Assembly: GCA_963828255.1 (NCBI GenBank)
Contig: CAWHDZ010000018.1
Location: 64,001 to 128,000, forward strand
Direction: 5' to 3'
Length of the DNA stretch: 64,000 bases
Source: an uncultured delta proteobacterium
GTDB taxonomy: Bacteria; Myxococcota; Myxococcia; Myxococcales; Anaeromyxobacteraceae
The translations under genes and the position numbers were made by a program. Below the pieces are notes generated by a model that saw only the letters and a program-made list of their open reading frames with translations, had not been told where the DNA came from and searched no databases. Of the stretch, positions 1 through 64,000 are shown one piece after another (within the stretch, counting starts at the first letter, position 1; every line of letters starts with the position of its first letter).

Positions 1-879
1 GATGAGGACGGCGAGGAGGAGCGCACCCTCGACGGCGACGGCGGCGTTCCATCCCTCCACGGCGGGAAGCGCCGGGTCGGCGACGAGCCGGTCGAGCCGG
101 ACCACCTGCCCGGTGAGCCACGCCACGGCGTCCACGTGCGTGAGCAGGTTCTCCCAGGGTGGACGGAGCGCCGCGCTCGTCGCCAGCATGCGCCGGTAGG
201 TGGGCGAGGCGGCGAAGGCCGCGGCGGCCCCGGCCAGGACCGCCCAGTGTGGAGCCGTGGCCGTGAGCGATCGGCTCCAGCGGAAGGGGCGGCGGACGTC
301 CACCCCGTCGAGGAGGATCAGTGCCGCGGGGAGCACGACCGCCGTCTCCTTGGCCGCGAGCGCCGCCGCGAGGAGGAGCGGCGAGAGCACCAGGGAGAGC
401 CGCCGCTCCCCGCCCCTGCCGGCCAGCCAGGCGACCGCGCTCCCGAGGGCCAGCATGCCTGCGAGCGACGCCGACCGACCGGAGAGGTAGGTCACCGATT
501 CGGCCTGGACCGGGTGGAGCGCGAAGAGGAGCGCGCCGAGGAGCGGGGCGGCCCGGTGGCGGGCGTCGGCGGCTCCGGTGCGGGACGCGACCCTTCGGAG
601 CAGCGAGAGGACGAGGAGCGCGCTCCCTGCGTGGATGGCGAGGTTCACCGCGTGGAAACCGGCGAGGCCGAGCCCCGAGCCCTGGTTCGCTGCGAAGGAG
701 AGCTTGAGGAGCGGCCGGATCCCCGGCATGGAGCCCCACCAGGCCGCGAGCGACGCCACCCGCGGCTCGTTCACGATCACGTTCCAGTCGTCGAACTGGA
801 AGGTCCCGGCGAACGAGGTGGCCCAGGCGGCGACGACCGCCGCGAGCAGGACGAGGACGTCCCGTCGCCGGTCAACCAC
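1..879 (-). CDS. Membrane glycosyltransferase, GT-C fold (ArnT/TMTC-like); 3' end runs off the window
   Basis: Hand translation from GTG 879 (overlaps the upstream stop): ...FAGTFQFDDWNVIVNEP...RPLLKLSFAAN...FHAVNLAIH...LLFALHPVQAESVTYLSGRS. The DD, FHxxN and HPxxxESV motifs are typical. Not in the ORF track because it is truncated. Confidence 0.8.
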   Translation of the reverse strand, partial: MVDRRRDVLVLLAAVVAAWATSFAGTFQFDDWNVIVNEPRVASLAAWWGSMPGIRPLLKLSFAANQGSGLGLAGFHAVNLAIHAGSALLVLSLLRRVASRTGAADARHRAAPLLGALLFALHPVQAESVTYLSGRSASLAGMLALGSAVAWLAGRGGERRLSLVLSPLLLAAALAAKETAVVLPAALILLDGVDVRRPFRWSRSLTATAPHWAVLAGAAAAFAASPTYRRMLATSAALRPPWENLLTHVDAVAWLTGQVVRLDRLVADPALPAVEGWNAAVAVEGALLLAVLI

Positions 880-1687
880 GCGGGGGCGCCTCCGCGAAGG
901 CCTTCTCCACGATGGCCGCCGCCGTCCACCAGCGGTCGGGCGCGCCGAGGAGGATCACGATCACCTCCCGCCCGTCGCGCTCGGCCCGGGCCACGACGCA
1001 CTTGCCCGCCAGGCTGGTGAAGCCGGTCTTCACGCCGTCCGCGCCGGGCAAGCGCCCGAGGAGCGCGTTGCTGGTCGTGGCCGCGAGCACCCGTCCTCCC
1101 CGGGTGGCGACCCGGACCGAGGGGAGCGCCACCGTGCGCCGGAACTCGGCGTTCGCGAGCGCCTCCCGGGTGAGCCGCCAGAGGTCGCTCGCCGTGACGT
1201 GCTGCCCCTTGGCGTCGTGGCCGCACGGATCGGCGAACCGGCTTCCCGAGAGCCCCATCGCCGCGGCCCGCCCGTTCATCCGGGCCACGAAGGCGGCCGC
1301 GCTGCCGGCGGAGTGCTCGGCCACCGCCCGGCAGGCGTCGTTGGCCGAGGCCACCAGCATGGCCGCCACGGCGTCCCGGACCAGCACCTTCTCCCCGGCC
1401 CGCAAGCCCAGGCGGGTTCCGGTCTCCGCGGCCGCCCTTTCGCTCACGGTGATCCAGTCGCCAGGCGTCGCCGTCTCGAGGACCAGGAGGGCCGTCAGGA
1501 TCTTCACGAGGGACGCGGGCGCCCGGGGAGCATCGGGCGCCTTCGCCCAGATCACCTGTCCGTCCACGGCGACCAGGTAGGACGGCGCCGCCTCCGGGAA
1601 GCGATCCACGGGGGAAGGCAGGGCCGCCGGTCGGGGCGCCTGGGCGGCGAGCAGCGCCGCGGCGGCGGCGACGGCGAGGATGGTCAC
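872..1687 (-). CDS. D-alanyl-D-alanine carboxypeptidase (peptidase S11)
   Basis: Signal peptide; PASLVK (SxxK), SAND (SxN) and KTGFT motifs. Confidence 0.92.
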   Translation of the reverse strand: MTILAVAAAAALLAAQAPRPAALPSPVDRFPEAAPSYLVAVDGQVIWAKAPDAPRAPASLVKILTALLVLETATPGDWITVSERAAAETGTRLGLRAGEKVLVRDAVAAMLVASANDACRAVAEHSAGSAAAFVARMNGRAAAMGLSGSRFADPCGHDAKGQHVTASDLWRLTREALANAEFRRTVALPSVRVATRGGRVLAATTSNALLGRLPGADGVKTGFTSLAGKCVVARAERDGREVIVILLGAPDRWWTAAAIVEKAFAEAPPRG

Positions 1688-1711
1688 GCGGCGCCCGGGC
1701 GGCCGGTCCGT

Positions 1712-2680
1712 CTAGAACGGCAGGAAGCCCTTCGCCGCCTTCTTGGCGGCCTCGATGGCGGCGTCGTCGGCCTTCGGGGGCTGGGTCGCCGGCTTCTTGC
1801 CCTTGTCGAGGAGGTTCGCGGCGTAGGAGGTGCAGAAGGAGCGGTAGCAGGTCGTGAGGTCGGTGTAGGTCCGGCCAGCGCACTCGCGCTGGGCGACGAC
1901 CTGGGTCTGCGTGGGACACGTCTGGCCGATGAAGGAGAGGAGCTTGTCCGAGCCGTCGGTGCACCGGCGCTCGGCCTCGTGCCGCCCGGCGTCGGAGCAG
2001 GCCTCCGCCTTCATGGCCTCGAGGTCCTTGCCGCACAGGGAGGAGAGCCCCCCGCTCGCCGTGGCCGGTTGCGCGGAGAGCAGGGTGATCCCGTCGGGCG
2101 TGGCGGCCCGCTTGCACAGCGTGGCCCGGTCGGCGGGATCCTTGCACATGGCCTGGGCGCCGGTGAAGGCCCCGACCACGATCCGGGATGCCATCTCCCG
2201 GCAGCTCTCGGCCGTGCGCGCGACGCCCTCCGCCTGGACCGCGGCCACCTGGCGCCTCAACTCGCCGGCGTCGCAGTCGCCGGTGAGCTTCTTGCCGCGC
2301 AGCTTCATGAGCATCTCGCCCTGGGCGCTGCGCATGGTCATCTTGCCGTCGTAGCCGTCGGGCTTCTGGACGATCTCCCCCTCGCCCGACATCTTCTCCT
2401 CGCCCTCGCAGACCATCGTCCAGGACATCTTGCTTCCGACGTTCCGGACGTTGCTGACCTTGCACTTGTCGTCCTTGCGTCCGGATCCGGGCGGTTCGGT
2501 CATCCCCTTCTTCGGCACGCAGACCTTGGTCGTCTGGGCCGGCATGGAGAACCCGGACATCTCCATCTCCACCGTCTGCTCCCACTGGACGCCCGGCTCC
2601 CGCTCGGTCGATGCGGGAGGGGCGGCGGCGGCGAACGCAGGGACGAGGAGCAGGGCCGACAGGCGGACGGCAGCGTTCAT
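1712..2680 (-). CDS. Secreted DUF3617-like Cys-rich protein
   Basis: Start MNAAVRL after RBS GGGGAA; signal peptide; GVQWEQTVEMEM..MPAQTTKVC..C..WTMVC..GDC pattern; Cys-rich C-terminal half. Confidence 0.7.
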   Translation of the reverse strand: MNAAVRLSALLLVPAFAAAAPPASTEREPGVQWEQTVEMEMSGFSMPAQTTKVCVPKKGMTEPPGSGRKDDKCKVSNVRNVGSKMSWTMVCEGEEKMSGEGEIVQKPDGYDGKMTMRSAQGEMLMKLRGKKLTGDCDAGELRRQVAAVQAEGVARTAESCREMASRIVVGAFTGAQAMCKDPADRATLCKRAATPDGITLLSAQPATASGGLSSLCGKDLEAMKAEACSDAGRHEAERRCTDGSDKLLSFIGQTCPTQTQVVAQRECAGRTYTDLTTCYRSFCTSYAANLLDKGKKPATQPPKADDAAIEAAKKAAKGFLPF

Positions 2681-2761
2681 GGATTCCCCCTTGAAGAGGG
2701 CGCGATCATAGGCCACCTTCCGGTGGGGCGCGGGAGCCCGGATCGGGGGACAGGCCGATCG

Positions 2762-2776
2762 ATAGGTCCTGCCTAT
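2762..2776 (+). promoter_or_regulatory. OxyR/LysR-type box upstream of dps
   Basis: ATAG-gtcctgc-CTAT (ATAG-N7-CTAT) in an AT-rich patch ~80 bp before the dps ATG. Confidence 0.6.
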
Positions 2777-2852
2777 CAATTGATTCGTATCGATGTCTTG
2801 GACCACAGGCCGGGGGCGCGGCATCTTCCCTCCAGAAAAGGAGGAACACCGC

Positions 2853-3332
2853 ATGTACAAGTCGCCCAGCAACCTGACCCCGGAAGCCCGCGGCGGCATC
2901 GCCGCAGCCCTGAACGCCCGCCTGTCCGACGGGCTCGACCTCCACCTCCAGACCAAGGTGGCCCACTGGAACGTGAAGGGGCCGCTCTTTCCCGCGCTGC
3001 ACCCCCTCTTCGAGCAGTTCGCGGTGGCCCTGGCCGGCTTCAACGACGCCGTGGCCGAGCGGGCCGTCACCCTGGGTGGAACGGCGGCGGGGACGGCCAG
3101 GCAGGTGGCGGCCGCCTCCACGCTGCCCGACCTGCCCACCGGCGTGGTCCGCGGCCTCGACCTGGTCTCGCTGCTGGCCGACCGGATCGACGCCTACCTG
3201 GTTGGCCTCCGCGAGGCGCGCGACCTGGCCGACCGCCTGGGCGACGGAGACACGGTGGACCTGCTCACCCAGGTCGTGACCGAGTTCGAGAAGAACGCCT
3301 GGTTCCTGCGGGCCACCGCCGAGGCCGCCTGA
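2853..3332 (+). CDS. dps: DNA starvation/stationary-phase protection protein Dps
   Basis: HWNVKGPLFPALHPLFE and DAVAERAVTLGG ferroxidase motifs, EKNAWFL; RBS GGAGG. Confidence 0.95.
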   Translation: MYKSPSNLTPEARGGIAAALNARLSDGLDLHLQTKVAHWNVKGPLFPALHPLFEQFAVALAGFNDAVAERAVTLGGTAAGTARQVAAASTLPDLPTGVVRGLDLVSLLADRIDAYLVGLREARDLADRLGDGDTVDLLTQVVTEFEKNAWFLRATAEAA

Positions 3333-4081
3333 CCACGCTCCGGGACAGCGGCGTCAAGCGGGCCTTCGACGCCGCCGCTCCCGGTTACGACCGGCTGCGG
3401 CGCCGGCTCATCCCCTGCTTCGACGACTTCTACCGCGCCGTCGAGGACCTTCTCCGGTTCCCGGCCGGAGCGGCGCCGCGCATCCTCGACCTGGGCGCCG
3501 GCACCGGGCTCCTGGCCGGGCGGCTGCTGGCCCGCTGGCCCCGGGCGCGGCTCGTCCTCCTCGACCTCTCCGCCGACATGCTCGACCGGGCCCGCGAGCG
3601 GTTCGCGGGGCAGGGCGCACGGGTGGAGATCCGCCCGGCCGACTACCTGGCCGACCCGCTGGGCGGCCCCTACGACGCGGTGGTTTCGGCGCTGTCCATC
3701 CACCACCTCCCGGATCCGGGGAAGCGCGCCGTCTTCCGGCGCGCCTTCGCGGCGCTGCGCCCGGGAGGGTGGTTCGTGGACGCCGACAACGTACTGGCCC
3801 CGACCGCCGCCCTCGCCGCCCGCCAGCGCGCCCTCTGGATCGCCCGGGTGCGGGAGAGCGGGATCGGGCAGACCGAGCTCGCGGCCGCGCTGCGCCGCAC
3901 CCGGCTCGACGTGCTCGCTCCCCTCCCCGACCAGCTCGGCTGGCTCCGCCGCGCCGGGTTCGACGAGGTGGACTGCACCTACAAGTGGCTCCACTTCGCC
4001 GTCTTCGGCGGGCGGCGCCCCCCGGTCAGGCCTGGTGCCGGCGCTCCGCGGCGGCCTTCGCGGCGTCCGCGCCCACCGTAG
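3329..4081 (+). CDS. Class I SAM-dependent methyltransferase (start uncertain; CTG overlapping the dps stop)
   Basis: YDRLRRRLIPCFDDFY, ILDLGAGTG, VSALSIHHL, LRPGGWF. This is the coding part of track ORF 578..4081. Confidence 0.88.
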   Translation: MTTLRDSGVKRAFDAAAPGYDRLRRRLIPCFDDFYRAVEDLLRFPAGAAPRILDLGAGTGLLAGRLLARWPRARLVLLDLSADMLDRARERFAGQGARVEIRPADYLADPLGGPYDAVVSALSIHHLPDPGKRAVFRRAFAALRPGGWFVDADNVLAPTAALAARQRALWIARVRESGIGQTELAAALRRTRLDVLAPLPDQLGWLRRAGFDEVDCTYKWLHFAVFGGRRPPVRPGAGAPRRPSRRPRPP

Positions 4082-4487
4082 GCCCGACGCCGATCTGGCG
4101 CATGAGCCCCAGCGCATCCCAGTGGGTCCAGCTCTCCACGATCTTGCCGCCCCGGAACCGGTCGATGCTGATGCCCTCGACGGTGCAGCGGACGCCCGTG
4201 GGCTCGAGCCCCATGAACTCCTTCTGGTGGGTGCCCGTCATGCGCCAGTGGGTGGTGCAGATTTCACCATCCGTATAAGAGCTGAGGATGGTCGGCTTCA
4301 GGTCCGGGAAGGCCGTCCGGTACATCGCGCAGATCTGCTGCACGCCGCCCCGGTCGGTGTCCCCGGTGAGCGGGTCGTGAGCGCGGAACTCCTCCGAGCA
4401 GATCTCGTCGAAGATGCCGAGATTCCCCTTCCCGTACGCCTCCTCCAGCAACCGGCGGGACATCTGCCTCAGGTCGAGCGCCATCAC
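4026..4487 (-). CDS. SnoaL-like ester cyclase family protein
   Basis: AFPDL, WRMTGTHQKEFMGLEPTG, GKIVESW..WDALGLMRQIG. Confidence 0.9.
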   Translation of the reverse strand: MMALDLRQMSRRLLEEAYGKGNLGIFDEICSEEFRAHDPLTGDTDRGGVQQICAMYRTAFPDLKPTILSSYTDGEICTTHWRMTGTHQKEFMGLEPTGVRCTVEGISIDRFRGGKIVESWTHWDALGLMRQIGVGPTVGADAAKAAAERRHQA

Positions 4488-4617
4488 GCGACTCCTTTCC
4501 TTCCTCCCGGGCTCCTGATAGCCGCTGGCGCCGCGCCCGCGCCGGCCATGACGGGGCGTAAGCGGCGCGACACAGGGGGAGAATCGGATTTTGCCGGCCC
4601 GGAGCGGCCGGGCGGGC

Positions 4618-5748
4618 CTACCCGGGGGGAGGCGGGGACCGCCCCGGCCTGCGCCGGACGACCAGGTAGAGCACCGCGGCGAGGACCAGCAGCGCGCCGA
4701 GGACGATGGCCAGCCGCGCGATGGCGTGGTCCACGACCTCCGTGGCGCGCCGGGCGGCCTCCGCGGTGGCGTGGTCGCCGAGCCGCTGCGCGTCGGCCAT
4801 CACGGCCAGTCTCTCCCTCTGGACGAGGGCCGCGATCTCGACCCGCTCCCTGTCCACGAAGGCCTGGATCTCCTCGCGCTGCGTCCGCACGATCCGCTCG
4901 ATCTCCGCGCGCTCGGCGGCGATGGCGCGCATGATCTGGATCCGCTGCTCGTCGGCGAAGCCGTCGAGCCCATCGGTGCCCAGCCAGGCGATCATGGCGT
5001 CCACCCTGGCCATCGCCTCCCCGGCCTGCTTCATGGCGTCCCCCATGCGCGGGTCCACGAGGTCGACGTAGGACAGCTCCGCCCTCCACACCGCCAGGTT
5101 GGGGATCATCACGGGAAGGAAGTCGATCCGGCTGATCATCCCGCTCATGTCCTCGTTGAGCTGGCCCACCACCGCGAAGGCCGAGAGCGCCTCGGTGGGC
5201 GCCAACGTCACCAGGAACTGCTCGATGCTCTCCCGGGTGGCGAAGGTGAGCCGCACCGGGTGGTTCCAGGCCCAGTCGAGGACCTTCACCCGGACCGCCG
5301 CCAGGTCCCGGTCGGGGACGGCCCAGCGGGCGATCTCCTGGACCCGCCCCTCCAGCTCCCGGGTCGTCGCCAGCACGGTGGCCGCGCCGGGGCCGAAGGC
5401 CTTCCTCCCCTCCTCCGATTCCAGGTACTGCTCCGCCTGCAGGAGGAGCGCCCAGGTGTCGACGAGGGCCACGAGCGGCCGCTGGTTGAAGAGCGTCCGG
5501 TACATGGCCGGCACGACGTTGATCTTCCAGACCAGCGCCCCCCGGCGGACGGCCGGGTCTGGTGAGGCCGCCCTGGCCGCGTCGGCGGCCTGCTCCATGA
5601 GGCCCGTGAACGGGATGGCCTCGGCGCGCAGCCGCACCCGGAGGGCCTCGGAGGAGACCTGCACTCCCTGTTCCCTCATGAACCCGGTCTGCGTCGGGAT
5701 GGTGGCGCAGGCGGCGAGGAGGAGGGCCGCGACGGGAAATGTTCGCAT
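4618..5748 (-). CDS. Uncharacterised helical lipoprotein with C-terminal TM anchor
   Basis: ATG overlaps the peptidase stop (TGATG); lipobox LLAAC; coiled-coil region; hydrophobic C-terminus followed by RRR. Confidence 0.75.
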   Translation of the reverse strand: MRTFPVAALLLAACATIPTQTGFMREQGVQVSSEALRVRLRAEAIPFTGLMEQAADAARAASPDPAVRRGALVWKINVVPAMYRTLFNQRPLVALVDTWALLLQAEQYLESEEGRKAFGPGAATVLATTRELEGRVQEIARWAVPDRDLAAVRVKVLDWAWNHPVRLTFATRESIEQFLVTLAPTEALSAFAVVGQLNEDMSGMISRIDFLPVMIPNLAVWRAELSYVDLVDPRMGDAMKQAGEAMARVDAMIAWLGTDGLDGFADEQRIQIMRAIAAERAEIERIVRTQREEIQAFVDRERVEIAALVQRERLAVMADAQRLGDHATAEAARRATEVVDHAIARLAIVLGALLVLAAVLYLVVRRRPGRSPPPPG

Positions 5749-7838
5749 CACCATACGCGCACCCGGTCCGCCGGCGAGAGGTGAAGGGCCTGGCCGGCGC
5801 GCACGTCGAAGGCCGGGTACCAGGCGTCGAGGTTTCGCACCGTGAGCGCCCGGTACCGGGCCGGAGCGTGACCGTCGGTGAGGATCCCCTCCCGCAGCGC
5901 CTTTTCGCGCTCCTTCTCGCGGAAGCTCTGGGCGTAGGCCAGGAAGAACTGCTGGTCGCCGGAGAGACCGTCCAGAACCGGGGCGGCTGCCCCGCCCAGC
6001 GCGTCCCTCCAGGCGTCGTAGGCGGCGGCCACGCCGGCCAGGTCGGCGATGTTCTCGGACAGGGTGAGCTTGCCGTTCACGGCCAGGTCGGGGAACGGCC
6101 GGTATGCGTCGTACTGGACCACGAGCCTGTCGCCGGCGGCCCCGAAGTGGCGCATGTCGTCCGGCGTCCACCAGTTCGCCAGGCGGCCCGCCGCGTCGAA
6201 GAGCGCTCCCTGGTCGTCGAAGCCGTGGCTGACCTCGTGCCCGATGGTGGCACCGATGGTCGCGTACTTCACCGCCAGGCTGGCGTCACGGTCGTAGAAG
6301 GGCGATTCCAGATAACCCGCCGGGAAGTTGAGCGCGTTGCGGACCGGCAGGTTCACCGCGTTCACGGTCTGGGGGAGCATGGCCCAGCCACCCCGGTCCG
6401 GGGGCAGGGAGAGCCTGGCCAGCGCCTGCCCGTAGGCGAAGAGCAGGGCGCGCTCCCGGTTCCCGAGCGCGTCCCCACGCTCGATACGGAGCCCGGTCTT
6501 GCTGCTCCAGGCATCCGGGTGGGCGATGCCCACCTTCATGGCCGCGAGCTTGGCCCGGGCCTGGGCCCGCGTGGCCGGCGCCATCCACCCGAGCGCCTGG
6601 ATGCGGCGGTCGAAGGCGACGACGATCCGGTCCACCATGCCCTGGATCTCCCGCCGCGCCTCCGGCGGGAAGTGGCGCGCCACGTAGATCTTCCCCACCG
6701 CCTCGCCGAGCGCCAGGTCGGTCTCGGCCACGGCGCGTTGCCAGCGCGGCAGCATCCGGGTGGTCCCCTTCAGCTCCGTCCCGTGAAAGCGGAAGTCCTC
6801 CTCGACGAAGGCCCTCGGCAGGAAGGGGGCCGCGTGCTCCAGCGCACGGGCCGCCAGGTACTCCTTCCAGGTGTCGAGCGGCTCGCTCCGCGCGAGCTCC
6901 GCGAGCCCCGCCAGCGCCGCCGGGTGCCAGACGATGAACACCGGCTGCCGGTCGAGCCCGGCCGCGCCCAGGAAGGCGCCCCAGTCCATCCCGGGCGCCC
7001 GGGCGTCGAAATCGGAACGGCCCCAGGGGTTGTTGGCCCTCGCCACGTCGAAGGTCTCGGCGCGGGTGGCGTGGCTCCGCGCGATGCGGGTCTCGAGCTC
7101 GAGCACCCTTCCGGCCCGCGCCTCGGCCTCGGCGGCGGGGACGCCGGACAGCCGGAACATGGCGGCGAGGTGGGCCCGGTACCGCACCCGCAGCCCGGGG
7201 AAGCTTCCGCCCTCGTCCAGGTAGTAGCTCCGGTCGGGCAGGCCGAGCCCTCCCTGGAGCAGGTAGGCGGCGTTGCGGGCCGGGACGTTCAGGTCCTGCT
7301 CCACCCAGAGGCCGAGGACGTTTCCCGTCGCCAGGTCGGTGGCGTTGAGGGCGTCGACGTCGGCCCGGATCGTCCCGCCGAGCTCCGCCGCGAGCGCGCG
7401 CCGGTCCGCGATGGCGGCGATGCGGTCCAGCGTCGGCCGGAGCGGTGTGAGCCCCCTGGCCTCGATGCCCTCCTCGTCCATGAAGCTCGCGTAGAAGTCG
7501 CCGATCTGCTGGAGCTCGGACCCGGGCGGCGCCCCTGCCCGGGCCGCCTCCTCGTCGATGGCGCGGACACGGGCGGCGACCAGTTCCTGCACCGCCAGGA
7601 CCGGCCCCACGTGGGAGCGTTCCGGAGGGATGACGGCCAGTGCCTGCCAGCCCCCGTTCGCAAATGCGTAGAAGTCGTCGCCCGGAGCGACTGCGCGGTC
7701 CATCCCCGGGAGGTCGAGTCCGCTCCGCGTGGAAGGAGCCGCCGCCGTGGCGATCCCGGCCGGCGGGGCGGAAGCCGGCGGACGGGGGGTGGCGCAGGCG
7801 AGAAGGACGAGGGCCGGGACGACGGTGGCGGCTTTCAC
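5748..7838 (-). CDS. M13 family (neprilysin/PepO) metallopeptidase lipoprotein
   Basis: PGDDFYAFANGGW, VNA, GHEVSHGFDDQG (HExxH), ENIADLAG. Confidence 0.95.
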   Translation of the reverse strand: MKAATVVPALVLLACATPRPPASAPPAGIATAAAPSTRSGLDLPGMDRAVAPGDDFYAFANGGWQALAVIPPERSHVGPVLAVQELVAARVRAIDEEAARAGAPPGSELQQIGDFYASFMDEEGIEARGLTPLRPTLDRIAAIADRRALAAELGGTIRADVDALNATDLATGNVLGLWVEQDLNVPARNAAYLLQGGLGLPDRSYYLDEGGSFPGLRVRYRAHLAAMFRLSGVPAAEAEARAGRVLELETRIARSHATRAETFDVARANNPWGRSDFDARAPGMDWGAFLGAAGLDRQPVFIVWHPAALAGLAELARSEPLDTWKEYLAARALEHAAPFLPRAFVEEDFRFHGTELKGTTRMLPRWQRAVAETDLALGEAVGKIYVARHFPPEARREIQGMVDRIVVAFDRRIQALGWMAPATRAQARAKLAAMKVGIAHPDAWSSKTGLRIERGDALGNRERALLFAYGQALARLSLPPDRGGWAMLPQTVNAVNLPVRNALNFPAGYLESPFYDRDASLAVKYATIGATIGHEVSHGFDDQGALFDAAGRLANWWTPDDMRHFGAAGDRLVVQYDAYRPFPDLAVNGKLTLSENIADLAGVAAAYDAWRDALGGAAAPVLDGLSGDQQFFLAYAQSFREKEREKALREGILTDGHAPARYRALTVRNLDAWYPAFDVRAGQALHLSPADRVRVW

Positions 7839-8017
7839 ACCAGGAGTTCTACCCCAGGCGGCCCGTGATGCGCTGCGTCATCCAGGCTGGTTCATCTGGG
7901 CCCTCGACGGGCCGTTGGGAAGGTTCAACCTGTGGCGATGACCTTCCCAATCAAGGTGGAGCAGACCATCGTCGGCGGGGAGGTCGCGTACAGGGCGAAG
8001 TGACGGAGGCGGCGCTT

Positions 8018-9907
8018 TCAGTCGGGCGCCTGGAACGTGACCCGCGAGGGGTGACGGGCCGACGCGTGCACCCGGTGGGTCCGCGCCCGGAAGTCCGATT
8101 CACCGGCCGCGAAGAGGTTCGGGACGAAGGTCTGTGGATTGCGGTCGTGGAGCGGGAACCAGGTGCTCTGCACCTGGACCATGATGCGGTGCCCTTTCCT
8201 GAAGACGTGGTTCCGGGTGAGGAGGTCGATGGTCACCTCCTCCACCTTCCCGGGAGTGAAGGGCACGGGGCGCTCGAACCCCTTCCGGAAGCGGCCGCGC
8301 AGGATCTCGGCGGCCACCATGATCTGGGCTCCGCCCAGGGCGGCGTCGCCCTCCACCTTCTCCGGCATCACGTCCACGAGCTTGGCCACGAAGTCGGCGT
8401 CGGTGCCGGTGGTGGAGACGAAGAGGTGGGCGGTGATCGCGCCGGAGAGGACCACGTCCTCCGCGAGCGGCGCTGTCTGCCAGGAGAGGACGTCGGGCCG
8501 GCCGTCGGCGAAGCGCTGGTCCGCCACCATCCAGGCCGGCCAGGCGTTGCCGGAACCCGGCGGATCGAGGGTCGGCGAGGGCACCGGCCGCGGCTGGTAC
8601 GGCACCGGGCTCGCAGGGTCGGAGATCCAGGAGCGGACCACCTCGCGTGCGCCCTTCGCCGGAGGGTCGAACCCGAGACGCCCGCCGTCGCCCAGGTACA
8701 CGCTCCGTGACTGGCCTCCCCGGGGCGGCCAGGCCGGGAGGCGCTGCCAGACGTTCGAGCCGGTCTGGAAGACCAGCGCCTCGGGGAGCGGCGCGCCGCA
8801 GCGCCCCTTCAGGTGGCAGGCGAAGAACGGGGCCTGCACCTCCTCCCGGAAGAACCTGGCCGTCGCGCTTCCGAACGCGATCCTCCCCAGCCCGTCGCCG
8901 TCGGCCAGGCGCCAGGTCCGGTGGGCCCAGGGCCCCTGCACGAGGAAGTTCCAGCCCTCCGCGTCGTTCCGCTCCATGGCCTGGTAGAGGGCGACCGGGC
9001 CGCGCCGGTCCTCCTGGTCGAAGGCGCCGCCCACGTGCAGCGTGGGGGCCGGGGCGTGGGTGAGCACGGACGGGAGGGAGCGGCGCTTCCAGTAGTCGTC
9101 GTAGGTGGGGTGGGCGACGATGGCGTTCCACATGGGGAAGCGGCCGTGGAAGTGGCGGGCGTCCACGTTGGCGAGCGAGCCCAGCCCAAGGAACCAGTCG
9201 TAGAGGTCCAGCCGGTCGAAGACGAAGTCGGTGAACCCCGGCCCGCTCTCCATGGCGGGGATGAACTCGAACATCTGCGAGAGCCGGAAGGCGCCCTGGT
9301 GGAAGAGGTCGTCGCCGAGGAAGTTGTCGGCCGGCGTGGCCTGGGGCGAGTAGGCCTTCACCGCCGGGTGGTGCTCCAGCATGGCCATGGCGGTGAGGCG
9401 CCCCGGGATGGAGACGCCGAGGATGCCCACCTTGCCGCTCGACGGGACGTTCGCAATGAGCCACTCGACCGTGTCGAAGGCGTCGGTACCCTCGTCCACC
9501 GAGCGTGGGTCAGCCCGGTCCCGGGGCACGCTTTCCATGACGTAGGCGCCCTCCGAGCCGAACCGTCCGCGGACGTTCTGCATGACGAGCAGGTAGCCGT
9601 CGTCGAGCAGGGGCCGGAGCCAGGGTGCGGTGAGCCACATCGAGGGCGTCCTCTCGCCCCTCCCCTCCCCCTCACCGAATCCGTAGGGGGTCCGCATGAG
9701 GAGGATGGGGAGCCTCTCGCCGGAAACCTGCGCGGCGCGGGGCGCGTAGACGACGGTCTGGAGGCGGACCCCGTCGCGCATCGGCACCATGTGCTCGGTG
9801 CGGTCCCAGGCGCTGGCGGGGTCGGCGGCGGCAGGCCCCGCAGCGGTGGCGGTGACTGGCCCGGGGGAGGCGACGAGAAGGAGAACGAGGAACGTCCGGA
9901 AATTCAT
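8018..9907 (-). CDS. CocE/NonD family hydrolase (alpha-amino acid ester hydrolase-like)
   Basis: Start MNFRTFL; VPMRDGVRL, LMRTPYG, VRGRFGSEG, GVSIPG nucleophile elbow, GPWAH, VQSTWFPLHDRNPQ. Confidence 0.93.
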   Translation of the reverse strand: MNFRTFLVLLLVASPGPVTATAAGPAAADPASAWDRTEHMVPMRDGVRLQTVVYAPRAAQVSGERLPILLMRTPYGFGEGEGRGERTPSMWLTAPWLRPLLDDGYLLVMQNVRGRFGSEGAYVMESVPRDRADPRSVDEGTDAFDTVEWLIANVPSSGKVGILGVSIPGRLTAMAMLEHHPAVKAYSPQATPADNFLGDDLFHQGAFRLSQMFEFIPAMESGPGFTDFVFDRLDLYDWFLGLGSLANVDARHFHGRFPMWNAIVAHPTYDDYWKRRSLPSVLTHAPAPTLHVGGAFDQEDRRGPVALYQAMERNDAEGWNFLVQGPWAHRTWRLADGDGLGRIAFGSATARFFREEVQAPFFACHLKGRCGAPLPEALVFQTGSNVWQRLPAWPPRGGQSRSVYLGDGGRLGFDPPAKGAREVVRSWISDPASPVPYQPRPVPSPTLDPPGSGNAWPAWMVADQRFADGRPDVLSWQTAPLAEDVVLSGAITAHLFVSTTGTDADFVAKLVDVMPEKVEGDAALGGAQIMVAAEILRGRFRKGFERPVPFTPGKVEEVTIDLLTRNHVFRKGHRIMVQVQSTWFPLHDRNPQTFVPNLFAAGESDFRARTHRVHASARHPSRVTFQAPD

Positions 9908-9994
9908 GGGGCGGCAGTCTACCCGGACAGCCCCCGGCCTATCTGCGAAGATGCGCCGCGAGCCGGCCACCCTTGCCCCCTGCCCGGAGCACAC

Positions 9995-11698
9995 ATGTTC
10001 CTCCTCAATCCCAGGACCCCCTCCCGCCACTGCCCCGACGCCCGCTCCCGCGAGCTCGTCGAGAAGACCGTCGCCTTCTTCGAGGCCAAGGGGAAGGCGC
10101 GGCTCCGGGAGGACGACCTCGCCCGGGCCTGGTACGCCGACTTCCTCGCCTTCTCCGCGCGCGAGAAGCTCTTCGCCACCTTCCTCTCGCCCGCGCCGCT
10201 GGGAGGCGAGGGCGCGCGCTGGGACACCTGGCGGAACTGCGCGCTCAACGAGGTGCTGGGATTCTACGGGCTTCCCTACTGGTACACCTGGCAGGTCACC
10301 ATCCTCGGCCTCGGCCCCATCTGGATGAGCGGGAACGAGGCGGCCCGGGCCCGCACCGCGAAGTTCCTCCAGTCGGGCGGCATCTTCGGCTTCGGCCTCT
10401 CCGAGAAGGAGCACGGGGCCGACATCTACTCCACCGACATGGAACTCGTCCCCGCCGGTGACGGCACGTACCTGGCCCGCGGCGACAAGTACTACATCGG
10501 CAACGGAAACGAGGCCGCGCTCCTGTCGGTCTTCGGGAAGATCGCCGGAACGAAGGACTACGTCTTCTTCCTGGTGGACCCGAAGCGCCCCGGGTACGAG
10601 CTGGTCAAGAACGTGGTGGCGAGCCAGTCCTACGTGGCCGAGTTCGTCCTCCACGACTACCCGGTGACCGAGGCCGACATCCTCTCCCGCGGGCAGGCCG
10701 CCTGGGACGCGGCGCTCAACACCGTCAACGTGGGCAAGTACAACCTGGGCTGGGGCTCCATCGGCATCTGCACCCACGCCATGTACGAGGCGGTGCGCCA
10801 CGCCGCCAACCGCCGCCTCTACGGGATGGCGGTCACCGACTTCCCCCACGTGCGGCGGCTCTTCACAGATGGATACGCGCGGCTGGTGGCCATGAAGCTC
10901 TTCGCGTTGCGGGCCTCCGACTACTTCCGCTCCGCCTCGCGCGAGGACCGCCGCTACCTGCTCTTCAACCCGGTCATGAAGATGAAGGTCACCACCGAGG
11001 GCGAGAAGGTCGTCGACCACCTGTGGGACGTGATCGCCGCCAAGGGCTTCGAGAAGGACACCTACTTCGAGATGGCGGCCCGCGACATCCGGGCGCTCCC
11101 CAAGCTGGAGGGAACGGTCCACGTCAACATCGCGCTCATCGTGAAGTTCATGAAGAACTACCTCTTCGCGCCCGCGCCCTTCCCTCCGGTTCCCCGGCGC
11201 AACGACCCGGCCGACGACACCTTCCTCTGGGACCAGGGGCCGGCGAGCGGCCTCTCGAAGATCCGGTTCCACGACCCGGCGCCGGTCTTCGCGGCATGGC
11301 CGCAATCCAACGTGGCGCTCTTCCGGGAGCAGATCGCCGCCCTGAAGGATTTCCTGATGCGGGCCACGCCCACCGAGGAGCAGGCCAAGGACGTGGACTT
11401 CCTGCTCGTGGTCGGCGAGCTCTTCACGCTGGTGGTCTACGCCCAGCTGGTGCTCGAGTCGGCGGCCCTCTCCGCGGCGGAGGGGATCGACGGGGACACG
11501 GTGGACCAGATCTTCGACGTCCTGGTGCGCGACTTCTCGCGCCACGCGCTCGACCTGCACGCGAAGCCGGCGGCGACCCCGGTCCAGGCGGAACTGGCGC
11601 TGGCGATGATCCGCCGGCCGGCGTTCGACGCCGGGCGTGCGGGCAGGGTCTGGAAGACCGTGCACGCGCTCAAGGACGCCTACGAGATGAACCCGTAG
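9995..11698 (+). CDS. Acyl-CoA dehydrogenase
   Basis: FGLSEKEHGADIY, GDKYYIGNG, LPKLEGTVHVN. Confidence 0.92.
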   Translation: MFLLNPRTPSRHCPDARSRELVEKTVAFFEAKGKARLREDDLARAWYADFLAFSAREKLFATFLSPAPLGGEGARWDTWRNCALNEVLGFYGLPYWYTWQVTILGLGPIWMSGNEAARARTAKFLQSGGIFGFGLSEKEHGADIYSTDMELVPAGDGTYLARGDKYYIGNGNEAALLSVFGKIAGTKDYVFFLVDPKRPGYELVKNVVASQSYVAEFVLHDYPVTEADILSRGQAAWDAALNTVNVGKYNLGWGSIGICTHAMYEAVRHAANRRLYGMAVTDFPHVRRLFTDGYARLVAMKLFALRASDYFRSASREDRRYLLFNPVMKMKVTTEGEKVVDHLWDVIAAKGFEKDTYFEMAARDIRALPKLEGTVHVNIALIVKFMKNYLFAPAPFPPVPRRNDPADDTFLWDQGPASGLSKIRFHDPAPVFAAWPQSNVALFREQIAALKDFLMRATPTEEQAKDVDFLLVVGELFTLVVYAQLVLESAALSAAEGIDGDTVDQIFDVLVRDFSRHALDLHAKPAATPVQAELALAMIRRPAFDAGRAGRVWKTVHALKDAYEMNP

Positions 11699-11713
11699 CG
11701 CCGTGGCCGCCTT

Positions 11714-14680
11714 TCACCTCCCGAAGCTCCGCCCCACGTGCAGGCGGACCGCGTCCTCCAGCTCGGCCTCCCGGTCGCCCCGGTAGACCATCGAGGAGCC
11801 GATCTCGGCCGCCAGGATGGCGGAGCGGTACTTGGGGGGCAGGCGCCCGATGCGGCGCCGGAACCGGGCCGACTGCCGCATCATGGCCGGGAGGTGGGCC
11901 AGGATCACCCGCTGGAAGTCCGGCTCCATGGTGAGCGCCGGGCGCGCCTGGAAGAACTTGAAGAGCCGGGCGTAGTGGCCGTTGATCTCCCGGCTGATGG
12001 CGTCGGAGATCTCGGTGCAGAGCTGCCCGGTCTCGCGGCGACGCCTCAGGATGAGGTTGGCCTCGTCGGCGGCACGCCGCTCCAGGATCTCGAGCACGCC
12101 CTTCACGTAGCGGCTCTTGCTGGCCAGGAACTCCTTCTCGTCGAGCGTGAGGTTGGCGATGATCTCGTACGACGACGAGATGACCCCGCACTTGTTGGCC
12201 GAGGCGTCGCGCATGATGATCACGCCCTTGCGCTGCAGCTGCACGCGGGCCTCGGGGGTGATGAAGGAGTTGGCGCCCTCCACGATGGCCCGCGCCGAGG
12301 GGGTCCCGTCGGGCAGGAGGTAGCGCTCCCAGTTCTGCCTGTCGATGGTCTCGGGCCGGCCGCCTCCGGGGATGAAGAGGTCGGCGGGAACGGTGAAGGC
12401 CAGCGACCCGAACTCCCGGGAGAACTCGTCCAGGGAGAGCCAGCGCTCCTCCAGGCCGCGGGGCGTCCTCGTCACCTTCCGGAAGAGCTCGCGGAGCCCC
12501 TCCTTGCGCCGTCCGGTGCGGAAGAGGAGCGAGCCACCGACGTGCAGCGCCTTCGGGTCGAAGGCGTCGAGGTCGCGGCGCAGCAGGATCCGCTTCATCT
12601 CGGTGCGGGAGGCGCCCTCCGGGTCCACCAGCGCCGCCGTGCCGTCGAGGACGAGCACGAGCTTCATCCTGGGACAGCGGGCGAACAGGATCTGCATGGC
12701 GTTGCCGGCCACGTCGCCGTTCGGCCCGCCGGTCAGCTTCACGGAGAAGGCGTCCCGGCGCATGTCCACGCCGAGATCCTTCATGGTGATCTCGGCGAAC
12801 TTCACCACGCCGGTGGAGGTGACGCCGTACTCCTTGTGGTTGATGCCCACCCGCTTGCTCGACATGACCCCGATGCCGAGGATGTAGCCGCGCCGCTTCG
12901 AGACCTCGGCGATCTCCTCGATCATGTCGTCGTGCATGTTCTCGTCGGGGCCGAGCTCGATGGGCTCGTCCTCGCGGTAGTAGTCCACCACCCTGGGGTG
13001 GCGGGCCACGCCGTCCTTGGTGACGAAGACGTCGAGGAAGGCGTCGATGACCCCGCGCTGGAGCTTGTGGAGGCGCCGGGTCTCCTGGTCCTGCTCCTCC
13101 TTCTGCAGGGCCGAGGCGTCCATGATCATGACGAGCTTGGAGCCGCCCTCGTAGATGTCCTTGTTCTTGAGGTGCTGGGTGTGGGCCAGCACGTAGTTCT
13201 CGCGGAACAGGGTGGAGGCGTTGGTGCGGAAGTCGTCGGCGCTCCGGCAGATCACCGTGCGCCAGCCGCCGCGGGCGATGTCGGAGAAGCCGATGTGGAA
13301 GCCGAAGCCCGCCCGGGTGAAGAAGAAGGTCACCCGGAACGGGCGCTCGGCCGGGAGGTCGGCGATGAAGCCCGGGCCCAGGTCGGCCAGGTAGGCCGGA
13401 TCGAGCCGGAAGGCGAAGGCCTGCTTCTCCCTCACGAAGAAGTTGGTCTTCAGGGTGTGGCGGATGAAGGCCAGGGTGCAGCGGAAGACGTCGCGCCGCA
13501 GGTCGTCGAGGTGCCGGTGGCCGGTGTCGTAGTCGCGCACCACCCGCTCGGCCTCGGCCAGGTCCCGGGCCCAGGCCTTCCTGCGGCCCCGCACCGACGG
13601 GTCGAAGCGGGTGCGGAAGAGCCGGACCAGCCGGGCCGCCAGGTCCGGGTCGGAGAGGAAGCAGTCGTGGACGTCGTCCCACCCGAAGCGTCCGGGCTCG
13701 GCGTGCGCCAGGTTGGTGTGGCAGAAGGCGGCGAAGGCGTCCACCAGCGAGGCGTCCTCCCCGCTCATCACGCCGCTGCGCACCAGGTCGGTATAGAGCG
13801 ACGAGGAGGTGTCGAGGATCTGGGTGTTGAAGAGCTCGTGCTCCAGCGTGCGGTGCAGCGCCGAGCCGCTCCGGAGCGGCGCGCCCTTCCGGGGCCGGAC
13901 GTAGAACATGAAGAGGGCGACGGGCTGGACCCCGTTCGAGACGTCGAGCACGTAGGCCCGGTTCACTCCCAGGTTGAGCCGGTTCAGCACCTCCATCACC
14001 TGGGCGAGGAAGCCCCGGTGCGGGGCGCTGGCCACGGCGAAGGAGACGCGGGTCAGGCCGGAGCCGTCGGTCATGGGCTCGACGTCCAGGAAGAGGCCGC
14101 CGGTCCGGGCGCCGAACTGGAGCAGGCGCAGCGTCTGGGCCACCCGCCGGGGCGGCGAGATCCGGACGTAGCTCGGGTTGTTGAGCCAGAGGATGGAGAG
14201 GAGCCGGTCGAGCTCGCCGGTGTCCACGTCGGGGTAGTCGTGCTCCACCGCCGCGGCGACCGAGCGGCGGACGTCGGCCGGGACGCGCACCCCGGCCTCG
14301 AGGCCGCGCGCGATCTCGGCGTCCGTCTTGCACTCGAAGTCGAAGCGCTGGATCTCCAGGGAGTCCTCCATCCCCGGCATGAATCCGCTGGAGTGGGCGA
14401 ACATGGCGTAGGAGATGGCGGGCTGGGCCATGCGGCCGAGGACCAGCGAGCGGTAGAGCGAGCCGGGCGCGTTGCGCGTGGCCAGCACGAACCGGGTGGG
14501 GCGGTCGGCCAGGACGAGGTGCTCGTTCACGGCCAGGGTCCCGAGCTCGCGGGCCAGGATGGCCATGGCCTCGGGCTCGTCGGTCATGGCGTCGAAGAAG
14601 TAGGGCGGCATGGCCGTCTCGAGCCAGGCCTGGTTCTCCGCCGCCGTGGGGGTGCCGCGCCCGCTGGGTATCTTGCTCAT
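11714..14680 (-). CDS. Large-type NAD-specific glutamate dehydrogenase (~988 aa)
   Basis: DIARGGWR, KNKDIYEGGSK, GPDEN, GINHKEYGVTSTGV, GGPNGDVAGN, IVEGANSFIT, DASANKCGVISSSYE. Confidence 0.92.
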   Translation of the reverse strand: MSKIPSGRGTPTAAENQAWLETAMPPYFFDAMTDEPEAMAILARELGTLAVNEHLVLADRPTRFVLATRNAPGSLYRSLVLGRMAQPAISYAMFAHSSGFMPGMEDSLEIQRFDFECKTDAEIARGLEAGVRVPADVRRSVAAAVEHDYPDVDTGELDRLLSILWLNNPSYVRISPPRRVAQTLRLLQFGARTGGLFLDVEPMTDGSGLTRVSFAVASAPHRGFLAQVMEVLNRLNLGVNRAYVLDVSNGVQPVALFMFYVRPRKGAPLRSGSALHRTLEHELFNTQILDTSSSLYTDLVRSGVMSGEDASLVDAFAAFCHTNLAHAEPGRFGWDDVHDCFLSDPDLAARLVRLFRTRFDPSVRGRRKAWARDLAEAERVVRDYDTGHRHLDDLRRDVFRCTLAFIRHTLKTNFFVREKQAFAFRLDPAYLADLGPGFIADLPAERPFRVTFFFTRAGFGFHIGFSDIARGGWRTVICRSADDFRTNASTLFRENYVLAHTQHLKNKDIYEGGSKLVMIMDASALQKEEQDQETRRLHKLQRGVIDAFLDVFVTKDGVARHPRVVDYYREDEPIELGPDENMHDDMIEEIAEVSKRRGYILGIGVMSSKRVGINHKEYGVTSTGVVKFAEITMKDLGVDMRRDAFSVKLTGGPNGDVAGNAMQILFARCPRMKLVLVLDGTAALVDPEGASRTEMKRILLRRDLDAFDPKALHVGGSLLFRTGRRKEGLRELFRKVTRTPRGLEERWLSLDEFSREFGSLAFTVPADLFIPGGGRPETIDRQNWERYLLPDGTPSARAIVEGANSFITPEARVQLQRKGVIIMRDASANKCGVISSSYEIIANLTLDEKEFLASKSRYVKGVLEILERRAADEANLILRRRRETGQLCTEISDAISREINGHYARLFKFFQARPALTMEPDFQRVILAHLPAMMRQSARFRRRIGRLPPKYRSAILAAEIGSSMVYRGDREAELEDAVRLHVGRSFGR

Positions 14681-14741
14681 GGTGACCGAGCCTAGATCCC
14701 TTCGGGCCCGCACCCAAGGACCGTGACGGGGCGTGAGGCGG

Positions 14742-15908
14742 TCAATCCCGGAACTGGAGGAGCTTCCCACCGTCGGTGAGGAGGTAGAGGAAGCCGTCCG
14801 GTCCCTGCTCGACGTCGCGGATGCGCTCTCCCAGGTCGCCGAGGAGACGCTCCCGCGCCACCTCCACGTCTCCCCGGAGCTCGACCCGCCAGAGGGCCTT
14901 CCCCGCCAGAGCCCCCATGAAGGCATTTCCCTGCCAGGCCGGGAAGCGCGCCCCGGTGTAGAAGACGAGCCCGGCCGGCGCAATGGAGGTCGGGCCCCAG
15001 AAGCCGACCGGCTCGACGAAGCGCGGCGCGTGGGTTCCGCCGCCGATGCGGCAGGAGTCGCCCACCGGGTCCCCGTAGTTGCAGCCGTAGCTCACGAGGG
15101 GCCAGCCGTGGTTGCCGCCGGGGACGATGCGGTTGAGCTCGTCGCCGCCCTGGGGCCCGTGCTCGTTCACCCAGAGCTCGCCGGTGCCCGGCCGGATCGC
15201 GGCCCCCTGCGGGTTGCGGTGGCCGTAGCTCCAGATCTCCGGCCGCGCCCCGGGGATGCCTGGATTGTCGGAGGGAATCGTTCCGTCGCGCCCGATGCGG
15301 ATGACCTTTCCGAGCGTCGTCGCGAGGTCCTGGGCCGGGCTGCCCTTCTGCCGCTCGCCCAGCGTCACGAAGAGCGTCCGGTCGCCGCGGAAGGCGATGC
15401 GCGATCCGAAATGGCCCGATCCCGACACCTTGGGCGCCTGGCGGAAGATGACGGCGACGTCCTGGAGGGCGTTTCCGACGAGCCGGCCTCGCGCCACCGC
15501 GGTCCCGGAAAGGCCTGCCTCGGCTCCCGTTCCGGGCTCGGAGTAGGTCCAGTACACGAAGGGGTCGGACGCGAAGTCCGGGTCGAGCGCCACGTCCATC
15601 AGACCACCCTGCCCGTCGCTCACCACCGCGGGCAGCCCGCTCACCGTGGCCTGCACCGACGCGCCGTCGGAGGAGAGCACGACCATGGTGCCGCCCTTCT
15701 GGGTCACGAGCATCCGGCCGTCGGGCAGGAAGGCGAGCCCCCAGGGGGAGGAGAGCGAGGAGTTGAGGGTGACGGTTCGCGGGGTCGTGGCGGGGCCGGA
15801 CGGGGTCGCCGGGTCGCCTCCACCGCAGCCGCCGCACGCCGAGAGCATCGCGCACGCCAGGAGGAAGGCGAGGAATCGGGAGCGGGTGACGCGGGTCCTG
15901 ACCTTCAT
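14742..15908 (-). CDS. PQQ-dependent sugar dehydrogenase (GSDH/YliI family) lipoprotein
   Basis: PWGLAFLPDGRMLVT, GQGGLMDV, HFGSRI, SYGHRNPQG, EHGPQGGDELN, RIRDV. Confidence 0.93.
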   Translation of the reverse strand: MKVRTRVTRSRFLAFLLACAMLSACGGCGGGDPATPSGPATTPRTVTLNSSLSSPWGLAFLPDGRMLVTQKGGTMVVLSSDGASVQATVSGLPAVVSDGQGGLMDVALDPDFASDPFVYWTYSEPGTGAEAGLSGTAVARGRLVGNALQDVAVIFRQAPKVSGSGHFGSRIAFRGDRTLFVTLGERQKGSPAQDLATTLGKVIRIGRDGTIPSDNPGIPGARPEIWSYGHRNPQGAAIRPGTGELWVNEHGPQGGDELNRIVPGGNHGWPLVSYGCNYGDPVGDSCRIGGGTHAPRFVEPVGFWGPTSIAPAGLVFYTGARFPAWQGNAFMGALAGKALWRVELRGDVEVARERLLGDLGERIRDVEQGPDGFLYLLTDGGKLLQFRD

Positions 15909-15949
15909 GACGGGGTCCTATGACCGCGTCGGTTCCAGGGCAACGCCGC

Positions 15950-17158
15950 CTACTCCCCGCCCGGTCCACCGCCTGGCCTGCCGCCCCGCCTCCTGCGCCG
16001 CCGCCGCCTTCGTCCCGGCGTGCCACCGGCCGGGGCCGGGGCGCCCGCGGGCGGGGGTTGCACCCCTTGCCTGGGCTGCTGCGGCGGCCTGGGCTGCTGC
16101 GGCGGCCTGGCCTGCTGGGGCCTGCCCTTCTGCGGCCTGGCGACGGCGACCGAACCGTGCGGGAGCCGCTCGACGCGGATCACCTCGGGAAGGGGTGCGT
16201 TCCTGGGACCGCGTGGTTCAGGGCGCCTGGGCCCGGCGGGGCGCTCCGGCCTTCGCTCCTGCCTCCGCTGCGGCTGCTGCTGCGGCTGAGGCTGAGGAGG
16301 CTGCTGCGCCTTCTGCGGCTTCTGCGCGTGCCCTCCCCCGTGCGGCCGTGCGGGTCCGCCACGCTGGGCTTGCTGCGGGTGGCTGGCGCCGGCGGGACGT
16401 TCCTGCCTCCGCGGCTCCGGTGCACGGCCGGTGGGCACGAAGCCTGCGGTCAGCTCGCGCCGGACGTAGGCCCGCCAGATCTCGCGCCCGTCGCCCTCAC
16501 CGCCCACCGCGGGGTCGAGCGCTGCGCAGAAGCGGCGGACGTTCTCGAGGTCGCGCAGGAAGAAGGCCTCGGACTGGCTGTTGTGCGCGGCGTCGACGAC
16601 CTGGGGAAGATCGATCACCACCGGCCCGTGCCCGCCCAGGAGGACGTTGTACGGCGAGAGGTCGCCGTGGATGAGGCCGCAGGCGAGCATCCCGACCGCC
16701 TGCCTCCGGAGGTCGGCGTAGATCCCCGCCGCCTGCTCCCGGGCGATCCGCGCGTCCACGAGGCGCGGCGCCGGGTGGCCGTGGGCGTCGAGCACGAGCT
16801 CCATGAGGAGCACCCCCTCGTGGAACAGCACGGGCCGCGGCACCCGGACTCCGGCGGCGTGCAGCCGGAACATCGCGTCGGACTCCCTGGCCTTCCAGGC
16901 TTCCTCGGAGGCGGCCTGGCCGAAGCGGCTGCCGCGGTCCATGGCACGCTGGGTGCGGGTGTTCCGGACCTTCCGCCCTTCCTTGTAGGCGGCGTCGTTC
17001 TTGAAGCTCCGGGTCTGCCGGGCCTTGTAGACCTTGGCCGCGACGACGTGGCCGCCGGCCCGGACCAGCCAGACGTCGGCCTCCTTGCCACCCTTCAGCC
17101 GCGAGACGACCTCGTCGATGACGCCGTCGGTGAGGAGCGGGGCGAGGGGATCGTGCAT
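15950..17158 (-). CDS. RIO1-family Ser/Thr kinase with a low-complexity Q/P/R tail
   Basis: LKGGKEADV, AAKVYK, IHGDLSPYNVL, IDLPQ. Confidence 0.92.
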   Translation of the reverse strand: MHDPLAPLLTDGVIDEVVSRLKGGKEADVWLVRAGGHVVAAKVYKARQTRSFKNDAAYKEGRKVRNTRTQRAMDRGSRFGQAASEEAWKARESDAMFRLHAAGVRVPRPVLFHEGVLLMELVLDAHGHPAPRLVDARIAREQAAGIYADLRRQAVGMLACGLIHGDLSPYNVLLGGHGPVVIDLPQVVDAAHNSQSEAFFLRDLENVRRFCAALDPAVGGEGDGREIWRAYVRRELTAGFVPTGRAPEPRRQERPAGASHPQQAQRGGPARPHGGGHAQKPQKAQQPPQPQPQQQPQRRQERRPERPAGPRRPEPRGPRNAPLPEVIRVERLPHGSVAVARPQKGRPQQARPPQQPRPPQQPRQGVQPPPAGAPAPAGGTPGRRRRRRRRRGGRPGGGPGGE

Positions 17159-17246
17159 CTGGATCGGGTGTAGAGCGGAGACGACGCGGGGTCAAGGGTG
17201 AAGCCTGTTCGCGGCTTTCGCGTCGTCGCGGTCCCCGGAGGGCGAT

Positions 17247-17450
17247 TCAGCTCGGGGCGGGCCCGGCCGGGGCCCGGTGCTCGGTGTAGCTCGGGTTCCG
17301 GTGGTTCTGGTCCGGGTTGTGGGCGTCCCAGCAGGAGTCGGAGCAGAAGTAGAGCTGGAAGCGCTTCCGGTTGCAGGTTGAGACGCCGCACCTGAGGTAG
17401 GCGCCGCCGAAGGCGATGGGCTTCTTGCAGACGCTGCACTTCTGCCACAT
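17247..17450 (-). CDS. Small Cys/His-rich zinc-finger-like protein (67 aa)
   Basis: CSVC..C...TC...FCSDSCWDAH; GC3-rich codons. Confidence 0.75.
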   Translation of the reverse strand: MWQKCSVCKKPIAFGGAYLRCGVSTCNRKRFQLYFCSDSCWDAHNPDQNHRNPSYTEHRAPAGPAPS

Positions 17451-17540
17451 GGGGCAATCCTAGCGCGGCGGAGGGCGGGATGCCCGGCCGGGGCGCGAAG
17501 GTAGCCTCCCGACGCGTTCGCAATCCACCACGCGTACCGT

Positions 17541-17648
17541 CGCGACACCGATGTCGTGGTTCAGCCGGTTGAACCACTCCTTCGGGTGGGCGACCAAGGT
17601 CCCCGAGCCACCTTCGAAGCCGAGGTTGAATCACTTTCGGTATGGGTC
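17541..17648. repeat. Degenerate att-like copy 1
   Basis: 17541-17588 matches 39814-39861 at 43/48. 17600-17648 matches 62961-63009 at 37/49 ungapped, including a shared TCGGTATGGGTC. Confidence 0.75.
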
Positions 17649-18182
17649 ACTCATTGTCCCAGAGACAACGGCCGATTCCATCATCGGTCTACCCGTCGCG
17701 CGTGAAGGAGACCACGGCGGTATCGGTGATGACCATCCTCGGCCTCGACTCGCACGGCCGCGACCAACCAGGTCGCGTCGCTGGCCTGCCGTCGGGGCGA
17801 GTCACGCTCCCGGACAGCGCGGTCGTCAGCCTGGCGGCGACGCGAGCGTGCATTTTATTGCCTACATCGACCCACCCCCATGAGGGGCGCTGCAGGATTT
17901 GTGGCTCCATGCGTCAAGACGTGGGGATCCCGCCATTTTGGTCCCCACGTTCCTTACAGATGACTACACCTCGTTCGACCATCACCCCGACAGGCGACCC
18001 TCCAATGGGTCTACTGCGTACCTCGTTCATGGTACAGAAGCGTGCCTGATTCTGGATGGTCGGGAGGGATCAACAAGGTGGCAAGGAGCAAACATGAGAA
18101 CGACGAGACAGCGCCCACTCACCAGGAAGGCCTTCAGCAAGTCGACCGCCGGCCGCCTGGCCGTGACACGAAGGGTGGAGAC

Positions 18183-18404
18183 ATGAGCGGCATCCGGACG
18201 GGACGGTCGCGGGGCGAGAAGATGAGCCTGTACATCCCTGGCGAGGTCCTCGCGGACATCCGGGCAGAAGCCCGCCGGCAGCAGCGAAGCGTGTCCTGGC
18301 TGATCCGTCAGGCATGGCGGCTCGCGCGGAAAGGCATGGATGCCCTTCCGGCAGCGCAGGAATGGAACCCCGAAGAGGGCCCTGGCGCCCTGCCGAACTC
18401 CTAG
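18183..18404 (+). CDS. Small ribbon-helix-helix protein, Myxococcales MXAN_4361-like (TIGR04563-like)
   Basis: KMSLYIPGEVLADIRAEARRQQRSVSWLIRQAWRLAR; RBS GGAG. Confidence 0.8.
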   Translation: MSGIRTGRSRGEKMSLYIPGEVLADIRAEARRQQRSVSWLIRQAWRLARKGMDALPAAQEWNPEEGPGALPNS

Positions 18405-18450
18405 GGAGCAACAGCGGTGCGGCCCCAGGCCCGTGCTAACGTTTCCCTTC

Positions 18451-18924
18451 GTGCACTCCCGGGGCACAGGCGGACGCGACGACGCGGGGTCCTCGCCGAA
18501 GCGCACGGGCCTCGAGGCCCGGATCGCCGATGCCCTGGTGACACGCCTCGTCGAGTCGCGGTTCTCCGAGGCGCTCATGGAGCAGATCCTCCAGGCGCTC
18601 ACCGAGAGCCGCGACGTCGAGAAGCTGGTCGTCCACCTGCTCGAGCAGCCAGACGTGAGCGGCGCCGTCGATGCGCTGGTGGACCGGCAGCTCGGGCGGG
18701 TGATCGAGTCGCTGCGGGACAGCGAGGCACTCCGCGAGCTGGTGCGCGAGCAGGTCGACCTCTACCTGAGGCACCTCACCGAGAATCCGGAGGCCGTCCG
18801 GCAGCTCATCCAGGACCAGAGCCGCGGGATGGTCCGCGAGGTCCAGGCCACCCTGCGCGCCCGCGCGTACCTCGCCGACGACGCGGTCGACGCCTGGGTC
18901 CACCGCGTGCTGGGGCGACCGTGA
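18451..18924 (+). CDS. Hypothetical helical protein coupled to the RDD gene (start uncertain)
   Basis: Amphipathic helical sequence; stop overlaps the next GTG (GTGA). Confidence 0.7.
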   Translation: MHSRGTGGRDDAGSSPKRTGLEARIADALVTRLVESRFSEALMEQILQALTESRDVEKLVVHLLEQPDVSGAVDALVDRQLGRVIESLRDSEALRELVREQVDLYLRHLTENPEAVRQLIQDQSRGMVREVQATLRARAYLADDAVDAWVHRVLGRP

Positions 18925-19430
18925 CGCTGCGCTACGCCGGCCCGGTGAGTCGCGGGGGCGGCCGGGCCCTCGACATGGTCTCGCTCGCCGTCCTCGTCGC
19001 CGGTACGGGATGGCTCGCGCAGCAGTTCCTCGGGATCGACCCGGAACACTGTCCCCCTGCGACCGCGTGGTGGCACCTGCGGGCGCACCTGTGCGGCTTC
19101 ATGCCCTACGCCATCCCGGTGGCCGGGGTGGTCATCCCGCCCACGTACCGCATCCTCTTCTACGCCCTCGCCGGGCAGACTCCGGGCATGGCGGTGATGG
19201 GCCTGCGGCTGCGGCGGTCGGACGGCCGGAAGGTGGGCATCCGGCAGGCCGTGAAGCGCGTCCTGACCTTCTACGCCACGCTCGGCTTCGGTTCCTTCCT
19301 CATCCCCGTGACGGCGCGGCGGCGGGCGCTGCACGACATCGTGGCCGGGACGGTGGTCGTCTACGATTGGGGTGAACACGAGCTCGACTTCCGGCGCGCC
19401 CTGGAGCAGCTGCGGTCGACCGATCCGTGA
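18921..19430 (+). CDS. RDD family membrane protein
   Basis: YAGPVSR...LD, GQTPGMAVMGLRL, RRALHDIVAGTVVV. Confidence 0.88.
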   Translation: MTLRYAGPVSRGGGRALDMVSLAVLVAGTGWLAQQFLGIDPEHCPPATAWWHLRAHLCGFMPYAIPVAGVVIPPTYRILFYALAGQTPGMAVMGLRLRRSDGRKVGIRQAVKRVLTFYATLGFGSFLIPVTARRRALHDIVAGTVVVYDWGEHELDFRRALEQLRSTDP

Positions 19431-19443
19431 TCCGGCTGCCCGC

Positions 19444-20649
19444 TCACCCCTCGCTGGTCATGATGAACAAGGGCGTCATCTCGAAGCTCTTGTAGTGCGG
19501 CCGGTACCGGTCGGCGTTGTAGAACCGGTCGACGTTCACGACCTTCTTGGTGCTCGTCACGATGTCGAGCGGGATGTTGTCGTACCGGCCGTTCTTCAGC
19601 ACCACCAGGCGGCCGTGGATTCCGGCGAGCAGCAGGTCGAGCGCGAGGTTGCCGTAGGCCATCGGCACGATGGAGTCGACCGCGTCCGGATCGCCGCCGC
19701 GCACCAGGTAGCCCAGCTTCTGGTTGATGATGTGAACTTCCTTGCCCTTGTTGTGCTGCGCGGTGCGCTTCTGGATCTCGGCCGAGACCAGGTCCCCGAT
19801 GCCGCCGAGCTTGGCGTGGCCGAAGGCGTCGGTGGTGCTGCTCTGGAACACCATCTCGCCGCCCTCGTACATCGAGCCCTCCGAGACCAGGCAGATGGCG
19901 TACTTGCTGGGATTTCGGGCGCGGTCGTACATCAGCAGCTCGGCGAGCCGGTCCATGTCGAACTTGTACTCGGGGATCACGCAGCGGTTCGCGGCGCCCG
20001 CCATCGTGGGCAGCATCGCCGTGAAGCCCGCGTAGCGGCCGAACACCTCCAGCACGAGCAACCGCTCGTGGGATCCCGCCGACGTGCGCAGCCGGTTGGC
20101 CATCTCGATGGTGCGCGTGACGCAGGTGCTGAACCCGATGCAGTAGTCGGTCCCGGGAACGTCGTTGTCCATCGTCTTCGGGATCGCGATGACCTTGACG
20201 CCCTCCTTGTACAGGCGCACGCCGTAGCTGAGCGTGTCGTCGCCGCCGATCGGGATGAGGTAGTCGACACCGAGCCAGTCGAGGTTCTTGAGGACCTCCG
20301 GCGTCAGGTCGTTCGTCTTCCCCCTGTACCGATCCTTCAGGTGCTCGGGCACCCCATCGGCCTTCACCGCGCTGGGGCGGGTTCGCGACGTGTGCAGGAA
20401 CGTGCCGCCCGTGCGCCCGGCCCGGTTGACGATCTCCTCGGTCAGGTTCTGGAAGTTGTCGCTGTTGTCGTGATCGTGCTCGCGCACGATGTCGATCGCG
20501 CCCGCCCAGCCGCGTCTCAGCCCGATGACCTCCCAGCCCTCCCGCAACGCCCGGATCGTCACGGCGCGGATGGCCGGATTCAGGCCGGGCACGTCGCCGC
20601 CCCCGGTCAGGATGGCGATCCGCTTCTTGCCGGTGTTCACGTTGGCCAT
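19444..20649 (-). CDS. pfkA: 6-phosphofructokinase (PfkA family)
   Basis: ILTGGGDVPGLNPAIR, GGTFLHTSR, IGGDDT, PKTMDND, EVFGRYAGF, LGYLVRGG. Confidence 0.93.
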   Translation of the reverse strand: MANVNTGKKRIAILTGGGDVPGLNPAIRAVTIRALREGWEVIGLRRGWAGAIDIVREHDHDNSDNFQNLTEEIVNRAGRTGGTFLHTSRTRPSAVKADGVPEHLKDRYRGKTNDLTPEVLKNLDWLGVDYLIPIGGDDTLSYGVRLYKEGVKVIAIPKTMDNDVPGTDYCIGFSTCVTRTIEMANRLRTSAGSHERLLVLEVFGRYAGFTAMLPTMAGAANRCVIPEYKFDMDRLAELLMYDRARNPSKYAICLVSEGSMYEGGEMVFQSSTTDAFGHAKLGGIGDLVSAEIQKRTAQHNKGKEVHIINQKLGYLVRGGDPDAVDSIVPMAYGNLALDLLLAGIHGRLVVLKNGRYDNIPLDIVTSTKKVVNVDRFYNADRYRPHYKSFEMTPLFIMTSEG

Positions 20650-20929
20650 GATGGGTTCCTCCCGTCGGACCGGTCCAGCTTACTCCCAATGGCCCGACGG
20701 GGAGGGTTTCCGGCTCATCCTCGGCCCGTTCCTCCCTGGCGTCGGGGCGGTACGAGTTGACCATTCGTGAACCGACGCTCCCGAAGGGCAAGCAGCCGCC
20801 CCGGTCGGAATCTGCTCGGCGCGAGGGCGCGGGTGATCGGCTCGAAAGAGCGGGGTCGGATGCAAATTGGCCACGCAATGGCCAGGCGGCGTGGGCGCAG
20901 ATGGTTCTCCCCGGCCTGACGGAGGAAGG

Positions 20930-21060
20930 GACTCGAAGGACGCGAACGTGATTCCGGAGACGGTTCGACGGACCTCGCCGCACACCTCGATGATGTCCTC
21001 GGCGAAGAGGCGCCAGTCCTGCGTGACGAGGTCCACCTTCCGGCCCAGGAGGTCAGGCAC
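20930..21060 (-). pseudogene. Fused remnant of an MNT nucleotidyltransferase / HEPN (DUF86) toxin-antitoxin pair
   Basis: DLLGRKVDLVT (MNT C-terminal motif) joined in frame to QDWRLFAEDIIEVCGEVRRTVSGITFASF (DUF86 N-terminus). Confidence 0.7.
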
Positions 21061-21084
21061 CGTGGACGGGAAGCGTGCCGGCAT

Positions 21085-21588
21085 TCATCCCTCCCCAGAC
21101 GAGAAGCTGCCAGCGCCCGCCAGCACGAGGAACTGATCCTGCTGTCCGGGCGCGAAGAGGTACGCCGTCGCCGAGAGTTGCCAGAAGGAGACCCCGATCA
21201 GAGGGCCGCCCTGCACCTCGGTCGAGGCCTGGAAGGCCCGGGGCCGCTGCAACACCACTCCGACACGGAGCCATTCGGGCCCCGTGACGCTGAACTCGGT
21301 CCAGTCGTAGAAGAAGCCCTGGGACGAATCGGCCAGGTCGAACACGTACGCGCTCTGGGACCAGAGCGCGAGCGGGCCCCACTCGAGCGTGAAGGAAAGG
21401 TTCCAGCCGATCCAGGCCGATCCGGCATTGCGCGCCTCGTAGTCGTATCGCGCTCCCAGGTGAAGGGATCCACGGTCCACCGTCAGGGTCGGTTGCAGGT
21501 AGTCCCTCTCGTCGCGGAGGACGTACCACAGGACGGAGGGACCCCATTCCCAAGCAGGCGCGTCCGCCGAGTTCGCAAGACCCGTCAT
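21085..21588 (-). CDS. Outer-membrane beta-strand-rich hypothetical protein, probably truncated
   Basis: Alternating aromatic strands (LHLGARYDYE, FFYDWTEFSV); no clear signal peptide. Confidence 0.55.
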   Translation of the reverse strand: MTGLANSADAPAWEWGPSVLWYVLRDERDYLQPTLTVDRGSLHLGARYDYEARNAGSAWIGWNLSFTLEWGPLALWSQSAYVFDLADSSQGFFYDWTEFSVTGPEWLRVGVVLQRPRAFQASTEVQGGPLIGVSFWQLSATAYLFAPGQQDQFLVLAGAGSFSSGEG

Positions 21589-21620
21589 GCTGTCACGACG
21601 GCGAGCAGGACGTTCACACG

Positions 21621-21897
21621 ATGCTCGTCGCCGCCCTGACCTGCAACCTGGCCTGGGGCCTCGTCGATGGCGTCATGTACGTCCTCACCTCGGTCGCCGA
21701 ACGGGCGCGCCGGGTGGCCGTCTTGCTGGGGATCCGCGCCGCCGATCCAGTGGCGTGCTGGTGGTGCTCGCCACCCTCCCCCCGACCATTCCGTTCATGC
21801 TCGTCGCCGATGCCCAGCGTGCGCTCCGGATCTCCAACGGGGTGGCCGTGGCCAGCCTCTTCCTCGCGGGCTTCTGGCTGGGACGGGCCACCCGGTC
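21621..21897 (+). pseudogene. VIT1/CCC1-like membrane protein fragment
   Basis: ALTCNLAWGLVDGVMYV, then a frame change to ATLPPTIPFML...ALRISNGVAVASLFLAGF. Confidence 0.65.
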
Positions 21898-23224
21898 ACC
21901 AGTCGAAGAAGTAGGCGAGCCCCATCCCGACCTCGTACTTGTAGAACTGGGCCGCCGCCGCCTGCGTGAGCGTGGCCTGGTACCACGCGGAGATCGACAG
22001 GGATTTCTGACGGTCGACGAAGAAGCCCGCCATGCCCTTCATGAGGGGGATGAAGGTCCCGGTGGCGAAGTTCCATCCCAGCCGCGTGTCGAGCGCGACG
22101 AACGACCTGCCGGGGAGGTTGGCCACCAGGATGGGCTCCAGCACGAGCAGGTTCAGCTCCGGGTAGGTCTCGCTTCCGCCCAGGGAGCGAAACCACTGGA
22201 CCTGCGTCGTGATCGAGAACCACCGGGTCAGCGCGATCCCGATCGCGTAGGAGGGCACGAGCGCCCACGGGCCCCCGATGACGGGCGTGGAGGCCGTCTC
22301 GATCTGCAGCCCGAGCGCCAGGAACTGCCGGACGCCCTTGCCGCTCATGAAGTTCCAGGCGAAGGCCGTGGAGACGGCTCCCAGGCCGAACTGGGTCGGT
22401 GCGTCGGCCGCGTAGGGAAAGAGCGCGGTGACGGGGACCTTGAACTGGAGGGCGAACTCGCTCGAACTGCCGAAGACGAACTGCGGATTGAAGAGCATCC
22501 GGCCGGCGTTGCCCTTCCCGCCCAGCGACTGGAAGCTGTCCACCTGGAGGAGCACCTGGCTCCGGGAGAAGGCCACCGAGTCGAGCCCCTGGAGGATCTC
22601 GAGCGCCTCCCGGACCCGGTCCCGGCTCCCCATCTCCTCGACGGTCTCGGCGACCGCCGCTGCCTCGGCGACGACCTGGAAGTCGGTGGCCCTGCACTCC
22701 GGAGAGATGCGCGCCTCGTTGGCCTCGACGCACTCGAGTAGCGGGCCTGCCTGCTGCGGGACGTCGCTGCAGAGCCTCGCGAGGTCCTTCGTGCATGCAC
22801 TGCGGAAGGCCTCCAGCCGTTCGCGCGCCACCCCGATGCGTTCCACCTCCCCCTGGCAGGCGCGGGAGACCTCCAGCTGGTGCCGGCTCAGGCAGGCCAG
22901 CACCCTGCCCCCGCCCGGCTCCACGGCCGCGCAGTACTGGTCCAGGTCGGTCTTGCACGCCTGGAGGAAGTCCCGGACGAACCTCCTCGCAGACACATCG
23001 TCGGCCTCGAGCTTGGCCCGGCAGGCCTCCCCGAGAGCGTCCTGGTTCGCCTTGAGACACTTCCGCACGGCCCCCTTGCCGAGACCGAAGCCGGGGCAGA
23101 GGCGAACGATGTCGTCCATGCAAGGATCCGCGGCCATGGCCGGGGAGGCGAAGGCGGCGAGCAGGAGGACGGCGGCTGCGGCGGCGCGAACTCCGGCGCG
23201 CCCGGGGAATCGAGTCTCCTTCAC
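21896..23224 (-). CDS. Secreted protein: three Cys-rich (GLG1/Cys_rich_FGFR-like) repeats plus a C-terminal beta-barrel-like domain
   Basis: Signal peptide; CxxDxxxxC...CL......S..C repeats; amphipathic strands ending YEVGMGLAYFFDW. Confidence 0.75.
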   Translation of the reverse strand: MKETRFPGRAGVRAAAAAVLLLAAFASPAMAADPCMDDIVRLCPGFGLGKGAVRKCLKANQDALGEACRAKLEADDVSARRFVRDFLQACKTDLDQYCAAVEPGGGRVLACLSRHQLEVSRACQGEVERIGVARERLEAFRSACTKDLARLCSDVPQQAGPLLECVEANEARISPECRATDFQVVAEAAAVAETVEEMGSRDRVREALEILQGLDSVAFSRSQVLLQVDSFQSLGGKGNAGRMLFNPQFVFGSSSEFALQFKVPVTALFPYAADAPTQFGLGAVSTAFAWNFMSGKGVRQFLALGLQIETASTPVIGGPWALVPSYAIGIALTRWFSITTQVQWFRSLGGSETYPELNLLVLEPILVANLPGRSFVALDTRLGWNFATGTFIPLMKGMAGFFVDRQKSLSISAWYQATLTQAAAAQFYKYEVGMGLAYFFDW

Positions 23225-24658
23225 CGGTCCTCCTCGAACACCGCCTTCACGGTGCCCTTGCGAACCGCGCGCTCGAGGGCGGCGTGGTCCTTCTCGTTCT
23301 GGTCGGCGTAGGCCATGGAGAAGGCCGCGATGGCCTCGTCGAAGACCTCGCTCTTCCCCATGTAGCCGCTCAGCACCGCGGAAAGCCCGGACCGGGCATG
23401 GGAAAGCGCCAGGGCCTTGCCGCACCAGCTCGCGTAGAGGTCCATCAGGGTCTCGTCGAAGGTCTCCACCCGGACGCTGACCTTGATGTCCCGGAGCTGA
23501 CGCACGAAGAAGTCGCGTTCCGGCCCCGCGTCCAACCGAGGAACATGTCGCTCGCCGGCTGCATGCGCCGATAACCGTCCACCACGCGCTGGCCGTGGTT
23601 CGGAAAGATGGTCTTTCCCGCATAGCGCTCCAGGACGGAAGGCCGTGCCTCCTTGACCTGGAGGAAGAGTGGATCGCCCTCTCCGGCCATGAAGAGCAGC
23701 ACCCAGCAGGCGGTCCCCACGCTGCCGATCCCGACGACCTTGATGGCGGCGTCCCGGAGCTCGTAGCGGTCGAACAGGGATTGATACGCGGAAGGGAGCG
23801 TGGCGCGGTAGCCAGCGATGGCGTCCCGCACGGCCTGCTGGATGTCGCCGGGGGGGTGATCCTTATGGTGGAAGATGGTCGGGAGCTGGTCCCGGATGAG
23901 AGGCATCTCGCCCTTCTGCTCGACGAGCTTCGGGAAGATCTCCTCGGCCCTGCTCTTACCCCGCTCCTTCTCCAGCCGGTCGACGACCCGCCTGTGCACC
24001 ACCGGGTCCTTGATGGTGCGCAGCAGGTCACGCGCCTCCACCGACTCGTACCAGAGCTCGAGGGTCCCGAGCTTGCTGTACCCGGCCATGACCTCGCGGT
24101 AGGTCCGCACGCAGGTGGTGACGACGCCCTTGGCCGCCGCGTCCTTCAGGCCGTTGTCCCGGCACGCCACGACGAAGCTCGCCGCCAGGCGCTTCACGTC
24201 CCATTCCCACGGCGCCGGCAGCGTCTCGTCGAGGTCGTTGATGGAGAAGATGACCCTCCGCTCCGGGGTGGCGAACCCGCCGAAGTTGGAGAGGTGCGCA
24301 TCCCCGCAGCACTGGACGTGGATCCCGGACGCCGGCGTGGAGGCCAGGTCGGCCGCCATCGGGAGGGCCGAACCGCGATAGAACGTGAACGCCGAGCGGA
24401 CCATGCGGCCGTGACGGAGGGGGAGCAGTTCCGGCATCCGGCCCTTCTCCGCCGCCAGCACCATCTCGATGGGGTCCCGCGGCCGGCGGGCGGCTTCCAG
24501 ACGCCGTGCGACTCCCGGGGCAGACCTTCCGCAGGGCCTTGCCCTCGGCATACCGCTCCTCTTGCGACAGGTCCAGGTGCGGTCGCGGCGGACCTTCGAC
24601 ACCGGGACGTCCTGCTTCGTCGGGGCTTCGCGTCGCCGTTCTTCTTCGTCTGCGCCAT
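23221..24658 (-). pseudogene. DUF2252 family protein with multiple frameshifts
   Basis: RHGRMVRSAFTFYRG, CGDAHLSNFG, INDLDE, KVVGIGSVG, LQVKEA, RQLRD; single-base indels near 24624, 24518, 24478 and 23525. Confidence 0.85.
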
Positions 24659-24681
24659 CGGGAGAACTCCCTTCGCCGGAT

Positions 24682-26430
24682 TCAGGCACTTCGTGTGCTG
24701 CGCTGGAATTCGTCGACGACGTCGGCCACCGAGACCCTGCGGTCGATGGGTCCGACGTGCTCCTCCAGCTTCTCCGCGCGCAGGATGTCCCGGACCGCGG
24801 CGCGCGCCTCGACGAGCCGAAGCTTCGCCCCCGTCTCCGTCAGGGCGGACTGCATGGCGTCGAGCATGCGCACCCCGGCGAGGTCGACCATGGGGGAGGA
24901 CGAGAGGTCGAGCACGACCACCCCCGGCGGCTCGGTGCAGGAGCGGATCTTCCCCCAGACGGTGTCCTGGACGTGCTCGGCGTTGAAGTACAGGATGGAG
25001 GCCTCGACGCGGACCACCAGCGCGCCCGGAACCTCCTCGTTGTCGGGGTTGCGCTCCAGGTCGGAGAAGACCCTGGTTCCTGGGATACGCCCGAGGAACG
25101 CGACGTTGGGGCGGGCTGCGCGCCGGATGAGCAGCAGGAGGGAGACCAGGACCGCCACCATCACGCCCTGGAGGATGCCGAGCAGCAACACCGCGGCGAA
25201 TGCGACCATCGACACCACGAACTCGTAGCGGCTCACCCGCCAGACGTGGCGCAGCTCGCGGACGTCGACGAGCCCCTTCACGGCGACCAGCACGATGGCC
25301 GCGAGCACGACGGTGGGCAGGTTGGCGAGCATCCCCGTCAGGAACATCAGACACAGCCCGATGGTCACCGAGGCGAAGACCAGGGCCAGCGGCGTCCGGG
25401 CGCCCGCCTTGTCGTTCACCGAGGACTGCGACAGGCCGCCGGCCACCGGATAGGAGAGGAACAGCGCCGCCGCCAGGTTCGCGGCGCCCAGCCCGAGCAG
25501 TTCCTGGCGCGGATCGACCTCCTCGCGATGCGCCTGCGCCAGCGCCCGGGCCGCGGAGACGCTCTCCACGTAGGCGAGCAGCATGCAGGCGAACGCCAGC
25601 GGGACCACCCCCTCCACGTCCCGAAGCCTCAATGCCGGCAGGTGAAAGCCGGGCAGGCCCTGTGGCAGCGCGCCGACGATCTTGAAGCCGAGGTCTCCCA
25701 GCGAGGTCACCGACAGCAGGACGATGGAGACCGCGACCACGAGCAGGGCGATCGGTCGCCCCGGCAGGAACTTCTCCCCCAGCAGGAGGACGGCGAGCGC
25801 GGCAAGGCCGAATCCCAGCACCGGGAGGCTGGTGTCGGGGAGCTGGGCCCAGAGGATCCCGGTGCGCTCGAAGAAGCTCTCCCCGCCGCCCTTCACGCCG
25901 AAGAGCTTGGGGAGCTGCGTCATCGCGATCGTGAGCGCCGCCCCGGCCTTGAATCCGAGGAGGATGGTCTCGCTGATGAAGTTCACGAGCGAGCTCAGGC
26001 GCAGGAGCCACGCCAGCAGGCACATGGCGGCGATCACCAGGGCGGTCAGCGCCGCGATGTCGGCCCACCGGGCCGGATCGCCCCCCGCCATGCCTGCGAC
26101 CGTGGCGCCGACGAGCATCGAGATCGCGGAGGTGGGACCGATGGCGAGCTGGCGGGACGAACCGAGGAGCGCGTAGGCGAGGCCCCCCGCCAGGTAGCCG
26201 TAGATGCCGTACTGCGGCGGCAACCCGGCCAGCGAGGCGTAGGCGAGCGACACGGGGATGCCGTAGGCGGCCAGCGTCACGCCGGCGATGGCGTCATTGG
26301 TCAGCCACCGCGGCTGGTACGAAGCAAGCCACCGGGCCGGAGGGAAGACCGCGCGCCAGCCTGCGACGAGCCCCTCGCCCCCGGGTCCCTGCCTCGCCTG
26401 TGCCTCGCCAGGCGCGCGTCCTCGCGCCAT
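24682..26430 (-). CDS. SulP family anion transporter with STAS domain
   Basis: DAIAGVTL, AYASLAGLPPQYGIY, GSSRQLAIGPTS, QELLGLGAAN, GARTPLA, LYFNA, DLSSSPMVD. Confidence 0.93.
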   Translation of the reverse strand: MARGRAPGEAQARQGPGGEGLVAGWRAVFPPARWLASYQPRWLTNDAIAGVTLAAYGIPVSLAYASLAGLPPQYGIYGYLAGGLAYALLGSSRQLAIGPTSAISMLVGATVAGMAGGDPARWADIAALTALVIAAMCLLAWLLRLSSLVNFISETILLGFKAGAALTIAMTQLPKLFGVKGGGESFFERTGILWAQLPDTSLPVLGFGLAALAVLLLGEKFLPGRPIALLVVAVSIVLLSVTSLGDLGFKIVGALPQGLPGFHLPALRLRDVEGVVPLAFACMLLAYVESVSAARALAQAHREEVDPRQELLGLGAANLAAALFLSYPVAGGLSQSSVNDKAGARTPLALVFASVTIGLCLMFLTGMLANLPTVVLAAIVLVAVKGLVDVRELRHVWRVSRYEFVVSMVAFAAVLLLGILQGVMVAVLVSLLLLIRRAARPNVAFLGRIPGTRVFSDLERNPDNEEVPGALVVRVEASILYFNAEHVQDTVWGKIRSCTEPPGVVVLDLSSSPMVDLAGVRMLDAMQSALTETGAKLRLVEARAAVRDILRAEKLEEHVGPIDRRVSVADVVDEFQRSTRSA

Positions 26431-26432
26431 CG

Positions 26433-27464
26433 CTAGTTCCAGTAGTACCGGAAGTTCACCCAGGCGAGCGTGGCCGTCGAGGTCTGCTGGGTCTCGAGCG
26501 TGCTCCACTTCCAGTCGATCTCGACGCCCAGGGCCAGGTTCGGACGGCCGGTGTAGTAGAACCCGAAGCCCGCCTCGTTGGCGGTCGGAACCTTGTTGCC
26601 GCCGACCCCGCTGGTGAGCTGGTAGGCCACGTTCACGCCAAGCGGCAGCCACCGCACGAGCGGCAGGAAGTCGAACTCCCCGGCCCCCGCGAAGGTCATG
26701 CCGTTCTGCGCGATGGAGGCGTCCCCGGTCTTGGTCGGCGCGATGAACTGCACGTTCCCGGTGAATCCCAGGTACGGGGTGGGCGCCCAGGACCCCGAGA
26801 GCCCTCCGAGCCAGGTCACCGTGTTGATGGTCTGGAATCCCGAGCCGAGGTCGATGGTGCACTGGGACGGGTTGGCCCTGCAGTTGTTCAGGGCGTCGAC
26901 GAGCCCGTTCACGAGGAGGAGGGAGTAGACCGGCCCGTAGCTCACGTCGAGGGTCGCCGCGAACCGCCAGTTGTCCCCCACGGGGAGGCTGCCCTTCACG
27001 CCCACCGCGCCGGTGATCCGCGCCGAGGTGCCGATCGTGAGCGCCGCGCCGCTGCCGGTGCCGAGATAGGCGGTCGTGTTGAGCAGGGCCCGCGCCGAGA
27101 GGTACTCGAGGATCCGGACGTTCATGAGCATTCCGAGCCCGAGCCCGGTGTAGCCGTACCACTTCTCCCCGATGATGGCGGGTGGCAGGAGCTGGACCTC
27201 CGGGCCGAGGGCATTCCCCGACCCCAGGCCGAAGAACATGGCGAAGGCCGTGTAGGAGAACGGGTCCTCGATGATGTGCGAGGGCATGAAGAGGTGCCCG
27301 TTCAGCTCGCGACCCAGCTTTTCGGCGGGCGCAGGTGCGGTTGCCGTGGTGGCAGAGGGAGCGGCTCGGGTGGGGACGGTTTCCTGCGCCTGGGCCGTCG
27401 GAGCGGAGAACACGAGGGCGACGGCTACCAGGGACATCGAGATCTTCGGGTGGAAAGCGTTCAC
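26433..27464 (-). CDS. Putative outer-membrane beta-barrel protein
   Basis: Signal peptide; amphipathic strands; aromatic C-terminus VNFRYYWN. Confidence 0.7.
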   Translation of the reverse strand: MNAFHPKISMSLVAVALVFSAPTAQAQETVPTRAAPSATTATAPAPAEKLGRELNGHLFMPSHIIEDPFSYTAFAMFFGLGSGNALGPEVQLLPPAIIGEKWYGYTGLGLGMLMNVRILEYLSARALLNTTAYLGTGSGAALTIGTSARITGAVGVKGSLPVGDNWRFAATLDVSYGPVYSLLLVNGLVDALNNCRANPSQCTIDLGSGFQTINTVTWLGGLSGSWAPTPYLGFTGNVQFIAPTKTGDASIAQNGMTFAGAGEFDFLPLVRWLPLGVNVAYQLTSGVGGNKVPTANEAGFGFYYTGRPNLALGVEIDWKWSTLETQQTSTATLAWVNFRYYWN

Positions 27465-27491
27465 GGTTTCTCCTGGTGTGGATGGTGTTGA

Positions 27492-29438
27492 CTAGTCGGA
27501 CGACCCGCCGAAGTACTTGCGCGCGTCGAGGCGGAAGCGGAGGTAGATGTTCCAGCTCGGCCCCAGGCTGAAGGGCTCGCCGGTGGCTCTGTAGGTCACG
27601 TCCATCGGGAACTCGACGTTGAAACCAAGCTGGAACTCGGCCGCGAGCGCGAGCGTGGTCGCGAAGACCCGTGGCGGAACGAATTCGAGGACCGGAAAGT
27701 CGAGCTCCAGCGAGTTGTGGTTGATCACCTTCGCGTCGGCCGCGCTCGCGGTGGGCGTGTAGATGAACTGGTTCGTGTGGCCGGTGAAGCCCCACAGCGT
27801 GAAACCGACCTCACGCCCCGCCATGAACTGGAAGCTTCCGATGGCGGTCTCCCACTTGCGCTGGACCGGGAGGATCCCGCCTCCGGCGGCCGCGAAGACC
27901 ACCTCGGTGAGCGTCTGCGGGGAGGTGAACATGAGCACCGGACCGAGAACGATGAGGTCGAAGGGCAGCACGTAGAACGGCATCCGCATCGAGAGCTTCA
28001 GGGCCGACCGCGAGCCCACGCGCGGGATTGCCGGGTCGGTCCGCCTCCCGATCCCGGTGCAGGTCGTGCACCCGAGGTCGAGCTGGACAGGGCCCGCCAC
28101 CAGCTCGCCCTGGAGCCAGATCTGCCCGTCCATGTTGCTCGTGATGACCCCCTCGAGCCCGATGCCGACCCGGGCGCCGATCTCGAACTCCGACCGGATG
28201 CGGGTGTTGTTCCAGCTGTCGTAGCCGCCCATGGCGAGCCCGAGGGTGTAGCCGGAGATCGCGCCCACGAAGGGCCCGATCTCGGCGCGGGAGCGCGGAG
28301 GGTGGATCTCGTCCTTGCCGCCCGCCGGGATCGGGGTGCCCTGGAGGACCATCTGGGTTGCGCTCCGGGCCACCGGCTGGTCCGGCGTAGGCGGCAGGTA
28401 CTCCTCCTTGCAGAAGTTGAAGGCTACGATCGTCTTCTCGGCGGGGGAGAGCGGTTCGGCCGGGAGCGGGAAGCGCCCCTCGGCGGCGGTCGCGATCTGG
28501 GCCAGGCTCTGGCGCACGGTCGCCGCGGCCACCTTCATGTCCTGCTCGCTCATGTGGCCGTCGCCGTGGCTGGCGAAGAGGTCGCCCTTCCATGTCATCG
28601 TCGTGAGGCCGATGGTGGAGTAGAGATCATGGGTGCCCTTCTGCCAGGCGGCCCCACCCCAGGTGGCGGCATAGTGGCCCGCGGAGAAGGAGTCCTCGAG
28701 GAAGTGGAGGGCCACCCCCTCGGCGAGGAGCGCCCGAGCGCCGAGTTCCGCCCGCTCGGCCTCCGGCGCCGCGTGGTACAGGGCGGCGTAGCGCAGGGCC
28801 AGCATGTGGTACAGGGCGTAGAGCCCGGTGGCGTTGATCTCGGTGCCCGGCGAGAGCACCCGGTCGAGGTACTTGCCGAGGTCCTCCTTGGCCGCCACGG
28901 GCGCCCGGGGGAAGAGGAAGTGGGCGTTGTTGCCCTCGGCTCGCGTGAGGTATCGCGGGTCCACGTACTGCATGGCCAGGTGGGACAGGCTCAGGAAATC
29001 GGTGCGCTGGGCCTCGTCCTTCGAGCTCGCGAGGCGCTCCTTCGTCTTCGCCGCCACCCACACCACCTTCGCCGCCCACGGCTCCTTGGCGGCGTCGGAC
29101 CACAGTTCCGCGGCGGTGCAGGAGTGGTCGCCCGCGAGCGCCGGGAAGGCGGCGAAGTCGACGCAGACCTTGTCCCACTCGCCTCTCGGGACGTTGGTCG
29201 GCTCGGACCCGGGGTCGACGACCTTCTCGCAGACCTGCTTGCCCCCGATCGCGCGAACCCCCACCCACATCTGGTCGATGGTCTTCTTCTGCGCAGCCGG
29301 GAGATCGCGGAGTGCCTCGGCGGCGATGTCCCGGTGCTCCGGCCAGATCCAGGCGGCCGCCGACGTCGGGAGCAGCGTCGCCGCAAGGAGGAACAGGACG
29401 GTGGCGGCGAATCCAGCTCCAGCAGTGCGCGGTTTCAC
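27492..29438 (-). CDS. Secreted Zn-dependent phospholipase C/P1-nuclease-like domain plus a beta-rich C-terminal domain
   Basis: Signal peptide AAA|WIWPEH (N-terminal W and H), AGDH, NNAHF, LHFLEDSFSAGH, THD. Confidence 0.6.
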   Translation of the reverse strand: MKPRTAGAGFAATVLFLLAATLLPTSAAAWIWPEHRDIAAEALRDLPAAQKKTIDQMWVGVRAIGGKQVCEKVVDPGSEPTNVPRGEWDKVCVDFAAFPALAGDHSCTAAELWSDAAKEPWAAKVVWVAAKTKERLASSKDEAQRTDFLSLSHLAMQYVDPRYLTRAEGNNAHFLFPRAPVAAKEDLGKYLDRVLSPGTEINATGLYALYHMLALRYAALYHAAPEAERAELGARALLAEGVALHFLEDSFSAGHYAATWGGAAWQKGTHDLYSTIGLTTMTWKGDLFASHGDGHMSEQDMKVAAATVRQSLAQIATAAEGRFPLPAEPLSPAEKTIVAFNFCKEEYLPPTPDQPVARSATQMVLQGTPIPAGGKDEIHPPRSRAEIGPFVGAISGYTLGLAMGGYDSWNNTRIRSEFEIGARVGIGLEGVITSNMDGQIWLQGELVAGPVQLDLGCTTCTGIGRRTDPAIPRVGSRSALKLSMRMPFYVLPFDLIVLGPVLMFTSPQTLTEVVFAAAGGGILPVQRKWETAIGSFQFMAGREVGFTLWGFTGHTNQFIYTPTASAADAKVINHNSLELDFPVLEFVPPRVFATTLALAAEFQLGFNVEFPMDVTYRATGEPFSLGPSWNIYLRFRLDARKYFGGSSD

Positions 29439-30571
29439 GGTTGCTCCTTCAGTTCGAGACGCTTCGGACCTCCATCGACGTCGCCGACCCAGGCGACGAG
29501 GAGCGTCCAGGTGACTGCCAGCAACACGGGCCCGATGAAGAGGCCGATGACCCCGAAACCGATCACCCCACCGATCACGCCGGAGAGGATGAGGATGAGG
29601 GGAAGGTCGGCCCCCTTCTTGATGAGCATGGGGCGAAGGACGTTGTCGAGCGTCAGGGCCACGATCGAGATCACGAGGAGCAGGGTTCCTCGCCCCACCG
29701 CCCCGGACGAGTAGAGCCAGATGGTCGCAGGCGCCACCACGAGGATCGGTCCGATCTGGGCGATGCAGAGGACGAACACGATGGCCGTGAGGAGACCGGC
29801 GCCCGGGATGCCTGCGACGAAAAGCCCGACCCCTGCGAGCACCGTCTGCGCCACCGCGGTGACGATGACACCCAGCGCCACCGCCCGCACCGCCTTGGCA
29901 GCCAGCCGTCCAGAATTCTCCGTCCGCTCCCCGCCGAGGCGGCGCAGGAAGCGCAGGACACCCTTCGCCGCAGACTCTCCCGAAGCGTAGAGGATGCCGG
30001 CGACGATCACCATGAGCAGGAGCTGGACGATCACGCCGCCAAGATCCCCCGCTTCGGAGACGATCCACTGCACCGTCTGCCGTGCGTACGGCTGGAGCCG
30101 CGTGACGACCGCCTCTGGATTGCCGGTGAACCCTTGCCACCTCCCGGCCAGCCGCTCACCCAGGAGCGGCACCCGGTGCAGCCAGTCCGGTGGAGGCGGG
30201 AAGCCCTGGGTCGCGAGCGATCGCAAGGACTCGCCGATCCGGTCCGCGTTGCTCACGACCGCTTCAACCCCGATCCAGATGGGCGTCACGACCAGCGCGA
30301 GAAGCGCGATGACCATGATCGCCACCGCTGGGCCCCGGCGTCCCCCGAGGCGGGCCTGGAAACCGGTGAGGATGGGCCAGGTCGCGATGACGATGGTCGC
30401 GGCCCACACCACCGAGAGGGCGAACGGACGCATCACCCAGATGCTTGCGCCGACCATCGCGCCCATGGCGAGGACGCCCAGCGTGATGCGGGGGAGGTCG
30501 TATGCCGGCGGGGAGGGATTCAGGGAGTGCCTCGTTGGTACAGGTGGACCAGCAATGAATCTCGCGCTCAC
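29435..30571 (-). CDS. AI-2E family transporter (YdiK-like; true start probably ~30520)
   Basis: WAATIVIATWP, VRAVALGVIVTA, DNVLRPMLIKKGADLP, GLFIGPVLLAV. Confidence 0.92.
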   Translation of the reverse strand: MSARFIAGPPVPTRHSLNPSPPAYDLPRITLGVLAMGAMVGASIWVMRPFALSVVWAATIVIATWPILTGFQARLGGRRGPAVAIMVIALLALVVTPIWIGVEAVVSNADRIGESLRSLATQGFPPPPDWLHRVPLLGERLAGRWQGFTGNPEAVVTRLQPYARQTVQWIVSEAGDLGGVIVQLLLMVIVAGILYASGESAAKGVLRFLRRLGGERTENSGRLAAKAVRAVALGVIVTAVAQTVLAGVGLFVAGIPGAGLLTAIVFVLCIAQIGPILVVAPATIWLYSSGAVGRGTLLLVISIVALTLDNVLRPMLIKKGADLPLILILSGVIGGVIGFGVIGLFIGPVLLAVTWTLLVAWVGDVDGGPKRLELKEQP

Positions 30572-31617
30572 GCCTCGGCAAACTGGACGACGACCTTGAT
30601 GTCACCCTCCCCGCGTTGCAGGGCCTCCGCGAATTCCTCGGGCCGCTCTCTTCGCGTCAGGAGTCGCCCGAGCCATGAGCGATCGGCGCGGGCCAGCGCC
30701 TCGCCGGCCTTGTACCAGTGGCGCTTGTTGGCGTTGACGCTGCCGACCACCACGTTGTTCTGGAGCACCACCTCGGCGGCGACGTCGGCGGTGGTGAGCC
30801 CGGAGGTCCGACCACCGTGCCCCACCCCGGTGAGACAAACCACGCCACCGGCCCCGATTCCCCTGATCGAGTCGGCGATCACCTGTCCGGCTCCCGTACA
30901 TTCGACAATGACGTCCGGTTCGAATCCGACGTCCTTCACCGAGCCGGAGTGGTAGGTCGCGCCGAGGGCCTGCACGAGGTCGGGCTTCGGGCCCGACGTC
31001 TCCCGACTCAGGACGTGGACGTCGAGCCCGCGCTGCATGCCGACCATCGCGGCCAGGAGCCCGATGGGCCCCGCGCCCGTCACCAGCGCCGTTCGTGGCT
31101 CCCAGAACGAACGCTGGCCGACCCGGGCGACCTGCTCCCAGGCCTTCGCCACCACCGTCGTGGGCTCGAGGAGGACGCCCAGGATGCCGAGGGATCGGTC
31201 GATCTTCATGGCGTACTCGGGCTCGATCCGCCATCGCTCCGACATGAAGCCGTCGATCTGCTTGATGCCGCGCTCGGTATACTGCCCGTTCCGGCACATG
31301 TCCCACTCCCCCACCGCGCAGTTGGGGCAAGGAACGGGATCGGGACGGCGGACGATCCCCACCACGAGATCGCCCTTCTGGAGGCCGCCGGACGGGCCGG
31401 GGTCGATGACCCGGCCGAGGGATTCGTGACCCAGCACGAGATCCTTCTTTCCGGAGGGAGCCCAGCCGTACTTCCCCTCCACGATCTCGATGTCGGTGCC
31501 ACAGACCCCGACGGCGATGGCTTCGACCAGCACCGATCCGCTGGCCGGGTCTGGTTCCGGGACCTGCGCCAGTCGAGCAGACCCGGGGACTTTCGGCTCC
31601 ACGGTGATCGCACGCAT
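30568..31617 (-). CDS. Zn-dependent glucose 1-dehydrogenase (MDR family)
   Basis: GVCGTD, LGHESLG, VGIVRRP.PC.NC...DMC, ERGIK, GAGPIG, GSVNA. Confidence 0.9.
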   Translation of the reverse strand: MRAITVEPKVPGSARLAQVPEPDPASGSVLVEAIAVGVCGTDIEIVEGKYGWAPSGKKDLVLGHESLGRVIDPGPSGGLQKGDLVVGIVRRPDPVPCPNCAVGEWDMCRNGQYTERGIKQIDGFMSERWRIEPEYAMKIDRSLGILGVLLEPTTVVAKAWEQVARVGQRSFWEPRTALVTGAGPIGLLAAMVGMQRGLDVHVLSRETSGPKPDLVQALGATYHSGSVKDVGFEPDVIVECTGAGQVIADSIRGIGAGGVVCLTGVGHGGRTSGLTTADVAAEVVLQNNVVVGSVNANKRHWYKAGEALARADRSWLGRLLTRRERPEEFAEALQRGEGDIKVVVQFAEA

Positions 31618-31619
31618 GC

Positions 31620-34412
<2,793 letters not shown>

Positions 34413-34444
34413 CTGAAACCTCCTGCTGCGTTGGACCGGCCCGG

Positions 34445-34645
34445 TCATTTCGCAGTGTAGCCCTTCCCCTCCATGCAGGCCGAGAACCCTTTCTTGAACT
34501 GGTCCAGCTGGGCCTGCCCGGCCGCCTGCGCCTGCTGCTGGGCAGCGGCGGCGTCCTTCATCTGATCCCTTCGCCCCTTGACGGCGCCCACCGTGGCGCC
34601 GATCGCAGCGCCCTTCGCCGCACCCTTCACGGCGCCGCCCTTCAT
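34445..34645 (-). pseudogene. Glycine-zipper (YMGG-like) protein, C-terminal part only
   Basis: GAVKGAAKGAAIGA...FKKGFSACMEGKGYT; no signal peptide. Confidence 0.6.
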
Positions 34646-34683
34646 TCTAGCTTCCAGCGATTCAGGGACGGATGTGTGATGGC

Positions 34684-35307
34684 CTACTTCTTCTTCGCCT
34701 TCTCCAGCTTGATGGCCACGGCCTCGACGTACGTGGCGAGGAGCCTGTCGCCGACCTTCAGCTTCTCGAGCTGGACCTTGGGGCCGGCCTTCACCTGGTA
34801 GACGTTCCCGCCAGGCCCCTCGAACGACACCAGCCGCTTCGCGGAGTCGATCTTGGTGACGGTCACCGTGCCCCGGACTCCTGCCGCGGCCACGGCGCCG
34901 GGCGCCTGGTCCTTCTCCGCTCGACCGCCGGTGGCGATCGCAGTCACCGGGACGTTCTCCGACCCCGCGGGCTGGAACTCGAGCGCGAGCCCCTGCTCGT
35001 ACTCGATCCTGATGACGTCGCCCACGGCGAACTCGGCGAATCGCTTCACGTCCGGTCCCACCTTGAAGGTCTGGGTCTCGCCGGACTTGGCCTTCAGGGT
35101 GACGGTGCGTGCCGCGGCGTCGATGGCCGAGATCGTGGCGGTGGCCTGGGCCGTCCGCTTGGCGGTGGCCTTGCCGGGCGTGCCGGTGTTGTCCACCTCG
35201 ACAGGAGCCGGGGTGGCTGCGGCCGGGGCCGGCGCCCTGGCGGGGGCCTGGGCGCTGGCGAACGTGGCGACGAGGACTGCGACGAAGGACGCGAGCAACT
35301 TTCTCAT
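34684..35307 (-). CDS. Secreted hypothetical protein with two OB-fold-like repeats
   Basis: Signal peptide; twice TxxxIDxxxRxVxxxGxxG...VGD. Confidence 0.8.
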   Translation of the reverse strand: MRKLLASFVAVLVATFASAQAPARAPAPAAATPAPVEVDNTGTPGKATAKRTAQATATISAIDAAARTVTLKAKSGETQTFKVGPDVKRFAEFAVGDVIRIEYEQGLALEFQPAGSENVPVTAIATGGRAEKDQAPGAVAAAGVRGTVTVTKIDSAKRLVSFEGPGGNVYQVKAGPKVQLEKLKVGDRLLATYVEAVAIKLEKAKKK

Positions 35308-35339
35308 GTGGATCTCCAACCTGCGCGAGAGTGGTTCGA

Positions 35340-35978
35340 CTAGAAGTGGAACTCGGGGGAGGCCAGCAACTGGAGACCGCCGACCCAGTTGCCGTTGATG
35401 CCGCCGCCCTCCAGGACGATGTCGAGGCCGATGCCGAGCCGGTTCGCGTTCAGGAACGAGGCGCCCCCACCGATGCGAAAGACCCCGCCGATGCTGGAAT
35501 TGGGACCGATGAGCATGCCGCCTCCGACACGGAAGCGTCCCACCGTGTCCTGGGACGGGGGCCCGAACTTGGCGACGTAGTCGATGGTCGGTTCCCAGAC
35601 GGTGACGCTCTGGGACGCGTCCACGTAGGCGACGTTGTTGTAGTAGGTGGAGGTGACCGATCCCATGAGGACGGTGAATCCGACACTGATGTTGTTCATC
35701 CCGCCCAGGTTGAAGTCGATCTGCGGCCCCACGATGAAGGGGATGTAGCTCGTGTAGGAGCCCGTGGAGCAGTAGTAGCCCCAGTAGTAGTAGCAGTCGT
35801 AGTAGCCCGAGTTGTAGAACCCCACACCGAGGTTCACGCGCGCCACGTTGTTCCAGAGCTGGAGCTGCTGGACCGGCTGCGGCTGCTGGCCGGGCTGGGT
35901 GAAGGTGTACTGCGCCGCCGCGGGCGCCGCGGAAGCCAGGGCCACTGCGAGGACTGCCATCCGGATCCAGGTACGCAT
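35340..35978 (-). CDS. Small outer-membrane beta-barrel protein
   Basis: Signal peptide; Tyr/Gly-rich loop; C-terminal EFHF. Confidence 0.75.
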   Translation of the reverse strand: MRTWIRMAVLAVALASAAPAAAQYTFTQPGQQPQPVQQLQLWNNVARVNLGVGFYNSGYYDCYYYWGYYCSTGSYTSYIPFIVGPQIDFNLGGMNNISVGFTVLMGSVTSTYYNNVAYVDASQSVTVWEPTIDYVAKFGPPSQDTVGRFRVGGGMLIGPNSSIGGVFRIGGGASFLNANRLGIGLDIVLEGGGINGNWVGGLQLLASPEFHF

Positions 35979-36064
35979 CGTTGCTCCTTCGTTATGACTT
36001 CGGGTGAACCTACAGGTGGAACCGCATGAAGATGACCACCAGCCTGGCCGATCCGAACCGCCGG

Positions 36065-36394
36065 CGTGGGGAGCTTGTCGTAGGCCTCGGTCGTGACCTC
36101 CCAGGTCTTCAAGTCCTTGAGCTGGACGGTCTTCTCCCTCGGCGAGACGGAGATGGCCTCGGTGCTCGTCCGGACGGCGATCCCGAAGTTCCCGCGGAAG
36201 ACGGCCTCGTTCGCGACGAGCAGGCTCGCCTCCTTCGGGATCACGCCGGAGACGTGGTACGGCAGTCCGCAGTTCGCGTACGAAACGTAGGGGCCCCGCT
36301 CCACCATCAGGATCTGCGCCTTCTCATCCAGCCGACGCAATCGCGACGCACACGATGCTCCGCCCGCCACACCTCCCACGATCACGACCTTCAT
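36065..36394 (-). pseudogene. CoA-disulfide reductase / NADH oxidase N-terminal fragment
   Basis: MKVVIVGGVAGGASCASRLRR..SYANCGLPY...EAYDKL, after which homology stops (~108 aa). Confidence 0.85.
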
Positions 36395-36804
36395 GATTCG
36401 TCTCCTGCCTGGGTAGAAGGAACGCCCTGCTTCTCGGCGCGCACGCGCTCGACCGCTGGAAGCAGTTCGGTCGCGATCGCCCGCTTGATCACGAACTCGT
36501 CGGCGCCCGCCTGCAACGCTGCTCGCCGCACGGACTCCTCGTCGTGGACACTGAGGGCGATCACCTTGAGGCCGGGGCACCGGTCCCGTACGGCCCTCAG
36601 CCAGTCGAGGCCGCCGTCCCGGGCGAGCGACACGTCCACGACCGCCACATCCGGCCGGAGCCGGTAGGCGACATCCTGGAGCGATGCCTTGTCGGCGACC
36701 ATGACAACGGTCCCGAAGGCCGTCTCGAGCAGCCCGCGCACGCCTTCCACAAGGCCGTGGTGGCGGTCGGCGAGCAGGACGCAGCTGGTGGGCCCCCTGG
36801 ACAC
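36391..36804 (-). CDS. Stand-alone response regulator receiver
   Basis: VLLAD, PDVAVVDVSL, ALSVH, GADEFVIK. Confidence 0.85.
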   Translation of the reverse strand: MSRGPTSCVLLADRHHGLVEGVRGLLETAFGTVVMVADKASLQDVAYRLRPDVAVVDVSLARDGGLDWLRAVRDRCPGLKVIALSVHDEESVRRAALQAGADEFVIKRAIATELLPAVERVRAEKQGVPSTQAGDES

Positions 36805-36898
36805 GCGCGGAGGCTAGATGAAGCCCCGTGGGCTGTGACCTGGGAAAACTACGAGGTCTGGTGCTGTGGATCTGCGAGGACCCAGAAGGGGTCGTTCA

Positions 36899-37549
36899 TC
36901 AGGAGCCGACGAGTCCATTCTTGATGGCGAAATGGATCAGCTCGGCCCCAGTGTGAAGGCCGAGGGTCTCCATCATCTGATACTTGTGGAACTCCACTGT
37001 CCGGGAGGAGATAGCGAGACTGGCAGCGACCTCCTTCGCCGAGCGCCCCTCCGCCAGGAGCTGGAGGACCTCCAGCTGTCTCGGCGTGAGCGAGGCGACG
37101 GGATCATCGCCTCGCTTACGGACATCGTTCATGGCCTCGAGGACCTCCCCTGCGAGCTGCGGCGCGAGGTAGGTCTTGCCATCGAGCGCGGCGCGTATGG
37201 CGAGCACGAGCTCGACCGAGGCCGAGTGCTTCAGGACGAACCCGGACGCCCCTGCCTCGAGTGCGCGCCGGGCGAAGCTCACGTCCCGGTGCATGGTCAG
37301 GAAGACGACAGGCACGCGGATCCCCTCCTGTCGCAGCCGCACCAGTGCGCCGATGCCATTCAGGCGGGGCATGGTGACGTCGGCGACGATCACGTCCGGC
37401 TGCAACGTCCGGGCGGCTTCGATCATCGCAACCCCGTCCTCCACCACTCCCACCAGCTCGAACTCCCCGGCCAGAAGGCTCTTCAGCGCCTCGGCCATCA
37501 TGAGGTGATCGTCGGCGAGGAGCAGACGGGGCTTCCGAACGATGCTCAC
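36899..37549 (-). CDS. NarL/LuxR family response regulator
   Basis: LLADDH, DVTMPRLNG, LTPRQLEVLQLLAEG, TVEFHK. Confidence 0.93.
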   Translation of the reverse strand: MSIVRKPRLLLADDHLMMAEALKSLLAGEFELVGVVEDGVAMIEAARTLQPDVIVADVTMPRLNGIGALVRLRQEGIRVPVVFLTMHRDVSFARRALEAGASGFVLKHSASVELVLAIRAALDGKTYLAPQLAGEVLEAMNDVRKRGDDPVASLTPRQLEVLQLLAEGRSAKEVAASLAISSRTVEFHKYQMMETLGLHTGAELIHFAIKNGLVGS

Positions 37550-39198
37550 GAGGAAGCCTCCCGTGCAGGCGTCCATGCAACGATCGCGGCGCCGTGGCCG
37601 GGCTCACTCTCGATGTCGAGGGTGCCGTTCACGAGACGTAGACGCTCCCGCATACTTGCCAGACCGAGGCTCATTGGCGGCCGAGGACCAGCCGTGTCGA
37701 AGCCGACACCGTCATCCCGTATCGCAAGGAGGACGCCGCCATCGATCTGCCGAAGCGTCACGTTCGCCGTTTTCGCATGGGAATGGCGAGCCACATTGTT
37801 CAGGGCCTCCTGCGCCACCCGAAACAGGCAGAGTCCTGCGTCCTTGCCGGGATCGACGCCCGTCGGGTCGAGATCCAGCGAGACTTCAACGCTGCTCCGG
37901 CGCCTCAAGCGCTCGCAGGCGGTCCGGAGGGCTTCACCCAGGCCCAGCTCCTCGAGGACGGACGAGTGAAGCTGATAGGCGAGCGAGTGGACGTCTTCAC
38001 TGATGCGCGCGAGTCCCTCCCGGAGAGCCCTCAGGGTGTCGGCCTGCTTGCCGTCCGTCGCCGCATGCTCGGCACGTCCGGCGTCGATGGCCAGCACCGC
38101 GAGGCGTTGGGTCACGTCGTCGTGGAGCTCGCGAGCGATCATCGCGCGCTCCTCCTCCTGGGCACGGATCAGGCGACGGCTGAGGTCGGCCAGATTCTCC
38201 TCCGCCCGCACGCGCTCCGTGATGTCGCGGAAGACGCCGTAGGAAACGGTCAGGCGACCACTGGCATCCCTCCTCGTGACTCCCGCAAGGTGGTGGATCC
38301 ACCTCTGCTCCCCGCCTGGATGAAGGTAGCGGTACTCGGTCGAGAATCGTTCCAGGCGCCCGTCGTTCATCTGTTCGCGAATATCCAGGACCCGGGGGCG
38401 GTCATCCGGATGGAGATGGTCCATCCAGAAGGCGAGCGCCTCGAGGCCGCCCCGGGCATCCCGTGGAGTGCCGCAGATGTCGTAGAATCGGTCGTCGGCA
38501 ACGGCAACCTTCCTGGCGTAGTCCAGCTCGTAGTGGGCGAGGCCGGCCAGCTCGGCCCCAGACTTCAGGCGTGCCTCGGCGTCGCGGAGATCGACGAGCA
38601 CGGCATTCCGTTCCAGGCATCCGACGAACAGCTCCCCCAGCACACGGATTCGGGTGACGAGCTCGTCGGGCCAATCGTGCTCGAGATGGACGGTTTGTAT
38701 GGCGATCAGGTGGCGAACCTCGCCACCCGTCTCGATGGGGAGCACCAGGCTGGATCGGATCCCCATCGCCTCCCAGTGGGGCCGTTCGGCCCTCGCCTCA
38801 GGCGGCAGGTCGTCGAGGCGTGAGATGCGGACCGGCAGGCGCTTGACGAGCAGCCGGTGGCTCGCCCACGGGAACACCTCGACCAGGTTGACTTCGGGGG
38901 GCACCGGGGCGACTCCGTCCGAATAGGACGCCAGGCGAACGCTCGCTGCCTGCCGCGGAGAACTGACCAAGAGGAGGGCGCATCGGTCGGCATCGAAGAA
39001 CCTGCGGACGCGATCCAGGGCTTGCTCGATCTCGCGCTCGGCCTGCTCAGGAGACGCCTTCATGAGCGCGGCGGACGTATCGGCGATGAGCGACTCGAAC
39101 TCGAGCCGCTCTTCGTAGTTCACCTTGGCTTGGCGCTCGTACATGTCGTCCCGGTTCACATCATAGTCCACGGGCTCGCCCGAGAGGCGCGAGGTCAA
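37546..39198 (-). CDS. GAF-PAS sensor histidine kinase (HisKA_3)
   Basis: GAF region, PAS HPDD, QEEERAMIARELHDDVTQ, QEALNNVARHS, DDGVGF, GLASMRER. Confidence 0.92.
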   Translation of the reverse strand: MTSRLSGEPVDYDVNRDDMYERQAKVNYEERLEFESLIADTSAALMKASPEQAEREIEQALDRVRRFFDADRCALLLVSSPRQAASVRLASYSDGVAPVPPEVNLVEVFPWASHRLLVKRLPVRISRLDDLPPEARAERPHWEAMGIRSSLVLPIETGGEVRHLIAIQTVHLEHDWPDELVTRIRVLGELFVGCLERNAVLVDLRDAEARLKSGAELAGLAHYELDYARKVAVADDRFYDICGTPRDARGGLEALAFWMDHLHPDDRPRVLDIREQMNDGRLERFSTEYRYLHPGGEQRWIHHLAGVTRRDASGRLTVSYGVFRDITERVRAEENLADLSRRLIRAQEEERAMIARELHDDVTQRLAVLAIDAGRAEHAATDGKQADTLRALREGLARISEDVHSLAYQLHSSVLEELGLGEALRTACERLRRRSSVEVSLDLDPTGVDPGKDAGLCLFRVAQEALNNVARHSHAKTANVTLRQIDGGVLLAIRDDGVGFDTAGPRPPMSLGLASMRERLRLVNGTLDIESEPGHGAAIVAWTPAREASS

Positions 39199-39319
39199 TG
39201 GTGACCTGCACGGGCGCGAGCGTCAGTGACGTGCCGCGGGGACATCCATCGCGCGAAAAGCCTCGCCCATGCCTCCCTGCGAGCCTGCGATGCCTCGATC
39301 TCGGAAAGCCTGGCAAGTC

Positions 39320-39600
39320 CTAGCCTCGGGAGCGCATCCAGAGCACCGGAACCTCGTCTTGGGCCCACCGGACGGCCTCGCGCAGTAGCTGACTGGGCTT
39401 CAGGAACACACCACGCTCGATACCGTAGAGCCCGGCGGCCTTCTCGCGCAGCGCCTCCGGATCGAGAAGCGCCTTGCCCTGAGCGAACGCCAAGGCGAGC
39501 GCACGCCCGACTCCGTTCTTCTGGAGCCGCTGCGCGAGCAGAAGGATCTCCGTCTCCGTCGCCGGCCGCTGCTTCACCTCTGCCAACTGGAGGAGCGTGT
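39320..39600 (-). pseudogene. Hypothetical protein fragment, 5'-truncated
   Basis: Protein-like helical open frame without a convincing start, abutting the integrase remnant. Confidence 0.35.
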
Positions 39601-39612
39601 GCTCGACGAAGA

Positions 39613-39746
39613 CACCGACGTCGGAACACCTTCGCGTCTCAACGGGTCATGCACGGGGGCTTGATCGAGAAGCTGAAGGAAATCCTTGGGCACGACTCGG
39701 TGGTCATGACCGATCGATGCGCCCACCTCCGACCCGACCTCTGGGG
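39613..39746 (+). pseudogene. Tyrosine recombinase/integrase C-terminal remnant
   Basis: HRRRNTFAS..VMHGG.I.KLKEILGHDSVVMTDRCAHL resembles HxLRHTFAS...LGHxxxxMTxRYAH; the catalytic Tyr position reads TGC (Cys). Confidence 0.85.
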
Positions 39747-39813
39747 CGTGATCGCGGGAAGGCACATCCCCCGACCTATTTCGCGGACGGATCGGTATTC
39801 AACCCACGTGAAA

Positions 39814-39898
39814 CGCGACATCCGTGTCGTGGTTCAACCAGTTGAACCACTCCTTCGGGTGACAAGTATGAATGCCGGAGCCGCCCTGCAAGCCGGGT
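39814..39898. repeat. att-like copy 2 (rnpB-like 3' fragment plus palindromic arm)
   Basis: 39871-39898 matches 62959-62986 at 27/28; palindrome GTGGTTCAAC-CA-GTTGAACCAC at 39829-39850. Confidence 0.85.
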
Positions 39899-40455
39899 CG
39901 GTAGTTCACGGTCCGTCAGGGTGCTCCCTGCGTGGCCAGGACACGACAATCCACGGGTTTAGGGAGACCCTGTCGGACCCCGAGTGTCCCGGGTGGACAG
40001 AGTTATGCCACCCATATGCCACCCAACTTCCCGGGCGCGTCAGTCCAGATCATCGCCCCGGGTTCAGGCCGGCGGTACTTGTGCCAATGCGAGACGCACT
40101 GGCAGCAGCCGTGGGACTCGACGAACCTGATGACGATCCGAAGGTCGCTGTCGTCGAGCCGACGGTGCTCCTTGAGGGCCCAGAACTTCACGCGCCGAAC
40201 CCATCGGGATCGAACCCGAACGGCCTGACGGCGGTTCTCGGCGCGGGGCATCGACAAGCACTCCACGCCGGGCGCGGCCACCTCGCGACGGAAGCGGGCG
40301 CGGGGAGCATGTGGGTCCCAGGGTTCACGGGAGCGACGACGGCTTCAGCCTCGTCAGACCCAGCACCTGCAAGAGGGAATGGAACTGCTCCCGATGGGCT
40401 TCGTGCGCCGAAGCATGCTGCACTGCGGGGACCCGGCGGCGAAATGTGCCCGACG

Positions 40456-41046
40456 CTACTCGTCGCGGCAAATCTCGTAGTTGGTGAAGAGGTAGTCGAC
40501 GACGACCGTGGAACTGCCCCTTGAATTCTTCGACTCGTATACCCAGATCGCGCTTCCCGGGCCGAACGGTTCCTCCCATACGGCCCGCGCGGTGGGGTCC
40601 TTCCCGACATCCGTCTCCGGGGTTCCGTGCCGAACGACAAGCTCTTGCAAAACCGCCTCAAGCAGGGGGCCCGCCCGCTCCGCCTCCGTGGCCGGGGTCG
40701 ACGCCATGACCCGACACAGGCCGACGTTCAGCGAGATCTGGACCAGCACCTCGGAGAATGGGGGGTGCGGGACCGGCATCTTCCTCGCCGCGAAGGTGGC
40801 CGAGTTCCTGGGCACCAACCGGAGCGCGACGAGGGCGTTTGCCTGCGCCAGCGTCATGCCCTTCGAGAAGCCGAAGGCAACCTGATCCTTCGCTACAGGC
40901 TTCGCAGGCGGAGGTGTCGCCTTCGCGACCGGGCTTTCCTTCTGGACGGCAGCAACGGTTGGCGGCGGGTTCGTGACGGGCGTCGCGCAAGCCGTGAGGG
41001 TGAGCAGGCCGGCAACCAGACGACCGCGAACGGAGATGGGCTGCAC
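40456..41046 (-). CDS. Hypothetical lipoprotein
   Basis: Lipobox LTAC; P/A/K linker; FGFSKGMT domain. Confidence 0.65.
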   Translation of the reverse strand: MQPISVRGRLVAGLLTLTACATPVTNPPPTVAAVQKESPVAKATPPPAKPVAKDQVAFGFSKGMTLAQANALVALRLVPRNSATFAARKMPVPHPPFSEVLVQISLNVGLCRVMASTPATEAERAGPLLEAVLQELVVRHGTPETDVGKDPTARAVWEEPFGPGSAIWVYESKNSRGSSTVVVDYLFTNYEICRDE

Positions 41047-41258
41047 GATGGACTCGCCCCCCTCCTCGACGGACCCGGCAGGCCGGATGGTGATTCTCAG
41101 CCCGAGGCTTCACCGAGCACTCTACGCCGGCCCTGCGAGGCGGTCACCGTCGAGGCCGGCGCGGCCTCCGGTCGCCGCCCTCACAAGCGCGAAGAGGCCA
41201 GCCCTTGCGGACCGGCCTCTCGTCCTGCTGGGCCTCTGGCCCGTAGTGAACTTGTCGC

Positions 41259-41561
41259 CTACGCCTTCGTCGCGGCGGCAGCGGCCTTCTTGGCGGGGGT
41301 CTCGGCAAGGACGCCCACCGCGGCGCCGGCCACCGCGCCACCGACCGCGAAGAGCGCGCCGACGCCGGTGACGCCCATCACCATCCCGAAGACGATCAGG
41401 GCCCGCACCGCGAAGGTCGGCACCACCGGCGTCCCGAAGATCCCACCGGCCAGCATGACGCCCGCGTAGCCACCGTAGAGGAGCGCGGGGAGCAGGGCGA
41501 TGGCGAGGAAGAGGGCGAGTCCGACTGCGGCTCCAACGATGCTGGGGGTCTTGCGGTTCAT
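41259..41561 (-). CDS. Small Gly/Ala-rich membrane protein (100 aa)
   Basis: RBS AAGGAG; hydrophobic segments; LYGGYAG; strong codon bias. Confidence 0.85.
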   Translation of the reverse strand: MNRKTPSIVGAAVGLALFLAIALLPALLYGGYAGVMLAGGIFGTPVVPTFAVRALIVFGMVMGVTGVGALFAVGGAVAGAAVGVLAETPAKKAAAAATKA

Positions 41562-41606
41562 GGTGTTCTCCTTGGTCCGTCGAAGTTGGTAGACGGGAGG
41601 AGATAG

Positions 41607-41622
41607 TGCAGGCGGCTTGCCA
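41607..41622 (-). promoter_or_regulatory. Sigma54 (-24/-12) promoter
   Basis: Minus strand TGGCAAGCCGCCTGCA, 45 bp before the ATG; inverted repeat GTCGGG-AATC-CCCGAC at 41664-41679. Confidence 0.65.
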
Positions 41623-41780
41623 AGATCGGGTACCTGGAGTTCCGGGGGGTTGGCGGAACGGGTGTCGGGAATCCCCGACTTGCCGCCGGGGAGCCCAGAC
41701 CGACGAGCGGGCGCGGGCGTCATCGACGGGTAAGCCGTCCGCCTCTCCCCCGACACCCTGAGTGGGAGTGCTGCGCCGGG

Positions 41781-42175
41781 CTACTCTCGGGCGGCGGCGC
41801 CGATGCAGGTGAAGCTTGCGCTCTGGCCGGGGGCCATCGACGGGCAGGTGGCCGCGACGGACCCGGGCGGGCAGAACGATCCCGCGAGGCAGCCCGCGCA
41901 GACCTCCACGGGAACCTGGAACCATGGAGTCGTGAAACTGATCTGGGAGGCCAGAACTCCATGAGCCCTCACGCTTGCCACTATCCTCGTCCTGGTGCTG
42001 CCACTCGGGGGGGAGATGGACGCGAAGGACTGGAAGGGAATCAGGGGAAGCAGGGCTCCCGCAGAGCCGGCCGAGGGGACCGTGATAGCCGACAGGACAG
42101 TCCACGGTGGGAGGGAAGCACCCGTGTAGGTGATCTCGAAGGACTGGATGAACGCATCGTTCCGCATTTCAGCCG
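41781..42175 (-). pseudogene. C-terminal part of a Cys-containing secreted/lipoprotein
   Basis: DAFIQSFEITY...FQVPVEVCAGCL...C...C..PGQ..FTC; no N-terminus recognisable. Confidence 0.45.
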
Positions 42176-42442
42176 CATGCACGTGGGTGATCGAATGGAT
42201 GGCGCGAAGGCGCGGCCCGATGCTGGCCTCGGCGGTCTCTAGCTCGTGCTCGGCCTGCGGATTCGGCCGGTGCAGAGGAGACTGCTCGAAGGCCCGGCCA
42301 GCCAGCAGGGCCACTTCCTCGGTGCCCGGGCGCGCTCCTTCACGCCAGGCGTGGTCGCCAATGGCCTCGCAGATCCGGTGATCAGACGCTCTCGGCCGCC
42401 GAGAGACTCGCGGAGACGAAGAGCAGCCAACCGTGATTGAAC

Positions 42443-42655
42443 TCACTTGGCATCGGGTGATGGCGGCGCCCCGTCAGGCATCTGCGCCCCACTGGGCCCC
42501 GTCGCTCCCTGGCCGTTCATCATCCCCTGACCGGAACCCGCTCCGCGGTCGTGCATCGTACCTTGGCCGGGGGCGGTTCCCTGATCATGCATCGTTCCCG
42601 CCGCCAGGCTGGCGGCGACGCCAGCGGCGATGGATAGCGTGCGAAGTGCATTCAT
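42443..42655 (-). CDS. Small secreted Met/His/Gly repeat protein
   Basis: Signal-like N-terminus; 12-aa repeats GTMHDQGTAPGQ / GTMHDRGAGSGQ. Confidence 0.55.
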   Translation of the reverse strand: MNALRTLSIAAGVAASLAAGTMHDQGTAPGQGTMHDRGAGSGQGMMNGQGATGPSGAQMPDGAPPSPDAK

Positions 42656-42677
42656 GGCTCTCTCTTCTGTTTCTCCA

Positions 42678-42803
42678 TTACTTCCTGGAAACCTTGAAGA
42701 TCACGGCACCGAGAAGGACCACCACCAGCGTGCCGGCCACCACCCAGATCCAATTCCCTCCGCCTGACCAGCCGTTCATCCCCGAGCCGATGTCGTTCAT
42801 CAT
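42678..42803 (-). CDS. 41-aa single-TM protein
   Basis: MMNDIGSGMNGWSGGGNWIWVVAGTLVVVLLGAVIFKVSRK; RBS AGGTG. Confidence 0.6.
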   Translation of the reverse strand: MMNDIGSGMNGWSGGGNWIWVVAGTLVVVLLGAVIFKVSRK

Positions 42804-42838
42804 GGTGTTCACCTTTGGTGTCGCGTCGACCAGCGCCG

Positions 42839-43294
42839 CTACTTCTGCGCCATGGGCCCGCAACCGTGCCGCTGCATGCGCTCAGCGCGGACGTTGATCG
42901 CCGACCGGAGCTCCTTGAGGTCGGTCGCGGCGCTCGGCGTCAGCGTCATGCAGGCGCCCTTGTCGACGTCGGCGACGGTTGCATGCGACTGCGGCATCGT
43001 CGTCCCGCCCTTCATGTGCTCGCCTCCCATCGCGGTTCCCTTCATGTGACCGCTCCCCATCATCCCGCCCATCATCTCGTCGCCCTCGGCGGGCGTGTTC
43101 GTGACGAAGGTCAGGGCCTCACCAGTCGTCGTACTGGCGGTCGACACCTGTGCGCCCGGAACGTTCATGGGACACGCCGCCATGGAGTTGCCGGAGTGGC
43201 CGTCCATCTTCGAAGAGGTGGGGGGCGACTGTGCATACGCGGAACCGGAGAGCATCGTGAAGGCGGCAACTGCGATCAGCGCAAATCGATTCAT
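42839..43294 (-). CDS. Secreted Met-rich hypothetical protein
   Basis: RBS GAGGAG; signal peptide; CPMNVPGA; MMGGMMG tract. Confidence 0.75.
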   Translation of the reverse strand: MNRFALIAVAAFTMLSGSAYAQSPPTSSKMDGHSGNSMAACPMNVPGAQVSTASTTTGEALTFVTNTPAEGDEMMGGMMGSGHMKGTAMGGEHMKGGTTMPQSHATVADVDKGACMTLTPSAATDLKELRSAINVRAERMQRHGCGPMAQK

Positions 43295-43522
43295 TTGAGA
43301 CTCCTCTGAAATTGTCGGGAAGGCGTGAGTGCTCGATCCGTTTGCCCAGATCCACATTCCCCCCTCCGCGCCGCTCGTCATGCGATCCTTCTCTCCGGGG
43401 CCTCCACGAAATGTGCGTCCTTGGCTCCGCGCATTCGCTCGCTTACCGGGTCGTGACGTTCGCGAACGTTCTGGCCCGCCGTCGCGGCGCCGCCGGTGGA
43501 GCCCGGTCACCCGGCGACCGGA

Positions 43523-43765
43523 CTAGCGATAATCCTCGGGGTGAAGATCGATATTGCTCTGAACCTTCGGTTGCTTGACCACGACAGCCGTGACCTTCTC
43601 GGTCCTTCGCACCACCACGGGTGCGGGCGTCTCGTCGAGCGCGCACGTGCATGTCGTCGGCATCGTCGTGTCGTGGGAGACCGGATTCTTCTTCGCGGCC
43701 TCGCTCGCCAATCCTGCGGTGGCGAGGAGGGAGAATGCTGCTGCAACGATGAACTTCTTCGACAT
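43523..43765 (-). CDS. Small secreted protein with a CxC motif
   Basis: RBS GAGG; signal peptide; TCTCA. Confidence 0.65.
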   Translation of the reverse strand: MSKKFIVAAAFSLLATAGLASEAAKKNPVSHDTTMPTTCTCALDETPAPVVVRRTEKVTAVVVKQPKVQSNIDLHPEDYR

Positions 43766-43836
43766 CGGTCGACCTCTGCTTGCCCGGCGCGGGGACCAAA
43801 CGGCGTCCCCTTGACTCCGGGCGCGAGAGAGATCGA

Positions 43837-43852
43837 TGCATGTGCAATGCCA
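43837..43852 (-). promoter_or_regulatory. Sigma54 (-24/-12) promoter
   Basis: Minus strand TGGCATTGCACATGCA, ~70 bp before the ATG at 43765. Confidence 0.6.
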
Positions 43853-43950
43853 TGACGTTCCTACATCCACGGAATGGCAGAAACAGTCGCGGAGATGTCC
43901 GGGATTACGCCTGGTGATCTCCGGGCGCCTCGTTTGCTCGCTCCGCTACG

Positions 43951-44790
43951 TCACCACGCGATGGCGATGCCACCCGGCGCGGGGAGGAGATCACCGGCCT
44001 GGGGCGGACCCTTCCTGCCCGGGCGGTGAAAGAGGTAGGGCACCGCCCAGCCGATGAGGCTGCCCACTCCCGCACCGACCAGGGTGTCGGACAGGTAGTG
44101 CTTGCCCGCGGCCATCCGCAGGTAGGCGGTGAACGATGCCGCCGCAAGACCGACGCCGAGCACCCAGGGTGCGCCCGGCATGTCCTGCATGAAGAAGAGC
44201 GTGCTTCCAGACACCACCACGGCGAAGACGAACGTGGTGTGACCGCCGAAGAACGAGACGTTCGCGTCGGAGGTGGTCGCTGGATAGAGGTCCAGGGTTC
44301 CCTGCCAGACGTAGGGACGGGCCCGGCCCACCGAGTACTTCACGATCACGTTCACGAGCATCGCCAGGCTCGTGGCCTCGGTGATGAGCAGCACGCTGGA
44401 CCAGGCCGCAGCCGGATCGTCATGCAGGTAACCCTGGAGGAGCCCGAAGCCCATGACTCCCACCGGAATGGCGAACTGCATGACGTTCGAGACCGTGTTC
44501 GCAGCCGTGGGATTCGACCAGAGAACGGACCGGGAGATGTCGCCGTCGATGGGACCGGGCTCGCACCACTTGCAGTCGAGCGGGGCCAACTGGTTGTTCA
44601 GCAGGAGCAGCGTGAGCGTGCTCACGGCTAGGCCGCCGGTGACGATGCCGTCGACGGTCCAGTCGTAGGAGAGCTTGGTGAGCTCCTGCGAGGACGCCGG
44701 CGTGGGGGCCTCAGGGGAGGCATCCGAGGCCTGGACGCTGGTCGCTGCCAGGCAAGAAGCAAGGAGGGCGGCACCGAGCACGGGGCGCAT
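43951..44790 (-). CDS. PAP2 family phosphatase
   Basis: KYSVGRARP, SFFGGH, LRMAAGKHYLSD. Confidence 0.9.
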   Translation of the reverse strand: MRPVLGAALLASCLAATSVQASDASPEAPTPASSQELTKLSYDWTVDGIVTGGLAVSTLTLLLLNNQLAPLDCKWCEPGPIDGDISRSVLWSNPTAANTVSNVMQFAIPVGVMGFGLLQGYLHDDPAAAWSSVLLITEATSLAMLVNVIVKYSVGRARPYVWQGTLDLYPATTSDANVSFFGGHTTFVFAVVVSGSTLFFMQDMPGAPWVLGVGLAAASFTAYLRMAAGKHYLSDTLVGAGVGSLIGWAVPYLFHRPGRKGPPQAGDLLPAPGGIAIAW

Positions 44791-44823
44791 TTGCAAACGC
44801 TACCACGAGCGCGGTGCTAGTGT

Positions 44824-45633
44824 GTGCATGTGCAGGGACTGCGCGCCATCGCCTTGGTACTCCTTGTCGCCAACGCATCCTCCGCCCGAGGGGCAGAGGC
44901 GCCGATCCCCCTCCAGTACAACCTCGCGCTCGACCTCTCGATCACGGGCGCGATGGGGGCCTCGATCATCCTGCTCACGATCTACCAGCCCGAACTCCTG
45001 CCCGAGACCTGCCGCTGGTGCACCCCTCCGGGCATCGACGTGGCAGCACGACACGCACTGGTCTGGAGGGGCGCGGAGCGCACGGCGGACGTACTATCCA
45101 CGGTCATCGACGCGGTGATTCCAGCCTCCGCCGCGACCTATTTGCTTCTCTCGGCGAATGGCGCAGGCGACGTCAATGCCGGCCTCGTCGACTGCTTGCT
45201 CGTGACGGAGGCTGCCGCTGCGGCCCTGCTGCTGAACCAGGTCGTGAAGCTGCTCGTCGGCCGCAAGCGGCCCCACGTGTACTTCAAGAACGAGCTCGGC
45301 TATGCGGCGAGCGAGGACAACCTCTCCTTCTACGGTGGCCATACCTCGTTCGCGTTCTCGGTCGCCGCCGCCACGGTCACGGTGGCGGCGATGCGTGGAT
45401 ACGCAGGCGTCGGGATCGTCGCAGGCGTCGGGTTCACTTTGTCGGCCGCCGTCGGCTACCTCCGCATCGCGGCGGACCAGCACTATCTGACCGACATCCT
45501 CATCGGGTCAGCCGTGGGGAGCCTCATCGGGTGGGCGATCCCCCGAATCTTCCACTCACCGGTTCCGGGAAACCCGACGACGCCGGGGGCAGGAATGCGG
45601 ATGCCTCCAGTCGGGCTCACGCTGGTCTTCTGA
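44824..45633 (+). CDS. PAP2 family phosphatase
   Basis: KLLVGRKRP, SFYGGH, LRIAADQHYLTD. Confidence 0.9.
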   Translation: MHVQGLRAIALVLLVANASSARGAEAPIPLQYNLALDLSITGAMGASIILLTIYQPELLPETCRWCTPPGIDVAARHALVWRGAERTADVLSTVIDAVIPASAATYLLLSANGAGDVNAGLVDCLLVTEAAAAALLLNQVVKLLVGRKRPHVYFKNELGYAASEDNLSFYGGHTSFAFSVAAATVTVAAMRGYAGVGIVAGVGFTLSAAVGYLRIAADQHYLTDILIGSAVGSLIGWAIPRIFHSPVPGNPTTPGAGMRMPPVGLTLVF

Positions 45634-45647
45634 GCCACCCTGCGCCT

Positions 45648-46100
45648 TCAGGTCTCCCCATCCCGCCTCACCAGGATGTCCGTCCGCAGCGTGAACGGCA
45701 CGGCGCTCCCGACGTCCCCTGTCCCATCCGATCGTCGCCCCTGATATGCGCGCAGCTTGGCCTTGACCGAGTAGGGGCCAGGCGCCAGGCAGCTTCCTCG
45801 AGGGCGCCAACGCTCCACAAACTCCAGCTGCGCCCCGGCTTCGAGCGTGGTGAGTTCCGGAAGGCCCACATTGCACGGGCCGATGTGGAGGCAGAGGACG
45901 GAGGCATGGACGACAGCGCCCCTGCCGTCCTTGACGAAGAACTCCGCTCCCGGGCGCTCGAGGAAGAATGACTGGCGCTGGTTGCTCACGTTCCGGAGGA
46001 CGACCTTGAGAATGTCCTCGGCCTTCGCCTCCGCCGATTGCGACACCGTCAATGAAGCCGTCAACGGGCCTCGCCTCACCTCGCCGGGTGATGGATTCGT
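45648..46100 (-). CDS. Hypothetical Ig-like beta protein (start uncertain)
   Basis: LKVVLRNVS, TLEAG, LAPGPYSVKA pattern. Confidence 0.45.
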   Translation of the reverse strand, partial: TNPSPGEVRRGPLTASLTVSQSAEAKAEDILKVVLRNVSNQRQSFFLERPGAEFFVKDGRGAVVHASVLCLHIGPCNVGLPELTTLEAGAQLEFVERWRPRGSCLAPGPYSVKAKLRAYQGRRSDGTGDVGSAVPFTLRTDILVRRDGET

Positions 46101-46139
46101 CACGCTCACCGGACGATGTCGGGACGGGCACCCTGCAGC

Positions 46140-46450
46140 CATCGTTCACGGCGCAGGACCCGGCGAATCCCAGGAAGGTTCCGGCGGCGGCGAACGACGG
46201 TGAACCATGAACCTGGATCCGGTGCCACGTTCCATCGCGATGGAGCAGTCGCACTCCCATCTCGAATGGCACCCGCCTGCGGAAGGCGTCCAGGTAGACG
46301 GGGAGGAATCGGACGATGTCCTCGGGGTGCACTCCCTCCAGCCATCCATCGTCCAGTTCCTGGCCGAGCGTGCGGCCAGTGAAGTCGCACCATCCCTGGC
46401 TGAAACAGTCCCACTTGCCGTTGACGCCGCTGCTCCAGAAGATCCGGCGC
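46140..46450 (-). pseudogene. Isolated PAS domain fragment
   Basis: FSQGWCDFTG...GWLEGVHPED...RLLHRDGTW...G.FLGFAGSC. Confidence 0.7.
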
Positions 46451-46477
46451 TCCTCCCCGGCCACCTGTGCACGACCG

Positions 46478-46912
46478 TCATCTCGACCAAGGTGCACGAG
46501 AACCCCTCTCGGTCTCGTCCGAGCTCCACCGCTCGAATATCGCCTCCTTGCAGGGGCCTCTTCCCGCGGGAATCTTCTTCTCGACACGTATCGAACGAAT
46601 CACCGACTCGCACCGGGCGGCCGTCGCGCACTCCCCGCATACCTTCGCGTACGCTTCGACTGCCCGCTCCAGCTCGGGCTCGACCCCGGTTGACGGCCCC
46701 TGCCTGGCGGCCTCCTCGACAGCGATCAGGAGCACTGGACGCGCCCGCTTCTCCGCCAGCGCCTTCGCGTCGAGGTTGACCTCGTACATCCCCGCCAGAA
46801 GCAGGGCGGCCAACGCCCCGATCTGGAGAAGTTGCCAGCCGATGGACTTCCCCTTGCGTTCTCCGGCTGTGGCGGGCTCCACCGTCCCCGGCCTGGTGGT
46901 TTCCGATGTCAT
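46478..46912 (-). CDS. Hypothetical membrane-anchored protein
   Basis: ATGA overlap with the ClC stop; one TM; CGEC. Confidence 0.55.
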   Translation of the reverse strand: MTSETTRPGTVEPATAGERKGKSIGWQLLQIGALAALLLAGMYEVNLDAKALAEKRARPVLLIAVEEAARQGPSTGVEPELERAVEAYAKVCGECATAARCESVIRSIRVEKKIPAGRGPCKEAIFERWSSDETERGSRAPWSR

Positions 46913-48705
46913 CCGAGTTCACCTCCAAGTGCCGTCTTCACGACGTCCGACAGGGACAGCATCCCGACCACCCTCCCCCGCTCCACGATTGGCGCATGGC
47001 TCAGCCCAGCATCGAGAATCCGGGCGACCGCGTCTCGCACGGGTTCACCCCGTTCGACGCCGACTGCCGGGCCCGCGAGATCGACCGCGATGATGCCGCG
47101 AAGGTCCTGATCGGCGGACAGCGCGAGAAGCGTCGTCGAGTCGATGAGGCCGGCATAGAGCCCCGCCGCGTCCACGACTGGAATGACCGGCTGCCCGTTC
47201 GCCGCAGCCGCCATGACCTCCAGCAGGGTCGCCGAGGGTTGGACTGTCGCCAGGGATGCGCGCTCTCCAGGCACGTCGACCCTGGGCTCGCCTTCCGCCG
47301 GCCTGGCGGTTCTTCCCCCAAGGTTTGCCCGCCTTCGGTTTGGCGGCTGGGATTCGTAGAGTTGAACGTTTCGGAGGAGGACGTGGGCTCCGACCGTTCC
47401 CAGCATCAGCGGCACGAGGAGGTCGTACGACGCCGCCAGTTCCGACACGAGCACGACCGCGCTGAGCGGCACATGGGCGACGCCGCCGTACAGCGTCGCC
47501 ATGCCCACGAGCGCGAAGGAGGCTGGATGGATGTGGCTCTCCGGGAAGAGCGTCCCCGCGGCGTGACCGAACGCTGCGCCGACGAGAGCACCCACGACGA
47601 GGGCCGGGGCGAAGTCACCCGCGCTCCCGCCGCTCCCCACCGTGAAGGCCGTCGAGACGATCCGCAGCACTGCGAGGGCGAGAAACCAGCCCGCGATCGC
47701 CAGCGAGGGCCCCGTCACCTCCGCCACCGCGAGCTGGGCGAGCCCGTATCCACCTCCGAGGAATGCCGTCTCGATCGGGACGACGGGCCCGATCCGGTTC
47801 AATCCGACCGCGTAGACCGTGATGATCCCGGCCCCCAGCCCCAACCCTCCGAGAGCGGGGGTGAGCCACCGGGGCAGACCGCTATCCCGGGCAAGGTTTC
47901 GGATACCGTGCAGCGCCCAGACGAAGGCTGCCCCCGCGGCGGCGGCGATGATTGCGAGCGCTGCATAGAACGGGAGGTGTGCCGCCATGAAGGGGTGGGA
48001 CGGCATCGCTCCGAAGAGCGGCCGCGTGCCCAGGATCGCGTTCGACACCGAGAACGAGACCACGCTTGCGAGAACGGACGGAACCAGCGCCTCGGCATCG
48101 AAGTCATCCCGATACAGGACCTCGACGGCAAGCAGTGCGGCTCCGAGAGGCGTGCGGAACACGGCAGAGATTCCGGCGCCGATCCCCGCCACGAAGAGGA
48201 GGCGCCGCTCCCGGGCTGTCGTGGGCAACCACTCGGCCAGGATGGCGCCCGCGGCGCTCCCGAGTTGCATGGCAGGACCCTCGCGCCCGCCGGCGCCTCC
48301 GGTGGCGAGCGTCGCGACCGACGCGAGGAACTTGATGGGCAGAAGCCGCGGACGGACCTTGGCCTGCGCCCCGTGGTAGGTGGCGATGGTCTGGTCGCCG
48401 CCGCCGCCGAAGGCCTCGGGTGCCCACCGGGACAGGAGCCCGCCGAGGAGCGCACCAGCGGCCGGCACGACGAGGAGGAACCACGGTACCCGCCCCTTCC
48501 GCAGGGCTTGCGATGCCGTCTCGCCCGAGGCGCTCAGGAGGTCCGCTCCGGCGAGATGCTCCAGGATCAGGTGTGTTCCGGCATCCACGCTCGCCACGAA
48601 GGCCGCGCCGACGAGCCCCGCCACGATGCCAACGCCTGCAGCGAGGAGGAGGGTTCGGCTGAACATGCCGAGTTCGAGCGGACCCGCCCCGGACCGGATC
48701 AGCAC
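46909..48705 (-). CDS. ClC chloride channel/antiporter with CBS domains
   Basis: GGREGP, FRTPLGAAL, GGSAGDFAP, C-terminal CBS pair. Confidence 0.92.
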   Translation of the reverse strand: MLIRSGAGPLELGMFSRTLLLAAGVGIVAGLVGAAFVASVDAGTHLILEHLAGADLLSASGETASQALRKGRVPWFLLVVPAAGALLGGLLSRWAPEAFGGGGDQTIATYHGAQAKVRPRLLPIKFLASVATLATGGAGGREGPAMQLGSAAGAILAEWLPTTARERRLLFVAGIGAGISAVFRTPLGAALLAVEVLYRDDFDAEALVPSVLASVVSFSVSNAILGTRPLFGAMPSHPFMAAHLPFYAALAIIAAAAGAAFVWALHGIRNLARDSGLPRWLTPALGGLGLGAGIITVYAVGLNRIGPVVPIETAFLGGGYGLAQLAVAEVTGPSLAIAGWFLALAVLRIVSTAFTVGSGGSAGDFAPALVVGALVGAAFGHAAGTLFPESHIHPASFALVGMATLYGGVAHVPLSAVVLVSELAASYDLLVPLMLGTVGAHVLLRNVQLYESQPPNRRRANLGGRTARPAEGEPRVDVPGERASLATVQPSATLLEVMAAAANGQPVIPVVDAAGLYAGLIDSTTLLALSADQDLRGIIAVDLAGPAVGVERGEPVRDAVARILDAGLSHAPIVERGRVVGMLSLSDVVKTALGGELG

Positions 48706-48758
48706 TGCAAGCCGGCCGGTGGTGCGACTGCTCCGAATGCTGTCGAACCATCCCAGTT

Positions 48759-50351
48759 TCAGAGGACGTCCTTCCAGGCGGGCGACGCCTCGAATGCAGC
48801 GTGAATCAAGCCCACGTGCGAATACGCCTGCGGGTAGTTCCCCCAGAGCGCCACCCCAGGGGCGTAGTCCTCGGAGAGGAGCCCGAGCGGCGAGCGGGCG
48901 CGAAGCGCCTCGTCCATGGTGTTGCGGGCCACAGCGCCGCGCCCGATCCCTGCGAGCGCCTCGATGAGCCAGAACGTGCAGAGCACGAACGCAACCTGCG
49001 GCGTGCCCAACCCGTCATCCATTCGATAGCGGTCGATCCAGCCGGAACGGCCCAGCCCCGACATGATGGCGTCGACCGTAGCCCCCAGTCGCGGGTCCGA
49101 CCGGGGCAGGAACCGAAGCGGAACCATCTGGAGCAACGACGCATCGAGCGTCTTGCCCAGGGGCGTCGCCGTGAACGATGCCACGTCCTTGTTCCAGCAC
49201 GTGTCCAGGATGGATTCCCGTATTCGTTCGGCAGCTCCTCGGAACTCCTGGGACTTCTCCGGGTCCCGGGTTCCGAGGACGTGAGCGGAACGGTCGGCGG
49301 CCCAGGACATCAGCATGGAGAAGGTCTGGGGCTCCCAGGTCTTCCGGTACTCGCAGATGCCCGCGTCGGGCATCCCGGCGACGGCGATCGCCTTGCGGGT
49401 CAGGCGGACGAGCAGGTCGAGCGTCTGCGGCGTCTGCTCGTCCCGGAACCGATCGTCCGCGAACACCGGGGCCAGGGCGAGCGCGGTCTCCCCGTAGATG
49501 TCGAACTGGTGGTGGAGCGCCGCCCCGTTCCCGATCCGGACGGGACCGCTTCCGGCGAATCCAGCCCAGCCCGGAATGATCCGTTCCTCCAGGTCTTCCC
49601 GCCCGTCTACGCGGTAGAGCGGCGCGAGGTGCAGGTCGGGCCTCCCGCTGGCCACGTCGAGCAACCACTGCGTGAAGCGCTCGCGCTCCTCGAACTGACC
49701 GAGGAGGCGAAACGCCGTGAGGACATAGAAGGCGTCGCGAAGCCAGCAGTACCGGTAATCCCAGGTCCTGCCGCTCCCGGGTGCCTCCGGGATCGACGTG
49801 GTCGTCGCCGCGACGATGGCCCCCGTGTCAAGGACGAAGTGGCGTCTTCCGGTGAGCGCGAAGGGCTGCCCTTGCAGGTAGGAGAGCGGCACGTCGGTCG
49901 TCAGCCGGAGTTGCGAGGCGAAGCCCTCGAAGCGGACGTGGTTGGAGCCCTGGATGTGGACCGGCTCGGCCTTCGACCAGCCGAGCCGCGGCTGGCATTC
50001 CACCCGGATGCGTGGCAAGCCGGAGATGGGCTCGACGATGCGGTGGAACTGGGTGGGCCGGAACGAACGACCGTCCTGATCGAACCGTGGCGCGAAGTCG
50101 AGCACCCGGAAGGCGCCGTCCTCGTCGTCGAAGAACGTCTCGAGGACGTTCGTGTTCTCCACGTACTCCTGGGCTCCCACGACCCCGCTCACCGGCCGGA
50201 TCGAGAAATGTCCCCCTGCTGGGTCGAGCAACTGGCCGAACACCGGCTCCGAGTCGAACCGCGGCAGGCAGCACCAGACCACCGACCCGCTGCGGGCAAC
50301 GTGGGCGGCGAACTGACCGTTGCCGATGAGTCCGATCTCTTCGAGTCGCAT
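48759..50351 (-). CDS. GH15 glycoside hydrolase (trehalase-like) with an apparent in-frame internal deletion
   Basis: IGNGQ, CLPRFDS, GAIVAATTTSIPE, WDYRYCWLRDA, GLLSED, GNYPQAYSH; HFVL joins directly to DTGAIVAA. Confidence 0.85.
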   Translation of the reverse strand: MRLEEIGLIGNGQFAAHVARSGSVVWCCLPRFDSEPVFGQLLDPAGGHFSIRPVSGVVGAQEYVENTNVLETFFDDEDGAFRVLDFAPRFDQDGRSFRPTQFHRIVEPISGLPRIRVECQPRLGWSKAEPVHIQGSNHVRFEGFASQLRLTTDVPLSYLQGQPFALTGRRHFVLDTGAIVAATTTSIPEAPGSGRTWDYRYCWLRDAFYVLTAFRLLGQFEERERFTQWLLDVASGRPDLHLAPLYRVDGREDLEERIIPGWAGFAGSGPVRIGNGAALHHQFDIYGETALALAPVFADDRFRDEQTPQTLDLLVRLTRKAIAVAGMPDAGICEYRKTWEPQTFSMLMSWAADRSAHVLGTRDPEKSQEFRGAAERIRESILDTCWNKDVASFTATPLGKTLDASLLQMVPLRFLPRSDPRLGATVDAIMSGLGRSGWIDRYRMDDGLGTPQVAFVLCTFWLIEALAGIGRGAVARNTMDEALRARSPLGLLSEDYAPGVALWGNYPQAYSHVGLIHAAFEASPAWKDVL

Positions 50352-50400
50352 CCGGGGTGTTCCGCACTTGGCCGAGCGTGGTGAATCTGCCATGTTTATC

Positions 50401-50414
50401 GTTGCAAGTGCAAC
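50401..50414. promoter_or_regulatory. Palindromic operator GTTGCA-AG-TGCAAC (candidate MarR site)
   Basis: Lies in the 65-bp divergent GH15/otsA gap; second copy at 53941-53954. Confidence 0.6.
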
Positions 50415-50416
50415 TC

Positions 50417-52670
50417 ATGCGATTCGCGCTCCGATTCGTCATCCCCCTGCTCGTCCTCCTCGCGGTCGTCGCGCTGGGGGCATCGGCGTTCATGAGCGCG
50501 CAGGCGCATCGCTGGGCGGAGCGGGATCTCACCATGCGGGCCCAGGTCATCCTGGCCGGCGCAAGGGAAGGACTGACCGATCGCCTTGGCCGCAACGAAC
50601 GCTCCCGGGCAGTGGCTCTCCTCGAGGAACTCGTGCGCGACGAGCGTCTCCTGGGAGCCGCGATCTGCGCCACCGGAGAGCACCCGACCAGGTCGACCAC
50701 GGCCTTCCCGAAGGACTTGAAGTGCGACTCCGTGGTTCCGGGCAGCAGCACGTCCGGCAGCTCGGGTGTGTTCCGCCTGGTCGGCGGCACCGTTCACATG
50801 AGCGTGCTGCCCATCGTCGACGACGCCGGCGCGACCATCGGCAGGCTGGCCCTGGTCCACGACATGAGTTACGTGGATCGACGCGCCTCGGAAACGCGGA
50901 CGGCGACCTTCCTCGTGTTCGCGGTGGTCGGCCTCCTGGCCGCTGGCGCGACGATTCTCGCCTCTCGGTTTTCCTGGGTATCCTGGAGCAACGAACTCCG
51001 CCGGCACCTGGCCGCCCCGTTTCGGTCGGGCCAGGGCCCCTCCTCCGCGCCACAGCGAGCCTTCCTTCCCGTCCTCTCCGACGTCCGGGAACTGGTGCAA
51101 CGATTGACGTCGGAGGAGTCAAGCGCTGCCGGCGGACGGTGGACCCCCGAGCGGCTTCGCGGGGTTCTTCGCTCCCGCCTCCACGGTGAGGGCGTCGTGG
51201 TCGTGGCGAACCGAGAACCCTACATTCACGAGCGGATGCCGGACCGGTCGGTCCGCGTGGTCTACCCCGCCAGCGGCCTCGTCACGGCGATGGAACCGGT
51301 CATGCGGGCGTGCTCGGGCACTTGGATCGCCCACGGCAGTGGCTCGGCCGACCACGACACCGTGGATGCCCACGACCGCGTCCGTGTTCCTCCCGGGGAC
51401 GAGGCCTACAACCTGCGCCGACTGTGGCTCACCGAGGCCGAGGAGCGAGGCTACTACTACGGCTTCGCGAACGAGGGACTCTGGCCCCTCTGCCACATCG
51501 CGCACGCGCGCCCGGAGTTCCGCTCCGAGGACTTCGAGCAGTACCAGCGCGTCAATCTCCGGTTCGCCAGGGCCGTGGTCGAGGAGGCGACGGTCCCGGA
51601 CCCGATCGTCCTCGTGCAGGACTACCACTTCGCCCTGCTCCCCAGGATGCTCCGGGAGTTGCTCCCCCGGGCGACGATCATCACGTTCTGGCACATTCCG
51701 TGGCCGAACGCGGAGCGGTACGGCATCTGCCCCTGGGCGCGCGAGCTCATGGAGGGACTTGCTCGGGTCGAGCATCCTCGGCTTCCACACCCAGGCCCAC
51801 TGCAACAACTTCATGGAAAGCGCGGACCGTTACCTCGAGGCTCGCATCGATCGGGAAAGCCAGGCAGTGGTAATGGGCGGCCGGGAGACACTCGTTCGCC
51901 CCTACCCGATCTCCATCGAGTGGCCGAATCACTGGGCCGCCGGGGCTCCCTCCGTCGGCGAGTGCCGGCGAAAGGTCCGCGAGGATCTCGGCTTGCCCCC
52001 AGACTGCCTGCTCGGTGTCGGTGTCGATCGTCTCGACTACACGAAAGGCATCCTGGAACGCTTCCTGGCAGTGGAGCGGCTGCTCGAGCGATTCCCCCAG
52101 TATCGGGGACGATTCTTCTTCCTCCAGGCCGCCGCGCCCAGCCGTACCGTGATCGAGACCTACCGCAGGCTCGGCGAGGACGTGGACCTCCTGGCGACGC
52201 GGATCAACGAGCGGTTCGGATTCGGGGGGCCGGGGCCGATCGTCCTGCACCACCAGCACACGGAGCCCGGGGCGATCATGGAAGCGTACCGTGCCGCAGA
52301 CCTCTGCTACGTCTCCAGTCTCCACGACGGCATGAACCTCGTCGCGAAGGAATTCGTGAGCGCCAGAGACGACCTCCGCGGCGTGCTCGTCCTGAGTCGA
52401 TTCACCGGCGCTGGACGGGAACTGACCGAGGCGCTCGTGGTGAATCCCTATGACCTGAACGAGGCATCGAACGCGATGGCGGCGGCCTTGAGCATGCCGG
52501 GGGACGAGCAGGAGCACCGGATGCGCGCCCTCCGCAGCATGGTTTCGGAGTTCAACGTTTACAGATGGGCGGGGCGAATGCTGCTCGACGCAACCCGGGT
52601 TCGAGAGCATGACCGCCTGTCGCTACGCCTGGCGGACGCTCGCCGTGCCGGGAGCGCGACCCTTCCGTGA
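50417..52670 (+). pseudogene. otsA: Trehalose-6-phosphate synthase with an N-terminal membrane domain; one frameshift at ~51759
   Basis: VANREPY, SGLVTA, YYGFANEGLWPLCH, VQDYH, FWHIPWP; then in the next frame VDRLDYTKG, SSLHDGMNLVAKE. Confidence 0.88.
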
Positions 52671-53437
52671 CCGACCTGCTGGGCGCCCCGGGGCTGGCCG
52701 AGCTGCGCGAGGTCGCCGGCTCCCACGCTCTGCTGGCATTCGACTTCGATGGAACGCTCGCCCCCATCGTACGGAACTCCGAAGATGCGGCGATGAGACC
52801 CCGGACGAGGAAGCTCCTCGCCCAGATTTCCCTCCGCTTTCCCTGCGCCATCATCTCGGGTCGTCGGCTATCCGACCTCCGTGCACGGGTCGACGGGATT
52901 CCGATCCGCTGGTTCATAGGCAACCACGGAGCCGAGGGGGTAGTCCCCTTCCCAGGGGCGGGGAACCTCCGGCGAACCGTGATCGGCTGGCGCGACTCGC
53001 TCCAGGCGGAGGTCGGCCGTTGGGGGGGTGCCCAGATAGAGGACAAGGGCTTCTCCCTGTCGGTCGACTACCGGAACGCGGCCAGCCGCAAGGAAGCGCG
53101 GCGAGCCATCCTCCGCTGCGCCCGGAGCCTGCCTGGGGTCCGGATCGTCCGTGGCAAGTGCGTTGTGAACCTCGTGCTGGAATCCGCCCCGAACAAGGGG
53201 ACTGCGCTCGCACACCTCGTCGGCCTGCTGGACCCCGAGCGCGTCCTCTTTGCCGGAGACGACGATACCGACGAGGATGCGTTCGAGATGGACCTGGGCG
53301 TTCCCTCGACGACGATCCGGGTGGGCGGAGCCGGTCCCAGTCGTGCGAGATTCCGTCTCGAAGGGCAGGATGCGATCGACCGGCTTCTCCAGATCTTGCT
53401 GGACTCGAAGACAGGCGTCACGGAGGAAGAGGAATGA
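52667..53437 (+). CDS. otsB: Trehalose-6-phosphate phosphatase
   Basis: FDFDGTLAPI, ISGR, GNHGAE, NKG, GDDDTDEDAF. Confidence 0.93.
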   Translation: MTDLLGAPGLAELREVAGSHALLAFDFDGTLAPIVRNSEDAAMRPRTRKLLAQISLRFPCAIISGRRLSDLRARVDGIPIRWFIGNHGAEGVVPFPGAGNLRRTVIGWRDSLQAEVGRWGGAQIEDKGFSLSVDYRNAASRKEARRAILRCARSLPGVRIVRGKCVVNLVLESAPNKGTALAHLVGLLDPERVLFAGDDDTDEDAFEMDLGVPSTTIRVGGAGPSRARFRLEGQDAIDRLLQILLDSKTGVTEEEE

Positions 53438-53889
53438 GGCGGATGGATACGGCACCCGACGTCCTGGACGTCATGCAGGTTCTCTGGGCATTGGCCCACG
53501 CGCTCGAGGCCCGATCCAAGCGGATGCACCGCGACCTTGGAATCACGGGGCCCCAGAGACTCCTCCTCCGCGTCGTTGGCCAGTCGCCCGGGTGCGGGCC
53601 GGGAGAGGCGGCTCGCAGGTTGAGCCTCAACCCCGGGACGGTGAGCAGGCTCGCCGCCGGCCTGGAGCGGCGAAAGCTGGTTCGACGGGAACTGGACCAG
53701 GTGGACAGGCGCAAGCAGCGACTGGTGCTGACCGCTCGCGGCAGGCTGCTCAACGGGCACCATCGCGGGACCGTCGAAGGAGCCGTTCGGGAGGCTCTCG
53801 CCGGGGCGACACCGAGCGAGGTCCCGCTGGCCCGGAAGTTCATCCGCCGGCTCACGGCGTCACTGACCGTCCCGGGCGCTGAACGGTAG
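53434..53889 (+). CDS. MarR family transcriptional regulator
   Basis: LGITGPQ, TVSRL..LE, DRRK..L.LT..G. Confidence 0.9.
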   Translation: MRRMDTAPDVLDVMQVLWALAHALEARSKRMHRDLGITGPQRLLLRVVGQSPGCGPGEAARRLSLNPGTVSRLAAGLERRKLVRRELDQVDRRKQRLVLTARGRLLNGHHRGTVEGAVREALAGATPSEVPLARKFIRRLTASLTVPGAER

Positions 53890-53989
53890 CGCTTTCGCGT
53901 GCTCCTTGCGCGACGAGATGCCTCGGCCCAGGCTTCATTTATTGCATCTGCAACTAAAAAGCTCCGCTCCACGATCTGCTGCTCCTTCC

Positions 53990-54626
53990 AGGGAGATGCC
54001 GTTGTGCGAAGCAGCCCGGTTTCGGCAAGGTCTGCTTCTAAGGCGAGTGCCGGGAGTGCGGCCTGGACAAGGACTGCAAGACCGGGTTCTGGTGCAGGGG
54101 CTTCCAGTGCGTGCCGCGCCCGGAGTGCGAGGTCCCCTTCGATTGCGGGAAGGGCAGGACCTGCGAGCTCGGGAAGTGCGTGGCAACTGCCCCGGCGCCA
54201 CAATGCGGTCCTGGGTCCGGTGATCGCGTGTGCGATCCAGGCCAGGTTTGCGACGCGGGCACATGTCGGGTCGCGCCGCCTCCGCCGGACCCCTGCCGCG
54301 ATCTCGGCAGCGTCTTCTTCTCCCCTGGTTCGACGTCACTCACGGAGAAGTCGCGCGCTACGCTGGCCGAGGACGCGTCCTGTTTGGCGTCTGGGCCAAA
54401 GCGAGCGGTCATCGAAGGCAACTCCGACGACGGGAAGACCCCTGAGGAGGGCGTGAATCTGGGCCTCCGAAGGGCAGCGGCAGTGAAGAAGTACCTCCTC
54501 AGCCTGGGCGTTCACCGTGCGCTCCTCTCCACCATCAGCTACGGCGACACGCGCCGCGTCTGCACGGAACCCACCGAGGACTGCCGGCAAGAGAATCGCA
54601 GGGTCGACCTGAACATCCACAAGTGA
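53990..54626 (+). pseudogene. OmpA/Pal-like protein with Cys-rich N-terminus (5' lost, in-frame stop at 54039)
   Basis: GKVCF*GECREC..DC; VFF, IEGNSD, NLGLRRAAAVKKYL, ISYG, NRRVD. Confidence 0.75.
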
Positions 54627-55102
54627 CGGCCACGGCGCGGGCGGCGCGCCGCTTGGCCCTTCCAGGAGGTCCGCCAGATGAAGAGCCCGACGATACCTCG
54701 ACGCAGGGGGAAGTGAGGCCGATAGGCACACGCCACTGCTCTCCTTCATCGCCCTCGGCCTGCTCGACATTGCGGCACTGGTCGCCTTCCTGGCAAAGCT
54801 TGCCTGGCAGACAACCTGCGCGCTGTAGAGTTCGCGCAGACCCGCCTTCCCTGGAGTGGGGTCGGGCAGCCCCGGGCAGGATGACCCCTACGATGACTGA
54901 ACGGCACGCTCCAGTGCGTACAGGGTCTGAAGTACATCCGTGAGCCCGAGAAAGTAGGTCATCGTTCCCGCAATCTCCGAGCGGGATTCCTGGACTTGGG
55001 CGCTGACAGCCAACGCCCGCTGGAGGCGCAATCATGGCCGAAGGCCGACTGGGTAGGAGATACCCACGGGAAGCCAAATGGATCTGCAGGCAAGCAATTG
55101 CG

Positions 55103-55741
55103 TCAGGGTTCCCATCGCACGGAGTCACCCACCGCGATCTCGCCGCCCTCGATCACGAAGCAGTCGAGCGCGAGGGTGCCTCCGAAGCGGCGGAAGATGC
55201 TGCGGGTGACACCCTTGTCCTGGACCTGCGTGTCTGGATCGAACGAGGTCATGATGCAGCGCTGGCGCAGGTCCTGGACGCCGATGAGCACCTTGCCGAT
55301 GCGAAGGGTTCCGCCTGGCCATTCGCGTTCGGCCAGGCCATCGACGCCCCCGATCACGATGTTGGGGCGCAGGCGGCGGTGGTCGTAGCCAAATGCGGCG
55401 ATGGCGCCATCCGTCGCCACGAGTAGCGGCAGCACATCGAAACGCTCGGCTCCGTCGAAGCGAACCAGGCGTGACCCATCCCCGGCGATGTCGACGACGT
55501 CCGCCGCAACCTCCAGGCCTCGCCACGGCCGGCCGTCCACCAGGGGCTCCCCGTCGAGGCCCAGGGTGCCCTTGTGGGCCAGGAAGCGCGGGTGACTACG
55601 GGACGTGATCACCCTCCCGTGGGCGTCTTCCACGTGAACGACACGGTCCCCTCCGACGCCAAGCGAGCCGATGTCGACACGCTGCAGCATCTCGCCCGCC
55701 ATGGTCTTGACCGGATATCTCCAGATCTCCGCGACCGTCAT
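55103..55741 (-). CDS. MOSC domain protein
   Basis: IWRYPVKTMAGE, GDR, RRLRPNIV, RC.MT..DP, I.VGD. Confidence 0.88.
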   Translation of the reverse strand: MTVAEIWRYPVKTMAGEMLQRVDIGSLGVGGDRVVHVEDAHGRVITSRSHPRFLAHKGTLGLDGEPLVDGRPWRGLEVAADVVDIAGDGSRLVRFDGAERFDVLPLLVATDGAIAAFGYDHRRLRPNIVIGGVDGLAEREWPGGTLRIGKVLIGVQDLRQRCIMTSFDPDTQVQDKGVTRSIFRRFGGTLALDCFVIEGGEIAVGDSVRWEP

Positions 55742-55878
55742 ACCGCGAAGGAGGCGATCGCCGTTCCGTTTCTGTCTGCTGGCAGCGGTGTCGGTCATTG
55801 TGGTTCGACATCCAATGCCGCGGATGCGGAAACATTTCCATGTCAAATCGACCCGTTGACCGGCCCCTCCTGATGCAC

Positions 55879-56409
55879 CTACCCCGCGCTTCCCGAGCCG
55901 TCTGGCGGGCCGCGCCCGATGGCGGCCGCCCCTGCGAACCGAGAAATGACGAGCATCAGGTGCAGTTGCCCAGTCAGCGCCTCCACCACGGCGAGACTGC
56001 GCACGAGGGGGTTCACTGGCAGGACATCACCGTAGCCTACCGAGGTGAGCGTCGCGAAGCTGAAGTAGATGTATTCCGAGATCGGATGAAGCGCTCCCGG
56101 TAGCTCGAGAGCGCCGGGCCGGATGAGGTCGATGGCCTGGTAGGTATGCGCCCAGGCACCGCCGATCAGGATGTACGCGAGAAGGACGGCGAAGAGCCTG
56201 TCAGGCAACTACCGTGTTCCCCCAAGGGCTACGGCGGCCACGAGCAGCGTGACGGTGCCCCCGAGGGCGCCGAGCCACGGGGGAAGCACCCCCATCGTCG
56301 TGAGCGGTGGAACGACGAATATGTCCAGGGCCAGAGCCGCGAGCAGGATGTGGCTCGCCCGTCTCGTCCGGAGCATCGAAGGCTCGAACCATCCCATGCC
56401 GTTGATCAT
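55879..56409 (-). pseudogene. Potassium channel (Ion_trans_2) fragments
   Basis: YFSFATLTSVGYGDVLP selectivity filter; N-terminal TMs in another frame. Confidence 0.8.
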
Positions 56410-56599
56410 GGCCGTGCATCCCCTTCCGCGCGCCGGCGCCGTCCACCAGGGTCTGCCCAGAAACCTGGCGGATGGCCTCCCGCATCGTCACGCTTCCGTC
56501 TCGGGAATACGACCCATGGATGGAGGTCTGCGATCAGGCCCTCCCCGGGCGAAATGGCTTCCCGTCGGGCGGCTCGCACCCGATGCAGCGACCCCGCGA

Positions 56600-57261
56600 G
56601 TTCGTGGGGGGATCGTCAACGGGTCACCATTCTCGAGACGTCTGATCTCCTGTCCCACGTCGGCGACGAAGCCCTCCGGGCCGAGCCAGGAACGGGCGGG
56701 GGTCACGAACCCGACAATGACTCCCGCGATGGTCGGATGAACTCCCGCTGCGTAAATCCCGCCCCAGACCACGGCGGCAGGGACGGCGTAGACGAACCTG
56801 GAGCGGACGCCGAGCCACTGGAGCGCAAAGATGCAGGCCAGGCCTGCGACCGCGACGAGCAGCGCGGCAGGAACGACCCCCGCCGAGTAGAAGACGGCGA
56901 GCGCGAGCAGGAGGTAGGTTCAGGCGGGAACGACCATCCCGGCGAGGGCCGCGAGGATGGGGAGGGCCGCCCGCCTGGCATCGGAGAGTTCTCCGTGGTG
57001 AATCTCCCGCCGGATCTCCAGACCGACGACGAAGAAGAACACCACCATCAGGACGTCGTTGACGAACCACTCCACGGGCCGCTCGAAGGCGAATGAGCCG
57101 ATGCGGAGTCCGACAGGGGTATGCCAGAAGGAGGCGTATGCGCCGGCCCAGGGCGAGTTCGCCCACCCGAGCGCCACGGCAGCGGCGGCAAGCAAGACGA
57201 TTCCGCTCGCCGCCTCGATCCGCAGGAACTGCTCGAGCGGACGCCCAGCGAATCGCGCCAT
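56600..57261 (-). pseudogene. nhaA: Na+/H+ antiporter NhaA fragments
   Basis: EAASGIVLL, WANSP, FVNDVLMVVFFFVVGLEIRRE, AALAGMVVPA*, later GVHPTIAGV; central and C-terminal parts missing. Confidence 0.85.
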
Positions 57262-57609
57262 CCGCACGAGCGGGCCCCAGGCCCCGGGGGGATCGCTGGG
57301 CGCGCATTCGGACGCTCTTGCTCCGTGGAGTGCAAAGTCCATCCCCGCCGGCGTCATCGCCGACCGGGATGGCGGCCCGCCCATCCAAGTTCCTGCAGCG
57401 GAGGTCCCGCCGCACCCTTTGAATCTGTGAGGAAGCACGATGCCACGGCGCCATGGCCCCGTCGAGCGGCCGGTGTCAGGGGCTTCCACGTCCACGCCCG
57501 CCGTCCTGCTTCGAGGTTCGAAGGGTCTACCTCGCGATCCGGGATCAGTCGGAGGGACTGGCAGTCGGGTTTGCCCTGGGAGCGTTTGGCGGCTTGCGCC
57601 CCGGTGAGG

Positions 57610-58539
57610 CATTCGGTCCTCGAGCAGGGCGTTGGGGTAGTTCTGCGGGAGCGTGGTCGGGTCGCCAGGCCGGGCGCGGAAGTGCTCGAACTCGCCGGTG
57701 TCGGGATGGTAGCGCTCCAGCCCCTCGCCCGAGGTCCCCATCCAGACGTTGCCCCTTCGATCCTCCAGCACCTGCACCACACCGTCGCGGATGACGCTCT
57801 TCGGGTCGAGCGGGTTGTGCCGGAACACCTCGAAGCGGTGGCCCTCGGGGTCGTGCTTGTCGACGCGGCCGCTCGTGTACCAGACCCACAGCCGGCCGTC
57901 CCGGAGCCGGACCATCTGGCGGATGTCGAACCTCGGCAGGCCGTGCTGCATGGTTCCCACCCAGATGCTGCCCCGGCGATAGGCGAGGACCGCCCGGATG
58001 TCGTTGCTGGGCAGGCTCCCGGCGTCGTCCGGCCGGTGGAAGTGGCTGGCAAACCGTCCGGTCTTCCGGTCGTAGCTGGAGAGCCCCTCCGAGGTGCCAA
58101 ACCAGAACAGGCCGTCCTCGTCCTCGGCGATGGTGGTGGAGTAGTGGCTGAATCCGTTCCCGGCCAGGCTCGTGGCCGGTTCCGCTGGATTCTTGAAGAA
58201 GGACACGAAGCTGTCGTCACGCTTGTCGTAGCGGGTGAGGCCACGGTTCGTGCCCACCCAGATCATGCCCTGGCTGTCCTCGAAGACCTGGGTGACGTTG
58301 TCGGTGGCCAGCGCTCGAGGTCCGGCCCGGAAGTACTTCACGCCGCTGCCGTCGAAGCGCGCCAGGCCGTTGAACGCGGTCGTGAACCACAGGAACCCCT
58401 GCCGGTCCTGGATGGCGTTGTGCCAGGGCGTTCCGCCGACGTTGAACGCGAGCTCGAACTTGAGATCTCCGGGGCCGCCGGCGAAGGCGTCGCACGGCAT
58501 CCAGAGCAGCAAGGCCAGCCAGCACACCAGCGGCCGCAT
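57610..58539 (-). pseudogene. Two-component regulator beta-propeller (Reg_prop) N-terminal fragment
   Basis: Repeats QDRQGFLWF, EDSQGMIWVGT, EDEDGLFWFGT, EDRRGNVWMGT; no signalling domain follows. Confidence 0.8.
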
Positions 58540-59048
58540 CCGGAACCCTGGCAGGCCGGGGCTCATGAGGAAAGGCGCCCCCCGGACGGCGGATCGGGAC
58601 GCGGAAGGCCCGCGCGGACGCCGTCACACGCCTCGCGTGTCATTTCATCCCTCCCCGCCGCGGCATTGCCCACATCGGCCATCCGAGTCACGGCCGGTGG
58701 GGCGCCCCAAAGGGGTTCGTCCCCGGGTGCGGAGGGACGAGGGGCCGGCAGGCCACGCGTGATGCACCGCGAAAGCGCGGGGCCGCCACGAACATGCCAC
58801 CGATCGCCAACCGGAGAAGCAACCTCGACTCGATGGTTCCCGACATGACGGCGTCGAGTTCTTCGGGGTTTGGGCCATGACCTCGCGCCGACCGAAGGCG
58901 GCGCCGCGAGCAGGCGAAACGTGGCGCTTGCCGGACCCACGGCTTGCCACGCCGCCGATGGAAAAGGGTTCGGCAAACGATTCGGTGGCCGGAAACCGTC
59001 TAGTCTCGGTGGAGAACGTCCACTGCCAGCTGGAACGGGGTGCAACCC

Positions 59049-60389
59049 ATGAATAGGTTCAGGCGGTTCTGGGACTATCTGAGGTCGAGCTTCTGGTTCG
59101 TTCCCTCGCTGATGGTCGGCGGCAGCATCGTCCTCGCGGCCGGGTTGATCGAGCTGGACACGGCCCGGAGCCACGAGTGGTTCGCCCAGTGGCCGCGCCT
59201 CTTCGGGGCTGGGGCGGAAGGCGCACGCGGGATGATGTCGACGATCGCCACCTCGATGATGACCGTGGTGGGCGTCACGTTCTCCATGATCCTGGTGGTG
59301 CTGGCGCTGGCGTCGAGCCAATACACGTCGCGGGTCCTGAGAAACTTCATTCGCAGCCGCGTCACGCAGTTCGTACTCGGGACCTTCGCCGGCATCTTCA
59401 CGTATTGTCTGATCGTGCTGCGAAGCATTCGCGGGAACGAAGCGGGTGCCTTCGTTCCCGCCCTGGCGGTGTTCTTCGGCTTCGTGCTGGCGCTGGCCGG
59501 CGTGAGCGCGCTCATCTTCTTCATTCACCACGTCGCGACCTCGATCCAGGCCTCGAGCATCATCGCCACTGTTGCCGACGAGACCATGTTGGCCATTGAC
59601 CGACTCCTTCCAGGAGGACATGGGCAAGGGCCGACCGACGACGATGAGCAATCCGCGACCCTTGCTCGGCCGGGGCGGAACTGGCAGTCGGTCCCCGCCA
59701 GGGAGAGTGGCTACATCCAGAACGTGGATGGCGAGGCGCTTCTACGTCTTGCGAGGAAGCACAGGACCACCGTGCGCATGGAACGGGGCATCGGTGAATT
59801 CGTGGTCGACCAAACCCCCCTCGTCTCGCTCGATCGGGAAGGTCCGCCGGACGGTGAGATCATCGGCGCACTGCAATCGGCCTACAGCATCGACCGCCGT
59901 CGCACGCTGGAACAGGATGTTGCATTCGGGATCAGGCAAATCGTGGACATCGCGTTGCGCGCGCTGTCTCCGAGCACCAACGACACCACGACCGCCGTGA
60001 TGTGCTTGGACCATCTGACGGCCATCCTGTCCCGCGTGGCGTCCCGACGAATACCTCCGTCGCATCGCTACGAGGACGGCGACCTGCGGGTGATCACCAT
60101 CGGGCCGACCTTCGCCACGTTGCTGGAGGAATCGTTCGATCAAATTCGAGGCAGCGCCGTCGGAAACGTCGGCGTCCTGCTACGGATGCTCGTCGCGCTT
60201 CAAACCATCGCCAGTCTCACGGCTAGCCCGAGTCGGCGGCGGTCGCTTCGTGAACAGGTGGAATGGATCGCCGAGTCGGCCGAGCGCACCGTCGAGTCCT
60301 TGCACGATCGTTCGAGGATCGACGTGCGGCTGAAGAGCGTGCGTGAAGCGCTCGAAGGGGAGCCGGCGTCTCATGAAATCGGCCCATGA
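59049..60389 (+). CDS. DUF2254 family membrane protein
   Basis: SFWFVP, ASSQYTSR, FIHH, SGYIQ, RQIVDIALRALSPSTNDTTTA. Confidence 0.9.
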   Translation: MNRFRRFWDYLRSSFWFVPSLMVGGSIVLAAGLIELDTARSHEWFAQWPRLFGAGAEGARGMMSTIATSMMTVVGVTFSMILVVLALASSQYTSRVLRNFIRSRVTQFVLGTFAGIFTYCLIVLRSIRGNEAGAFVPALAVFFGFVLALAGVSALIFFIHHVATSIQASSIIATVADETMLAIDRLLPGGHGQGPTDDDEQSATLARPGRNWQSVPARESGYIQNVDGEALLRLARKHRTTVRMERGIGEFVVDQTPLVSLDREGPPDGEIIGALQSAYSIDRRRTLEQDVAFGIRQIVDIALRALSPSTNDTTTAVMCLDHLTAILSRVASRRIPPSHRYEDGDLRVITIGPTFATLLEESFDQIRGSAVGNVGVLLRMLVALQTIASLTASPSRRRSLREQVEWIAESAERTVESLHDRSRIDVRLKSVREALEGEPASHEIGP

Positions 60390-60444
60390 TCCCGAGGGCG
60401 TACCGTTCCTCGAAAGGACGAGAAGCCGGAGAAGACGCCGAGCC

Positions 60445-60670
60445 TCACTTCGTGTGGTCGGCGTGGCACATGCGGCACTCCATGTGCCCCTGCTGGTGGT
60501 TCATGCCCTCCTTCGTCTGCCACATGTCGTCCGGCCCGTGGCATCGGACGCAGTGCTCGATCTCCGCCGAGGGCTTCCGGACCGGTGGCGACCACTTGCC
60601 GTCGAAGTACTCGTTCATCGCGAGCGTCACCGTGTAGACGACCTCGCCCGTCACCTTGGCGCACCGGCGG
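60445..60670 (-). pseudogene. C-terminal di-haem fragment (resembles C-GCAxxG-C-C / split-Soret-like proteins)
   Basis: RCAKVTG...LAMNEYF...CVRCH...GHMECRMCH (two CxxCH). Confidence 0.6.
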
Positions 60671-60987
60671 ATCGACGGCTTGCTCGACGACGACGGCAAC
60701 TTCACGCGGGAGTGCGACAACCTGCTTCAGGTCGCCTGGTTGGCCGCTACGTCGCTCGACCCGGCCGACCGGCTCGCGTCGGCCATCGACGTCGACACCT
60801 GGCTCGCCTTCAACATCTCCGAGGGGTGCCTGGCGCCCACCCGGCCAGTCGTGGCGGCTGGCGTGGGAGCATCGGGCTGAGGCCCCACTGTCGTTGAAGG
60901 GATTCCGATGCGAGCGGGATCGAAGCTGACGGCGGTGGACTTGTTCTGCGCTGACGCCGGCTTGGCCATGGTTCCCGGTCGATGAGC

Positions 60988-61015
60988 TTGCAAGATATAA
61001 TGATATAGTTATATA
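60988..61015 (+). promoter_or_regulatory. Sigma70-like promoter overlapped by an ArsR-type operator
   Basis: TTGCAA at 60988; inverted repeat ATATAA-N8-TTATAT at 60995-61014; strongly AT-rich. Confidence 0.65.
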
Positions 61016-61023
61016 CGCACGTC

Positions 61024-61830
61024 ATGGACGCCCCGGACGCTGCCTCATCCCCTCTTGCCCCCCATCCCGCGGCCCCGCGCCCGGCGAGGATGTGGCTGGG
61101 CCTCATGCTTCTCGCCGTCGTCGGCGTGGTCGGCTCCTCGCCGTTCTTCGCGAAGGTCCTCCCCGGGATGATCGGTGCGCGCGCTGTCGCGATCCCCCTG
61201 ACCCCGGTGCAGTTGGTTGCCGTTCAGGGCCTCCAAAGCCTGGTTCTCTCCGCGCTTGCCGCGGTCGCGGGTCTGTGGGCGAGCCGCTGGACGGGCCTCG
61301 ACGCTCCGCTGGTGCGGGCGCGCCTCTCGGGTCGGCCGGTGGGCCGCCGCCTTCTCGGACTGATGCCGGTCGCGCTCGTCGCTGGCACGATCTCCTCCCT
61401 CGCGGTCGTCGGGCTCTCTCTGGCCGCGGGCTCCCGCATCCCGGCGGGCGGGAAGCTCCCACCCATGAGCCCGTGGATCGCCGCGACCGGCGCATTCTAC
61501 GGCGGCATCATCGAGGAGTTGCTCCTGCGATGGGGGCTGCTCGGGCTGCTGGCGATGCTCCTCGTCCGCGTCGGGCTGCGGAATGGCTTGGCCTTCTGGA
61601 TCGCGAACATCGGCGCGGCCCTGATCTTCGGGGTCGGCCACCTGCCAGCCGCGAAGGCGCTTGGGATGACGCTCACCCCGTTCGTCATCTCCTACCTGCT
61701 CGTGGCGAATGGCCTCGTGGGTGTGGTCTGCGGGTGGCTATTCCGGAAGCGGGGCCTGGAGTCGGCGATGATGGCCCACGGCACCGCCGACATCTGGCTG
61801 CACGTGGCAGCGCCGTTCTTCGGGGCGTGA
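61024..61830 (+). CDS. CPBP (CAAX/Abi) intramembrane protease
   Basis: GIIEELLLRWG, FGVGH, GLESAMMAH. Confidence 0.9.
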   Translation: MDAPDAASSPLAPHPAAPRPARMWLGLMLLAVVGVVGSSPFFAKVLPGMIGARAVAIPLTPVQLVAVQGLQSLVLSALAAVAGLWASRWTGLDAPLVRARLSGRPVGRRLLGLMPVALVAGTISSLAVVGLSLAAGSRIPAGGKLPPMSPWIAATGAFYGGIIEELLLRWGLLGLLAMLLVRVGLRNGLAFWIANIGAALIFGVGHLPAAKALGMTLTPFVISYLLVANGLVGVVCGWLFRKRGLESAMMAHGTADIWLHVAAPFFGA

Positions 61831-61834
61831 GCGG

Positions 61835-62104
61835 ATGAGCGACCCCGCCTTCAAGGCGCTGGCCGACCCGACCCGACGGGAGATACTCCGTTTGCTTGGA
61901 GCGAGCGAGATGTCGGTGAACGACATCGTCGAGCGTTTCTCGGTCTCGCAGCCCGCCATCTCCCGGCACCTCGCCGTGCTCCGGCACGCGGGGTTGGTCA
62001 CCTCCAGGCGCGAAGGGCAAAGCGTGATCTACGCCCTCGACACCACGGTGATGCAGGACGTGGTGAGGGCCCTGCTGGACCTCCGAGGAGGAACGAAGCG
62101 ATGA
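61835..62104 (+). CDS. ArsR family repressor, SdpR-like
   Basis: FKALADPTRREIL, SQPAISRHLAVL, REGQSVIYALDTTV. Confidence 0.92.
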   Translation: MSDPAFKALADPTRREILRLLGASEMSVNDIVERFSVSQPAISRHLAVLRHAGLVTSRREGQSVIYALDTTVMQDVVRALLDLRGGTKR

Positions 62105-62814
62105 CTCGATACGGCCGATTGCTTCCAGGAGTTGCGCTTCTCGCGGACGTGATCGCCTCGGTGGTGCTCTATCCGAATCTCCCCGCAACCGTGCCCGTGC
62201 ACTGGAACCTCCTGGGCCAGCCGAACGGCTACGGGAGCCGCCTTCAACTCGTGCTAGGTGGCCCCCTGCTCGTCGCTGCCATCTGGCTGCTCCTGGTATG
62301 GCTTTCCCGTCTCGATCCTCGCCGAGTGCGGGGGCCGGCGGTGGAGGCCGGGGAGCACTCACACGATGACCAGGACGGCTCGTACTGGACCGTGATCCAG
62401 ACCGTGGTCGCGCTGCTGGCGGTGCTCCACGTCGCTGTGCTGCTCGTCGCCGCGGGGCTCCTGCAAGGAATCAATCGGATCGCCGCGCTCTGCCTGGCGC
62501 TACTCCTCATCCTGCCCGGGAACTTCATCGGTCGCGTCCGGCCCAACTGGTTCGTCGGAGTCCGGACGCCTTGGACGCTTGCGTCCGACACGGTGTGGCG
62601 GAGGACGCACCGGCTGGCCGCCCGGATGATGGTCGGCGGTGGTCTCGTACTGCTGCCGCTCGCGCTCCTCCTTCCTCCCGCGGGCGCCCTCGTTGCGGCG
62701 CTGGTCATCTTTGGTGTCGCCGTGCTCGGCCCCACGGTGTGGAGCTACTTCGCGTGGAGGCAGGAGCAAAGAGCCCGGCTCTCGGGTGATTCCCGGGGGA
62801 ACCGGCCTGGATGA
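62101..62814 (+). CDS. SdpI family immunity protein (DUF1648 + SdpI)
   Basis: LPATVPVHWN..GQPNG, PNWFVGVRTPWTL....W.RTHR. Confidence 0.9.
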   Translation: MTRYGRLLPGVALLADVIASVVLYPNLPATVPVHWNLLGQPNGYGSRLQLVLGGPLLVAAIWLLLVWLSRLDPRRVRGPAVEAGEHSHDDQDGSYWTVIQTVVALLAVLHVAVLLVAAGLLQGINRIAALCLALLLILPGNFIGRVRPNWFVGVRTPWTLASDTVWRRTHRLAARMMVGGGLVLLPLALLLPPAGALVAALVIFGVAVLGPTVWSYFAWRQEQRARLSGDSRGNRPG

Positions 62815-62958
62815 CGAGCTCGGCGACCCTGTCTGGGAGGGGAGAAGCTGGCAGTCCGGCCCTCGACGTCACGTGCGACGTCGTTCCCGTGCGGGTTGGG
62901 CAGTCGTTGGGCAGGGCCGAGCGGACCCTGGGGCCTAAGTAGTCGAAGTCAGGACAAA

Positions 62959-62988
62959 AATGCCGGAGCCGCCCTGTAAGCCGGGTTC
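62959..62988 (-). repeat. att-like copy 3: RNase P RNA 3'-end fragment (not a full gene)
   Basis: Minus strand GAACCCGGCTTACAGGGCGGCTCCGGCATT matches the conserved 3' P4 strand followed by a plausible P1 strand; upstream bases are not rnpB-like. Confidence 0.75.
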
Positions 62989-63100
62989 GAAACGCTGTCG
63001 GTATGGGTCGCGATCCCGAGCGACTGGGCGCGACAAGGGGGCGGAAGTACTCGAGGCAGCGCGACCGGCGGCGACGGGGCGTGCCACCGGAGCGACACCG

Positions 63101-63120
63101 TAAGTCAGATTAAGTCAGAA
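63101..63120. repeat. 10-bp tandem repeat TAAGTCAGAT/TAAGTCAGAA (candidate integrase arm sites)
   Basis: Related GAAGTCAGGA at 62945 on the other side of the core. Confidence 0.55.
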
Positions 63121-63187
63121 CAACGTCACGTGTGGTGAACTACCCGTTCCGGACGCACTCCGGGTGGCAATGCGTCGACCGTCGCCC

Positions 63188-63673
63188 CTACTCCCCTGCC
63201 CCCAGCAGCTCGACTGCCACGGTCGCCGGACAGCCCATCCTGAGCGGACCGCAGGGGGTGTCGGCCAGGCGCAGCGACTCGTGGACCAGGTCACCCGTCC
63301 ACTCCCTCCGGGCCCCCAGGAGGAACGCGAACTCGTTCACGCTGCCCAAGACGACGCGGCTCCGGGTGGCCGCGAGTTGCACCTCCGCCATCGCCTCGAG
63401 TTCCCTCTCGATTGTGACGGGAACAACCCCCAGCCGGGCCAACATCTCCGAGAGCGCCTCCCGGAACCTGGGTACGAACGTCTTCCCCGGTTTCGCCGGG
63501 ACGAGCACGGGTAGCAGCGTGCGGTCGTTGACCGCCAGGATGACCTGCCCTCCGGACAGGTAGAGCAGGTTCGCGTGCCAGTCCCCGAGGCGCGCTGTGG
63601 GCGGGCGCTCCTTCTTGGAGGGCTCAACTCGAAGGCGGGCGAGGAGTTTACGGGTGCAGCGAAGGGTGACCAC
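63188..63673 (-). CDS. DUF6933-like protein
   Basis: VVTLRCTRKLLARL, LGDWHAN, VNDRTLLPV, T.SRVVLGSVNEF. Confidence 0.75.
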   Translation of the reverse strand: MVTLRCTRKLLARLRVEPSKKERPPTARLGDWHANLLYLSGGQVILAVNDRTLLPVLVPAKPGKTFVPRFREALSEMLARLGVVPVTIERELEAMAEVQLAATRSRVVLGSVNEFAFLLGARREWTGDLVHESLRLADTPCGPLRMGCPATVAVELLGAGE

Positions 63674-63833
63674 GGGCAGGGAGTGTAACCCGCGCACCCC
63701 TGTCCGGCGTCGTGCAGTAGCGACCACTCCCGCTTCCACTCCAGGAACGGGGCTCCAGAGGCCCCCCCTCGTTCGACGGCAGGCGACGCGTCCGAGGGCC
63801 GGGTGTCCTGGATGACATGCCCCTCGACGGTGA

Positions 63834-64000
63834 TCAGAGCCTCGCATTCACGTACTTCGCGAGGATCATCTTGGCTGCGGTCTGGTACCCGACTCCCAGC
63901 TCGCGGCCACGCCGTCGAAGGGCATCCTTCAACTCGTCGCTGAGCAGGATGGACGTCGGCCTCTGGGGACGGACGACGACGGCTGCTCCCGCCGACGCGA
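63834..64000 (-). CDS. CopG/BrnA-like antitoxin C-terminus (5' end outside the window)
   Basis: Hand translation: PTSILLSDELKDALRRRGRELGVGYQTAAKMILAKYV; RHH pattern with GYQT. Confidence 0.65.
   Translation of the reverse strand, partial: ASAGAAVVVRPQRPTSILLSDELKDALRRRGRELGVGYQTAAKMILAKYVNARL

Follow-up and report, generated by a model that had tools for sequence, protein, structure and literature searches.

The window analysed here, a stretch of 64,000 nucleotides from a contig of an uncultured myxobacterium (family Anaeromyxobacteraceae), raises the question of why one short sequence recurs in it, always in the same orientation, and why it resembles the 3' end of rnpB, the gene for RNase P RNA. 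An earlier, sequence-only reading of the window had explained the repeats by at least three successive integrations at rnpB by a family of tyrosine-integrase elements. Our analysis supports that reading: the rnpB of this genome has the same 3' end, and a clade of integrases occupies the site in relatives. Very likely, phages and mobile islands land in the tail of this myxobacterium's rnpB, and the stack of mostly broken elements arose there by repeated integration.

The source assembly (4.3 Mb, 6.6% contamination) holds two rnpB alleles on two contigs. The allele next to the window stands where it had been predicted, on the minus strand, 701 bases to the right, and is full length (RF00010, 283 bits, model positions 1 to 367 of 367); its last ca. 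30 nucleotides equal the repeat, again as expected (Table 1). The second allele, whose 8-kb flank is 99.6% identical, is followed by a different arm and an integrase remnant. There are no tRNA or tmRNA genes in the window, and the target is rnpB. The gene and all three copies share orientation, and the repeated part comprises the last 28-29 nt of the gene. The positions claimed for the repeats are correct: copies 1 and 2 agree in 27/28 positions, and 17600-17648 matches 62961-63009 in 37/49. Across the 4.3-Mb genome, a 25-nt core is matched in 25/25 or 24/25 positions only at the two rnpB genes and at copies 1 and 2 (next best 21/25), so the 28-mer is not a dispersed repeat, which would have told against the sequence-only reading. 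In the eroded outermost copy the core alone is weak (18/25) and the match is carried by the arm (19/24). Its 37/49 is nevertheless the best non-self match genome-wide (the next, 31, being the rnpB genes themselves); the junction was found by a profile of 11 such junctions and resembles, on both sides, a less eroded junction in the relative G006.

Table 1. Features of the rnpB-associated stack (window coordinates; "equivalent" marks positions beyond the right end of the window).
Feature	Position	Strand	Evidence or remark
rnpB	equivalent 64701-65095 (outside window)	-	RF00010 match
Unit 1 (1.7 kb), integrase-less	62987..64000, on to equivalent 64697	.	RF00010, ORFs, relatives
Unit 1, DUF6933 gene	63188-63847	-	ORF scan
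Unit 1, putative antitoxin ORF	63834 to equivalent 64202	-	predicted; without Pfam match
Unit 1, BrnT toxin gene	equivalent 64093-64416	-	ORF scan
Putative arm-type integrase sites of P arm (9-nt direct repeat pair)	63101..63119	-	predicted
P arm (element end) upstream of displaced core copy 1	62986..63119	-	common to many relatives
Displaced rnpB 3' end, copy 1	62958..62986	-	29/29 vs rnpB
P' arm of G017-type element, with arm-repeat pair 62896-62914; integrase otherwise deleted	62875..62957	-	
Unit 2 (23 kb), decayed accessory DNA	39900..62957	.	G+C 0.673, called-gene coverage 0.55
G010-type integrase gene, internal fragment	60353..60413	+	85% over 61 nt
G010-type integrase gene, internal fragment	57513..57616	+	96% over 104 nt
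Displaced rnpB 3' end, copy 2	39871..39899	-	28/29 vs rnpB
Repeat H, ca. 50-nt multi-hairpin, also away from rnpB	39812..39862	-	
G006-type integrase 3' remnant, pointing at copy 2	39616..39744	+	82% DNA over 127 nt
Unit 3 (22 kb), largely intact accessory genes	17649..39870	.	G+C 0.678, coverage 0.84
Eroded outermost junction: P arm and damaged rnpB 3' end	17600..17648	-	37/49; E=1.8e-6
Repeat H, second copy, ahead of small Cys-rich gene	17540..17588	-	

Such copies are common in the family. At least two copies of the rnpB end are present in 28 of 91 other genomes, about a third, a count in which some extra copies may be second rnpB genes or chance matches with two mismatches; the local rnpB profile has 19 rows, of which L028, on the wrong strand, adds noise, full genes still scoring below 1e-80. 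All 23 pairs of neighbouring copies on one contig share orientation, at a median spacing of 3.1 kb. The contamination and the two alleles on two contigs could suggest an assembly artefact, part of the long array being a chimera in which strain variants were linked via the repeat or its arms, but we consider this very improbable: the repeat is shorter than 30 nt, the flanks differ at each junction, and multi-copy arrays of the same layout stand on single contigs in many relatives, including the one-contig genome G042. The sequence-only reading had also proposed looking in relatives for an empty site, with rnpB next to the zinc-finger and RIO genes; no relative shows rnpB directly beside them, these genes lying 6-26 kb away where they share a contig, and none of the 13 genomes of the genus has an empty site for the window's own array.

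In relatives, full-length integrase ORFs are convergent with and abut rnpB at 6 of 29 loci. The three integrases tested all match PF00589 above its cut-off (60.7, 51.5, and 56 bits against 27.1), two of the three match the N-terminal arm-binding domain PF14657 below cut-off, and the best PDB matches are phage integrase structures (5c6k; HP1, 1aih). Of the R...HxxR...H/W...Y catalytic set, both Arg, the second His, and the Tyr are in place; the HxxR motif has Q, E, or W instead of its His, as it also does in tRNA-targeting relatives. A tree of 60 integrases contains a 26-row clade (bootstrap 100, SH-aLRT 99), of which 16 rows lie at rnpB and 8 at a copy of its end, 24 together, while contig ends cut off the remaining two; outside the clade none of 34 lies at rnpB and 23 are beside tRNA genes. 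A point against is that several short integrase fragments (L142, L147, L152, L155, and L156), scoring 61-90% to clade members, adjoin tRNA genes; they were left out of the tree because of their length. With the clade at this site in relatives and in phages, the claim that a family of tyrosine integrases uses rnpB as its target is supported. Of 22 clade members scored, 11 have an integrase frame that enters or crosses the core, so integration would be expected to change the C-terminal tail in 9 of them.

Two elements exemplify the clade. The genome G017 holds a complete 9.4-kb island with an excisionase gene, laid out as rnpB-int-xis-cargo-core, whose two arms carry the same repeat pair; in G066 the gene found after this island stands ca. 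200 bp behind rnpB (78% over 380 nt), and G066 may represent a near-empty site across genera. The record G110 is a complete tailed phage (39,586 bp, with direct terminal repeats, terminase, portal, and head) whose clade integrase is followed, ca. 80 bp behind, by a single copy of the rnpB end (attP) with repeat pairs on both sides. Phage records have the rnpB end beside a clade integrase without a full rnpB in the locus examined. Among the 15 matches listed for GenBank phages only distant integrases occur (25-28%), with one further record in the 60-80% band.

These data also bear on another explanation, that the copies are tandem 3'-end repeats or small rnpB duplications made by host recombination, with the nearby integrases as passengers. 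Repeats do occur downstream of rnpB in Escherichia coli, the window is devoid of an intact integrase, and a dispersed host repeat (repeat H) stands beside two of the copies. However, 29 non-gene copies start and stop at nearly the same bases: the two positions before the identity block differ in 22/29 and 21/29, the position after it in 21/29, and any position inside it in at most 7. Moreover, arm families unrelated to rnpB and common to several genomes precede the copies, and the integrase clade tracks the site. We regard host duplication as scarcely credible, and phages carrying the site in attP form have largely refuted it already.

Integration at rnpB would proceed as follows. The attB would be the last ca. 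28 bp of the gene, used by one clade of lambda-type tyrosine integrases of Myxococcota phages and small islands, and in the attP of the element the same rnpB end would follow directly on the convergent integrase gene. A crossover within the core would join the host's 5' part of rnpB to the tail brought in by the element, making the gene complete again, and the former tail would come to lie at the element's far end. As the site would be regenerated and the integrase subtypes differ in their arm-site sequences, further elements could go on inserting at rnpB, each time separating it from the older elements. Apart from the gene concerned, this is the ordinary 3'-end integration known from tRNA genes; its chemistry is not new. 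The target gene is restored: besides the full-length RF00010 match, helix P1 still has its full 10 pairs with the 5' strand of the host in 48 of the 49 junctions checked (the eroded copy keeps 8). Core substitutions fall at positions 8-15 in 8 of 12 cases (host-polymorphic position 14 left out; nominal p 0.014), a clustering seen post hoc among related genomes that gives only a hint of a crossover there.

The P arm of copy 1 is 82-87% identical over ca. 165 nt to junctions in G005, G006, G009, G010, and G011. Its 9-nt repeat pair, two exact copies 10 apart, sits at the same position as the repeat pairs of the complete island and of the phage attP and may serve as arm sites; by number alone, the 9-mer is no more frequent in the window than expected by chance. 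The P' arm on the other side of copy 1 agrees at 80% over 115 nt with the terminus of the intact island of G017, which has the same repeat pair at both ends, and arm repeats survive at both ends of unit 1. Repeat H was dropped as an element arm, as it also stands after ordinary genes on other contigs; it is dispersed, missing from 2 of 4 junctions, matched no Rfam family, and does not fold consistently better than its shuffles (z -0.84 and -2.39). In G001, too, the small Cys-rich gene (17247-17450 in the window) has a partial H ahead of it.

Three units of 1.7, 23, and 22 kb make up a stack of 47 kb in all. The reported spacing of ca. 22 and ca. 23 kb corresponds to the sizes of units 3 and 2, but these blocks are not single elements: they contain pieces of three integrase subtypes and would be the accreted remains of several. 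At least three integrations, and judging from these pieces probably more, would have left the stack, later deletions removing all integrases and some cores. Unit 2 holds SdpI/ArsR/Rce1, DUF2254, MOSC, OmpA, MarR, trehalose genes with a split otsA, CLC, and PAP2; unit 3 a two-component system, GH63, AI-2E, SulP, DUF2252, PFK, and RDD. The sequence-only reading had set the start of pseudogene-rich DNA at the leftmost copy; only G+C steps there (from 0.718 to 0.678 at 17600), with coverage by the codon-model gene calls of this analysis at 0.88 to the left and 0.84 in 17649-39870, falling to 0.55 only in 39900-62957. Host-like DNA resumes at the small Cys-rich gene. Genes left of 17600 are shuffled in relatives, and genes like those of unit 3 also occur in DNA not bounded by cores, both in G001 and G006 and at other places in this genome; the outer edge is therefore not as sharp as in a classical island.

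Intact integrases of the clade are absent from this assembly, which has pieces of three related subtypes; the intact gene to be looked for beside rnpB is missing here, this genome having remnants only. At 39625-39744 the remnant reported to abut the middle copy is indeed present, its protein 77% identical over 40 aa to the integrase of a relative and with Cys in place of the catalytic Tyr. As, in addition, none of 89 window ORFs scanned matched an excisionase, nothing shows that these units can still move, and the stack now appears to be a pile of cargo that is immobile or depends on a helper. When contigs from 4 public DNA runs were compared with the stretch equivalent to window 60001-67000, none of the 15 joints listed, out of 18, fell at a core; with their patchy coverage and other strains these contigs have no bearing on excision.

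With just 1.7 kb, the newest unit consists of a BrnT toxin-antitoxin cassette and DUF6933, and its BrnT part lies between cores, as a unit of 0.9-1.2 kb, in G009, G005, and G003. In G003 a core closes the same cassette; at the corresponding place here, near 63750, a possible lost core matches only ca. 13/25 by hand count and is not claimed. It is possible, if unlikely, that small integrase-less units of this kind are cassettes keeping both arms and moved in trans, CIME-like or integron-like, by the clade integrase of a phage or neighbour; this would refine the integration explanation, not replace it. The core-to-core BrnT units, the median of 3.1 kb between the 23 pairs of neighbouring copies, and the arm repeats at both ends of unit 1 speak for it, as does a BrnT cassette 97% and 98% identical to those of G009 and G011, against no more than 84% and 85% for dnaG-rpoD of these genomes. 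However, homologous recombination in rnpB (ca. 95% identical across the genus) and in shared arms explains the same transfer; the array copies in G006 and G010 (87-90%) do not exceed the backbone (89%, 96%) in identity; near relatives of the cassette genes are found, too, on contigs without a match to the core pattern; and decay is common, with integrase pieces in units 2 and 3. A still wider proposal, which we hold to be rather unlikely, is that a single switch from a tRNA gene to the conserved P4/P1 tail of RNase P RNA founded the clade, and that rnpB is a renewable platform where small integrase-less units with toxin-antitoxin and other cargo are actively inserted, excised, and traded between species by phage-borrowed integrases; the subtypes would share one core and differ in arm sites, and some integrases would swap their C-terminal tail on insertion.

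On the integration reading, the RNase P RNA gene joins the short list of housekeeping-RNA landing sites. The window's own copy is a decayed example; the intact island and the complete phage provide named, testable enzymes, and the nesting of the clade among tRNA-targeting relatives makes it possible to study how an integrase changes its target. Island finders keyed to tRNA and tmRNA genes miss rnpB sites. The rnpB end, universal and self-restoring, is an attractive neutral integration site for myxobacterial genetics.

Several known systems are comparable. CIMEs accrete next to ICEs and IMEs in Firmicutes; like them, the units here are recombinase-less, lie between att sites, and stand in tandem at one gene end, and unit 1 has the att sites of a related autonomous element at both ends and is without a recombinase, as the CIME definition has it. 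Unlike there, the candidate helpers are phages and small islands, and no conjugation module occurs among the window ORFs scanned. An integron was rejected: the array has no intact recombinase, and its units end in gene-end copies and arms, not attC. The Myxococcus phage Mx8 has its attP inside int, as have the 11 clade members whose frame enters the core, the other 11 stopping before it; the Mx8 target, however, is a tRNA gene. We found no report of rnpB as an attachment site among the papers covered by our literature searches, although the TIGER database may record rnpB targets. Mentions of rnpB or RNase P are unrelated in the available parts of PMC2516327, PMC2885270, PMC5771137, PMC2818188, PMC8776855, PMC4256840, PMC2705793, PMC2864759, and PMC7002104, and neither is named in PMC9934374 and PMC12884075. 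Islands of the Islander class, as described in the available part of PMC4383910, have a tyrosine integrase, restore the 3' end of a tRNA or tmRNA gene, and may form tandem arrays; as here, the element's far end can be recognised by a displaced 3' fragment that has the orientation of the gene. The stack differs from them in its target and in having no intact integrase per unit in this genome (intact ones occur in relatives); as Islander considers tRNA and tmRNA genes only and requires an integrase per island, on that description it would miss the rnpB stack. The TIGER/Islander resource sorts sites as tRNA/tmRNA, coding, or intergenic, and rnpB is not named (PMC12424338). Comparable, too, is the Enterococcus phage phiEf11, for which integration into ffs, the 4.5S/SRP RNA gene, was tested experimentally (PMC12540744, available part): there, too, the target is an essential housekeeping RNA gene other than a tRNA gene, entered in its 3' part, and a 27-nt core lies close behind the integrase. 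The gene and the phylum differ, and the rnpB case is known from sequence alone; phiEf11 restores ffs only in part, changing 12 of its last 17 nt according to the same portion of that paper, whereas here the P1 helix is fully kept.

The sequence repeated across the window (C18:64001-128000 of a 4.3-Mb assembly in 40 contigs) is the 3' end of a full rnpB gene that lies, as the sequence-only reading had foreseen, on the minus strand right of the window. Upstream of it follow dnaG, rpoD, a zinc-ribbon gene, an RNase H gene and a PIN pair. All three displaced copies of this end (hereafter the core) were recovered where that reading had placed them. The eroded leftmost one, matching at 18/25 core and 19/24 adjoining arm positions (element DNA flanking the core), is the best non-self match genome-wide (runner-up 31) and was recovered by a profile built from 11 junctions (E=1.8e-6). 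Against a merely dispersed repeat speaks the fact that, besides these sites and a second rnpB allele, nothing in the genome exceeds 21/25 matches to the 25-nt core. The core contains two CCGG half-sites spaced 14 bp and comprises what we take, from the established RNase P structure, to be the 3' strands of helices P4 and P1. No tRNA or tmRNA genes were found in the 64-kb window. The observation is real and was correctly read in outline: an rnpB attachment site holds a tandem stack that has decayed.

Features of the rnpB stack and of related elements (window positions unless a contig, C, or locus, L, is named; G000, this genome; G006, G010 and G017, relatives' genomes; G110, a phage)
Feature	Position	Strand	Remarks
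rnpB, type A RNase P RNA, full	64701-65095 (window-equivalent, further right on C18)	-	RF00010, 283 bits
Second rnpB allele	G000 C17:202520-202914		compared with C18:128701-129095
Displaced rnpB end	62958-62986		29/29 vs last 29 nt of rnpB
Displaced rnpB end	39871-39899		28/29 vs last 29 nt of rnpB
Third, eroded copy	17600-17648		37/49 vs 62961-63009
Unit 1			1.7 kb; BrnT toxin gene, likely antitoxin ORF, DUF6933
Unit 2			23 kb; decayed accessory DNA
Unit 3			22 kb; accessory genes, mostly intact
Junction at rnpB			88% to G010 type over 50 nt, half of it core
Junction at 62958			80% to G017 type over 115 nt
G006-type integrase 3' end	behind 39871		82% over 127 nt; catalytic Tyr to Cys
G010-type integrase gene, two pieces	inside unit 2		96% over 104 nt; 85% over 61 nt
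Broken otsA	50357-52670		across two frames
110-nt inverted repeat	44019-44128 / 45453-45562		formed by two divergent PAP2 genes
Junk fusion ORF	56920-58566		truncated sensor-kinase start, integrase fragment, first ~100 codons of nhaA
nhaA-I riboswitch-class RNA	57367-57417	-	42 bits; stranded within the fusion ORF
Repeat H, dispersed, ~50 nt	39812-39862; 17540-17588		three short hairpins; also on C31, C26, C17, C19, C11
G017 island 758-aa protein	L159:3632-5905		weak organellar/viral DNA polymerase B match; adjoins excisionase
G110 queuine tRNA-ribosyltransferase-like protein	L158:1805-2542		

From rnpB leftwards the cores bound three units, with a G+C content of 0.666, 0.673 and 0.678, respectively (left flank, 0.718; genome, 0.714). 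Because called genes cover 0.84 of unit 3 and 0.55 of unit 2 (0.88 left of 17600), the pseudogene-rich part is unit 2, and not, as first described, all DNA from the leftmost copy onwards. An intact integrase, which the sequence-only reading had advised looking for beside rnpB, was found in none of the three units; only remnants are present, and the one noticed earlier at the middle copy proves to be of G006 type. Each of the three inner junctions retains the end of a different relative's element, and with the two integrase pieces inside unit 2 this makes three integrations the minimum, in agreement with the original estimate. Repeat H lies beside two of the displaced cores. It has seven near-full copies in this genome, some right after stop codons, and stands close behind rnpB-end copies in five relatives (G002, G006, G009, G010, G011); no Rfam family was found for it, and a REP-like element or a small RNA motif are candidate readings.

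Contig C17 carries the second rnpB allele together with 8 kb of upstream DNA that is 99.6% identical to that on C18. The two alleles differ by six substitutions in the gene, five of which fall together in a single stem region. Such flanks with two alleles suggest two strains, and the C17 allele most simply belongs to a co-assembled sister strain (assembly contamination, 6.6%). Identity between C17 and C18 stops directly behind the core; on C17 rnpB is followed by a different arm, by a remnant of a G010-type integrase (its C-terminal 97 aa, 90%) and by genes that match part of unit 2 at 88%.

Among relatives, rnpB was found in 37 of 41 genomes searched. A full-length integrase ORF ends next to its 3' end, pointing at it, in 6 of 29 relative loci, and a C-terminal remnant is present in 2 of the 29, with further remnants in longer stretches; all three relatives' integrases tested passed the PF00589 cut-off. 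The rnpB-end pattern matches 82 of 92 family genomes (reversed control, 2 hits), and at least two copies occur in 28 of 91 other family genomes, counted as pattern matches that were individually inspected in part. Neighbouring copies on one contig share the same orientation in 23/23 pairs, spaced 0.75-18 kb apart (median 3.1 kb). Identity among 29 non-gene copies forms a block with sharp edges at core positions 1-28, preceded by a few arm families common to several genomes, and all ten helix P1 pairs with the host 5' strand are retained at 48 of 49 junctions. No empty site for the window's own array, to be recognised according to the sequence-only reading by rnpB next to the zinc-finger/RIO genes, was found among 13 genomes of the genus: of the small Cys-rich, RIO and GSDH genes, the closest to rnpB is 6-26 kb away when on the same contig, and their order varies. 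Two loci, L199 (genome G079) and L198 (G106), have base changes in the rnpB end that are specific to the genome and occur both in the gene and in one or both displaced copies; such changes could help to locate the crossover or reveal gene conversion.

The integrase tree started from 83 loci, from which 6 duplicates and 24 with fewer than 270 aligned residues (7 at rnpB, 12 beside tRNA genes, 5 neither) were removed and to which 7 from genomes were added, giving 60 rows. A single branch, with bootstrap 100 and SH-aLRT 99, sets off 26 rows. Of these, 16 lie next to rnpB and 8 next to a copy of its end; the other 2, cut by contig ends just behind the gene, were placed in the clade after a quick tree was seen. 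Outside the branch are 34 rows, none with rnpB in the vicinity; 23 of them lie beside tRNA genes (Leu, Arg, Lys, Val, Asn, Ser, Met). With midpoint rooting, where the deepest split is formed by distant tRNA-Met rows, these sequences are most simply read as reflecting one switch from a tRNA to the rnpB target. The closest members are recorded as coming from Anaeromyxobacter, Anaeromyxobacteraceae, Myxococcales and related groups. The His of HxxR (after a conserved Tyr) is replaced by Q, E, W or others in much of the family, also among integrases that target tRNA genes.

The integrases using the rnpB attachment site form a defined Myxococcota clade, and both islands and phages are represented among its intact members. 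The complete G017 element (9.4 kb) comprises, from rnpB, an integrase gene, an excisionase-like gene, a DNA polymerase B-like gene, other cargo and a core, with one direct-repeat pair present in both arms; judged from its genes, it may be a self-replicating integrative element. Its far core is followed by a DUF1428 gene, which in the genome G066 of another genus sits about 200 bp behind rnpB, making this a near-empty site. Four IMG/VR records have a single rnpB-end match, which in every case lies no more than 6 kb from a clade integrase. Phage G110 (39,586 bp, direct terminal repeats) encodes terminase, portal, major head and ejection proteins; its core follows the integrase gene at a distance of about 80 bp, is flanked on each side by a direct-repeat pair and has no rnpB upstream within the locus examined; this is the free attP form. 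Its queuine tRNA-ribosyltransferase-like protein together with a DNA methyltransferase suggests DNA base modification. The integrase frame enters or crosses the core in 11 of 22 scored clade members (e.g. L036, L043, L056, L087), with the stop codon inside the core in two phage attP forms; the sole change in the core copy at 39871 abolishes that stop in the remnant's frame.

By analogy with tyrosine integrases at tRNA 3' ends, recombination of attP with attB inside the core would restore rnpB and displace the old end, and the newest element would adjoin the gene. Internal substitutions in displaced cores are few and mostly at positions 8-15, a weak hint that the overlap region lies there. Arm repeats differ among integrase subtypes. 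This would let several subtypes use the site side by side, and an orphaned unit would need an integrase of its own type to excise. Small integrase-less units may still be moved in trans: the BrnT cassette is 97-98% identical to the copies in G009 and G011, genomes whose dnaG-rpoD reaches only 84-85%, but against the array copies in G006 and G010 the figure is only 87-90%, and homologous recombination with rnpB as its anchor could give the same result.

No report of rnpB as attB was found in the part of the literature that our survey covered, so rnpB targets may already be on record elsewhere. The TIGER/Islander resource sorts sites as tRNA/tmRNA, coding or intergenic (PMC12424338). Islands of the Islander class at tRNA and tmRNA genes (PMC4383910) work in a like manner; the present stack falls outside that class in its target, rnpB, and in this genome also in its integrase. 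The nearest published case at another housekeeping RNA is phiEf11 in ffs (PMC12540744); the introduction of that paper gives tRNA/tmRNA and csRNA as the known non-coding targets.
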